A stretch of 64,000 nt of DNA, taken from Caecitellus pseudoparvulus (lineage: Eukaryota > Protista > Bigyra: Bicosoecida). The position numbers and the translations under genes are program-made. Shown here in pieces: positions 1 to 64,000 of this stretch; positions within the stretch are counted from its first letter, which is position 1, and each line of letters starts with the position of its first letter. The stretch is from assembly GCA_965644315.1 (NCBI GenBank), contig CBFFRQ010000069.1, forward strand, positions 806,001 to 870,000. The letters are read 5' to 3'. A model generated the notes under the pieces. It did not search any database, was not told where the DNA came from, and saw only the letters and a program-made list of their open reading frames with translations.

Positions 1-203
1 GGACTGCAGCAGAGCCCCCAAAAGGGCGCCATTTACGCTTTGGAATGGTGCCCTGTCTTGTCCGGCGTAGCAGTAGAAGGTGTGCATTTTACATGCATGC
101 CGTGTGCGCCGATTTTCCTTGTTCTGTGCCCTGACCTGTGGCCGTTGCACGATGTCGCTGTGCGGCGCAAGCATGCACGCTCGCCGCACCCCCCTTGCCG
201 CAG

Positions 204-3200
204 GAATGGACGCCTGCATCACTTGCCCTGCAGGGGCTTCATGTGGCAGTCTTTCTTCTGCGCCAGTCCCGTGTACTGCAGGCACGTTCTCGCAAGGCGG
301 TGCCGTGGCCTGCACTGGCTGCCCTGCTGGCCTGTACACTCAGCTCACGGGGCAGGCTGCTTGCCAGCTGTGCCCGGAAGGGCATCAATGCTTCAACCCC
401 TCGGCGGCCCCCGATGCCTGCCCTGCAGGCACATTTGCGCCTGCTGGCTCATTCCTGTGCCAAGCTTGCCCTGCAGGCAAGTACTCTGACTCCACTGGGT
501 CTGACGCTTGCACCGTGTGCCCGGCAGGATCACAGTGTGCAGACGCAACGTCCAGCCCGACCTCTTGTACGGCTGGCAGGTACAGCGCCGCCGGGTCCAT
601 CGCCTGTGCCTTGTGTACATACGGTACACGTTCCTCGTCGGACTTCACGCACTGCGAGCCGTGCCCGGCAGGCAGCGCGTGCTCTGACCCGCTTGTCGCG
701 CCGGTGGCGTGTGGGGCCGGGTACTACTCCCTGCAAGGCAACGACAATGGGTGCCTTCCTTGTCCAGCAGGGACATTTTGCCCCTCAACTTCCTCCAGCC
801 CCGTCGCCTGTGCTGAAGGCACCTTCTCCTTGGGAGCCTCTGACAGCTGCACGCCTTGCACGGCTGGCTTTGAGTGCCTGGACCCGGCTTCGCCACCCGT
901 GGCGTGCCCCAACGGCTTCTATTCAGAAGCGGGTGACATGCGGTGCCGAGTCTGCCCCGCTGGCTTCGCGTGCGCCACCCCGGCCACGTCCCCTGCTCTC
1001 TGTGCACCAGGAACGTATGCACTTGCAGGCTCCACCTCCTGCCAGGCGTGCCCCCCAGGGGAGGCCTGCCCGTCAGCCGCCGTACCACCGCAAGTGTGCC
1101 CTCCTGGTACACACTCTGGCGCATCCGCCACCGCCTGCACGCCGTGCCCAGTGGGCCAGTACTGCCCAGTGCCAGCACAGGCGCCTGTGGACTGCCCAGC
1201 GGGCTCATTCTCCTTGGGTGCGGCGCTCACGTGCACCCCTTGTCCCCCTGGACACTCCTGCGCCACACCAGGAGATGCACCTGTGCCCTGCTCCCCGGGT
1301 ACTTTCGCTACAAGTGGTGCGACTGCCTGCACATCTTGCACCGCTGGGTATTTCTGCCCCAGCACGGGCAACAATCAGCAAGTCGAGTGTCCCCTCGGCA
1401 CATACTCCACTGGAGGGGCTGCTGTGTGCACAGCTTGCCCGTCTGGCCGTGCATGTGCCTCTACTTCATCCTCTACCTCGACAGCATGCCCTCCAGGGCG
1501 CTACTCCGTCGGAGGGCAGGCGTCATGTACACTATGCCCGCCCGGCTACGAGTGCCCTGATGAGCATGGGAATTCTCGAGCGCCTTGCCCGCCTGGGACG
1601 TACTCAGAGGGGGGAGAGGCGTCCTGCATCACATGCCCAGCTGGCTCAGCTTGTCCATTCGTCACATCCTCTGCCAGAATCACGTGTGGTGATGGCTTTT
1701 ACATTTCCCCCGACTCCTCCAAGTGCCTGCAATGCCCGGCTGGCTTCTCATGCTCCTCGGGTGCCCTGGGCACTGCTTGCCCTATCGGCACGTACTCTGT
1801 GGCGGGGCAAGCTAGCTGCACTGACTGCCCTGCGGGGTACCGCTGCTTCTCAACGGATGCCCCTGTGCTGGCTGTTTGCCCTCCGGGCTCGTACTCTGCC
1901 GCAGGCGAAGCAGATTGCACACCCTGCCCAGGCGGCTCTAGCTGTGAGAATCCGGCAGGAACTCCACAAGCGTGCCCTGCGGGCAAGTACGCACCTGAGG
2001 GCTCTGAAGCATGCATTGTTTGTCCTCCGGGGTACTCCTGTGGAGCCAACGTGGATGCTCCGACAGCCTGCCCAGAAGGCAGGTACTGCCCAGCCGGCGC
2101 AACTGGGCCTGTTGCATGCACTGCTGGATACCACTGCCCCCCGCGCTCCGCTGAGGACTTCATGCGAGAGTGCCCAATCGGGTACTATTGCCCAAACGCA
2201 GGGGGCAATTTTGGCCCAGTTGCTTGCGCAGCCGGCAGACGGGGCGTGGTGTCGGGGGCAGCAGCTGCGAGCGAGTGCGAAACGTGCCCTGCTGGCTACG
2301 ACTGCAACGCAGGACAAACTCGAGGGGAAGCCGTGCTGTGTGCTCCAGGCCAGTATTGTCCAGAGGGGGACGCAGGGGCGCCGCGAGATTGCCCACAAGG
2401 CCGCTACAGTCCAACCCCTGGCGGGAGGTCCCAAGTTGCAGCCTGCCTTGTGTGCCCTGCCGGCTACAGGTGCGGCACAGGCGCGGCAGACTTTGACGAT
2501 GACTGCCCAGAGGGTCACTATTGCCCCGCTGGTACTGCTGCTGCCGGGCAAGTTCCGTGCCCAGCGGGTCGTTTCGGTGGGGCTGGCCGCACAAACCTGC
2601 AGTCCCAGGCAGACTGCTACAACTGCACCCGGGGTGCGTACTGCCCCGGGGATGGGACTCCAGATCCCATTGATTGTGCAGCAGGGACGTATAACTCATT
2701 GCCCGGCGCTGACAGCGTTGAGGACTGCATTCTGTGTGATGCCGGGTGGCTGTGTCCAAACCCAGGCACGTACGTCCTGACAGTTCGGTGCTCTCCGGGG
2801 CACTATTGCGACCGGGGCAGCATCACCCTGAACGTTGCTCCGTCGGGGCAGTGCCCCGCTGGCCGCTGGACCACACGAGATGACGTCACACGACCCGAGG
2901 AGTGCACTACTTGCCCGCCTCGCTACCAGTGTGCGGCTGGCACAGGCAGCACTGGGACTCCGCTCCCTCAAGACTGTACACCTGGGTACTACTGTCCTGA
3001 AGCGACGCAGGCTGGTGCAGTGGATGTGAACTTGGACCCGCTTCTGTGTGCTCGGGGGAACGCGTGCCCATGCCCGGCTGGGAGGTACTCCCCTGCCACC
3101 AACTTGGCCTCGTGGGAAGAGTGCACTGTCTGCCCTCCTGGCAGCTTCTGTTCGGGGGGTGACACTGCAGTCTCTGGGCCGTGCACTGCGGGCTTCTACT

Positions 3201-6200
3201 GCCCCGTGGGCTCTGAAGTCAGCACACCCTTCCCGTGCCCCGCAGGGAAGTTCTCGGCAGCCACCGACTTGGTCAGCGAGGATGGCTGCCAGCCCTGCAC
3301 AGTGTCAAACTACTGCCCCGAATCAGCGACAGCGCCGTCCCCTTGCCCCCCCGGTCGCTATGGCAACTTGACACAGTTGACAAGCAGCACAGACTGCGCC
3401 TTGTGCCCTCCTGGTTATACATGTCCAGGGACGGGCAACTCCGCACCGACGCAGTGCGGGACCGGGCGCTACTCTACTTGGGGAGAGGCATCCACTCCAT
3501 GCACGCCTTGTGCTGCCGGGCGCTTCTGCTCTGCAGTGACCACCTCTGCCATTCAGCATGACTTGAATCTGTGCCCCGCAGGCACGCTGTGCACTGCAGG
3601 CACCGGCAAGGACCCGGAGTTTACGAACGAACCCTGCCCGGCTGGGCACTACTGCCCGGCTGGCACGCCAGCAGCTGTACCGTGTCCTGACGGCACGTAC
3701 CAACCGCACCTGGGTGCCAAGTCGGAGCTCGAGTGCTTGCTGTGTCCACCAGGCAGGTACTGTGTGTCTATGGACACGCAGCCTGGCCCACTTTGCTCCA
3801 CTGGACACTATTGCCCAGAGGGCTCCTCCTCGCCCACGCAAGAAACTTGCCCCGAGGGCTTCTACCGGGAAATCACTGGGGGGCAGCAGCAAGCGGACTG
3901 TGCGCTCTGCCCTTCCGGCTTCGTGTGTGGCGTTGCGACGACAGTGCCCTCAGACTGCCCTCGAGGCTTCTACTGTGTGGTGGGCGTCTCTACCCCCGAG
4001 CCATGCCCTCCTGGGACCTTCTCCAACTCCACGAACATTCGACGAGTGGAAGACTGCACCGTTTGCACGCCAGGGTTTTACTGTGACGCCTTCGGGCTCA
4101 CCGAGCCGACCGGGCCCTGTGACGCCGGCTACTTCTGCCTGGGTGGCTCCCCCACCTCCGCGCCAGTGGACTCGAGGGACCCGCTCGGCTCTGAGCCGAC
4201 ACCCATTGGAGGACGCTGCCCTGCAGGAGGCTACTGCCCAGTGGGCTCATCCGCTGCAACTGCGTGCCCTGCTGGTTTCTTTCTCAACGTTACTGGTGCA
4301 ACTTCAGCTGATCAGTGCATTCCGTGTGAAGCCGGCTTCTTTTGCCTTGGGTCCAACGCGGCAGCGCCCACAGCACTCTGTGACCCCGGCTTCTACTGCC
4401 CACAGGGCTCCACAAGCGCCAAACAGGTGCCCACCCCCATCGGGCACTTCACCGAAGCAGGGGCCGCGTTCCCTGTGCCCTGCCCGCCTGGCAGGTACCA
4501 AAACCAGCAGCGTCAAAGCTCCTGTATCGTCTGCGATGCACAGCGATACTGCCCGTACTATGCGACAAACACGACTCTGGTGTGCCCTGCGGGCTTTTAC
4601 TGTCCCGAAGGAACTTCTCAACCTGAGCCTTGCCCTCGAGGAAGGTTTTCCTCCACAGTTCAACTGCAGTCCGCTTTGGAGTGCAGCAACTGCACAGGGG
4701 GCATGTATTGTGGCGATTTCGGGCTCACAGCTCCCAGCGGACAGTGTGAGGCAGGGTATTTCTGCTCCTTGGAGTCGCCGGTGCCAAACCCAGGCTACGA
4801 TGGCTCAGACCCTGTGTACGGTGACGAGTGCCCTGCAGGTTCCTTCTGTGTGGCAGGAACGACAACCCCAGCTGCGTGCCCAGTCGGGCGGTACCAGCCC
4901 GTGACACGGGCGTCTTCATTTGCTGATTGCCTGGAGTGCCCGCCAGGCCGGTACTGCGACTCGTCGGGCCAATCCTCCACCACCGGGGACTGCGCTGCCG
5001 GCTTCTTTTGTGTCGCTGCCGCCGTGAGTGATAGTCCAACTGATGGAGTAACAGGGAACACGTGTCCCCAGGGCTCATACTGCCCGGGGGGCACGTCTTT
5101 CCCACTGACTTGCCCTCCGGGCAGGTATGGCTCCAGTGCTGGTCTCTCCATTTGTGATGTCTGCCCAGCACGGTCAGTGTGCGACGGTACTACCCCCACG
5201 ACCACGCCACCTTGCCCGCAGGGCTCATACTGCCCAGGTGGAACAGATACCAACATTCCTCTGTGTCCACCCGGCAGGTATGGCGCTGCCCCCTCTCTCG
5301 CGTCAGCTGATGAGTGCACCGCTTGCGAGCCGGGCGTGTACTGCTTCTCTCATGGACTGACAACCCCCACGGGGCAGTGTGAAGCGGGCTACTTCTGCAA
5401 TGGCACCGCAGTGGATGCATTCGGACGCACGGCCGTTGGTGGGGACACCTTCCCTTGCCCTGCAGGGCACTTCTGCCCGGCAGGAACCAGTGACATCGAG
5501 GAGTGCCCCGTGGGAACATACTCACCCTCGGAAGGCAACGAAGAGGCAGCAGACTGCCTCATGTGCTCAGTGGGGTCTTTCTGTGCCACACCTGGCTTAG
5601 TGGCACCGACAGGCGACTGCGATGCCGGGCACTACTGTGCCCGGAATGTGACTGTGCCGAACCCTACATCAGGCATTGTCACGTTGCCGTACAGCGGCGA
5701 TGTCTTCACTGGCAGCATCGAAGTGGGCGGTGATGTGTGTCCAGCAGGCCACACCTGCGCTGCAGGCACCTCAATCCCCACTCCGTGCATCGCAGGCACA
5801 TACAACAGTCTCACAGGGCAGACATCTTGCACGCCCTGCGCAGAAGGCCACTTCTGCCTGGAAGGAAGCACAGGGTTTTCCGGTAGCCCTTGCCCAGCTG
5901 GCTTCTTCTGCCCGAATGGTACAGAGTTTGCGACGCAGTACCCATGCCCGAATGGGACTTTTTCCAACACTGAGGGTCTCTCTCGCGTAGATCAATGTGA
6001 GCCTTGCCCAGGCGGCTCATACTGTGGAGGAGTCGCAAACACAGCCCCGGACGGTGTTTGTGCGGCGGGCTTTTTCTGTTTGGGTGGAGCACGCACGCCG
6101 AAGCCCACCGACGGCGTGACGGGCAACGTGTGCGGAAGTGGCACGATTTGCCCTGCGAATACCACACTGCCGACTTTGTGTCCGCCTGGGTCCTACTGTG

Positions 6201-9200
6201 TTGACGAGGTGAGCCAGGCCCCCTGTTCGGCTGGGTACTACTGCATCGGTGGCTCGTTCACGCCGACTCCTGCCGGGCAGCTGAGTGTTTTGGGGAGCAG
6301 CATTGGAGACATTTGCCCCCGAGGGCACTACTGCGTTGCTGGTACGTCTAGCCCCCAAGCCTGCCCTCCTGCAACATACTCCCCCACATTTGGCAATGAC
6401 GCTCTGGACGACTGCCTGCCGTGCCAGCCTGGCTTCTATTGTGACGGAAATGCGACAGTGACGCCGACCCTGCAATGTGGTGCTGGGCATTACTGCCCTG
6501 GGGGTGCCTCCACGCCCACCCAGGTGGTGTGCCCGGCTGGCTTCTTCTGCCCCACTGGCAGCGCTCTCCCTGAGGCCTGTGCTGCGGGCACATACAACCC
6601 TGTCTCAAACGCAAGTGCCTGCCTCACTTGCCCAGAAGGCTTCTTCTGCCCGAACGCCACTGTGACACCTGTCGATTGTCCAGCAGGCTACTTCTGTCCC
6701 AACGGCACAAGTCGGGGCACAGAGGCGCCCTGCCCTCCAGGGACCTTTTCAGCGGCCACGAACTTGGTGTCTGTTGACCAGTGCACTCCCTGCTCTCCCG
6801 GCATGTATTGCGGGGTTGCAGGGCAGAGCGCCCCCACTGGCCCCTGTGATGAAGGTTTTTATTGCGTGTCGGGCGCGAACGTTTCCTCTCCAACTTACGG
6901 TTTCGAATCTGGTTACACTTGCTCCATTGCTGGCTGGGGAGATGGCGACTGCCCTGGCGATGACGGCAATTCGACGGTGCCAGGCACCGGGGACATCTGC
7001 CCGCCTGGACACTTCTGCCCCGCTGGAAGCCCAAACCCCCTGCAGTGCCCGCCTGGAACGTTCAACCCTGCATATGGACGAAGCCAGAACACCAGCGGCT
7101 GCCAACCGTGCACTCCGGGGTTCACGTGCCCTGACTCCGCCACAGTGTCGCCGACTGTGCCCTGCGCTGCGACATTTTATTGTCCTGCGGGTCAGTCTAG
7201 CAGTTCATTGTCGTGCGTCGCTGGGCACTACTGTGACGGAGGGGACGCCAGTCCTATCCCCTGTCCAGCGGGTACGTTCCAGGCGTCCACCGGTGCGTCC
7301 ACTTGCGACCCTTGCCCGGCTGGTTCATACTGTGGAAATGCCACCGTTTCGCCGTCCGTGTGCCCGCAGGGCAGCTTCTGCCCGGAAGGCACCCGATTTG
7401 GCGGGGAGTTCCTGTGCCCCAACGGCACTTACGGCAACTCCTCAGGCCTCTCTTCACTTTCGCAGTGTACCGAGTGCGATGGCGGTCGCTACTGCTTCCC
7501 CTCTGGCCTCACCAGCCCGGCTGGGCTTTGTGATGCTGGGTACTACTGCACCAATGGTAGTGCCACGCGCACACCCACAGCATCTTTCAATGGCAGGGGA
7601 CCTGGCCTCACGGGCCTCTTTGTTGGTGATGTTTGTCCCCAAGGACACTACTGCGAAGCTGGCGTGGCTGCTCCCATTGCATGCCCCGTCGGTACGTTTT
7701 CTTCATCGCGAAGCAACACAGCTTTATCTGATTGTGAGGACTGCACCCCTGGGTTCCTCTGCCCCAACGCGGGGACAATCACGCCCACTGTTGCTTGCCC
7801 TGCCGGTTTCTTCTGCCCTGCAGGGTCATCTGTCGCAGTGAATGCTTGCCCTGCAGGCTTTTTCTGTCCAGGCGGGGACGAGTCCCCGCAGCCATGTCCG
7901 CTGGGAGCGTACTCCAACACCACTGGGCAGAGTGCATGCGAGGCGTGCCCGTCCGGCTTCTTCTGCGCCGGAGCGACGGCTGTCCCGTCAGATTGCCCCC
8001 CGGGTTTCTATTGCCCAATTGGGACTCGTTTCGGTTCAGAGTACCCATGTCCCGAGGGAACCTTTTCGAACTCTTCAAACCTCATGGCAACAGGTCAGTG
8101 CCTTCCTTGCTCGCCAGGCATGTACTGCGGCCAGCCCGCCCTGCGGGAGCCATCAGGGCCATGTGGGCCAGGTTTCTACTGTGGCGCGGGGTCCTCAACA
8201 CCCACCCCCGCTGGGTTCAAGTGCTCGGCTGGCTTCATCTGCACATATGGTTCCTCAAGCCCGACGCCGAGTGGAACCTTCTCGCCTAACTCCATCGTTG
8301 ATGAGGGCTACCCTTGCCCGGCAGGGCACTACTGCCTGGCGGGCGATACGTACCCCCGTGGCTGTGCGCCAGGCACGCAGCAGCCGCTGACAGGCCAAGC
8401 GTCCTGTGACCCCTGCCCTGCAAGTTTGTTGTGCTCGGGAAACACTGCCTTGGGGGAACTGTGCCCTGTGGGCTTTTTCTGCCCCCAAGGCAGCGCACAG
8501 CCGCAAGCTTGCCCAGCTGGGACATTTGGAGCTGCAAGGGGATTGAACTCTTCTGCCTCGTGTGCTACCTGCCCGCCGGCTTCGTACTGTGTGGACGGGA
8601 ATGTGACAGCACCGTGTGCCGCTGGGTTTGTCTGTGGAAGTGGCTCCACTACGCCAACACCTGGCGGCTCCAAGGGAGCTTCTCCCAACTACATCTGCCC
8701 GCGAGGCTTCTATTGTCCTGAAGGCTCCAGTACTGAGTCAGCGTGCCCGCCGGGTACCTTTTCCGCTGCCTTGGGCGCCACTTCGGCTGCTGCCTGCGGC
8801 CCATGCCCGCCAGGATTTACTTGTGCAGACGGCAACCCCATCCCCATTCCCTGCGAAGCAGGGCACTTTTGTCCTGGGGCTGGGCAACAGATTGCTTGCC
8901 CACGGCGGTCGTACAACCCTGTGACGGAGTCATCCAATGTCACGGCTTGCTTGCCTTGCCCGGCCGGCTTCTTCTGTGATGATGAGGGCATTGCAGACAT
9001 CTCATTGTGGAGCTGCCCCCCTGGCTTTTTCTGCCCGGAGCAGACTTCTCAGCCTGTGCAGTGCCTGGCGGGTTCCTTCCGGGACACTCCTGGAGCTGGC
9101 TTCGCAGAGGAGTGCCCCCCTTGTACAGCAGGCAGCTATTGTCCCACTGGGTCTGTGTCGCCAGTCTCTTGCAGGGGTGGCACGACGTGTCCACCAGGCG

Positions 9201-12200
9201 CCACTAATGAGACCGTGTGCCCTGCAGGGTACTACTGTCCTCCGCCTGCCAGCACGAACATCACCGCGCCGATCCCCTGTCCTGCAGGCAGCTTCTGCCC
9301 CGAAGGCTCCGCGTCCCCCACCACGTGCCCGCTTGGCACCTGCTGCCCAGCTTTGCTGTCCTACCCACTGGTGTGCCCCAAAGGCACCTTCTCCCCGCCC
9401 GAGACGTCCCAGGCAGCGCGTACCGACTGTGACATTGCCTGCCAGAGCTGTCCTCCTGGAACATTCAGTGAGGCCACTGATGGAACCGCGTGTGAAGTGT
9501 GCAGCCCTGGCTTTGTGTGCAGGGGTGGCACCAGCAGTGAAGCGCCGTTTTCGATGGAGACTCACAGCGGTTACCCGTGCCCTGCAGGGCATTATTGTCC
9601 CGCTGGGTCTGCGGTGGAGCTTGCCTGTCCCCGCGGCACGTACAACCCTCTGCCGGGCCAAGCCAATGCCACGGCATGCTTGGCTTGCCCCGTGGATTCT
9701 TACAATAATTTGGAAGGGCAAGCCGCCTGCCGGCCCTGCTCCTCCTCAGCGTTTGCTCCAGAGCTGGGATCATTCGAGTGCAAGTGCCGCGGCCAGTACC
9801 GGCACTTCCAGTGGACGGATGGCATGTGCGTTTGTCAACCAGGCTATCACGCGCTCACTGCCGACGGGGACTTGGTCGCCGAGGCAGATGGCGAGGAAGA
9901 CTGCCAGCCCATGACGTTCCCTTGGTGTGAGCTTGGCCAGCAGCGCCTCGCTTCGGGGGCATGTGCTTCCCTGGACTGCGACAGCATTGAGCAGTGCCCG
10001 ACTGGGGCTGGGCGCTTCTTGCCCGACACCGGTGTGTGTGCGTGCACGGGGGCGCTGTCGGGCTCAGATGTCTGCGGGGAGTCATGCCAGGCAACCTCTG
10101 TGAAGCTTGCGATGGACAGGTCCACAGGCGACTTGATTGTCACCGACCCCACCACAGTCCCGCCAAGCTCCAAACGCCTGGACCCTCGCGATGACATCCC
10201 TGGCTTTACAGGCACGCTGTCGTGCGTGGACGCAAGGCAGCGCTGGGTAGCGCAACAGATTAGCGAGGCTGGTGGTGCCGCCTTGGCTCTAGAAGCTGCC
10301 AGCGCTGGGAACGGCTCTGCTGCCGCCGCCAGGTTGAACGCAGCCATCTCTCTGGCTGCTGACATCCCTTGTGACGTCCATTCAGTCTCCCTGTCGTCAG
10401 AAGGCTTCTTGGGAGTTTTCGGGGCAGATGATTCCGTTGTGGGTGCGTCCGCTGGGGCTGGTGCAAGGGCCCGGCGTCGCATGTCAGCATTGCGCTTGGT
10501 CCGAGCCAAACTCGTCGATGCCCAGTCAGATGAGACACTTGCCTTGCGTCCTGAAGCGGCAGCAGCAGCTCGCTCCGAAGCACAGAGCCTCTTGCGTGAC
10601 ATTGCAGCTCTGACAGCATCAGATCTTGCGCATGGAGCTGCCACGTTTGCGGGCTTGGATGTGCCTCCCGGCCAAGAAGCGTACACTCTTCGTCGCCTTC
10701 TTGCCGATGCTTCAGGTATCGAAGGGTTGAGTGTGCTGGCCAACGACACCTACGCTGGAGCCGCTGAGCATCTGCTTGGCTCAGCAGCAACATGGGCGCG
10801 ATTGGCAGGCAGGGGCACCTTGTGGGCCAGGCAGTGGGCCGCTGCTGCTGAGGCTGTGCTGGAACGCCCCCACTCCATCGGCAACTCAGGTGATCCCCAA
10901 AGCTCATGGTGGTTCTCTTCCTCCGTGCGCAAAGGAGGGCGTGACCTGCAGAGCACTGTTTCGAGCCCCTTCGTATCACGACCCCTTACCTGCCTGCAGC
11001 TTGGACAAAGCTTGCTATTCTCACTCTCTGTGCAAAGCGACGGAACCAAGAGCTACCCGGTGTACGTGAAGGATTCATTCTTAAACTCCAACCCAGGATT
11101 TGATTACGGCCCATTCAGGCAACTGCAACAGCAGATGGCGTCCCCCGAATTGGCCGCCAGCATCAGTACGTTTGGATACACGTTCGCACAAGCTGGCACA
11201 TTTGTCTTCGCGTCATCTTCAGACCCCACGAATCAAATCGTCGTCGTGGTCGTGGAAGTTGGCCAGCAGTGTCCCTCGACCATGCAGGGGCTCGCATTCC
11301 AGCCCACTACTAGCGAAAACTTGGTGTCTCTGGGGGTGGGAACGGAGAGCGAGGTGCACCTGGATCCCAACTGGGATTTGCTGGCGCTGCTTTTGTCGGC
11401 GCTGTTCATCATTCTGCTCGCAGTCGTGGCCGGCGTGTACATCTTCAGGCATCGGGCATGGGGCAACGTCTCAGTTGGCTTGGATGCAATGGGTGCTGGG
11501 GAGTCACAAAAGGGCCACAAGGGCGCTATGGCCAAGGAATACCAGGCGCTCATTGATGCAGAGAAGGCCGGGGAGCGCAGCGCAGTTGGCTCGGCCGGTG
11601 ATGCAGAGCGTGCCACAGACGGCAAGACAGCCGGCACCAGACGCTTGCAAGGAGGTGCTGCCGTTGGCTCCGATGAATGGGATGGAGACAGTGCATTGCT
11701 TGGTGGAGACGTGTCTACCTTTGGTGGCGAGCTCATGGATGTGGAGGATGAGGACCTGCGTGAGCTCATCAGGCAGCTCCAGGCACACCATGCGGAGGTG
11801 GCAGAGTCCTTCAAACAGCAGCAGGACGCAGCGCAGGAAATACTGGATGCCTTGCACGAGGAAGCCGACGAGCTGCGACGCATGATTGCTGCTTCGACAG
11901 CTGAAATGGCGGCCGATACTGCCGTTGTCGGGGAAGGTGGCGAGGCTGCGAAGCGGGCGGCTGCCCTGCGGCAGATGGAAGGAGAGCTGCACGGGCGCGA
12001 TGTCATGGCGTCCCAGATGCAGCGTGCCGAAGCAGATATTCAGGCCGCCATTACAAAGCTGGCAGAGGTGCTCAGAGAACAGCCTGAGGCTGTTGCGAAA
12101 GAAATGCTGGCTGACATCTTGGCGGCTGACGATGACATGGCGAACCCAGCCTTGGCCGGTGCTGCTATTCGCAAGCAGCTGCCTGAAGCGTCTTCCACTG

Positions 12201-15200
12201 GTGAAGAGGTCAGCAGGGCCACGCAGTCACTCCGCGATGCCATTGCCAGATTCTCTGACATTGTAACCACTGAACGCAAGCGTAGGGCTGAAGGGCTGTC
12301 CGTGTGGCGGAAGGCCGGGGGCCAAGGTATGCAGGATGCAGCACCTGAGGCCATGGCAGCTTTGGACCGCTACGAAACAGCGCTGGGTCCCATGGACGCT
12401 GCCGTTGCTCAGTACTTGGGCACATTGCGTGCCTTCAGCACAGGCTCTGGGCAGTACCTGACAGCTCAGAGGGCCAGCCTTCGCGCATTCATTGACGAGT
12501 ATGGCACTTCCGCCGAGACGCAAAACGCGGCTGTCATGGAAAAGTGCCTTGTGGGTCACCAAGCCAAGCTTGGAAAGCTCGTCACTCAGCTGTATCATGC
12601 TCTGGAGGTTTTGCAAGGCAGGCTGCCTTCGCTTGGAGCCAGGGTGCGCTCCACGCGGGATGCTGTTGGGCGCAGCACCAAGGCTGCCCTTGTCCCACTT
12701 GCACAGGCCCGCACAGCGGCTGAGGAAGAAGCTAAGGCTGCAGGAATGACTCCGGTAGGCCTTGCTGGCCTTTCAGCCCAGCTTCACCGCCTCATCGAGA
12801 CGCTACAAAACAGCATGTACACTCCTGGCCTCGAGCACGAGGAGGGGGCAGGGGATGGGGAAGACGACGCTGCAACAAGCACCGCTGCTGGCATGCACGG
12901 AGCTGCTGACGGCCTTGTCGCAGCAGTGGACCGTGAAATCGAAGCAGAGAATGCCGAGTTGGAGGCTGCCATTGCAGCCCAGCAAAAGGCGGCGGACGAG
13001 GAGGCTGCAGTTGCAGAGGCTGAGGCTCGCAAGAAGCTCATGGATCGCCTGGCAGACCCCCACATGACGGATGAGGAGCGGCAGCGTCTCTTAGCCGAGT
13101 TTGAGCGTGATCAGAGCAAGGTGCAGGCAAAGCTCGAAGCTGAAAAGCGCCGCCAGGCTGCCGACATGCGTGCAAAGTTACAACAGCGACGAGACGAGCG
13201 CCTGAGGCGCAAACTGAAACGCGCTGAAGCAGAAGCGGCTGATGAACTGCAGCGGCAGCAGCAGGAGCAGGCTGAGGCTCTTGTTGCCGAGCAGGAAGCT
13301 GCAGCTGCCGCGGCCGCTGCAGCTGAAGAGGCTGAGATCGCGGCTGCTGTTGCCAAGGCCCGCACTGAATTAGGCAGCCAGGACGGCACATTCGATGTCG
13401 AGTCAGCCCTGCGCAGACTGCGAGAAGAGTTTGAGGCTGACCAGGACACTGCTGCAGCAGCCCTTGCCGCTGAGCAGGCTCGCCAAGCGACGTCATTGCA
13501 AGGCAAGCTTCGGCTGCAGCGACGGGAGCGAGCGCGTCTCGCTGCCCAAAGGCGCCAAGCAGCCATGGCTGAGGCTGGCGACGATTTCCACGCAGTCTCT
13601 CGTGCGCTGGCAGCGGAAGCTGAAGCCACTGCAGCTGACGGTGACGCTGCAGTCCAAGCGAATGAGCACGCAAAGCAAGAGCAGTCTGCAGCGCTCTCTG
13701 CTGCGATGGCAGAGCAGTCTCGAGCTTGGCAACAGCGCCAGGCAGAGTACAGCGCAAAGCTGGCAGCCCTTGAGACAGCAATCGACGAGGAGGCTGCTGC
13801 CAAGCTGGCGAGTGCCACTGCATCCATTCGTGGGCAGTGGGCTTTGCGGGAAGCTGAGATGAAGGAGCGCCAGGAGAAAGAACTTGCAGCAGCCCCGCCT
13901 GATGAAAGGCCAGCGCTAATCGCCAACCATGCTGCTGAAGCCTCCAAGCTGGCTGCTGGACTCGAACATGCGCTCAACGCCGCTGAAGCTGACATTGACG
14001 CAGCATCTGCTGCTGCCAAGGCGCAGCTTTCGGCAGAGCAAGCCAAGTCTCGCCTTGCTGCGGCACGCCACCAAGGTGAATGGCGGCTGACAATGGCAAA
14101 GGCAGAGCATGAGTTGGACAAGGCAGCTCGTGAGGAGGCGTTGACAGATGAAGTCGCCCACAACCGTGCCCAGCGGGAGCTAGAGCTGGAAGCTCGGCAA
14201 GCTGAAGAAATGGCAGCGGCTACCTCGGATGCTGAGCGCGCAGCCCTCGCCAAGCGCCATGCAGCTGAGATGGAAGAGCTGCAGCGTGTGCTGGCCCGTG
14301 AAGAGGAGGCAAAATGGGCTGCTGCAGAAGACGCCTCCAAGGCCGCTGCGGTGGACCTGGAGGCTGCCGTGCAACGTCTGCGGAACGAATTTGAAAGCGA
14401 AGCGGACACTTTGGCCGGAGCCCTTGCCGCTGAACGCAAACGTCAGAAGGGTGACATGAAGTCAAGACTTGCAGCGCGGAAGACACGTCGTCTGCAGGCT
14501 ATGCGGCGGCGCCAGCAAGCGGAGTTGGCTGCGGCAGCAAGCCCCGAAGCTGCAGAGGCCATCGCCAAGGCCCATGCCGCAGAGGAGCGTGACGTACGCT
14601 TGGCACTGGAAGAGGGGGAGGCCTCCGCATCAGCTGCTTTGGACGCCCAAGCCAAGCTCACGGTCGCTGCCTTTGATGCTGACAAGGAGCTGGCGCGACT
14701 GCATGAGCAGTTGAACGCTGAGGCGGGTGAGCGAGAGGATGCGATGGACCGGGACAGGCGCCGCCAGCGCACAGGCTTGAAGCGAAAGCTTGCTGAGCGG
14801 AGGGCCCGCAAGCTGGCCCGTATGCGCGCAAAGCACGCAGAGGAGCTGGCCCAGGCTGCTGACGAAGCTGCCCGAGCAGCTCTGCGGGCACAGCACGCGG
14901 AAGAGTCCCAGGACGCAGAGCAAGAAGCCCAGGAGCAAGAGGACGCAGAGGTCGCAGCGCTGGAAGCCAAGCTGGACGTTGCTCAAAAACAGCATGAGCT
15001 AGACTACGCACGGGACAGTGAGACCATTCAGGAGCAGTTTGCCGTGCTGCGGTCCCAGGCGGATGACGAAGCGGAGCGGGCACTGGCCAAGGTGCAAGGC
15101 GAAGAAAAACGCCAAGCAGCCGCACTGGAGTCACGTTTGCGAGCTCGCAAGCGCCGAAAGATGCGTGCGCTGCAGCGAAAGCAGGCAGCTGAGCGAGCTG

Positions 15201-18200
15201 CGGCCACTGCCGCCGCTGCGGAAGCCACCGCCGAGCAGCAGGAACGTGTCACGGCGGAAGTTATGGCGTCTGCCACGAAAGACGAAGAGTTTGAGTCAGC
15301 TGTCTTGGCAGCAGTGCGTGCGATCCTTGGTGATGGTGTCACACAGGAGCAGCTGCGTGCGACAGGCGCACTCGCGCGGGGAGGAGCCGATGACGCCGGC
15401 CAGGAAGCAGGAGGTGGTACAGGTGGGGAGGGTAGTACGGCTGCTCACCCCGGGGGCCCTCTCGCACCCCAAGCACCTGCTGTAGTGGATAAAGAGGCCG
15501 CCGCGAAGGTTGCTGCTGACGCTGAGGCGGAGCGCGCCCGCCTGGCCTCCGAGCAAGCTGAAGCAGCTGCCGAGGCGGAGCGGGAGGCTGCAGCTGAAGC
15601 TGAGCGTATGGAAGCAGAGCTTGAGGCCGAACGCCAGCGAAAGGTGGCAGCAGCCCGTGCCGAGATGCAGGCCCGCTTGGATGCCTTGAACGCCGATAAC
15701 ACTGAGGAGTTTGAGCGCATTCGGGCAGAGAACGAGGCGGAGATGGCCCGCGTGGAAGCCACTCTGGATGACCAGAAACGCCTGCAGCAGTCCAAGCTCT
15801 CTGCCCAACTTGCCAAGCGCAAGGCTCGGAAGGCTCGCGCACTGCAGCGGCAGCATGCAAAAGATCTGGCAGCAACTAAAGCGGCGGAGGAAGCCGCATT
15901 GGCCAAGCTGCAAGCTGCCGCCACGGCTAACGGGGAGCGGGAGGCGCTTGAGCAGCTCCTGGCTGACGGACACTCAGTGCTGAGCCGAGACCAGGCGGGA
16001 GCGGCCGTCGAAGCATTGCTGCGTGAGCGCCACACCAAAGAGTCCAACGACCAGCTGGCTACACAATATGCTGAGCGCTCCCGCGTTCTTCGGGAAACCC
16101 TGGAAGAGGTGCTGGATGACAAGGCTGCTGCACGGGAGGAGCTTTTGGAAGCGCTCAAGGAAGCGCACGCTGGCGAGGGCGAGGTGGCCGGTGAACTGGC
16201 CCGCCTGGAGGATGAGTTCAACGTCGTGCAAGCAGACGCTGAGAAGCGCGCCCTGGAATCTTTGGAAGTCCACCACGCTGGTGCTCAGCTGCAGTTGAAG
16301 CAGCGCCAGCTACAGGAGCTCGCCAGTATGCTCAAGGCTGTCGCGCCAGATGACAAAGACCGCCTGGCAGAGGCAGAGGCGGCCCTAGAGGAAGCTGCAA
16401 AGCTGCAGGCGTTCCAGACGAACCTGGAGGCTGAGCGAGCCGAGCGAGAAGCCAAAGCCCAAGCAGACCGCGCAGCTTTGGAAGCGGAGCTGGCGGCTCA
16501 GACAGAGGCTGAACTTGCCAAGCAGGAAGCAGAAATGACAGCTGCTCTTGAGGAGCAGCGCCGCAAGGCTGAGGCGCAGCTGGAACAGCAGCGCGCACGC
16601 ATGCGCGAGGAAGCGGCGATTGCACGGGAAGCTCGCTTGAAGGCTTCACATGCAGTGAATGAGGAAGAACGCGAACGCGTCCTTGCCGAATTCGAGGCAG
16701 CGCAGTCTCGCAAGGAAGAGCGCATTGAGCGTCAACGTGAGAAGCAGCAAGCCAAGCTGTCAGCGCAGCTTGCCAAGCGCAAGCTACGTGCCCGGCGGAA
16801 GGCAGAGGCTGAAAACCGCAAGCGTGTCGCTGAAATGCGCGCTAAACAAGATGCGGAAGCGAAAGCGGCTGCGGAAGCTGCTGAAGCATCCCGCAAGAAA
16901 CTCGAAGGCAGCAAGCCACCCACTCCTGCCATGACGCCTGTTGCTTCACAGTCGGGTGGTGGAGCTGGACCGAGCAAGGCGACGGGTGCCACCCCAGTCT
17001 CCGGAGCCCCTGTCCGTGGGCTGCCCTTGGCGGCCGCCCCTGCGGGTGAGGCGCACTCGCCGGAACCGGGCCCACAGCATGCCATGGGCACGACCGGCTC
17101 GCAGTTGCAGGCTCTACAAGGCCGCCTGGGGAACATTGAAAAGCTGCTCACTCAGCTAAAGTCGGGTGCGACTGGTGCGCCCGCCGAGGCAAGTGGTGAG
17201 CAGGCCGCTGGCCACTTGTTCGTTGACCCCGCCTCCAAAGCAACACCAGTCGAAGGAAAGCTGGAGCCGGTTAAACCGCAGGATTTGCTAGAGCCAGAAA
17301 AGGCGCGCCTGGACATCGGGCGCCGCTTGCTCCGTGCAGTGGGCCTGGACCGCCCGCCTGCTGGCGTGGCGCTGCAGCCTGCTGCTAGCTTGCCTGCGGA
17401 TGACTACGTTGGCAACGCATACCGCGGCACGTATTTCTTTGACCCTAAGATGCGGACTCTGTACATCCGGCGTGCGCGCTTCATGTCCACGGGGGACTTC
17501 ATGGTGGTCCTGGCCCATGCTGTCGCGCACATCAACACTGCCAGCGGCGGCCCTCTCGCAAATGATGGCACGCCCCGTTTCCAAGCGGAGTTCCACCGCC
17601 TGATGCGTGCCTTTGGGCAAGAGCTGTACTCACCAGCCCCTGCCCCAGCAGGCGCAGGAATGTCTGCGAGGAAGCCCAGCCCTGCCCTCAAGCGTGCGGG
17701 GTCCACTCTGGGCAAGCTGCAAGCGGCTGTCGGCCGAATGGGCTCCCTGCGCAACCTGGCTGGGGGTGGCGACGTTGAAGATGACGATGTGGGCGGTGCA
17801 GCACCCAGCACATCTACCTGGGCGGCTGGCAGCCTCCCCGATCGCGTGGCGAACCTGAAGATGTTCCAAGCCAACAGGGAGCTGCAGTCGTACTTGGCCA
17901 GCCTCGAGGCAGATGTCTTGGAAGCAGGCAGCGCAGACGCCGACGCTTCAGATGACGAGGGGGAGGAGGCAGGGGAAGCAGACGCGGCTGCGCTCAGCGC
18001 TGCCGCCGTGGTGGATTATTTGGCGGAAGCGCCCCTGGATCACTCCTCACCTGCGGCGTACGAAGAGTCACTGGCAAAGCGCGTCGCGCACTTGCAGCGA
18101 AGGGTGGATTTCGCCGACCGCAGCATGATCGAGCGCGCCAAAGACGCACAAGAGGCGCGCAGCCGTGTAGAGGAGCTGCAGGCATTGGTCCAAGCTGCGG

Positions 18201-18535
18201 AAGCGCAGGCTGAGGAGGTCGTCGCGGCCGAGGAGGCAGCAGCGCGGGTGGCTGCCGCCGTGGCTCGTGGGGAGGAGCCGCACGCAGAGGATGCGGCCCA
18301 CGCATCACCGGCGACCTTACCGCCACGCTCGGCGGTGCTATCTGAGCTTGCTGCCCACAGGGGAAGCTTGTCCAACGAGGAAAGCTCTGCGCGGGCTGCT
18401 GAGACTGCCGTTGCCCGGCATCGGGCACAGGCGAGCGAGCTCACCAGACTGCTGGACGAAACCAAGGAAGCCCTGTCCGCCTTCCAGGACATGGAGGGTG
18501 AAGAGCAGGCAGCCGTTGCAGCGGCTCGCCCTTGA
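204..18535 (+). CDS. Giant (>6100 aa) type-I membrane protein: ~3200 aa of Cys-rich GCC2/GCC3 (Ephrin_rec_like) repeats, a juxtamembrane beta domain, one TM helix and a ~2300 aa cytoplasmic coiled-coil tail; 5' end lies outside the window
   Basis: Single uninterrupted ORF. CPxGxYC/CxxCPAG repeats run to ~10090. A YPVYVKDSFLNSNPGFDYGPF...FGYTFAQAGTFVF block lies at ~11050-11210. TM LLALLLSALFIILLAVVAGVYIF is at ~11378-11446, followed by an A/E/R/Q-rich helical tail. The ORF-track start at 80 looks intronic (GT at 80, ...cttgccgcag acceptor ending 203). No signal peptide is visible in the window. Confidence 0.88.
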
Positions 18536-18803
18536 GTGGCTTCCAGTGTTCATTTTCTCAATGCAACCCAACCTTTCAGGGGCAAGGGAGCGCTGCGCCC
18601 GGCCAGCAGCACCGTTGAATGGCTGGGCGCATGCTACAACCTTCAAGACTGCCCTGTCAGTCACCCCACCACTGCACATCTGAAAAGTGACATTCTGAAG
18701 TTGCGAACTGCGCCAGCCTGCGCTCCTTCGGCCCACTGCCTCTGCAGGCCTTGTTGGCAAGGCCTCCAGCCGCCGCGGCACTGCACCCCCGCTGCTGGCA
18801 AGC

Positions 18804-20304
18804 ATGGCTGCTGACCCTTCTGGGACCGGCCAAGGGGCAGCGAAGCCAACTGACGGCACCCCGTGGCCTCTTGAGCCCTCTGGTTATGAGCTTTTGAACG
18901 AGATTGGGCAGGTACGTCCCTGAGAGCCGCTGCCTCGCCGCCAGGCTGGCGTGCCATGCCTTGCGTTGGTCTCTCGCAGGGTGCGTTCGCCCGGGTTGTG
19001 AGGGCACGGTGCCCGACCAAAGAGTGTGAGGTGGCTGTGAAGATCATCTCTTTGGAGCGTGTGAACACGAGCATGCAAGACATTCAGGTACGCGCGCGGG
19101 GCCCGCCGCTGCCTGGCACTGCCATGCCCAGGCGAAGCTCCGCTCCTCTTGCCGCGGCGCTCTGGTCAGCAGCAGTTGTTCAGCGCAGCTTCCAGACGCA
19201 TGTTTCCGCTCTGAGAAGCGATGCTTTTCTACTCTAGCTCAGGCTTGAAACCCCGCCTATCCGCAGGGCGAAGTTCGCGGCATGCGCCTGTCCAGGCACC
19301 CCAACATCATGGAGCTGCACTGCTCCTTCGTGGTTGGAGCTGACTTGTGGTTGGTCATGCCCCTCATGGATAAGGGCTCGTGCTTCTTCATCATGAGAGC
19401 CTTGCGTGCACGGGGGGCCATTCGTGAGGGCGAAGGCATCGGCGAGAGGTTCATCTGCATCATCCTCAAGGAGGTGCTGCAAGGGCTGCAGTACCTGCAT
19501 GAGGACGGCCAGGTGCACCGTGACCTGAAGGCTGGCAACATCCTTGTCAACTCAGATGGCCAAGTGAAGCTGGGTGACTTTGGCGTCGCCGGCTGGCTCA
19601 ACGAGTACAAAGCCTCGCGAACCCGTGGCACTGCAGAGACCTTCGTCGGCACGCCGTGTTGGATGGCACCGGAGGTAATGGAGCAGACGAAGGGGTACAA
19701 TGTCCAAGTGGACATCTGGTCCCTCGGCATCACTGCCCTGGAGCTCGCAAAGGGCGTTGCACCTTACAGTCACTTTGCCCCCATGCAAGTCATCATGAAG
19801 ACGCTGCGGGAGCCCCCCCCTTCGCTCGCGACCTATGCTGTCACACCTGGCATGGCCCAGCCTCAACTCTCGTCACAGTTCAACTCATTCGTGGCCAGGT
19901 GTCTCGATAAAGACCCGGAGAAGCGGCCTTCAGCCGCTGAGCTGCTGAAAGACAAGTTCTTCAAGAGAGCTGGCTCGCCCACGGAGCTGCGCGAGCTGCT
20001 CGACCAAGTACCCAGCGTCAGCTCTGGGTCTGCACCCACACCTGCGGATCGCCCAGCTGGGTACGCTGGCGTGGTCTTGGTGGCAGGCGGGGAAGGCGGC
20101 GGGGCCGAGGCGGCCGAAAGCGAGTTCGTCCCTGGCACTACGTGGCGCTTCCCCGAAGACGAGCCCGTGACAGGGGACCGTGTGACGGGAGAAGAAGTGT
20201 CAGCTGCCGTCCAGTCTCTCATCGACTGCGTGTCCCCTCAGGCAGATGAAGAAGATGATGACGGTGAAGGCTCAGAAACCGAAGGTGCAGCTGGAGCTCA
20301 GTAG
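18804..20304 (+). CDS. STE20-family Ser/Thr kinase, OSR1/SPAK (FRAY)-like; 3 exons 18804-18911, 18980-19087, 19267-20304
   Basis: GT-AG introns 18912-18979 and 19088-19266 keep the frame. The spliced product has YELLNEIGQGAFARV, VAVK, HRDLKAGN, DFG and the FRAY-type GTPCWMAPE. Confidence 0.92.
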
Positions 20305-20368
20305 GCACCTCCTTGTGTTTCGCACGTATGGCCTGTAGCTTCCAGTGCGCAATGCATTGCTTGTGCTC

Positions 20369-21608
20369 TCATTCGTGTGCTTTTCCTTCGGCGTGCTCCT
20401 CGTCGCTCTCTTGGGTCGGGCAGGCGCCCTCATCAGCAGCAGGGGTGACGTCTTTGTACGCTTCGTACACCTTCATGTTGCGCATGAACGTGTGCTCAAG
20501 TGGGCCCAGCAGCCGCGTGAACGTGCCACGATCCAGCACTTGGCAAATGACGGGCGTCACAGCGGTCACAGTTGCTGCTCGCGGCTCCTCAGTCAGCAGC
20601 GCGCGCTCTCCAAAGTAGCTGCCGGTGGACAGCCTTGGGCTCACCTCATGTGGAATACCCGCCTTGGTACACTTCACTTCACCTGACTCAATGATGAAGA
20701 ACTCACTGCCATCTTCACCTTCCTGCAAGATTGTTGCCCCGGCAGGAAAGGCGCGCTCTTGCAGCGCATCTGCGACTGTCAGCCGCTCGTACTCAAGGAG
20801 GCCACCGAGAATGGCAACTTGCTCCAGGAACCGCTGGTGGCGCTCCCTCCTGCGGATGGTTGACGCCATGAGTGTCTTCTTGAAGGTCTCCTGATCAAGG
20901 GCCCATGCTGTGGAGTCCACAGTCGCCACCTGTGATGCAAGAGAGAGCTGAAGTGCTGCCAGCCCTGGCATGCTGCACCGCACGGCACTACAGCGCTAAC
21001 TCACGACGCTGGCAGCTCTTGGGGCATTGTACATCAGCGCCAGCTCGCCGAAGCTCGTCCCTGGCTCGCAGTCCATCACCTGATAGCACAGATAATTCAC
21101 AGGTTAGCAGGCAGCGCAAGGCAGTGCCAGCGAGGCCGTCGAAGCGCACCTTTCCGACACCGTCCACAAAGATGTCACAGTGGCCTGATTCAAGGACGTA
21201 GAAGTAATCGCCTTGGTCGCCTTGCTTGATGATCGTGCTTCCCTGAGCTTGGCAGTGCGAGTCACACGTTTCGCAAGTGCCAGGTGCAGTGCCGCCCCCA
21301 GCACTCACGGCGGCAAAAGCCATGCGCTCCATGGCACCGACGATGGACTCTTGCTCAGACTCGCTGAGGGCTTTGAAAAGGATGTTCTCTTGCACCGTAG
21401 TGCGGATCCTGCACGGGCAGGCGCGCTTCCTGTGATGTGCAAAAGGCAGGGCCCTGCGTTGCAACGGCGCTCACCCCGCCTTGTCTGCCTCGCTCTTCAC
21501 CACCACTCTCGGCTGCCACCCAGCCTCAAGGACAATAGGCCGTGCACATACTGTTCCCCTCCTTCCCCTGCGAAGGTACTTGCTGCTCGGCGCTTCCTTG
21601 GCAGCCAT
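20369..21608 (-). CDS. PKAR: cAMP-dependent protein kinase regulatory subunit; 5 exons 21608-21475, 21408-21309, 21242-21150, 21079-21005, 20929-20369
   Basis: Inhibitor site RRGRRGTV. Two cNMP-binding domains with intact cassettes FGELALMYNAPRAASV and FGERALLTEEPRAATV. Four phase-consistent GT-AG introns (66, 66, 70, 75 nt). The start codon is less certain. Confidence 0.92.
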
Positions 21609-22010
21609 TGTGCAGCAGTGGCGCACGGAGCCTTGATACACAGCAGCAGCGGGCACCTTCTCTGGAAAAGCGAGCAGAGAAGGGAGCAGGTTCGTTTCGA
21701 GGACATTGACCTACGCCGGATAAAGATCCTTCCTTTTTGAAGTGACCGCTGAGCTCACGCGCCCCAGCCAGGGGGAGCTAGAGCCGCTCTCGCCACTTGG
21801 GCAGAGCAAACTCTGTGTACGTTGAAATCCATGCAGGGAGCACAGCAACCATGCCTCTCAGCAACAACCCAATTCCGCAAGAATCCCTGACAGAGCATCA
21901 TTTCACACGCTGACGTGCCTTGCAGCAAATTGCAGGCTGCTTCCTGCGGATCCTAGCTTGGTGGCCTCAGCGGTGGTCTATTTCCGCAAGCACGCACCTT
22001 TGCAGGGACC
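21609..22010. promoter_or_regulatory. Probable bidirectional promoter between divergent PKA-R and RabGGT-beta genes
   Basis: The genes are head-to-head ~400 bp apart. No specific motif was identified; the call is positional only. Confidence 0.4.
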
Positions 22011-23057
22011 ATGGCGGCGTACCTCACAGGCAAGCACAAAGAATACATCAAAGCTCTCAGTGACAAACAAGATACCTTTGAGTATGTCGTTACTGAACAC
22101 CTTCGCGTCAGTGGCGCTTACTGGGCGCTTGGCACGTGGCGCATCATCGCTGAGGCAGAGGACTGGCCACAGGAGGAGATGCTTGAGTGGCTCATGACGT
22201 GCTACCATGCCTCGGAGGGGAGCTTCGGCGGAAATTCCGGACACGATGGTCATCTACTGTACACCTTGAGCGCCGTCCAAATGCTGGCCATGTGCGGGGA
22301 GCTCTCTCGCATCGACCCAGACAATGTGGCAGCCTACATTGCCAGCCTTCAGCGAGCTGACGGGAGTTTTGTTGGGGACAAGTGGGGAGAAGTGGACACC
22401 CGTTTTTCCTACTGTGCCATTGCAGCGTGCCAAATTCTGGGGCGACCTGACGCCATCGACACAGCGAAGGCGGTGGAGTTCGTCCTCTCTTGCTCAAACT
22501 TTGACGGCGGGTTCGGCGCTGTCACTGGGGCTGAATCCCATGGAGGGCAGGTGTTCTGCTGCGTGGCTGCCCTCTCGATTGCTGGTGCATTAGATCGTAT
22601 CGATGCAGATGCGCTGGGCTGGTGGCTCGCCGAAAGGCAATGCGACAGTGGCGGCTTGAACGGCAGGCCTGAGAAGCAGTCAGACGTCTGCTATTCTTGG
22701 TGGAATTTGTCGGTTCTCAGCATACTTGGGCGCATTCAATGGATCAACACGGATAAGTTGATGGACTTCATCCTGGAATGCCAGGACAGTGACGGCGGCA
22801 TTGCAGACAGACCAGGAAATGTGGCAGATGTGTACCACACATTCTTCGGCACTTGTGGCCTCTCCTTGCTGGGCCGCCTGGACAGACTTGGAGTGCCTAA
22901 CACGCCCATTAACCCCGTTTACGCCTTGCCTGAGCCTCTGGTTCAAGCAATGAAGCTGCCTCATCAACTTCTTCAAGACCCGCACCGTGCCTTAACCAGC
23001 GCAATGCCTTCGGATGCCGCCGCGCAGCCCACTGAAGCTTTGGAGGGAGCCGGCTAG
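22011..23057 (+). CDS. RABGGTB: Rab geranylgeranyltransferase (GGTase-II) beta subunit
   Basis: EHLRVSGAYW, HDGHLLYTLSAVQ, GDKWGEVDTRFSYC, GAESHGGQVFCC, GGLNGRPEKQSDVCYSWW and DVYHTFFG motifs. No introns. Confidence 0.95.
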   Translation: MAAYLTGKHKEYIKALSDKQDTFEYVVTEHLRVSGAYWALGTWRIIAEAEDWPQEEMLEWLMTCYHASEGSFGGNSGHDGHLLYTLSAVQMLAMCGELSRIDPDNVAAYIASLQRADGSFVGDKWGEVDTRFSYCAIAACQILGRPDAIDTAKAVEFVLSCSNFDGGFGAVTGAESHGGQVFCCVAALSIAGALDRIDADALGWWLAERQCDSGGLNGRPEKQSDVCYSWWNLSVLSILGRIQWINTDKLMDFILECQDSDGGIADRPGNVADVYHTFFGTCGLSLLGRLDRLGVPNTPINPVYALPEPLVQAMKLPHQLLQDPHRALTSAMPSDAAAQPTEALEGAG

Positions 23058-26000
23058 ATCCCGCAACATGCCCGCGACGTTTTACAGCGCTCACCCTGCC
23101 CTCCACGGTCACTCCCGATCCCAGCCTTCACTGATGCAGGAGCCTTTCCCAAGCCCGCGTGGGTGTCAGGGCAGGAGGAGCAACTGGGCATGCCTCCGGT
23201 GCTGTACGACCCAGCAGGGCATTGCCTAGGCTCTACTGAACCCTCTGGACAAAAGTGCCCAGCAGGGCACGAAGCAGTGCAGAACCGAGTGGCAAGACCC
23301 TCCCTTGAACCGTGCCGCCCGGCAGGACACGGAAAGCTTTTGCCGTTGACGCAGAAGCTTCCTTTCGGGCACACTCTTTGACCAGTTTGGAAGCGGGACA
23401 GAGGATCGCTGGATCCGTGTGTATAGTAGCCAAGCTTGGCAAACCTCGGTAGTGCTGAGCCTTCCGGGCAGAACACCGACGCGCCACCGTTCTCGAACAA
23501 AATTCCGGCTATGGTAGTGTTCCCGACTAGCTCTGTCACAGCAGGTGCACGCACGCGCCATCCACTTTCCCAGGCGAAGGTGTAGTTGCCCAAGCTGTCG
23601 TTAAAGGTGCCCCGCATGAATGCAGCCTGAACCATTTGCAGTCGACCGGCCACCTCGCCATCATTGTGGACACTCCCATCAACTGAACTGATCTCCGACG
23701 GTGTCAAAGACGCAAGGCCTGTCTGTGACGCCTTCGTCAACGCCGCAAGTTCTTCCGCCATGCTTAGAATCTGTTGCGCTTGCGAACCAGACAAGCCACT
23801 TCCCCCGAATCCACCAGACACTGCATGACCCAAGCTTGTATGTTGGCGCGCATTCAGGAAGCGTGACGGCACCTTGAGCCCTGTGTCTTGAAGCTGCACT
23901 TCGTCTACGCCAGGCAGCAGCAAGCTGCCGCAGGGGTGCGCTGTCGGGGACTGTGTGCCGGGAGGGCAAAAGTAGCCACTGGGGCAAGCACCTTCGCAGC
24001 TTGAGCTGTTCTCGGCCTTGCGCGATCCCCATCGACCACTGGGACATTGAAACATCACACCTTTAGAACAGAAGTTTCCTGGAAGACAAACTTGGAATGC
24101 TTGCCGGGTTGCGTTCCCTGGCACACTCTCGCCGCTGTGGTCACCGCCGGTGCTGAAGGTGCCGGTCGGGACCGGAAGAGGTGCTGAACTGCCGATGGGG
24201 CAGTACACTTCTGAACCACCACATGGCTGCGCTGTGGGGGTCTTCGATCCTTCAGGGCAGAAATAACCAGCAGCACATGCCCCTGAGCAGCCCTCCGTCG
24301 CAAGCCCGTGCGCTGAGCCGTACCGCCCGGCTGGGCAAGGGTGCCTGGTCCCCCCTGTGCAAAACCACCCCGGCTCACACCGTCGCTGACCAATTCGACG
24401 GTGCGTGGACGTAGACTCTGGCACTGAGTAGAATCCTTTCTCGACTCTAGTTGGTGCTCCGGAACCGGCGGGGCAGAACACAGATGTGGACCCGCATGGT
24501 GACTGGCGCGGGGAAACCGAGCCCCACGGACAGTAAAAGCCTTTTTCGCAAACTCCATCACAGGCAGGGTGTGAAACTCCTTCATGATTTCCGAATCGAC
24601 CAGGTGGGCACTCGAACCGGAGGCCGCCTGTGCAGAAGTGCCCTGGTTCGCATACCTTCTGAGCTTTTCGTTGAACCCAGTCCCCCATCGCTCCGGAGAC
24701 ACACGCCCTGGACACGTCCGAGGATATGTACAGGCTAGATACATCCCCTGTCAAGTCGTGAGCACCAGTGGGTCCGAAATCACCCTCCCGCGGGCAGTGT
24801 AATGGTGCAGCTGGGAACGTGTAGCCGCCACTGTCTGAGGTCCTTCCCCCTTCTGAGTAATGACCGACTTCCACAGGCAGTGGGCGCCCGCTGCCGCGAG
24901 GACAGAACTCCGAGGGAGATCCACATTGTTCTGCTTCATTCCAGGTGCTTCCAGGGGGGCAAAAGAAACCAGCCGCGCACTCTCCAGAGCACGCAGGATT
25001 CCCTTCCCCGGTCCGGCTCCCGAACCTGCCGGCTGCGCACTTTGCCTGTGCCCCGAGCAGGCAAAAGACCCCTTGCTCACACATTTTAATGCCATATTGT
25101 CTTCTTGGCTCCATCGTGGGGACTCCGACGAAGCCAGGGGGTACCTCGCGGGGTTGTGTCGAGCCAACAGGGCAGAAGACAGACGGTCCTCCACACTCCT
25201 GGGCCATGCCAGTGTGGCTGCCTTCCGGGCACCAAAAGCCTGCATGGCATGGACCAGAGCACAGCGGGTCTGTCTCACCACTGCCACTGCCGAAGCGCCC
25301 TGCGGGGCATGGTCTCCTCACACCTGCCACACAGTACGACCCTGCAGGACACCGCCGCTCGGCAGTCTGCGTGCTCAAAGACTGGTCCAACGAAAGTATC
25401 AATTCGAATTCGCCTTGCACCGAGTCAACGAAAGCAAAGGTGCCTTGGCCGTGCAGCGCATGGGTGCTGGCAACGTGGGCCACGGCTGCGACAGTTCCTG
25501 CAGGCAGATCCTGAGCTTGTGGGGACCCCTGTGTCAGCAAGGTGCCGTTGCCGGCGGCTGTGTGGGCCGCTAGAAGCTGCGCAGCTCGCACCAAGGAATC
25601 AAAAGCGTACTTTGATTTGCTCCAATTTCCGTCTTGCGTTCCGATGTCTGTATCCCAGGCCCCAATTAAGTCTTGCAAGGCCACAGATTGACTCGCGAGG
25701 CCTTCCGTTGCTGACGCCGGGAAGGAGTGTGATGCGTACCATTCAGAACTGACAGTTAAGGAGCTGCCTGGCGTGTTCCGAACGCTGAAAAAGCCAGGTG
25801 ACACCTTTGTTGGCTGCCTGCTGCCTTCTGGGCAGAAGACACTTGCTGGATGCTCCAGCCCATACCCACACTCCACAAGCTCTGCACTGGTTCCACCTGA
25901 TATTGGGCAATAGAAGCCTGCCGCGCAAGGTCCTTGACAAGACTGGCGAGTTTCACCCATGCGCTGTCCAAATCGCCCGGGTGGACACAAAGCGGCCCGT

Positions 26001-27145
26001 CCATCCCTGCAAAAGAACCCCGCCGTGCAAGGCACAGACATAGTTCGAGTTAGTGCTGTACCCCCTTCGCTGAAGTGGCCTTCTGGAACAGGGAGTGGCC
26101 TCCCCGAGCCTGCAGGGCAGAAGACCACGTTGCGTTCGCTAGTTGACGCACATGGAAGCTGCTGTGGTCCTATTGAGCCTGGAGGACAGAAGAATCCAGC
26201 TTCACACAAGCCGCTACAGTCGGGACTCGAGCTGCCTTCTCGTTCTCCAAAGCGGCCGGCAGGGCATGGGAATCGCACGCCGTTCACACAAAAGTGCCCC
26301 AAAGGGCAGAGCACCTGTTTTGTGCGTGATTGGGAGGTCTCAAGTGTGTCTTGCAGGTCAGTTCCCACCGAGAAATGCGAATTCCCCCCTTCGTTCACAC
26401 TTCCCTGTGGACTCTCACTCACTCTTGACGGCGAGCCGGACCCGCGTGGGCAGAACTGATGGAAGCCACCACACCTCCTCTGGGTTGGAGATACACTTCC
26501 AGGCGGACAAAAGTAGCCTTCTTGACACTCTCCCGAGCACTTCGGGCTGCTTTCGCCTGGGATGCTTCCATAGCGGCCAGCTGGGCAAGGGTGCTGCACG
26601 CCCTGAGAGGCGTAGAAGCCCGGCTTCACCTGCTGTATGTGTGTGTGCATGGAGCCATCCTCCAGTAGAGATCCAAACCCGATACTTCCGAGCGGTACAG
26701 GAAGTGGGTGCGCTGCTCCAGCTGGGCAGTACACACTTGGTCCACCGCAGGGTTCCGGCCTGACGGTGCCAGAGAGTTGGCGGTTAGGCGTAGTTTTCCA
26801 GGCCTGGGGGCAGAACGAGCCAGCTGGGCACTCTTCACAAGTACTGGAACCAAACTTGTCGTTGAAAGTTCCACCTGGGCAGGGTCTTTGAACTGATCCA
26901 GCACAAAAGAAACCAGGGCGGCATGAAGAGAAACCTGGGCAGCCGTCCACCCACGGGCCATGGGCTTGCACCAGGTCAACGAAAGTGCCGTCCCCACAAA
27001 CAGATGGTGGGCGGACAGGTTCCCCCCCATAGCACTGAAAGGGGACAAAAAAAGCCAGGAGACACACCATCCACGCGTGCTCCGCCAGAACCCTCATTCT
27101 CCAACACGCAGTCTTGGCTGAAGAAACGCGTGTGAAACGCAGCAT
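23054..27145 (-). CDS. Secreted Cys-rich repeat protein (GCC2/GCC3-like modules), 1363 aa
   Basis: Hydrophobic N-terminus (WMVCLLAFFVPFQCYG). Repeated CPAGRFG...CSGxCxAGFFCPPGS...CG..VFCPxGS modules. No TM helix at the C-terminus. The true start may be a slightly downstream Met. Confidence 0.85.
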   Translation of the reverse strand: MLRFTRVSSAKTACWRMRVLAEHAWMVCLLAFFVPFQCYGGEPVRPPSVCGDGTFVDLVQAHGPWVDGCPGFSSCRPGFFCAGSVQRPCPGGTFNDKFGSSTCEECPAGSFCPQAWKTTPNRQLSGTVRPEPCGGPSVYCPAGAAHPLPVPLGSIGFGSLLEDGSMHTHIQQVKPGFYASQGVQHPCPAGRYGSIPGESSPKCSGECQEGYFCPPGSVSPTQRRCGGFHQFCPRGSGSPSRVSESPQGSVNEGGNSHFSVGTDLQDTLETSQSRTKQVLCPLGHFCVNGVRFPCPAGRFGEREGSSSPDCSGLCEAGFFCPPGSIGPQQLPCASTSERNVVFCPAGSGRPLPVPEGHFSEGGTALTRTMSVPCTAGFFCRDGRAALCPPGRFGQRMGETRQSCQGPCAAGFYCPISGGTSAELVECGYGLEHPASVFCPEGSRQPTKVSPGFFSVRNTPGSSLTVSSEWYASHSFPASATEGLASQSVALQDLIGAWDTDIGTQDGNWSKSKYAFDSLVRAAQLLAAHTAAGNGTLLTQGSPQAQDLPAGTVAAVAHVASTHALHGQGTFAFVDSVQGEFELILSLDQSLSTQTAERRCPAGSYCVAGVRRPCPAGRFGSGSGETDPLCSGPCHAGFWCPEGSHTGMAQECGGPSVFCPVGSTQPREVPPGFVGVPTMEPRRQYGIKMCEQGVFCLLGAQAKCAAGRFGSRTGEGNPACSGECAAGFFCPPGSTWNEAEQCGSPSEFCPRGSGRPLPVEVGHYSEGGRTSDSGGYTFPAAPLHCPREGDFGPTGAHDLTGDVSSLYISSDVSRACVSGAMGDWVQRKAQKVCEPGHFCTGGLRFECPPGRFGNHEGVSHPACDGVCEKGFYCPWGSVSPRQSPCGSTSVFCPAGSGAPTRVEKGFYSVPESTSTHRRIGQRRCEPGWFCTGGTRHPCPAGRYGSAHGLATEGCSGACAAGYFCPEGSKTPTAQPCGGSEVYCPIGSSAPLPVPTGTFSTGGDHSGESVPGNATRQAFQVCLPGNFCSKGVMFQCPSGRWGSRKAENSSSCEGACPSGYFCPPGTQSPTAHPCGSLLLPGVDEVQLQDTGLKVPSRFLNARQHTSLGHAVSGGFGGSGLSGSQAQQILSMAEELAALTKASQTGLASLTPSEISSVDGSVHNDGEVAGRLQMVQAAFMRGTFNDSLGNYTFAWESGWRVRAPAVTELVGNTTIAGILFENGGASVFCPEGSALPRFAKLGYYTHGSSDPLSRFQTGQRVCPKGSFCVNGKSFPCPAGRHGSREGLATRFCTASCPAGHFCPEGSVEPRQCPAGSYSTGGMPSCSSCPDTHAGLGKAPASVKAGIGSDRGGQGERCKTSRACCGI

Positions 27146-27349
27146 TCAAAGCAGCTCTCCCGTATGGGCAGGCAGCTGGACGCTACTATGGGCAGCCCTT
27201 GGGGAGTGCTTCGTTAAGTAGGGGGGCGTCTCGCTTCAAGGTGGCATGTTTGTGAATTTTGCTGGCGGTGTGGCAAGGCACAGGCTTCATACAGAGACAG
27301 TAGGAGGCCTGCGATTCAGCAACCCGACCAGCACCAGCCCAAGCCACGC

Positions 27350-29204
27350 TCATTGCCGTTTCGTTTCCCGCAACACGAACTCGATTCCCCGCCCAACATC
27401 GCGGTGCTTGTAGGTAAGCTTGGACAAACTTGCTGTTGACGTGCTGGCGGAAGGGGAGTCAGGCGTGCCGAAAACAACCCCCAACGGGACAGGGCTGTTG
27501 TCCCAGTAGTCACACTGGGCCTTCATGATGGCATGCTCTGTGTGCACCCCCATGCCACCATCAGTGGCGGTGTCCAGCACTTGCACTGGGTCAGTGGAGT
27601 CCCAGACTGGCCACTTTGGCAAGCCAGGACCGTTGGGGTCACCGGTCGCGACGAAATTGTACCAGTACTGCACGAACGTTCGAGAGAGCTCCTTCTCTGC
27701 ACTCGTCCAAAGCCCAAGCTCAAGATCAAAGACCATCAACAACTCTGAGCCATGAAATACACCCAAGTACTCAGACTGCAAGAACAGCCGGACGACCTCC
27801 AACTCATGAGTGAAGTAGTACTGGTAGTACGGCATTCCTTTTGCAGACAGGGCCCTCGCACTTGCGCGTGTAGGGCACTTCATCCCGCCGCCCCCCAAAA
27901 TAGCACTCACAGCCCACCACGGGGACTGGAACTGCTGCACAGGATACAGACCCACAAGCACATCTGCAGCCGTCTCGTTCTGCAAGAAAGCTGCTACCGT
28001 GTCACGGTACCCGCTGGAGTTCAAGTTATGGGGAATATCATCTGGCATGAACAAAGAACCTTCATTCCCGTTGAACCCTCCAATGACAGGAACTGGGTTA
28101 GCGATCTTCCCAGCTGCTGCGAGGTTGGCAGGTGTATCAAACAGCTCCACGCCATCCACCACAGGCGACCAGCGGAGCAGGCCCTCTGGTGTGTGGCTTG
28201 CGGCATCATGAAGTTCTTTGGCTGACTTTGTCCGCAAGCACGCCAGCACCTGCGGGTCACTTGCAGCACGCTCCGCTTCGTCATCTGACAAGTCGGAAGC
28301 CGAAGCCGCGGGATTGGAGGGGCTGAAACACCCAACGTGAATAGCAATCTGGTTGTGCTTTACCAGGGCAACAGAAAGAGGCTGCGCCGACCAGGGTGCG
28401 AAAGGTCCAGACTCGGTGATACCGCGATGGAAAAGCCCGGACGATCGCGGCATGACAAGATGGTTCGACACGCTACCAGCACCGGCGCTCTCCCCCTGGA
28501 TGGTCACCTGCGAAGGGTCCCCTCCAAAGTAAGCAATGTTGGCCTGGATCCATCTCAGTGCGGCTCTCTGGTCTTGAATACCATAGTTGCCAGTGGTTCC
28601 ATCAGGATCCTGAGCTCGCAACGCGTGCGAGGCCAGGAACCCGAATGCGTTCAGTCGATAGTTCGAGGTCACCACAATCACATCCGGATAATTCTCCAGA
28701 TCCTGCGTCGCCCAGTACAGAGGAAAGGATGCGCTGCCACTGTCCCATGACCCGCCGTACCAGAAGCTCAGCACCTGCACAGAGCGCGGAAATTGAAAGT
28801 GCAGCGCACTAGGGCGCTCCAGGGCAGGGCACGTCACGTACAGGCAAAGGGCCAGCCTTCGAAGGCTTCGAGGGAACGTAGACATTCAAATACAAACAGT
28901 CCTCCGAGACGTTGGTCGCGAAAGTGAACGCATCATGGCCCTGAAAACAGCTGTTCCCAAACGATGTTGCTTGGCGCACGCCAGTCCAGTTCGACGGTGC
29001 ACCTGGCGGCTGCCACCGTCGAGGCCCCACAGGGGGAGCAGCGAACGGGATACCCAAGTAGCTCTCTGTACTCTTCTCCAAGAGCCCCTGAACTTGCCCC
29101 TGAGCAGTGGTCCGAATCGGGCCTGATCCGAAGGCTCCTGAGGAAGCCGAAGCAACCTGCAAACTGAGCACTGCTGCCAAGCAAGCAAGCACGACCGACT
29201 TCAT
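27350..29204 (-). CDS. Secreted type-B carboxylesterase/cholinesterase-like alpha/beta hydrolase; exons 29204-28842, 28774-27350
   Basis: Signal peptide MKSVVLACLAAVLSLQVASA. Motifs YLGIPFAAPPVG, SEDCLYLNVY, NYRLNAFGFL and GNYGIQDQ. Catalytic GESAG, NEG and FHGSEL. A 67-nt GT-AG intron at 28775-28841 is in phase. Confidence 0.94.
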
Positions 29205-29350
29205 GGCAACTTAGCTTCTCAAAACAAACTCAAAACAGACACACTTTCACTGCCAATCACTTACACCTGAGGAGATTTTGATCTGCATTGCTAAACTGCA
29301 AGCACAGTACTCCAATCCTAAGTCCAAACCTGGGGAGCACAATGCACAAC

Positions 29351-32300
29351 CTAAAGAGACCCACGATAAAAAACGACGGCTACTCCAGAATCGTAAGAAG
29401 CTTGACCTGAACAGGACTCGAGAGAATGCCTGACAGCCGTTCCGGTCTCAACAGATGAAAAAACATCTACGTCGCACCCAACACCCACCCAGCCTCGCAC
29501 ACCCTCCACACCCCCATCGCCCTCCATCACACCGCTCACGCTGGACTCGCTCACACCCCCCACCACACGCACCACACGGCTGCCCACCCCCACGCCCGCA
29601 GCGCTGCTGCCCAGACCCACCTTCGTCACACGCACGTCGCCGTCCGAGCCACCCAGGGACACGCCCAGCTTGCCACCGCTCACCACGTGCCACACCTTCA
29701 TGTCGCCCCCGCTCCCCCCCACATCCACCACACGCCCACGCGCGTACCCTGACCCCCCACTGTACACCACGCCCCCACCCACATCACTCACACCCGCCAC
29801 GCCCAGCAGCCCCCCACCGCTGCCGCCCCCCCCGCTGCCGCTTCCGCTGCCGCCCCCCCCGCCGCCGAACAGGCCCCCACCGCCCAACAGACTCCCGCCG
29901 CCGCCACTCACCCCACCAAATAGACTCCCGCCCACACCGCCGCTGCCGAAGCTCAACCCTGCACCCACACCGACTGACTCACCACCACCACCACCGCCCC
30001 CAGACCCGCCCTCGCCGACGGACACCGCGTCGCCACCCCCATCACCAGCCCCACCACCCCACTCACCCTCACCACACCACACCACCACCGCCACGCCGCT
30101 CTCCTCGCTCGCGCCCTCCACAGCACCCTTCAATGTGCTCCCCAGCACGCGCCGGCTCTCACCGCCCCCCACCACGTCCACATCACATCCAACACCCACC
30201 CAGCCTCGCACACCCTCCACACCCCCATCGCCCTCCATCACACCGCTCACGCTGGACTCGCTCACACCCCCCACCACACGCACCACACGGCTGCCCACCC
30301 CCACGCCCGCAGCGCTGCTGCCCAGACCCACCTTCGTCACACGCACGTCGCCGTCCGAGCCACCCAGGGACACGCCCAGCTTGCCACCGCTCACCACGTG
30401 CCACACCTTCATGTCGCCCCCGCTCCCCCCCACATCCACCACACGCCCACGCGCGTACCCTGACCCCCCACTGTACACCACGCCCCCACCCACATCACTC
30501 ACACCCGCCACGCCCAGCAGCCCCCCACCGCTGCCGCCCCCGCCGCTGCCGCCCCCGCCGCCGCCGCCGCCGAACAGGCCCCCACCGCCCAAAAGACTCC
30601 CGCCCCCGCCACTCACCCCACCAAACAGACTCCCGCCCACACCGCCGCTGCCGAAGCTCAACCCTGCACCCACGCCAACTGACTCACCACCACCACCACC
30701 ACCACCCCCAGACCCGCCCTCGCCGACGGACACCGCGTCGCCACCCCCATCACCAGCCCCACCATCCCACTCACCCTCACCACACCACACCACCACCGCC
30801 ACGCCGCTCTCCTCGCTCGCGCCCTCCACAGCACCCTTCAATGTGCTCCCCAGCACGCGCCGGCTCTCACCACCCCCCACCACGTCCACATCACATCCAA
30901 CACCCACCCAGCCTCGCACACCCTCCACACCCCCATCGCCCTCCATCACACCGCTCACGCTGGACTCGCTCACACCCCCCACCACACGCACCACACGGCT
31001 GCCCACCCCCACGCCCGCAGCGCTGCTGCCCAGACCCACCTTCGTCACACGCACGTCGCCGTCCGAGCCACCCAGGGACACGCCCAGCTTGCCACCGCTC
31101 ACCACGTGCCACACCTTCATGTCGCCCCCGCTCCCCCCCACATCCACCACACGCCCACGCGCGTACCCTGACCCCCCACTGTACACCACGCCCCCACCCA
31201 CATCACTCACCCCCGCCACGCCCAGCAGCCCCCCGCCGCTGCCGCTGCCGCTGCCGCCCCCGCCGCTGCCGCCCCCGCCGCTGCCGAACAGGCCCCCACC
31301 GCCCAACAGACTCCCGCCCCCCCCACTCCCCCCACCAAACAGACTCCCGCCCACACCGCCGCTGCCGAAGCTCAACCCTGCACCCACACCGACTGACTCA
31401 CCACCACCACCACCGCCCCCAGACCCGCCCTCGCCGACGGACACCGCGTCGCCACCCCCATCACCAGCCCCACCATCCCACTCACCCTCACCACACCACA
31501 CCACCACCGCCACGCCGCTCTCCTCGCTCGCGCCCTCCACAGCACCCTTCAATGTGCTCCCCAGCACGCGCCGGCTCTCACCGCCCCCCACCACGTCCAC
31601 ATCACATCCAACACCCACCCAGCCTCGCACACCCTCCACACCCCCATCGCCCTCCATCACACCGCTCACGCTGGACTCGCTCACACCCCCCACCACACGC
31701 ACCACACGGCTGCCCACCCCCACGCCCGCAGCGCTGCTGCCCAGACCCACCTTCGTCACACGCACGTCGCCGTCCGAGCCACCCAGGGACACGCCCAGCT
31801 TGCCACCGCTCACCACGTGCCACACCTTCATGTCGCCCCCGCTCCCCCCCACATCCACCACACGCCCACGCGCGTACCCTGACCCCCCACTGTACACCAC
31901 GCCCCCACCCACATCACTCACACCCGCCACGCCCAGCAGCCCCCCGCCCCCGCCACCGCCGCTGCCGCTGCCGCCGCTGCCGCTGCTGCCGCCGCCGAAC
32001 AGGCCCCCACCGCCCAACAGACTCCCGCCCCCGCCACTCCCCCCACCAAACAGACTCCCGCCCACACCGCCGCTGCCGAAGCTCAACCCTGCACCCACAC
32101 CGACTGACTCACCACCACCACCACCGCCCCCAGACCCGCCCTCGCCGACGGACACCGCGTCGCCACCCCCATCACCAGCCCCACCATCCCACTCACCCTC
32201 ACCACACCACACCACCACCGCCACGCCGCTCTCCTCGCTCGCGCCCTCCACAGCACCCTTCAATGTGCTCCCCAGCACGCGCCGGCTCTCACCACCCCCC

Positions 32301-35300
32301 ACCACGTCCACATCACATCCAACACCCACCCAGCCTCGCACACCCTCCACACCCCCATCGCCCTCCATCACACCGCTCACGCTGGACTCGCTCACACCCC
32401 CCACCACACGCACCACACGGCTGCCCACCCCCACGCCCGCAGCGCTGCTGCCCAGACCCACCTTCGTCACACGCACGTCGCCGTCCGAGCCACCCAGGGA
32501 CACGCCCAGCTTGCCACCGCTCACCACGTGCCACACCTTCATGTCGCCCCCGCTCCCCCCCACATCCACCACACGCCCACGCGCGTACCCTGACCCCCCA
32601 CTGTACACCACGCCCCCACCCACATCACTCACACCCGCCACGCCCAGCAGCCCCCCGCCCCCGCCACCGCCGCTGCCGCTGCCGCCGCCGCCGAACAGGC
32701 CCCCACCGCCCAACAGACTCCCGCCCCCGCCACTCACCCCACCAAACAGACTCCCGCCCACACCGCCGCTGCCGAAGCTCAACCCTGCACCCACGCCAAC
32801 TGACTCACCACCACCACCACCACCCCCAGACCCGCCCTCGCCGACGGACACCGCGTCGCCACCCCCATCACCAGCCCCACCACCCCACTCACCCTCACCA
32901 CACCACACCACCACCGCCACGCCGCTCTCCTCGCTCGCGCCCTCCACAGCACCCTTCAATGTGCTCCCCAGCACGCGCCGGCTCTCACCGCCCCCCACCA
33001 CGTCCACATCACATCCAACACCCACCCAGCCTCGCACACCCTCCACACCCCCATCGCCCTCCATCACACCGCTCACGCTGGACTCGCTCACACCCCCCAC
33101 CACACGCACCACACGGCTGCCCACCCCCACGCCCGCAGCGCTGCTGCCCAGACCCACCTTCGTCACACGCACGTCGCCGTCCGAGCCACCCAGGGACACG
33201 CCCAGCTTGCCACCGCTCACCACGTGCCACACCTTCATGTCGCCCCCGCTCCCCCCCACATCCACCACACGCCCACGCGCGTACCCTGACCCCCCACTGT
33301 ACACCACGCCCCCACCCACATCACTCACCCCTGCCACGCCCAGCAGCCCCCCACCCCCGCCGCCGCCGCCGCTGCCGCTGCCGCTGCCGCCGCTGCCGCT
33401 GCTGCCGCCGCCGAACAGGCCCCCACCGCCCAACAGACTCCCGCCCCCCCCCCTCACCCCACCAAACAGACTCCCGCCCACACCGCCGCTGCCGAAGCTC
33501 AACCCTGCACCCACACCGACTGACTCACCACCACCACCACCGCCCCCAGACCCGCCCTCGCCGACGGACACCGCGTCGCCACCCCCATCACCAGCCCCAC
33601 CATCCCACTCACCCTCACCACACCACACCACCACCGCCACGCCGCTCTCCTCGCTCGCGCCCTCCACAGCACCCTTCAATGTGCTCCCCAGCACGCGCCG
33701 GCTCTCACCACCCCCCACCACGTCCACATCACATCCAACACCCACCCAGCCTCGCACACCCTCCACACCCCCATCGCCCTCCATCACACCGCTCACGCTG
33801 GACTCGCTCACACCCCCCACCACACGCACCACACGGCTGCCCACCCCCACGCCCGCAGCGCTGCTGCCCAGACCCACCTTCGTCACACGCACGTCGCCGT
33901 CCGAGCCACCCAGGGACACGCCCAGCTTGCCACCGCTCACCACGTGCCACACCTTCATGTCGCCCCCGCTCCCCCCCACATCCACCACACGCCCACGCGC
34001 GTACCCTGACCCCCCACTGTACACCACGCCCCCACCCACATCACTCACCCCCGCCACGCCCAGCAGCCCCCCGCCGCTGCCGCCGCCGCTGCCGCTCCCG
34101 CCGCTGCCGCCCCCGCCGCCGCCGCCGCCGAACAGGCCCCCACCGCCCAACAGACTCCCGCCCCCGCCACTCACCCCACCAAACAGACTCCCGCCCACAC
34201 CGCCGCTGCCGAAGCTCAACCCTGCACCCACACCGACTGACTCACCACCACCACCACCGCCCCCCAGACCCGCCCTCGCCGACGGACACCGCGTCGCCAC
34301 CCCCATCACCAGCCCCACCACCCCACTCACCCTCACCACACCACACCACCACCGCCACGCCGCTCTCCTCGCTCGCGCCCTCCACAGCACCCTTCAATGT
34401 GCTCCCCAGCACGCGCCGGCTCTCACCGCCCCCCACCACGTCCACATCACATCCAACACCCACCCAGCCTCGCACACCCTCCACACCCCCATCGCCCTCC
34501 ATCACACCGCTCACGCTGGACTCGCTCACACCCCCCACCACACGCACCACACGGCTGCCCACCCCCACGCCCGCAGCGCTGCTGCCCAGACCCACCTTCG
34601 TCACACGCACGTCGCCGTCCGAGCCACCCAGGGACACGCCCAGCTTGCCACCGCTCACCACGTGCCACACCTTCATGTCGCCCCCGCTCCCCCCCACATC
34701 CACCACACGCCCACGCGCGTACCCTGACCCCCCACTGTACACCACGCCCCCACCCACATCACTCACCCCCGCCACGCCCAGCAGCCCCCACCGCCGCCGC
34801 CGCCGCCGCTGCCGCCGCCGCCGCCGCCGCTCCGCCGCCGCCGCCGCCGAACAGGCCCCCACCGCCCAACAGACTCCCGCCGCCGCCACTCACCCCACCA
34901 AACAGACTCCCGCCCACACCGCCGCTGCCGAAGCTCAACCCTGCACCCACACCGACTGACTCACCACCACCACCACCACCACCCCCAGACCCGCCCTCGC
35001 CGACGGACACCGCGTCGCCACCCCCATCACCAGCCCCACCATCCCACTCACCCTCACCACACCACACCACCACCGCCACGCCGCTCTCCTCGCTCGCGCC
35101 CTCCACAGCACCCTTCAATGTGCTCCCCAGCACGCGCCGGCTCTCACCACCCCCCACCACGTCCACATCACATCCAACACCCACCCAGCCTCGCACACCC
35201 TCCACACCCCCATCGCCCTCCATCACACCGCTCACGCTGGACTCGCTCACACCCCCCACCACACGCACCACACGGCTGCCCACCCCCACGCCCGCAGCGC

Positions 35301-38300
35301 TGCTGCCCAGACCCACCTTCGTCACACGCACGTCGCCGTCCGAGCCACCCAGGGACACGCCCAGCTTGCCACCGCTCACCACGTGCCACACCTTCATGTC
35401 GCCCCCGCTCCCCCCCACATCCACCACACGCCCACGCGCGTACCCTGACCCCCCACTGTACACCACGCCCCCACCCACATCACTCACACCCGCCACGCCC
35501 AGCAGCCCCCCGCCCCCGCCACCGCCGCTGCCGCTGCCGCTGCCGCTGCCGCCCCCGCCGCCGCTGCCGCCGCCGCCGAACAGGCCCCCACCGCCCAACA
35601 GACTCCCGCCCCCGCCACTCACCCCACCAAACAGACTCCCGCCCACACCGCCGCTGCCGAAGCTCAACCCTGCACCCACACCGACTGACTCACCACCACC
35701 ACCACCGCCCCCCAGACCCGCCCTCGCCGACGGACACCGCGTCGCCACCCCCATCACCAGCCCCACCATCCCACTCACCCTCACCACACCACACCACCAC
35801 CGCCACGCCGCTCTCCTCGCTCGCGCCCTCCACAGCACCCTTCAATGTGCTCCCCAGCACGCGCCGGCTCTCACCACCCCCCACCACGTCCACATCACAT
35901 CCAACACCCACCCAGCCTCGCACACCCTCCACACCCCCATCGCCCTCCATCACACCGCTCACGCTGGACTCGCTCACACCCCCCACCACACGCACCACAC
36001 GGCTGCCCACCCCCACGCCCGCAGCGCTGCTGCCCAGACCCACCTTCGTCACACGCACGTCGCCGTCCGAGCCACCCAGGGACACGCCCAGCTTGCCACC
36101 GCTCACCACGTGCCACACCTTCATGTCGCCCCCGCTCCCCCCCACATCCACCACACGCCCACGCGCGTACCCTGACCCCCCACTGTACACCACGCCCCCA
36201 CCCACATCACTCACCCCCGCCACGCCCAGCAGCCCCCCGCCGCTGCCGCTGCCGCTGCCGCCCCCGCCGCTGCCGCCCCCGCCGCCGCCGCCGCCGAACA
36301 GGCCCCCACCGCCCAAAAGACTCCCGCCCCCGCCACTCACCCCACCAAACAGACTCCCGCCCACACCGCCGCTGCCGAAGCTCAACCCTGCACCCACACC
36401 GACTGACTCACCACCACCACCACCGCCCCCAGACCCGCCCTCGCCGACGGACACCGCGTCGCCACCCCCATCACCAGCCCCACCATCCCACTCACCCTCA
36501 CCACACCACACCACCACCGCCACGCCGCTCTCCTCGCTCGCGCCCTCCACAGCACCCTTCAATGTGCTCCCCAGCACGCGCCGGCTCTCACCGCCCCCCA
36601 CCACGTCCACATCACATCCAACACCCACCCAGCCTCGCACACCCTCCACACCCCCATCGCCCTCCATCACACCGCTCACGCTGGACTCGCTCACACCCCC
36701 CACCACACGCACCACACGGCTGCCCACCCCCACGCCCGCAGCGCTGCTGCCCAGACCCACCTTCGTCACACGCACGTCGCCGTCCGAGCCACCCAGGGAC
36801 ACGCCCAGCTTGCCACCGCTCACCACGTGCCACACCTTCATGTCGCCCCCGCTCCCCCCCACATCCACCACACGCCCACGCGCGTACCCTGACCCCCCAC
36901 TGTACACCACGCCCCCACCCACATCACTCACCCCTGCCACGCCCAGCAGCCCCCCACCGCTGCCGCCGCCGCCGCTGCCGCTGCCGCTGCCGCTGCCGCC
37001 CCCGCCGCCGCTGCCGCCGCCGCCGAACAGGCCCCCACCGCCCAACAGACTCCCGCCCCCGCCACTCACCCCACCAAACAGACTCCCGCCCACACCGCCG
37101 CTGCCGAAGCTCAACCCTGCACCCACGCCAACTGACTCACCACCACCACCACCACCACCCCCAGACCCGCCCTCGCCGACGGACACCGCGTCGCCACCCC
37201 CATCACCAGCCCCACCACCCCACTCACCCTCACCACACCACACCACCACCGCCACGCCGCTCTCCTCGCTCGCGCCCTCCACAGCACCCTTCAATGTGCT
37301 CCCCAGCACGCGCCGGCTCTCACCGCCCCCCACCACGTCCACATCACATCCAACACCCACCCAGCCTCGCACACCCTCCACACCCCCATCGCCCTCCATC
37401 ACACCGCTCACGCTGGACTCGCTCACACCCCCCACCACACGCACCACACGGCTGCCCACCCCCACGCCCGCAGCACTGCTGCCCAGACCCACCTTCGTCA
37501 CACGCACGTCGCCGTCCGAGCCACCCAGGGACACGCCCAGCTTGCCACCGCTCACCACGTGCCACACCTTCATGTCGCCCCCGCTCCCCCCCACATCCAC
37601 CACACGCCCACGCGCGTACCCTGATCCCCCACTGTACACCACGCCCCCACCCACATCACTCACCCCTGCCACCCCCAGCAGCCCCCCCCCCCCGCCACCG
37701 CCGCCCCGCCGCTGCCGCTGCCGCTGCCGCCCCCGCCGCTGCCGAACAGGCCCCCACCGCCCAACAGACTCCCGCCCCCGCCACTCACCCCACCAAACAG
37801 ACTCCCGCCCACACCGCCGCTGCCGAAGCTCAACCCTGCACCCACGCCAACTGACTCACCACCACCACCACCACCGCCCCCAGACCCGCCCTCGCCGACG
37901 GACACCGCGTCGCCACCCCCATCACCAGCCCCACCATCCCACTCACCCTCACCACACCACACCACCACCGCCACGCCGCTCTCCTCGCTCGCGCCCTCCA
38001 CAGCACCCTTCAATGTGCTCCCCAGCACGCGCCGGCTCTCACCGCCCCCCACCACGTCCACATCACATCCAACACCCACCCAGCCTCGCACACCCTCCAC
38101 ACCCCCATCGCCCTCCATCACACCGCTCACGCTGGACTCGCTCACACCCCCCACCACACGCACCACACGGCTGCCCACCCCCACGCCCGCAGCACTGCTG
38201 CCCAGACCCACCTTCGTCACACGCACGTCGCCGTCCGAGCCACCCAGGGACACGCCCAGCTTGCCACCGCTCACCACGTGCCACACCTTCATGTCGCCCC

Positions 38301-40451
38301 CGCTCCCCCCCACATCCACCACACGCCCACGCGCGTACCCTGACCCCCCACTGTACACCACGCCCCCACCCACATCACTCACCCCTGCCACGCCCAGCAG
38401 CCCCCCGCCCCCACCGCTGCCGCCCCCGCCGCTGCCGCTGCCGCTGCCGCTGCCGCCGCCGAACAGGCCCCCACCGCCCAACAGACTCCCGCCCCCGCCA
38501 CTCACCCCACCAAACAGACTCCCGCCCACACCGCCGCTGCCGAAGCTCAGTGATTGATCCGCAGGAATCGGTGTTACGGGGGCTTTGGTTGACTGGTGGT
38601 GAGTTCCTAACTCTCCGCCCTCGGCGGCTGCAGCAGGAGTCTTTATGAAGTCTGTTGGCCCCTCAGAATTTGACTGGAGAGGTAAGGCCAAATCTTTGGG
38701 TGAACGTTTTTCCTTGGTCTGAGTACCAGCAAAGACCACTCGCAGTGGGTTGTCATCCGTTATGCGTTGCTTCAATCGCTTGAGAAGCTTCTTTACTGCT
38801 GAGCTTGTCCAGGCCGAAACATCGTACTGGACCCCTTCAGGGACATCAGATGACCTTCCAGCTGGCCACTCAACGCTAAGAATCACGTCGTGCAACTGCA
38901 CAGTCCCAGCGCAAGCCCCGCTTGCAACTATATTCGAAACTGCAGCGCCAAGTCCCACAGAACCGCTGGACCACGGCTGCAGGTTCAACCCAAGCTTTGG
39001 GCTTGTGAAGCAGACTTCATACTGCCTGGGAAGGGCGTTGGCTTTGTCTGAGGTGCTTTGCTGGGCATCCTCCAAGGCTCGTGATTCAGCCGCCATCGCA
39101 GCTTGCGCAGCCTCCACGGCCTGCGGTGTCAGCACACCACAAGCTGACACAACAACGTTGTAGCCGCCTGTGGGAGCACAGTTGTTGGCCTTGTCCACTG
39201 GGAGACTCGCGATCTGAGATACAACAGGCAAGCCGCCTAGGACACGGCCAAAGACGGTGTGTTTGCCGTCCAAGTCTGGAGCAGGGACAGCGGTGATAAA
39301 CCACTGTGAAGTGTTGGTGTTGGGCCCCGAGTTTGCCATTGACAAGGCCCCTGCCTCGTGGCTCAAATCTGAGGGCTCGTCTTCAAAGGGGAGTCGATGG
39401 CTGAAGATGCTGCGGCCTCCCATGCCGTCTCCTCGAGTTATGTCACCCCCCTGGATCAAGCAGCTGGGCAAGATGCGTACAATCCGAGATCCCTCGTATG
39501 TGAGCTCTCCAGAGCTTGCTTGGAACCCCGTGCAAAGGCTGTAAAAGTTGAAGGCTGCCAGGGGTGCCTTATCGTGATAGAGCTTGAGCACGACACGGTT
39601 TGCGGGAAGCGCACCGTCCACCTGTACGGCGCTCTGATGCCATGGAACGGAGACACCATCCTTCGTGATAGCAAAGTCCATGTACACGTGGGTGTGGGCT
39701 TCCGGAAAGCTGCGCGCTCGCGCTTTGAGGTCTCCTGGTCCAGGCTGCGACACTGCGGGCGAGCCTCCCGCCCACGCACTGCCAAAGGTCGCATCAAGGA
39801 TCCCACTCGTGTTTGCAGTGGCATCAAAGGCAGATGCAATGAGGTCGGGAGATGCTGGTGTCAGGGCATCTCGCCCAAGAAGTGAAAGAGTTGCTGGGCT
39901 ACCCTCAACCTCCGCAGGGCTATCCACGTCAACGACCGGGTCGCGGGGCACAATGGGAGCCTCAGGGGATACTGTGGCTTGCTCTTCGCCAAGTGAGCTC
40001 TCTTGCTCTTGACTTTCTCCGGTACCTGGGCTTTGCCGCTGCTCAATCACGGGACGAGGCGTGCGCACTGTTGTACGTGTCGTGCTTGATACCTCAGGAC
40101 TCTCATCGGGCAAGCTGGCTCGAGCAGAAATGGCCGCAAATGCTCGATCCCGGGAGCTTCTCGGATCTGGCATGCTGTGGACGAAGTGGACAAAGGTGTT
40201 GCGATCTGTGGTGTGTATCAGCGCCAACGGCATCGCACCACGCACTTGAGCGGAGGAACAGATCCATCAGCTCGAGCCTTCCAATCCCACAAGTGTTCAT
40301 TGGCGAACCAAGTGAGGGCGGAGAGTGGCAACTTGGCTTCTTCATGCTCCATGCTATGTGCATGCTCCTCGGGGATCGATGCTGGAGGCTCGGGAAGGTC
40401 AGCAATGCTCTGCAGTGTCGTGCGGATTTTGGAGGCCTGCGCACAGTTCAC
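29351..40451 (-). CDS. Large cyclophilin-PDZ protein: cyclophilin domain, one unique PDZ-like domain, then 13 tandem [FG/Gly-rich linker + PDZ-like domain] units; four frameshifts in the array as assembled; 5' exons probably extend to ~40726
   Basis: Cyclophilin motifs NFYSLCTG, QGGDITRGDGMGG, LSMANSGPNTNTSQWFIT and LDGKHTVFGRV (~39200-39690). PDZ-like YEVCFTSPKLGLNL...VQLHDVILSV (~38735-39020). The ORF continues in frame into the repeats and ends at TAG 29351. A phase-consistent 71-nt intron lies at 40175-40245. Further upstream exons are unresolved. Confidence 0.75.
29478..38549 (-). repeat. Coding tandem array, 13 PDZ-like cores, period ~696-732 bp, near-identical; length variation confined to Gly/Ser microsatellite-like linkers
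   Basis: The same marker recurs at 29693, 30404, 31112, 31823, 32534, 33230, 33950, 34668, 35389, 36116, 36833, 37565 and 38284. The + strand is extremely C/A-rich, so the sense strand is G/T-rich. Confidence 0.97.
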
Positions 40452-41197
40452 CGGCGTGAGACGAATGTGGAAACGACAGGCTCATAAGCATGCTGACCCT
40501 TTGGTTTCGCCCAAACAGTGAGGATCTTCCTCTGGAGTTGGGCGGGGAGAAGAAGGACATCTTGGCAAAGGTCGCCGCGTGTGGAGCAAGCCAGGAAGAG
40601 ATGGCGTTAGTGTGCCAGGAGAGGACCAGGATGCAGCTCGCACTGAAAGCGCCAAGGGGCGGGGGACTTACTCTTCAGCTGCACTTGAAAGGGTGCATGC
40701 GTGAAAAAATGAATTCTTTCCTCCATTGACTTGCTGGCTTCTGCTTGAACTCAAGGAAAAGCATGCACGATTTACAGCGCAATTCTACGCAGCCCAGCCG
40801 AATTCTCTAGCTGGCAGTTTACCTACCAACTCTTCTCCTATGCTACACCTGGTACGCCCTTACGGTATTCAGCACCCACCCCAGTCCGTGAACATACTAC
40901 GTTTGCGCACCACACTTTTCGGGCGCTCTGTGGGCTCATCTGGCGTTCTCCTCTAAGTTGGCGAGCGCGGCGCACACAGGGCAAAAGGTCAGACATGAGC
41001 GTCAGCGTCAGTCGCACCAAGCGAAGTTCCTTGCATCGAGTGATGTGCGGGCGGCGTGTGGCTCACCCTCCGAGCTTGCTGGTATTCCGCAACCTGGCTC
41101 CGCGACAAACTCCAGGCGCTCGGCAAACCCAAAGAGTCCACTACCTCTGCCCCCGCGCATCCCAGCTCCTGTACAACACCCGCCACACCACCTAAGC

Positions 41198-44100
41198 ATG
41201 GCATCCCTCGGCTCACACGGGTTCCCCGCCCCAAAGCAGGGCAGCCCACAATCCTCTGCCAAGCGCAAGGAGCCAGTGGGGCTGCTGTCAGTCTCGGGCA
41301 GCAGCGTGCCTCTGCAGAGCGTGCACGTTGATGTGAAAGTCATCGACTTCCTCGCTGAGGTGACCATGCGGCAGACATACATCAACTCAGGCTCATCTGC
41401 CATTCAAGCGAAGTATGTGTTTCCCCTGGACAGCAACGGTGAGCCTGCGAGGAGAAAAGTTGTTGGCGTGTTGGCTTCCTCACCACGCCGACTTGTTGTG
41501 CAGGCTGCGTCAACAGCCTGCGCGCTGAGATCGGAGGAAAAGTCGTGGAAGGCAGCGTGAAGGAGCGACAGGAGGCCAAGAAGCAGTTCGACACGGCCGT
41601 GAAGCAAGGGCACGGCGCATACTTGCTTGAAGTGCGTGTGCTAGGCTGCAGCCTGCGACGTGCAACGCGCCTGCTTCTGTCAGTGCTGCACACCTTTCCG
41701 TGTCTGGCAAGCAGGAGGACGTGGACAGCGCTGACATTTTCCAAGCCAGCCTCGGCAACATTCCGGCAGGCGAGGTCGTGGTCCTGGTGCTGTCGTACGT
41801 GACTGAGCTACAAGCCGAAGGCGACCAGTTGCGGTTCACTCTGCCCACATCTGTGGGGGCTCGACACGGCACCCCAAGCAAAGAAGGCTTCGGCTCCACA
41901 GCTTCAGCTTCCAGCGCGAAGCTGAGTCTGGCCGTGGACATCAAGGCCCACAGTGGGATCACGGGCGTTTCGTGCCCCTCTCACGCCGCCACCGTGACCT
42001 TGAAAACGGAAGGCGACTCCCGACGAGCCTGCGTGCAGCTTGAGCAGCAGACTGTCGACCTGGGCGACGACTTACATCTGTTGATTTCACAGCTGCGTCC
42101 GCATGAGCCCCGCGTTTGGGTGGAGACCGACGAGACATCGAACAGCCCCCCCGGCGAGGCTGCTGAAAGCCTTTCGCCCCCTGACGTTGCAACGGCCAAC
42201 CTGGCGCTCCTCGTGAGCATGTTCCCCGACATGGACGCCCTTGACTTCGACAATGATACAGCGGGCGAGTACATCTTCGTCGTGGACCGTTCTGGGAGCA
42301 TGAGTGGTAGCCGTATGCGCCACGCCATCTCAGCTCTGCAGCTCTGCCTGCGCTCTATCCCAGAAGGTTCTACTTTCAACGTCATCGGCTTTGGAAGACA
42401 CCACGAAAGTCTCTTTCCTGCTCCTGCAGTGTACAACGACAGCACCCTGGCCACTGCAAGCGAGCACGTGCGAGGGTTGCAGGCCAACATGGGCGGCACC
42501 AACATCATGGGGCCCCTGCAAGAGGTGTTCGCATCCAAGCCAGACCGCTCACTTCCCAGGCAGATACTGTTGTTCACGGATGGTGAAGTGCGGAACACTC
42601 GTGCCATTGTGGACCTCGTGCGGAAGGAGCACAAAGCCACCGGCTGCAGGCTGTTTTCGTTTGGAATCGGCCGTGAAGTCAGCCACGCACTTGTCCAAGG
42701 CTGTGCCGTGGCGGGGGGTGGGGCTGCTGAGTTCATCAGCCCTGACGAGCGCATGGAGGCCAAGGTGATGCGGCAGATGGCAAAGGCTGTACAGCCCGCC
42801 TTGACGGACTTGTCCATCGAGTGGGGCGAGCTTAAGCCCTTCCTGTGCAACAGCGGGTCCCCGAGAACGCCGCGCCCTCTCTTCCAAGGCAGCCGCTCTC
42901 TAGCATTCGCGACATTGAAGCTTCTTGGAGAGGGTGACTCTCCCGCGGAAGGGGATGCCCCTCGTGACCCTGCTGCAGCGGCGTCTGGTGGCGGCAGTTC
43001 CATCGCCTTGCCACACACAGCAACCATCACGGTCAAAGCCAAAGGTCCTGATGGTGAGCTCACATGGCCACTGACAATTGTGTTACCAAAGGCACTTGTT
43101 GCTGCCTCAGCCCTTGCCTTGACAGGTGCGAGCGGTGCTGAGGGTGGCCCGGCTGCTGACGCCGCTTCGGACAGTGACGACGACGAGGAGGAGGAGGGAG
43201 TCGACTCTGTGCTGACAAAGGGGCGCTTGGTCGCCACGGCAGCTGCTCGGAACCGGATCCGGGACTTGGAGCAAGATGGCGCCAAGGGCCGTGTGGAAGC
43301 AGTCCAGCTCGCGACAGCGTACAACGTCGCGTGCAGGTGGGCTTCGTTCGTGGCTGTTGAGCGGCGGGACAGTAAGGAAGTCAGCCTTGATGCATGGCAA
43401 CCTGGTGAGATGCGGCAGGAGCTCCCGGGGAAGCTTGCTTTGAGGTCGTCCTCCTCAGCTGCGAGGGGTGCGTCGAAGGGCACAGCGAGGCGCCGGGGTC
43501 ACCCTGGTATGTCGAGGCGCATGGAAGCTGCCCCGCAACGTAGCATGGTTGCTGGATTTGCTCGCGCTATGGCTGTTGGATCGACCGGCGGCAGGGGTAG
43601 CGGCTCGCGTGGTGGAGCCCTGCGCGCAAGTAAGGGCGTGGAGAAGAAGAAGTCATCGGCTCGGTCTCGGGTGCGCGATTTCGATGACTTGAGGGAACAA
43701 GGCGCATCTCTCGCGAGATTTGCTCACGGTGCTCCTTCAGAGGCCTCTGAATCTGAGGACTGCGATGTTGACGGATTTCAAGCGGCTGATCGGTTGGACT
43801 TCGCAGCCGCCGCAATGCCCCCACACGCTCCACCCCCAGGAGCCTGTGCGATGCCGCCTATGCCTGTTGGCGCGTTGCAGCCCAAACCAGCTGGTGCAGT
43901 GCGGGCCGTCGCAGCCAGTGGCCCCGTTGGCGGCATGTTTGGGGATTCTGCGGAAGCGAAGCGGGTTGCTGCCAGCCGCCCAACCCTGAACGCGTTTGCA
44001 AAGCAGAGGGCACCGCAGCGCCACTTGCCTTCCATCACCATGGAAGCGGCGACTCCTGAACAGCAGCTGAGCTTCATCGTCCTCTTGCAGGCTTCCTCGG

Positions 44101-44402
44101 GCGCTTTCTCCCTCGACGATGCCACTGCGCAGGTGGCCATGAAGACCAAAGCAGACCTGGTGGCAGCCATGCCCGTTTGCTTGGCAGGTGCTGAGGCAGG
44201 CATCGCGCAAGAAGTATGGGCAACGGCCGTCGTGCTGGCTGTGCTGGAGAGCCGAATTGCCGACCTTGCAACTGAGTGGGCCGTCATGGCAAAGAAGGCC
44301 CGCAAGTTCATGCGCAAGCATGCTGCCTGCTTTGATGTCCCTGGCGCAGATGCCAAGGCCAAGGTCGCTGAGCTCGAACGCCTCGCGTCTGAGTTTTTGT
44401 GA
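41198..44402 (+). CDS. VIT + von Willebrand factor A domain protein (VWA5A-like); exons 41198-41438, 41504-41631, 41712/41715-44402
   Basis: VIT motifs VPLQSVHVDVKV, QTYIN, AKYVFPLD, VKERQEAKKQF and AYLLE. vWA MIDAS YIFVVDRSGSMSG, GGTNI, LFTDGEV and LFSFGIG. C-terminal LQASSGAF...WATAVVLAVL...EWAVMAKKA block. Two GT-AG introns. Confidence 0.9.
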
Positions 44403-44809
44403 CTCTCTCCAGGCGACTTATGTTGGGCGCCATGAAGCAATCCAGTTCTGCCGATCCGCGCTAGAGCACAGGCCTTGGCAGAAACTTGCCACCCCAGGTG
44501 ACAGCAGTTGCCCGCCCAAATTCAGTTTCAGCCAAACGACCACCCTCCATGCACCGCGTCGTCGTCTTTTTCCTCGATTGTTCGAAGGGCCGCGAAGCTG
44601 TGCTGTGCCCAGCGCGGAAATTGCGCCCGTCCCAACCCAACACGCCGACGCAAAGTGTGGGTGCAACGAGAGGCGAGTGGGTTTGAACCTTTCACTAGTG
44701 CGTTTGCCTAAGATAGCTACATCAGGCGCGGCCTTATGCAACGAAGCGCGGGCCAGCATTCGGCGTGCTTGCTGCAATACCCACACAGACCAGTGGACTC
44801 ACCTTCACG

Positions 44810-46774
44810 ATGGCTGAGAGCAAGGAGAGCAGCGCCAAGGCAAGCACAGGCGCACCCTTGGACCTTGCATCAAGCGATGCGGACGCTTTCTCCATGACCT
44901 ACTGGGAAGCTCGCCTGAAGTTTCTTGACGCGGCGTTGACGGTCCCAGGAGCCTCTGTTGTCAGTTTTCGTGTCGGGGGTGCGAGCAAGAAGACCTCCCA
45001 GTGCGTCAGGTGTTGCTTTCCGCTGCTCAAGATGGTTTCCACCTTCACACAATGCCACGTTCACACGAGCGCCACCCGCAGGGGTGCCGACAAGGAGTCG
45101 CTCTACATTGATTTCGCGGTCATTCGAGGCTCTGCTGCTCAGTGCGTCAAGGAGGGTCGGCCGGTTTCCAAGGAAGCTGAAGCAACCCAACGTCTCATGG
45201 TGCATGCCTGCGGTGTGAAAGGCGTGGATGGGTTTGCCGGCTCGGGCATTCAAGTTGCTCTTCTGCACGACCTGGCCAATGCTTCTGACGGCTCCACCTT
45301 GTCAGCGGAGGAGCTCGGGCCTGGGGACGTGATTATCTTCGCCCATGCGCGTGAGTGGCTGCTGATCGCAAAGGATTGCTCAGTGTTGGACCACCGTGTG
45401 CCCTTTCTCACGCAGTGAACCCGTATGGATTCTCTTGGTGGCGCCTCTGCAATGGTATTGGCAAGGGAGTTGACTTGAGCCGTAACTTTGTGACACACTA
45501 CGGCAGCACCTTCCCGAGCGCATCGAGCTTCGCTTTCCTGGCCAAAAACCACAATGCTTCATTCTCAGCTGAGCGTGACAAGGTTCCTTCCGAAGCTTGC
45601 TGCGGGTCCTTTGACACGCGAAAGGGGCACCTTAAGAGGCTTGCAGAGCTGTCCATTGCGTAAGATGGCTCAGTGCTGCCCATGCCACCAGGGCACTCGT
45701 ACTGCACCCCACCTTGCATTACTCTTCACAGCGGTCAGTATGTGGACCCGGCGGGCATGCACTACGGCGGTGTTGAGCTGCAACAAGAATCAGCGTGAGT
45801 TCCGGGCTTGCCCTGCGCTGGCTCCTCAACGCAGCCCGTGCGCCACCCTCACCAACCTCAGCATAACTTTGGATGTCCTTTGGGACATGGGCCTTCGGCC
45901 CGACAATTCTCACTTGGAAGCCTTGGGTGTGGTCCAAGTGACAGCCGGCGGTGGGAAGCACGGAGAGGAGCACATTGTTGCTGAGCATGTGGACATGCAG
46001 CGCGAGCTCCATGCGCTGGGCCTGGGCCATCTTGCCACGGCCGAAGAATCGTTGATTGGGCACATTGAAGATGTGGCGGCAGCTGCTCGGGACTTCGTCT
46101 CAGCGCAGGACGATGCAGGCGACGATGTAGGCGACGATCACACTGTGTTGTACGCAGCTGACTCTGAATTGTACCCCAACAACTTGACAGGCTCCCTCAT
46201 TTCTGCCCTCGCACGTCAAGCTCCAGTGACGGACAGAGGAAAGTCACTTGCTGCCAAGCAGCGGGCAGTGGCGGCAGACTTCGAGGCCCCTCAGGCTGTT
46301 GCGGCTGGGTTCGCCATCGCTGTGCCTGACTCAGCAGGGTATCTGCCCGCGCAGCCACCCCCAGAGGCCTGTGCAGCCCTTGCCGATACCCCAGGTGCAA
46401 CTTCGGACGGATCCCTCCGGCGTGTCGGCGCTGGGAGGTGGACATCAGCAGTGAACACGTCTGAGGGCTGCCCCACGCAGTTCTTGGCCATTCAGCACTT
46501 TTGTACTTCTCCAAGTCCGAAAGTACATGCTGCCACGCGGAGGGAACACGCTGAGGTTAGTGCCAAGCGTGACTTGCAGCTCTTCTCGGATTCCCGCATG
46601 GAGTTGCGGGAGGCCCACTTCGTGGACACGGCCAAGTGGCGGCTGCAGACTCTGCACCGAGGAAAGCGCTTCTTCCAACTCATGGCGCGCCGGGTATTTG
46701 CGAGTCGGAGAGGGCAAGCTGGGAAGGGAGCAGCCGCAGCAGAGCCAGGGCATGTGGAGGTCGAAGTGCAGTGA
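44810..46774 (+). CDS. DUF2817 / M14-like zinc-peptidase-fold protein with degenerate metal ligands; exons 44810-45000, 45082-45350, 45416-45659, 45732-45794, 45862-46774
   Basis: Four phase-consistent GT-AG introns join three separate ORF-track ORFs. The product has FSMTYWEARLKFL, LYIDFAV, GFAGSGIQVALL, FAHALNPYGFSW, VDLSRNF and GQYVDPAGMHYGG, matching the DUF2817 pattern as I recall it. Confidence 0.8.
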
Positions 46775-46857
46775 AATGCAAGCACTGGGGCTTCCAGCCT
46801 GCTCTGTTTTTGGCTTGACTACTGGATTCGGCCTGGCCCGCTCCATTTCAGGCCGTG

Positions 46858-49800
46858 TCAATCAGACGCATGGTGTGGCGTAAAGTCCACGTTCAAGGCG
46901 ACGCCGGGCGGCTGTTCAAGCAGCAAAGTGCCGGAAACGTCAAAGCGGCTCCCGTGGTCAAGCCACTGGGCAGCCAGGATTGGCCTCGGAATTGTACGCT
47001 CGAAGCCGGGATCATCTAGCTTTCCCGAACGTAAACCCGTGCACACTTCTTCGTCCCTACCAATGATCTTATTCTGGCTGATCACCCACAGGGTGATACT
47101 GTACGACTTGCCAGGCAAAACTTCGAAGTCCATGGTGGAGCTTCGGGTGCATATTGGATCTGTGCGATACGAAGCAAGTGGGCTCTCCTGAAAAAATGGC
47201 ATCCCTGAAGCAGTGTTCGCAGCATCAGTCTGATCTTGATCTTTGTCCAGTGTGACCCTCATTGCCAAAATGGCAGGTGGCCAGTCGCAGGAGGCGTGCC
47301 CACGCTGCAGCACTTCGAGTTTTGCGGGAAGAGGCTGTACACGAGAACCAGCAGACACTTTGAAGCCTGTTCTGAGTCTGAAAGACAAAGCTCTCCCGGG
47401 GAACTTTTCTCTTTGGTCAGAAACGTACGCGATCAGCCGGCTCCAAGACAAGCCCTGTCTGCAAGCTGCCCCGCCAGCTTCTGGCTGGGCTCTGGTTGGG
47501 CGTATTGACCAAGCACTCCAGCTGCTTGAACCACCCACACCAGGCCGGCTTGCAAGGGGAGATGGCGCGATATGCTGCAGTGCTGACGCCAAGCATACTT
47601 TTGAAAAGCTCCCCACAAAGTCTTGCAAGGACAGCACCGGCGTAACGAAGTCAGGTGCTCGCCCGCCACCTGCTCCGTGTGGATTCCTCAGATGAACTGT
47701 TACAGCCCCGTCTTCGGCTTCTTGTACGCTTGTCACTGCGTACGCATGGGAAGCTGTCAAGAGTGGGTGGCGCAAAGCATCTTCTGACAGGGTCAGCGCG
47801 ACCGCCAGGCCCCCGTAAGCCAAAGTTGTCCGCAAGAGTTCCAGCGCTCCGCCTTGCAAAATGCCATGAATGTTCAGGACGTTCACGGGGCAGCCTGTCA
47901 GCCACTCCATGCCAGTCTCTATGTTTCCAACCACCAATGCTGCAAGGAGCAATGGCTGCCAAGGATTGCTCCCGAGGCGGTGCTCCGCTTCGTCGAAGTA
48001 CTTCGCAACTGCTGCTTCAAGGAGGAAAGGCAGCTGGCTCGTCAGGGACCACTGGTTGCTGCAGTCCATCTGCTCAGGATGGCTGAGCACTGGTTCTTTC
48101 GGCGCAGCGGCTATAATTGCTTCATCATCTGGGTCGGGAATGTACAGAGTTGATGCAAGGGAGTCGGCAGACACTTGCTTCTTGTCGACAGGGTCAAGGG
48201 TGGACTGCCTTGATGCCTTGGTCTCTGCAGCCCCTGGAACTTCGCTAATAATACAGGGAACGAGTGGTTGAAGGGGTACGTGTACCTCAATAGGCATCGA
48301 CTCTCCTTCTGACCGTTCCAGCAGCACGACGGTCGGACGAGCCTGGTTGGCACAAGAAGCAGGCGAAGGTTCGCCTGACGCCTGCCCCTGCTGAAAGACA
48401 GTCTCACCGGCCGGAGTTGCGGCAGCCAGATTGGCAGGCAAGAGTGTGACAAGCTCTTGAACCCGACCTCTCCAATGCTCTCGCAAAGGGTTTTTCGACT
48501 TGCTGCAGGCAGCAGCCAGGAGCGCATCCAGTGCTGCCAGAAGCCAGCAGTCATCAAGGCGTCCCTGACGCACTCTACCATCCTGTCCTGCACGAAGGCA
48601 GCCTCGCACCATACCTGGGTCAGTAAGACCTTGAACAGCATGCTCTGAAGCTGTTGGTGGTGCTCCTTGACCCCCGTTCGGGGGGGAGAGAAGTGCTCTC
48701 TGCAAGGTTCCTCCTCTGGTGAAGGCTCTGTGTTTGCTGTCCCAATCCTCAGGGCCTTCCTGCGCACAGTCAACCACCCGCCGACCTCCAACAAATCCGA
48801 CCGAAGGGTGGAAACAATATCTCGGCATGGATGGTTTCCAGCTTGAGTAGTTCGTCGTCCAGCCCAAGGGATACAACACTTTCGCTCGGGCCTCCTGCAG
48901 GCCCGCTCCGTTCAGCATGGAAATGTGTGAATGTTGTTCCTCTGCTTGTCTAAGCTTTTCTAACATCCAGTGACTGCGGAAGTCTTGAAGCATTGCTTCT
49001 GAGAACTTTGGACTGTTTTCAAAGAGTCCAAGGTGCTCCTTCAAAAGTGCAAGGCGTTGGTGCTGGCTTGTCTTCTTCCTGAACAGTTTGGTTTTAACGA
49101 ACCTGGCATTAGAGTCAATCCAATCACTTGCCATGGCCTCAGCATCTCTGACAACGAAGGCCATAAATGCGGCAGTTGCCGCTTGCATCGGGAATGTTGA
49201 CCAGTCCAGGTCAGGGCTTGGCCGTCGCTTCTGACCTTCATCGATGGGGCTTCGAACGGAATTCGAAGACGGTTCAAGCGGAAAAGCCTGACGAACGCGC
49301 TCGATAGCACGCTCAATGGACCTGCTTCCTTGGAGAGCCCGAACACTTCCGATGGCATGGCTGAACCTGGAGCCCCACGCCAGTCGCAAGTCTTGGCATG
49401 CAACCACGAGCAGTGCCACGCCAACGGCAAGAAAGAAGACATACACCCACGCCTGTGCCCATGTGGACCAAACTGCTCCCACTAATCCCCATGCAATGAT
49501 TACCCATAAAGCCAAAAACAGGCTCATGACAACTTCAGATGCATCTTCCATTTCCCCAGACTCCATGTTCACGCTGAGGGCAGGCAGCGGCAGGAAGTAG
49601 GAGTGAGAAAAAACGAGCATTCGAGTGGAGGACGAGAACTTGTTGTGTCTCACAACCATATCAATACCAAGCCAAAGCACGGTGAACGATACTGCAGCCA
49701 TGAGGCAGCCTTCCACGACAAACTCAGGGTATGTGACTGAAAGCCATATGAAAAGCAGCACCCACCCTGTCACCGCCAGAACTCCAAACAATAGCTTCAT

Positions 49801-52800
49801 CAGGCTGGAAATCCATGGGGATGCCAGCAAGTGCCCTGGGCTTGCTCTCATGCAACAGCAGCGCTGGGACCAGCCGAGAAAGCTGTTCAGCACGACGGTA
49901 GGCAGGTGCAGCGCATGCTGCCGCGAGAACGCCCACAGCGACACCAGGTACGCCGCGGCCCCAAACCCCACAAGTGCGACCCAGAGGAAAGCAAGGGCTG
50001 CTGGTAGGACGGAAGGTGGCATTCCTATGTTCTCTTCAAGTAGCTCGCGCTGGCCGGGACGAGTCAGGCCAATCGTCAGTGCGAATAAGCCGATTGCTGT
50101 AGCCACGAGCGACAGTCCAATGCGGGAGCGGCACAAGAACGCAAGAACGGGGAGCTGTGCGCCGACTCCATACCGTCGAATGCCAAGGAAGTCAGCAACA
50201 CAACTACCCTCGCTGCCCTTCTCCGCTTGGAGCCGTGCACATCCTCTTGAGTCAAAGGGGTCCAGTTCCAACCTGAAGCTGTGCCTGTACCAGGTTGCAG
50301 TCGAAGTTGACACACACGCCACTGAGACAATGAATACAAACACCCACAGCGCTTCGGGTGCAACAACACTTCCAAACGCTGCCCAAGCGATACAGACTGA
50401 GAACACAAACGTGTGGCTGATGGGCACGAGGAGTACCAAGCTGCGAGGCCATGACACCTGTTGCAGGAGGCCTCGGAAGGCCAAAAGGCTCAAGCCAGCC
50501 GCGAGGAAAGATGCTGTTGCAAGACATCGCTGCAAGTGAACGCAGCCTTGGAATGAAGAGCAGCGTGCGGCTGCAGCCCCAACAGCAATCGCATACGTGC
50601 CGCCGGCTGCGAGGCAAACCAGCAAGCCCGCTAGGAAAGCCGACCCTGACCGCCAGGCCGGGACAAAAGGGACTGCGAGCAGAACATGCCAGCACGCAAC
50701 AGAAAGTGCCACTGGAAGAATCACGGTTTCGTGGGCCGCTTGCAGAGCTGCAATGCCCCCTGCGCCAAATAGCAGTGCAAAGCCTGTCCAAATCGGTGGT
50801 CCGAGCTGGCATGAACACCAGGCTGACGGCACATGAGCAGCACATGGCCCAGACCAATAGGGACTCCCTGCCCACAGCATCCTCATGCAGACGAATAGCG
50901 CCATGGAGACAAGCACCGTCAAGCCAACAACCCACTGTTCGACTGTCTCACCTTCGACGAAAGTGAGAGGCAGAGCCGCCGCTTTGCACTCCCCAGCCTG
51001 GGAGAAACGCGCAATGGCACCAAGACTGGAGCCTGGGGACGAAAGAGACGAAAGAAAAACCCAAAATAGCACGATCGAGAACGGCACGGCGCTCAGGAGA
51101 ATGCTGATGAGCAGCCACTTGGAAGTGGCTGACATGCCCCCCAGTGTGCCTCGCCCTATTGCTGAAAGCGCCACTTCTGACGGCCTCAGCTCCACCTCAC
51201 CCTCAGTACTGTTGGGCTGGACTTTTTCTTTTGCTTCGCCCTTTGTTGCAGTTTCTCCTGAGTGTGCAAGCGCCATTTGACCAGCCATTGAGCGCACGGC
51301 GTATGCAGCGAGCAACTCCGACTCAAGAGGTGGAAACCCTGATGCAATAGCGCTCTCCAGGACAAAGACCACGGAAATGGCCCAAACTGCACAGAAACCC
51401 AAGAACCAGTACCCCAAGGGTGGGACAAGGATGGCCAAGCGAGCGATGGTCATAGCCACAACAGCCTCTCGGCGCGACTCCCAAGGAGCCAGCGACACAA
51501 TAAACGCCCAACTTGTCTGCTCCAAAATGATTGCGGTGCTAAGTCCAAAGATATGGCACCCGAGTGACGCTGCAGTTTCCGCAACCATGCCCGCCCCATC
51601 TTTGAGCCAGACCCCTGGCGAAGCAAACGCGTACCCAAGAGCAACAGGAGCTGCAGCAGTGCACCACATGAACACCAAGAAAGTGCTGAATGAGACGGGC
51701 ATGCAAAAGCATCTCGTGCAGCGATACAGTCGGTAGTGAGGTGTGCAGCATTTGCATGTGCACTCGCACGAAACCTGATTGGCGGGCCTGAACGAAAGCA
51801 ACAAAGGAGCGCCAGCTTGTGCTGGAGGACGTTGCTCCGCAGAGTGTGACACACCAATCTGAACATGGGGTCTTGAAACCTGGGTCCCTTCCGCAGCTTC
51901 ACCTCCCCGCCTTTCATCTTCAGCGGTCGCTTGAACCTCGCTCACTGGATGGTGCTGTGTCTTGTATGCTGCCTTGATGCTCGCACACAGTGTGATCGGC
52001 AGCACCTCCGCCACAGTTCTTGCATCTGTCAGTGAGAGTGAAGTCTCTTTTCGTGATGGAACCTGCGGCTCGGTTGAACCCGTTTGGCTTGCCCTGAGCC
52101 AAGCGCAAACACAGCCGCAGGCGCGGCATGTCGCCGGATGCAGCGGCCCATTCGCCATCGCTACCCTGCCATCGCGAGTTTGGGAGGCGTTTCTCGAATC
52201 ACGTGTTTTCTGAAGGCCGCAATTTGGATCAATGTCTTGAGGAGCAAAGGCCTCATGGTCCCGGCCCAGAGTCCAGTTGCTCCGGGCGTACAGCAGGACC
52301 ACCAAAGAGAGGAGGTTCATGACTGCCATGAGAGAGGCAATGGTTCGGAATCGGCTCGCATCTCCAAGTGCTCCAACTGAGGGAACATGCTGAGCTGCCC
52401 GACCAGGAATCCTGCTGCACTTCGACCCAGCTTGGGGTACGTCTGGCCCAAGCGTGTTGGTTGTGCTAGAGAAGGATACCACGTACAGACAAGCCGATGC
52501 AAGGAGCAGTCCAGATGCAAGCAGAAAGAGGAAAATGCTCGCTGGGTTGGGTATGTACCTGTCAACTTTCAGCTTCATGAGGCCAAGGTGGACGGCAAGC
52601 CAGCTGGACGGCAGCAGCACGGCCACAACTATGAGAAGGTGCAGCACACGGCTATCAAGGCACTCCATGGCATCCTGCAGTCCATCGTACTTAAGCTTGA
52701 CATACACTGACATGCACACAACAAAAATTCCGCTGAAAGTTGCTGGAAGGAGTGAGATTGCGAGGGGAAGCGCTGCACCGTCCCGGGCAGGCCTCACCAC

Positions 52801-53070
52801 CCACGTCTCAGCCTTTGCCGCTGCTGCTTTCCAGTAAATCAGCACCCATGCGACGGCGGTGACGGCAACAAAGGAAACAACCCCAATGGTAAGTGCAGCC
52901 GTGGTCCCCTCCTCTGCGTGTGCGGGCGCATCTTCCCAGTATGGAGCAGTGCATGGCTGCGCCAGTGGAAGTCAGGTGAGTGTCGCGGCGACCTGGCGGC
53001 ACCAACATCCCGCAAAACGCACCAGGTACATGCACCATGCCGGCAAAGGTGTCGTAGAATTGTTATTCAT
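46858..53070 (-). CDS. Multi-pass transmembrane calpain (DEK1/TML-calpain-like), ~2050 aa; exons 53070-53023, 52956-46858
   Basis: More than 20 hydrophobic segments in the N-terminal ~1200 aa. CysPc triad QGRLDDCWLLAAL (~48545), HAYAV (~47747) and RNPHG (~47684). Possible C2-like C-terminus. A 66-nt intron 52957-53022 (gtgcgt...cctgac...gcag) removes an in-frame TGA. Confidence 0.85.
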
Positions 53071-53318
53071 GGCTCTTTCAACCGAAAGAACGCCCAATCA
53101 ATGAGCCACAAGAGCAGGATTCCCAAGCGTTCAGACGTGTATGCTTCTCCAGTGCAGCCAGCCGCACTTGCTGCCGGCACACCCTGTGTGTCGGTTGTGT
53201 GCAAGGGTGCAGACATGAACAAGGGGGAGATGGGTATGTGTAATTTACCGATTTCATGACACTGCATTCTTGCGGGGGACTGACCACTGCCGCCGCCCAC
53301 GTCCAGAGCTAGCTGGGT

Positions 53319-54311
53319 TCAAGCAAAGTCCTTCACCTCATCCAGTGGGTTTGCTTGGGACCTGTCCCCTGCTGCAGGAGGCACGCTGCGGGCAGTGCTT
53401 GCAGATGCAGCGCCGCCCATGCGGTGCAGCATGACGAGAAGTGCAACTGTGCCGACAAAAGCCGCTCCACTGAAGCACAGAGCGAACGTGATGAAAAACC
53501 TGCGCAAAATGGGGACTGGAGTGCACCTTGGCGAGGGTGGTGGTGAAAGGCAACGAGCTCGCACCATCCAACAGAGTACTCAAAGTCAGCATTGTTGAAG
53601 CTGAACTGCTTCAGAATTTCCCCCGCCATGGCGTTCGCAGCAGAGGCCAGCCCCATTGCAATCAAGCCGGAAAGGAAACTCAAGCCAGCAAGGACACACA
53701 TCGCGATGAAGATGGTTCGAGAAATGGCCCCTCCTCGAGTATATGACAGAATACCGCTGACCGTTGCAGTCAGAAAGCTGCAGATGGCAACCACAATGGC
53801 AAAGCCCCACGCAGCGCGCATGCGTCCCATGACATCCTTTTGGGTGTCAGTCAGTGGGTCAGATGGCTCCTCCCCTGTGAGAGAGAGGAGGATGTGCCCG
53901 AACGCTCGCAGGTGTCGAGAGCCAGGTGATGCATAAACGCACAGTCGAAGCAGGTCAGACCGTTCTTGATGGCCGAGTTCTTACTCTCTGTGACCTTCCT
54001 GCACCAAGTGACCGGCCCGAAGAAAAATTGCACTTTGCCAGCCTGCGAAGCGAGCAAACCAGGCAGCTGGCGGCGTCCATCGGCTGCCACCGCGAGAACC
54101 GGCCAAACTGACATCTGCCACGGGGTTGTTCAATGATACGAAAGACCACATATCAGTCACTGCCAGGCTGATCCCAGAAAAGAAGATTGCGGCGAGTGAG
54201 GCCACGAGAACTGCAAGGTGCAGCGGCGGTGGCGTGCCGTGAAAGTGCAGTGCAGCAGGCTTGCTGCGTGGGGTGCGACAAACCTCCGAGCAAAACCCTG
54301 CTGACATTCAT
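53319..54311 (-). CDS. Claudin/PMP22-superfamily four-TM protein, 238 aa; exons 54311-54284, 54210-54113, 54042-53943, 53874-53565, 53499-53319
   Basis: Four phase-consistent GT-AG introns (73, 70, 68, 65 nt). Spliced layout: TM1, then W...FGPVTWC...C loop, MRAAWGFAIV TM2, TM3, YSVGWFF TM4. This is the W-GLW-C-C / YxxGW layout of the superfamily. Confidence 0.75.
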
Positions 54312-55494
54312 GGTGACTCAAGTGGCACCTCCCTGAAGCTTATGAGCGCAGTTCACGGCGCTGGAGTGTCTCAGGCAGCCGCGCACGGTTTGGTTGCGGA
54401 AATCGGTGTGGCAGCAGGCCTGGAGAAGTAGCTTGCAGCGCCGTCAGTGTGACGAGGCGGGGAGAATTTGAATCATTGGAGAGCGTTTTGTTGAGTAATG
54501 TTTATGTCGGTGTACTCTGTGGGCCAGCCCGACAAAGGGCGGAAAGGCCCCGTGGACACGTAGCTTGGGACACCCGTCTGTATCGGCCCCAGGTCGGACG
54601 CGCGAGGTCGAGCGAGCCAGCGACAAAACTAAACCTAACCTCACGTATCTCACTTTGGGGTATGTCAAGACTTGATGTACGCAATTGAAGCAAAAGTCCC
54701 TGACTCCAGTGATCGTCGTGCGGCTTACTCTCAACCACGGTCCGCACCACCTGGAGCTCCTGCGGCCCAGCACAGTGAAAAGGCTTGCTCCCTAACTGAC
54801 AGGGCAGCTGTAGGGTACGTTTAGCTCCACCAACGCACTGATTGCGTCTCTTTTGCGTGTGCGTGCCTTGCTGCGAGGCAGTGGTGCACGGCGTTCTTCG
54901 GCGGGCTGCATGCGGCAGTTCTCCAAGCTCCATGGACGAAGCAGCGCTTGCACACACACGACCGGCAGCTTTCCGTGGCCGGCGAAAAGTTGATTGTGGA
55001 GATTGGTTGCCTGGCTGGCCCTGTATAAATGCCTGCGAACCCACGTGCCTGTGTCGAGCATGAGCTGTGCGCGCACCAGCACCCCGTCTAGCTCAACCAT
55101 CCCACCATGTGCTTGCTGCGCACGTCGCTGCGCGATTTGTGCTCTGAGTGTTGACAATGCCAGTACCCTGTTGATGCCTCATGAATTTCTGGGCTGGTGG
55201 CCTTCCTCTGCGGGCGGTGCTCCAGGGTTCACGAAGTGTGTCGGTGGGCGACACGCCTTTCGGCACGTTTCAACGCGCTGTGTCCAAGACCTCGCCCCAG
55301 CGCCGTGAAGTCCGAGGCAAGGGAGTGTTTCATTCTGTACATTGCTCAGCGCCCATGCCCCTGCGTCATCTGTCGCTGAATCGCTGTTGTCCTCGCCCAG
55401 AGACCTGCCTATTTTTACTTCCACACCGCAACTTCCGCCCCTTACAGAGCGAGCTTGCTGCACCAGGAACCGCGGAGGGCCTCCAGAGGTCATC
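54312..55494. promoter_or_regulatory. Divergent intergenic region between claudin-like and cadherin genes
   Basis: Longest non-coding gap in the window (~1.18 kb). TATAAAT at 55024-55030. No convincing ORF. Confidence 0.35.
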
Positions 55495-58400
55495 ATGATG
55501 GGCCCCTCACACATAGTCCTTGGTGTTCTCTTGCTGAGCAGAGTTGCAGCAGCCATGCTTCCTACAGAGTGTGCAGCTGGAGGCGCCGTGAACTGCACCA
55601 TGGTTGAAGGTGTAAATGCCTCACAGTCCCTCTGCTGGCAAGAGACACTTCAAGTCCCAGAGAGGACACCGGACTGGCACCGTTTGTTGCCATCTCGTGC
55701 TTTGGAGAGCATGTTCAGTGTTTTCAATGGTCCCAGCACGTTCGCTTCGCCCAACTACACCGACGTTGTTTGGTCATCCAATCGTAAGTCTGACAGCTCC
55801 CAAGGTCTCTCTCTGCGTGCAGTTGGCAGCATGATCACGCCCCCACAATCTGCACAGAGACGGACTTTGAGCTCAAGCTGGATGCGGGCTCCATGGCGCA
55901 GGATGTGAACTCTAGCATCGGGTGGAGGGATGCCGGGCACACGCTTGGGCTGGGCTACAACTCTTCGAATGATGAGTACTTCCTGACCTCCAGCGTACCA
56001 CTCGACTTCGAAACTGCAAAGGATCAAGGAAACGGCACCCGCATTCTCTATGCCTTGGTGTCTGCCTGCCGCGGGGGGGACTACAACACAAACTGTTCGA
56101 GCCTAACGAACACCACTGGGACACAGGCTGAAGCATTCCGAAACCCAACCGGAGCAGACCAAGCAAATCAATCACTCGCGGCTGAGATCCGAAGTGTGTG
56201 TGTGGTCCTGGAGGTTATGGATGAACCAGAAGCACCTGAGTTGGCGTCGGGCCCCAGTGCTGTGTCTGTGGCCGAGGAGGCGGCGGGCGTGGAGGTGGGC
56301 ACCTTTGCGGTGTTTGACCAGGACGCCGGGTCGACGCTGACGTGGAACATCAGCGACGTGTCCCCATGGAGCGGGTGGGGCTTGTTCGAGCTGAACAGCA
56401 CCGACACGACGGACGGCACGTGGGGTGTGAAGACCATGCGCGTGGCGGGCGTGCTGGACTACGAGGATGCACGGGAGTACAACGTGACGCTGACTGTGAG
56501 CGACGGCAGCCTGAACCTGACCCACGTGGTGCGTGTGGAGGTGGTGGATGTGAACGACCCGCCGGTGTTCGTGTCGTGGAGCGCCAATGCGGTGGTGTTT
56601 GAGAACGAGGGGGGTGTGTCGTTTGGGGACGCGTTGGTGGTGATGGACGAGGACGTGGGCGACGTCTTGACGTGGTCTGTGGTGAGCGTGTCGCCTGTGA
56701 ACGGCAGCGCGTTGATCAGGCTGAACGACAGCAGCACCAGCGTGGGGGGTCCTGCAGGGACAGGCCGGCAGTTGGAGGTGGCGGTGGCGGAGGGTCTGGA
56801 CTACGAGGCGTGGCCGGAGTACAACGTGACGGTGTCTGTGCAGGACAGCGCGGGGAACGAGTCGGTGGTGGTGGTGCGGGTGCAGGTGGTGGACACGGCT
56901 GACCCGCCGATGTTGGCGTCGGGCCCCAGTGCTGTGTCTGTGGCCGAGGAGGCGGCGGGCGTGGAGGTGGGCACCTTTGCGGTGTTTGACCAGGACGCCG
57001 GGTCGACGCTGACGTGGAACATCAGCGACGTGTCCCCATGGAGCGGGTGGGGCTTGTTCGAGCTGAACAGCACCGACACGACGGACGGCACGTGGGGTGT
57101 GAAGACCATGCGCGTGGCGGGCGTGCTGGACTACGAGGATGCACGGGAGTACAACGTGACGCTGACTGTGAGCGACGGCAGCCTGAACCTGACCCACGTG
57201 GTGCGTGTGGAGGTGGTGGATGTGAACGACCCGCCGGTGTTCGTGTCGTGGAGCGCCAATGCGGTGGTGTTTGAGAACGAGGGGGGTGTGTCGTTTGGGG
57301 ACGCGTTGGTGGTGGTGGACGAGGACGTGGGCGACGTCTTGACGTGGTCTGTGGTGAGCGTGTCGCCTGTGAACGGCAGCGCGTTGATCAGGCTGAACGA
57401 CAGCAGCACCAGCGTGGGGGGTCCTGCAGGGACAGGCCGGCAGTTGGAGGTGGCGGTGGCGGAGGGTCTGGACTACGAGGCGTGGCCGGAGTACAACGTG
57501 ACGGTGTCTGTGCAGGACAGCGCGGGGAACGAGTCGGTGGTGGTGGTGCGGGTGCAGGTGGTGGACACGGCTGACCCGCCGATGTTGGCGTCGGGCCCCA
57601 GCGCTGTGTTTGTGGCCGAGGAGGCGGCGGGCGTGGAGGTGGGCACCTTTGCGGTGTTTGACCAGGACGCCGGGTCGACGCTGACGTGGAACATCAGCGA
57701 CGTGTCCCCATGGAGCGGGTGGGGCTTGTTCGAGCTGAACAGCACCGACACGACGGACGGCACGTGGGGTGTGAAGACCATGCGCGTGGCGGGCGTGCTG
57801 GACTACGAGGATGCACGGGAGTACAACGTGACGCTGACTGTGAGCGACGGCAGCCTGAACCTGACCCACGTGGTGCGTGTGGAGGTGGTGGATGTGAACG
57901 ACCCGCCGGTGTTCGTGTCGTGGAGCGCCAATGCGGTGGTGTTTGAGAACGAGGGGGGTGTGTCGTTTGGGGACGCGTTGGTGGTGGTGGACGAGGACGT
58001 GGGCGACGTCTTGACGTGGTCTGTGGTGAGCGTGTCGCCTGTGAACGGCAGCGCGTTGATCAGGCTGAACGACAGCAGCACCAGCGTGGGGGGTCCTGCA
58101 GGGACAGGCCGGCAGTTGGAGGTGGCGGTGGCGGAGGGTCTGGACTACGAGGCATGGCCGGAGTACAACGTGACGGTGTCTGTGCAGGACAGCGCGGGGA
58201 ACGAGTCGGTGGTGGTGGTGCGGGTGCAGGTGGTGGACACGGCTGACCCGCCGATGTTGGCGTCGGGCCCCAGCGCTGTGTCTGTGGCCGAGGAGGCGGC
58301 GGGCGTGGAGGTGGGCACCTTTGCGGTGTTTGACCAGGACGCCGGGTCGACGCTGACGTGGAACATCAGCGACGTGTCCCCATGGAGCGGGTGGGGCTTG

Positions 58401-61400
58401 TTCGAGCTGAACAGCACCGACACGACGGACGGCACGTGGGGTGTGAAGACCATGCGCGTGGCGGGCGTGCTGGACTACGAGGATGCACGGGAGTACAACG
58501 TGACGCTGACTGTGAGCGACGGCAGCCTGAACCTGACCCACGTGGTGCGTGTGGAGGTGGTGGATGTGAACGACCCGCCGGTGTTCGTGTCGTGGAGCGC
58601 CAATGCGGTGGTGTTTGAGAACGAGGGGGTGTGTCGTTTGGGGACGCGTTGGTGGTGGTGGACGAGGACGTGGGCGACGTCTTGACGTGGTCTGTGGTGA
58701 GCGTGTCGCCTGTGAACGGCAGCGCGTTGATCAGGCTGAACGACAGCAGCACCAGCGTGGGGGGTCCTGCAGGGACAGGCCGGCAGTTGGAGGTGGCGGT
58801 GGCGGAGGGTCTGGACTACGAGGCGTGGCCGGAGTACAACGTGACGGTGTCTGTGCAGGACAGCGCGGGGAACGAGTCGGTGGTGGTGGTGCGGGTGCAG
58901 GTGGTGGACACGGCTGACCCGCCGATGTTGGCGTCGGGCCCCAGTGCTGTGTCTGTGGCCGAGGAGGCGGCGGGCGTGGAGGTGGGCACCTTTGCGGTGT
59001 TTGACCAGGACGCCGGGTCGACGCTGACGTGGAACATCAGCGACGTGTCCCCATGGAGCGGGTGGGGCTTGTTCGAGCTGAACAGCACCGACACGACGGA
59101 CGGCACGTGGGGTGTGAAGACCATGCGCGTGGCGGGCGTGCTGGACTACGAGGATGCACGGGAGTACAACGTGACGCTGACTGTGAGCGACGGCAGCCTG
59201 AACCTGACCCACGTGGTGCGTGTGGAGGTGGTGGATGTGAACGACCCGCCGGTGTTCGTGTCGTGGAGCGCCAATGCGGTGGTGTTTGAGAACGAGGGGG
59301 TGTGTCGTTTGGGGACGCGTTGGTGGTGGTGGACGAGGACGTGGGCGACGTCTTGACGTGGTCTGTGGTGAGCGTGTCGCCTGTGAACGGCAGCGCGTTG
59401 ATCAGGCTGAACGACAGCAGCACCAGCGTGGGGGGTCCTGCAGGGACAGGCCGGCAGTTGGAGGTGGCGGTGGCGGAGGGTCTGGACTACGAGGCGTGGC
59501 CGGAGTACAACGTGACGGTGTCTGTGCAGGACAGCGCGGGGAACGAGTCGGTGGTGGTGGTGCGGGTGCAGGTGGTGGACACGGCTGACCCGCCGATGTT
59601 GGCGTCGGGCCCCAGTGCTGTGTCTGTGGCCGAGGAGGCGGCGGGCGTGGAGGTGGGCACCTTTGCGGTGTTTGACCAGGACGCCGGGTCGACGCTGACG
59701 TGGAACATCAGCGACGTGTCCCCATGGAGCGGGTGGGGCTTGTTCGAGCTGAACAGCACCGACACGACGGACGGCACGTGGGGTGTGAAGACCATGCGCG
59801 TGGCGGGCGTGCTGGACTACGAGGATGCACGGGAGTACAACGTGACGCTGACTGTGAGCGACGGCAGCCTGAACCTGACCCACGTGGTGCGTGTGGAGGT
59901 GGTGGATGTGAACGACCCGCCGGTGTTCGTGTCGTGGAGCGCCAATGCGGTGGTGTTTGAGAACGAGGGGGGTGTGTCGTTTGGGGACGCGTTGGTGGTG
60001 GTGGACGAGGACGTGGGCGACGTCTTGACGTGGTCTGTGGTGAGCGTGTCGCCTGTGAACGGCAGCGCGTTGATCAGGCTGAACGACAGCAGCACCAGCG
60101 TGGGGGGTCCTGCAGGGACAGGCCGGCAGTTGGAGGTGGCGGTGGCGGAGGGTCTGGACTACGAGGCGTGGCCGGAGTACAACGTGACGGTGTCTGTGCA
60201 GGACAGCGCGGGGAACGAGTCGGTGGTGGTGGTGCGGGTGCAGGTGGTGGACACGGCTGACCCGCCGATGTTGGCGTCGGGCCCCAGTGCTGTGTCTGTG
60301 GCCGAGGAGGCGGCGGGCGTGGAGGTGGGCACCTTTGCGGTGTTTGACCAGGACGCCGGGTCGACGCTGACGTGGAACATCAGCGACGTGTCCCCATGGA
60401 GCGGGTGGGGCTTGTTCGAGCTGAACAGCACCGACACGACGGACGGCACGTGGGGTGTGAAGACCATGCGCGTGGCGGGCGTGCTGGACTACGAGGATGC
60501 ACGGGAGTACAACGTGACGCTGACTGTGAGCGACGGCAGCCTGAACCTGACCCACGTGGTGCGTGTGGAGGTGGTGGATGTGAACGACCCGCCGGTGTTC
60601 GTGTCGTGGAGCGCCAATGCGGTGGTGTTTGAGAACGAGGGGGGTGTGTCGTTTGGGGACGCGTTGGTGGTGGTGGACGAGGACGTGGGCGACGTCTTGA
60701 CGTGGTCTGTGGTGAGCGTGTCGCCTGTGAACGGCAGCGCGTTGATCAGGCTGAACGACAGCAGCACCAGCGTGGGGGGTCCTGCAGGGACAGGCCGGCA
60801 GTTGGAGGTGGCGGTGGCGGAGGGTCTGGACTACGAGGCATGGCCGGAGTACAACGTGACGGTGTCTGTGCAGGACAGCGCGGGGAACGAGTCGGTGGTG
60901 GTGGTGCGGGTGCAGGTGGTGGACACGGCTGACCCGCCGATGTTGGCGTCGGGCCCCAGCGCTGTGTCTGTGGCCGAGGAGGCGGCGGGCGTGGAGGTGG
61001 GCACCTTTGCGGTGTTTGACCAGGACGCCGGGTCGACGCTGACGTGGAACATCAGCGACGTGTCCCCATGGAGCGGGTGGGGCTTGTTCGAGCTGAACAG
61101 CACCGACACGACGGACGGCACGTGGGGTGTGAAGACCATGCGCGTGGCGGGCGTGCTGGACTACGAGGATGCACGGGAGTACAACGTGACGCTGACTGTG
61201 AGCGACGGCAGCCTGAACCTGACCCACGTGGTGCGTGTGGAGGTGGTGGATGTGAACGACCCGCCGGTGTTCGTGTCGTGGAGCGCCAATGCGGTGGTGT
61301 TTGAGAACGAGGGGGTGTGTCGTTTGGGGACGCGTTGGTGGTGGTGGACGAGGACGTGGGCGACGTCTTGACGTGGTCTGTGGTGAGCGTGTCGCCTGTG

Positions 61401-64000
61401 AACGGCAGCGCGTTGATCAGGCTGAACGACAGCAGCACCAGCGTGGGGGGTCCTGCAGGGACAGGCCGGCAGTTGGAGGTGGCGGTGGCGGAGGGTCTGG
61501 ACTACGAGGCATGGCCGGAGTACAACGTGACGGTGTCTGTGCAGGACAGCGCGGGGAACGAGTCGGTGGTGGTGGTGCGGGTGCAGGTGGTGGACACGGC
61601 TGACCCGCCGATGTTGGCGTCGGGCCCCAGTGCTGTGTCTGTGGCCGAGGAGGCGGCGGGCGTGGAGGTGGGCACCTTTGCGGTGTTTGACCAGGACGCC
61701 GGGTCGACGCTGACGTGGAACATCAGCGACGTGTCCCCATGGAGCGGGTGGGGCTTGTTCGAGCTGAACAGCACCGACACGACGGACGGCACGTGGGGTG
61801 TGAAGACCATGCGCGTGGCGGGCGTGCTGGACTACGAGGATGCACGGGAGTACAACGTGACGCTGACTGTGAGCGACGGCAGCCTGAACCTGACCCACGT
61901 GGTGCGTGTGGAGGTGGTGGATGTGAACGACCCGCCGGTGTTCGTGTCGTGGAGCGCCAATGCGGTGGTGTTTGAGAACGAGGGGGGTGTGTCGTTTGGG
62001 GACGCGTTGGTGGTGGTGGACGAGGACGTGGGCGACGTCTTGACGTGGTCTGTGGTGAGCGTGTCGCCTGTGAACGGCAGCGCGTTGATCAGGCTGAACG
62101 ACAGCAGCACCAGCGTGGGGGGTCCTGCAGGGACAGGCCGGCAGTTGGAGGTGGCGGTGGCGGAGGGTCTGGACTACGAGGCATGGCCGGAGTACAACGT
62201 GACGGTGTCTGTGCAGGACAGCGCGGGGAACGAGTCCGTGGTGGTGGTGCGTGTCTCCGTTGTAAATATCGATGAGCCCCCTGATGTCGACGTTGCGGCA
62301 ACCCGGTTTGTTGGTGAATTGTCTCTCGTTGGTCAGTGTATTGCTCCTGATTTGATTGCCATTGACCCAGATTTTCCAAGTAGCAATGTCAGCTATTTCT
62401 TGGCAAGTTCGACGCCTGACTCCGGAACTTGGACGGTGTTAAACGTGTCAAGTTCTCCTTGGACTGGTTGCCTTCAGCTTCAAGCCCCCCTTGATCAAGA
62501 AACTACGAGCTCGTTTCTTCTGCAGATTTCGTATTGCGACAAGGAGGGTCTGGCAGGCTCCGTATGCACGCAGCAGTCCCTGACCATCGTTGTTGGTGAT
62601 GAGCCTGAGCCTCCCACAGATTTTCTGCCTTCCATTCCAGTGGACGTATTTGAGAATGCCACGGCGGGCCACCTTATCGCGCCAGTTTCAGCCTACGATC
62701 CTGAGGGCGCAGACCTTACATTTTTGTTGGCTGAACCTGCAGTCAATTTGTCTCTTGCGAGCATAGGAGGGGCGGACGGTGAGCTGCGCGTGGCTACCAG
62801 CCTTGATTTTGAGCAAGTTTCACAGTACACTTTGAACGTGTCTGTGACTGACAATCAGACCTTGACTAGCTACTTTGCACTCGTTGTTAATGTGCTGGAT
62901 GTAGACGAGGCTCCCGACCCGAACCCGCGACCGCTGTTCATTGACGAGAACTCTCCGATAGGCTCGCTCATCTTCGAAATGACGGCTTTCGATCCTGAGT
63001 CAGACACGCTCACATGGTCTCTACCGCCCGGAGCCACGCCTGATCAATCAAGTGTTTCCATTGCGCCCAGCTCTGGCACTCTGACTTCAGCAGTTGTGTT
63101 CAACTTTGAAGCTCGCAGCCAGTACTGGCTTCAGATTAATGCCACTGATTCTGCACTGAACACAGGCGGGCGGCTGTTTTCCCTCAGCGTGAATGATGTG
63201 CAAGAGCCACCAGAAGCCATCGACGCGTCAGTGTCATTGGTGGAGAACTCAGCTGCTGGGACCTTAGTCCACAGCTTGAGTTTCACCGACCCTGAAGATG
63301 GAATTGCCAACAAAGTCATCTCCATCATCCAAGGTGACAGCGATGGATTGTTCCAGATCTCCAACACGGGGGCACTTGAGCTCTCCCGTAGCGGTCCAAA
63401 TTTTGAGGAGGATCCTGTGTTCAACCTGACCATTCTAGTTGAAGACGCCACAGGTCTCAACACCACCGCGAGAGTTAATGTGACTGTGGTTGATGTCAAT
63501 GAGGCACCTCTCATTTCAGCTGGTCAGCTGTTCTCTGTCAACGAAACGGCAGATATGGGCTTTGCTTTCTCTGCCCCGGTGGTGGGTTGGGATGTGGACA
63601 ACGACACGGGCTTGGTGTGGACTCTTACAGGTGGTAATGTCAACAACGTCTTCGCTATCGACAGCGCGGGTTACCTATCAGTGGCTGACAATTCCACCCT
63701 TGACTTTGAAACCAGGCCTTCGTACTCTCTGACAGTTGAACTGTCCGATGGGTCGCTGAGTGACACCAAAGTTGTGACTGTGCAAGTTTTAGACCAGAAC
63801 GACATCCCTGTTCTTTCTCCAGTCAATTTCACCATAGCCGAGAACACCGCTGGGGGCACCCTCATCAGCACAGGGGGTCAACCAAGCTTGCTGCCCTTGG
63901 TGAACTACACGTCTGATGAAGACTCCGCCCCGGGTTTCGCACAGCCGTTTTCCTTTGAAGTACTTGCGGGCGACAGTCGGTTTGAAGTGTCTGCAGACGG
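55495..64000 (+). CDS. Giant cadherin-repeat protein (at least 24 EC domains in the window), open at the window end; exon 1 55495-55783, exon 2 from 55858; three -1 frameshifts in the array as assembled
   Basis: Signal peptide MMGPSHIVLGVLLLSRVAAA. 74-nt GTAAGT..CAG intron 55784-55857. Repeated xEN/xEE, DxD, LDYE/LDFE and DVNDPP/DVNEAP calcium-binding motifs. Divergent EC repeats continue after 62250. Confidence 0.9.
56241..62250 (+). repeat. Coding tandem array of ~9 x 672 bp units (224 aa, two cadherin EC domains each), nearly identical
   Basis: Units start with ttggcgtcgggccccag at 56241, 56913, 57585, 58257, 58928, 59599, 60271, 60943 and 61614. They differ only by a few SNPs and G6/G5 indels. 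Confidence 0.98.

What the first reader, a model, noticed from the sequence alone, without database searches (positions are those of the whole stretch)
29351..62250. Two homogenised coding arrays on opposite strands are both driven to G-richness on their own sense strand
Seen: the PDZ array (29478-38549, - strand gene) and the cadherin array (56241-62250, + strand gene) are unrelated, yet both use overwhelmingly G-rich codons (GTG, GCG, GAG, GGN, plus ACG/CCG in the cadherin) inside the repeats. Both switch abruptly to ordinary mixed codons at the array edges. Because the genes face opposite ways, the skew follows transcription direction rather than the chromosome strand. The diverged Cys-rich repeat genes in the same window show no such skew. 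Established: GC-biased gene conversion is strand-symmetric and should raise C as well as G. G-rich non-template strands favour R-loops and G-quadruplexes, as in immunoglobulin switch regions. Inference: a transcription-oriented conversion or expansion process preferentially fixes sense-strand G variants while homogenising the units. This is my best candidate for an undescribed system.
Basis: partly seen in the sequence, partly recalled or inferred. Interest (0 to 1): 0.85.

Follow-up and report, generated by a model that had tools for sequence, protein, structure and literature searches.

The report
G-rich codons in homogenised coding arrays
Two unrelated, almost perfectly repeated stretches of protein-coding DNA in a marine protist use guanine-ending codons far more than any ordinary gene nearby, always on the strand that is read. 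The excess is real and no standard explanation accounts for it, but its cause and its link to transcription are still unproven.

Summary

**What is there**
- Array A (29463-38549, minus sense) has 13 units of about 715 bp.
- Array B (56241-62250, plus sense) has 9 units of 672 bp and is cadherin by Pfam.
- In 264 kb of contiguous sequence these are the only repeats of at least 90% identity and the only strongly skewed segments.
- GC content and skew change within about 60 bp of the array edges.

**How strong it is**
- At fourfold sites G is 0.51 (A) and 0.70 (B), against 0.27 in the background. A is 0.03-0.04 against 0.20.
- C does not rise, so symmetric GC-biased conversion alone fails.

**Explanations tested and rejected**
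- Amino-acid composition (p = 1e-8 and 3e-6 per single unit).
- Codon optimisation: EF-1alpha and EF-2 use C-ending codons.
- CpG context.
- Regional replication skew.

**Other points**
- Amino-acid content has also shifted towards G-rich codons.
- Canonical G-quadruplex motifs are not shared by the two arrays, but R-loop-type G clusters are, on the sense strand only.
- Short motif samples from three further near-identical arrays (contigs C147/C188, C37, C10) point the same way; a two-copy duplicate on C127 does not.
- "PDZ" is supported only by language-model similarity.
- A transcription-oriented process is plausible but not shown.
- Unchecked notes from this scan report G-skewed homogenised blocks elsewhere in this genome.

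The parts
29463..38549 (-). Array A. It has 12.7 units of 696-732 bp. Each unit is a Gly/Ser FG-type linker (SFG, SLFG, GLFG motifs) followed by a Gly/Val-rich PDZ-like domain. Sense-strand G is 0.57. Frame breaks in units 7-13 fall in G homopolymers or in the GGC/AGC linker.
29351..29462 (-). Unhomogenised relic of the last third of a unit, plus the stop codon. It has ordinary composition (T 0.37, G 0.25). It stays in register with the unit: SGVAVV is conserved while every third codon position differs.
29284..29289 (-). AATGCA motif 61 nt after the stop codon on the minus strand. This is the genome's recurrent 3'-end motif and supports minus-strand transcription of array A.
   Evidence: 7 of 13 genes have it within 200 nt of the stop, against a background of 0.2 per kb per strand.
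38550..40245 (-). Unique N-terminal part of the array A gene. It holds a cyclophilin domain (about 39184-39603) and a normal-composition PDZ-like domain (38719-39021). Its codon usage is ordinary.
55893..56240 (+). Unique 5' coding part of the giant cadherin gene, with ordinary codons (G3 0.27, A3 0.21).
56241..62250 (+). Array B. It has 8.95 units of 672 bp, each encoding two cadherin domains. Fourfold G is 0.70 and Val is 19.6%. Three units are 671 bp because of a 1-base difference in a G run.
62251..64000 (+). Continuation of the same cadherin gene, with diverged cadherin domains and ordinary codons. The open frame runs on to about 10.9 kb past the window end.

Best explanation
Both stretches are coding tandem arrays kept near-identical by ongoing unequal exchange or gene conversion. 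Their unit sequences have been pushed away from the genome's normal composition by a non-adaptive, fixation- or mutation-level bias tied to that homogenisation.

One part of the bias is the known GC enrichment of concertedly evolving DNA: A- and T-ending codons are lost, CpG is no longer depleted, and the boundaries coincide with the repeat edges.

A second, strand-asymmetric part places the gained G:C pairs with G on the sense (non-template) strand. It acts at synonymous and replacement sites alike (Ile to Val, Lys to Glu or Arg, enrichment of GNN-encoded residues).

The result is a sense strand that meets R-loop-forming criteria. That may feed back on recombination and keep the array homogenised.

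Shown: the arrays, the G-specific bias, its confinement to the arrays, and its independence from amino-acid content, optimal codons, CpG context and regional skew. Inferred: that homogenisation causes it, and that transcription (rather than replication direction) gives it its polarity.
For: - The two arrays are the only repeats of at least 90% identity and the only strongly skewed segments in 264 kb, and the edges coincide within about 60 bp.
- GC rises from about 0.5-0.57 to 0.65-0.72, and CpG observed/expected rises from 0.77 to 1.08 inside the arrays. Raised GC and GC3 in converted regions is a recognised hallmark (PMC2720389, read).
- Fourfold G is 0.51 and 0.70 with C at 0.24 and 0.17. 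After amino-acid adjustment p = 1e-8 and 3e-6. The G preference holds before every following base.
- EF-1alpha and EF-2 use C at 0.61-0.67 of fourfold sites.
- In the cadherin array Val is 19.6% against 9.0%, Ile 0.9% against 3.8%, Lys 0.4% against 2.4%, and GNN-encoded residues 53% against 38% in the rest of the same gene.
- Comparing the relic with the array unit, 42 of 66 differences gain G in the array.
- Sense-only RLFS-type G clusters occur at 42 and 4 per kb, against 0.2 per kb in the background (criteria after PMC6125637).
- Other near-identical arrays show the same direction at sampled fourfold sites. C147/C188 has G8:C1, while flanking domains of the same gene have mixed codons. C37 and C10 also have G > C. 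Pooled, G13:C3.
Against: - Only two arrays were analysed in full. The three extra arrays rest on 3-12 fourfold sites each, in Val/Leu-rich motifs that favour G anyway (pooled p about 0.05).
- A 1.5-kb-spaced identical duplicate on C127 has ordinary codons, and the C10 array keeps GAA and TCT.
- No substitution could be polarised. There are no close relatives, and the relic comparison is saturated (61% of sites differ).
- No expression, R-loop or replication data could be obtained.
- Ordinary and highly expressed genes show no sense G excess, so simple transcription-associated mutation cannot be the whole story.
- In array A, selection for a Gly/Val-rich, FG-type protein could explain positions 1 and 2.
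Confidence: 0.45

Rival explanations
1. Reversed causation or ascertainment. Units that already had a G-rich non-template strand are R-loop-prone and break-prone, so they are the ones that get amplified and kept homogenised. Nothing drives them towards G afterwards.
For: Both arrays meet R-loop-forming criteria on the sense strand only. G-rich non-template repeats that promote R-loops and instability are established (PMC3990486 and PMC6125637). Nothing here orders G-enrichment relative to amplification.
Against: The relic next to array A and the neighbouring cadherin domains have ordinary composition. The ancestor would therefore have had to be an outlier among its paralogues. The amino-acid shifts look like sustained pressure.
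Confidence: 0.15
2. The polarity follows replication direction, not transcription. An origin lies between the two divergently oriented genes, and array-specific fork stalling or template switching amplifies a leading-strand G+T bias.
For: The G+T-rich strands point away from the 38.5-56 kb interval in both arrays, as expected for leading strands. Other notes from this scan report skew-switch islands in this genome (unchecked).
Against: There is no skew in the 17.7 kb between the arrays or in their flanks, and no low-GC gene-free island there. Arrays on C147(+), C188(-), C37(-) and C10(-) all have G on the sense strand. That would require each to be co-oriented with its fork.
Confidence: 0.1
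3. Selection on the product or the mRNA. Array A would be a Gly/Val/Ser-rich FG-type cohesive or elastic protein. Both arrays might also need particular codons or unstructured, C-poor mRNA.
For: Array A has Gly 39%, Val 18% and SFG/SLFG/GLFG linkers. Any selection on mRNA is sense-oriented by nature.
Against: Fourfold sites show the bias after amino-acid adjustment. The cadherin array has no such protein-level rationale. The preferred codons are the opposite of those in EF-1alpha and EF-2. A-ending rare codons are avoided rather than used, which argues against selection for slow translation.
Confidence: 0.1
4. Coincidence of orientation. Homogenised arrays drift to strong skew for array-specific reasons, but which strand becomes G-rich is arbitrary with respect to the gene.
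For: Two fully analysed arrays give only a 1-in-2 chance agreement. Another note from this scan describes blocks with 'C-rich to G-rich gradients' (unchecked).
Against: 5 of 5 sampled arrays have sense G > C, although three rest on tiny samples.
Confidence: 0.15
5. RNA-mediated homogenisation. cDNA copied from the (possibly A-to-I edited) mRNA recombines back into the array. This would homogenise units, remove A from the sense strand, and fit the intron-poor genome.
For: A3 is 0.02-0.03, and twofold purine-ending codons are 100% G-ending. The bias would be transcript-oriented by construction. Such a reverse-transcription plus editing model has been discussed for strand asymmetries (PMC2927911).
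Against: Gains of G come equally from T, C and A in the relic comparison. C and T are also depleted in array B. I did not search for a reverse transcriptase or editing enzyme.
Confidence: 0.05

Closest known systems
GC enrichment of concertedly evolving gene copies (GC-biased gene conversion; Galtier 2003 for histones, cited in PMC2720389)
   Same: Near-identical paralogous sequence has raised GC and GC3 relative to its flanks, with boundaries at the conversion tract.
   Different: Here only G rises on the sense strand, and C falls at fourfold sites. The known process is symmetric between strands.
[quoted passage not shown]
   Same: There is an excess of G, and of T over A, on the sense strand.
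   Different: Ordinary and highly expressed genes of this genome lack the asymmetry. The magnitude is far larger, and it is confined to repeats.
Immunoglobulin switch regions and other R-loop-forming G-rich tandem repeats (PMC6125637, PMC3990486)
   Same: Tandem units carry G clusters and at least 40% G on the non-template strand. The predicted R-loop polarity matches the gene direction.
   Different: These are long (672-720 bp) protein-coding units inside exons. No deaminase targeting is known, and R-loops were not measured.
GC-rich hypervariable minisatellites with a G-rich strand (CEB1, CEB25; PMC3486850)
   Same: GC-rich tandem arrays with strand asymmetry and instability.
   Different: The units here are about ten times longer and coding. 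Array B has no canonical G-quadruplex motif.

Membership tests
GC-biased gene conversion signature | Homogenised paralogous tracts with GC/GC3 above their flanks, and boundaries that coincide | tested here: met
   GC is 0.65-0.72 inside against 0.47-0.57 outside, with the jump within about 60 bp of the array edges. GC at fourfold sites is 0.75 and 0.87 against 0.56.
GC-biased gene conversion signature | Strand symmetry: both G and C rise at silent sites | tested here: not met
   Fourfold C is 0.24 and 0.17 against 0.29 in the background, while G is 0.51 and 0.70 against 0.27. p = 1e-8 and 3e-6 against the high-GC3 gene null.
Transcription-associated mutational asymmetry | G+T excess on the sense strand | tested here: met
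   Sense GC skew is +0.58 and +0.32. T exceeds A on the sense strand (AT skew 0.33 and 0.07).
Transcription-associated mutational asymmetry | Present across transcribed genes and stronger in highly expressed ones | tested here: not met
   Ordinary ORFs have an overall sense skew within about ±0.17, and a mean fourfold G-C skew of -0.05. EF-1alpha and EF-2 have third-position (GC3) skews of -0.29 and -0.23.
Transcription-associated mutational asymmetry | A-to-G transitions dominate the substitution spectrum | tested here: inconclusive
   From relic to array: T-to-G 20, C-to-G 14, A-to-G 8. The comparison is saturated, with 66 of 108 sites different.
R-loop-forming G-rich tandem repeats (switch-region-like) | G-cluster initiation zone followed by at least 100 nt of at least 40% G on the non-template strand | tested here: met
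   383 and 24 hits on the sense strand, 0 on the antisense strand, against a background of 0.2 per kb. The numeric thresholds are from my memory of the QmRLFS model. The concept is from PMC6125637.
R-loop-forming G-rich tandem repeats (switch-region-like) | R-loops actually form, and the region is transcribed in that direction | not testable with these tools
Orientation is supported only by the ORF, Pfam, relic conservation and the AATGCA 3' motif.
G-quadruplex-prone minisatellite | Canonical G4 motifs (four runs of G3 or more, with loops of 1-7) in each unit | tested here: not met
   8 motifs in 9 kb of array A and 0 in array B.
PDZ domain (array A unit) | Significant match to PDZ profile models or to solved PDZ chains | tested here: not met
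   No Pfam hit at E <= 0.01. There were no PDZ chains in the PDB sequence search. BLASTP of the unit against the upstream domain gave E = 0.9.
PDZ domain (array A unit) | PDZ-like features or fold | tested here: inconclusive
   The nearest language-model clusters are all PDZ (0.94 for the upstream domain, 0.91 for the unit). Single-sequence AlphaFold models had pLDDT 47 and 36.
Cadherin domain (array B unit) | Match to Pfam PF00028 above the gathering score | tested here: met
   E = 1.2e-45, 154 bits, 7 stretches. 4820 library proteins matched at E <= 0.001.

The most novel reading that the evidence does not exclude
In this protist, the machinery that homogenises coding tandem arrays carries a transcript-oriented bias that writes G onto the non-template strand at silent and replacement sites alike. 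One possible route is repair of lesions or abasic sites on R-loop-exposed DNA, or strand-directed correction of heteroduplex. The outcome is a self-reinforcing loop between G-skew, R-loops and recombination. This would be a strand-asymmetric counterpart of GC-biased gene conversion, and it would reshape protein composition.
Probability: 0.3. Interest if true: 0.8.

Novelty: new variant of a known kind. Interest (0 to 1): 0.6.

Why it matters
If the rule holds genome-wide, it would be a directional, strand-specific force acting on repeated coding DNA. It is strong enough to override codon preference and to change amino-acid content: Ile to Val, loss of Lys, and extreme Gly/Val domains.

That would affect several things:
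- how repeat proteins evolve;
- how composition is used to infer selection or gene conversion;
- how R-loop-prone sequence arises.

It would also make one question directly testable in a small, intron-poor genome: do recombination-associated biases have a transcriptional polarity? At least five suitable arrays are available.

If the rule fails, the finding reduces to two striking but idiosyncratic arrays.

Tried and rejected
**Explanations tested and rejected**
- *Codon optimisation.* EF-1alpha and EF-2 use C-ending fourfold codons.
- *Amino-acid composition alone.* The per-unit test against high-GC3 genes rejects it.
- *CpG avoidance or next-base context.* G is preferred before every following base, and CpG observed/expected is 1.08 in the arrays.
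- *Regional replication skew.* The flanks and the inter-array interval have zero skew.
- *Shared G-quadruplex potential.* There is none in array B.
- *The plus-strand Pro/Thr-rich reading of array A.* It is disfavoured by in-register relic conservation with silent differences, the stop codon followed by the AATGCA motif, and continuity with the cyclophilin ORF.

**Dead ends**
I did not try to read further sequence by anchored patterns.
- The look-up of encoding contigs leaves out this genome.
- There are no homologues of the post-cyclophilin region.
- The best cadherin relatives are at most 41% identical, and none of the 150 listed has near-identical internal repeats. Sister-species polarisation was therefore impossible.
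- Within-array variants are few and mostly in the GGC/AGC linker.
- Single-sequence structure models had low confidence.
- The ankyrin, Sel1 and classical DxNDNxP motif surveys found no periodic arrays.
- TRF and self-BLAST found no further arrays in the 264 kb apart from the RPB1 CTD heptads.


Full report
**Setting.** The window is contig C69:806001-870000 of a 30.6-Mb, 215-contig eukaryotic assembly. Earlier notes from this scan call it a marine protist. GC is about 0.6, and the genes are long and mostly intron-free. I extended the window by 200 kb to make a contiguous 264-kb sample. After that no more genomic DNA could be drawn.

**The two arrays.**
- Array A (29463-38549) has 13 copies spaced 696-732 bp. 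The domain-coding part is identical in all copies, and variation is confined to a GGC/AGC linker.
- Array B (56240-62251) has nine 671-672-bp copies at 99.3-100% identity. Each encodes two Pfam cadherin domains.
- Frame breaks in both arrays lie in G homopolymers or in the linker. They are probably assembly errors, but I could not check this against reads.
- Self-BLAST and TRF show that these are the only repeats of at least 90% identity in the 264 kb.

**Strand of array A.** All six frames are open there, and the plus strand reads as a Pro/Thr-rich protein. Four observations favour the minus strand:
- The frame continues from a cyclophilin domain.
- The array ends in a 36-codon relic that stays in register with the unit. 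Eleven residues are identical, including SGVAVV, and ten of those eleven use a different codon. The relic then reaches a stop codon.
- AATGCA follows that stop by 61 nt. The motif lies within 200 nt of the stop in 7 of 13 local genes, against a background of 0.2 per kb.
- The language-model neighbours of both the upstream domain and the unit are PDZ clusters.

Pfam, PDB sequence search, BLASTP and single-sequence folding give no PDZ support. "PDZ-like" is therefore a lead, not a finding. Each unit also carries SFG/SLFG/GLFG linkers.

**The composition anomaly.**
- Plus-strand GC skew is -0.58 in A and +0.32 in B.
- Outside the arrays, 600-bp windows have mean 0.00, sd 0.073 and extremes -0.24 and +0.28. 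Skew and GC content switch within about 60 bp of the array edges.
- Sense-strand G by codon position is 0.70/0.55/0.47 in A and 0.51/0.22/0.57 in B. A3 is 0.03 and 0.02, against 0.12-0.21 elsewhere.
- At fourfold sites G is 0.51 and 0.70, against 0.27 in the background. C is 0.24 and 0.17, against 0.29. A is 0.04 and 0.03, against 0.20.
- Twofold purine-ending codons are 100% G-ending.
- Among 71 ORFs, ordinary genes lie between -0.45 and +0.27 in fourfold G-C skew. The rest of the cadherin gene itself is at +0.08.

**Ordinary explanations tested.**
- *Optimal codons.* EF-1alpha and EF-2 use C at 0.61-0.67 of fourfold sites and G at 0.15-0.20. The arrays are therefore anti-optimal.
- *Amino-acid content.* I used nine high-GC3 ordinary genes as a per-amino-acid null. 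One cadherin unit has G92:C22 against an expected G share of 0.55 (p = 1.3e-8). One unit of array A has G84:C39 against 0.47 (p = 3e-6).
- *Context.* Ordinary genes avoid C before G. The arrays prefer G before every following base, and their CpG observed/expected is 1.08 against 0.77.
- *Symmetric GC-biased conversion.* This would raise C as well, and C falls.
- *Regional replication skew.* The 17.7 kb between the arrays and all the flanks are unskewed.
- *The one other skewed segment.* The only other skewed stretch in the 264 kb is the RNA polymerase II CTD heptad array. It is C-rich on its sense strand purely through Ser/Pro/Thr content, and its units are only 82-86% identical.

**Replacement sites.** The pressure reaches amino-acid content too. 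The cadherin array has Val 19.6%, against 9.0% in the 4209 residues of the same gene downstream. Ile is 0.9% against 3.8%, Lys 0.4% against 2.4%, and GNN-encoded residues 53% against 38%. Array A is 39% Gly and 18% Val. Between the relic and the array unit, 66 of 108 sites differ, and 42 of those changes gain G in the array (T-to-G 20, C-to-G 14, A-to-G 8). That comparison is saturated, so it shows the end state and not the mutational spectrum.

**Structures.** Canonical G-quadruplex motifs are enriched in A (8) but absent from B. R-loop-forming criteria are a G-cluster initiation zone followed by 100 nt of at least 40% G. The concept is from PMC6125637, and the numeric thresholds are from my memory. 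Both arrays meet these criteria in every unit on the sense strand and never on the antisense strand: 42 and 4 hits per kb, against 0.2 in the background.

**Other arrays.** Short cadherin-motif pattern searches of the whole assembly print the matched letters, which exposed further near-identical arrays.
- *C147 (+), period 2256 bp, at least 4 copies.* Its counterpart on C188 (-) may be a haplotig. Eighteen codons were read, giving fourfold G8:C1:A1:T2. Two non-array domains of the same gene use mixed A/T/C-ending codons.
- *C37 (-), period 336 bp, 3 copies.* The sampled codons include CTG, GAG, GTG and GGG.
- *C10 (-), period 1845 bp.* This one is less extreme: TCG and ACG, but also GAA and TCT.
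- *Pooled.* These give fourfold G13:C3 (p = 0.047 against the 0.58 share I took as the high-GC3 null).
- *Six comparable third positions of the first motif.* The two independent arrays have G at 11 of 12, against 57 of 126 in 21 non-array domains (my hand count; Fisher p = 0.002).
- *Possible counter-example.* A two-copy identical Sel1-like duplicate on C127 has ordinary codons at five fourfold sites.
- *Dispersed identical pairs.* C20/C68, C32/C65 and C62/C89 look ordinary.

These samples are small and come from Val/Leu-rich motifs. They raise my belief in a genome-wide rule but do not establish it. Unchecked first-reader notes from this scan (s1-642246, s1-677891, s1-642335, s1-636270) report GC-rich, G-skewed homogenised blocks elsewhere in this genome.

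**Interpretation.** Raised GC and GC3 in concertedly evolving sequence is textbook (PMC2720389). What is unusual is that the gain is G on one strand only. Transcription-associated asymmetry has the right sign (PMC2927911), but it is absent from ordinary and highly expressed genes here.

I therefore favour a homogenisation-linked bias with a strand-asymmetric component (confidence 0.45). The polarity is most simply read as transcript-oriented, because all sampled arrays carry G on the sense strand whatever their contig strand. Reversed causation, replication polarity, product-level selection, chance orientation and RNA-mediated homogenisation all remain open.

Noticed in passing
window 29351-40245 (-): Unusual gene architecture: cyclophilin, then a normal-composition PDZ-like domain, then about 13 units of FG/GLFG-type Gly/Ser linker plus a Gly/Val-rich PDZ-like domain. 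No homologues were found for the post-cyclophilin part.
   Followed up: partly
window 34391-38549 and 58173-61529: Frame breaks in both arrays sit in G homopolymers or in the GGC/AGC linker (unit lengths 718, 721, 727 and 719 bp; three cadherin units of 671 bp). These are likely long-read homopolymer errors. I could not check them against reads.
   Followed up: partly
L026-L027, C69:953933-954583 (264-kb coordinates 147933-148583), minus-strand gene: The RNA polymerase II largest subunit carries about 28 YSPTSPA heptads. The DNA units are only 82-86% identical, with scrambled silent sites. The sense strand is C-rich through amino-acid content.
   Followed up: yes
264-kb sample, just downstream of stop codons: AATGCA lies within 200 nt after the stop codon in 7 of 13 genes, against 0.2 per kb per strand overall. 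This agrees with earlier notes of a non-canonical 3'-end signal.
   Followed up: partly
G000 C147:25964-32786 (+), C188:6352-10918 (-), C37:89761-90464 (-), C10:7673-9549 (-): Further near-identical cadherin-type tandem arrays with periods 2256, 2256, 336 and 1845 bp. C147 and C188 carry the same array with one silent difference, so they may be haplotigs or an inverted duplicate.
   Followed up: partly
G000 C20/C68, C32/C65, C62/C89: Cadherin motif hits occur as identical or near-identical pairs on different contigs. This suggests uncollapsed haplotigs or large segmental duplications. Their codons look ordinary.
   Followed up: no
264-kb sample, ordinary genes: Codon choice depends strongly on context. 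At fourfold sites C is 0.50 before A but only 0.20 before G, and genome CpG observed/expected is 0.77.
   Followed up: partly
L001 (C69:283738-287400) and L005 (C78:238111-241830): EF-1alpha and EF-2 show extreme C-ending codon usage (fourfold C 0.61-0.67, A 0.01). This defines the optimal-codon set of this organism.
   Followed up: yes
window 56693-56712 and the equivalent position in each cadherin unit (first array unit; the same 20-mer sits at 57953-57972 in the unit analysed): The only G-cluster initiation motif in the cadherin unit (G6 TGTGTCGTTT G4) is also the site of the 1-base length differences between units.
   Followed up: no
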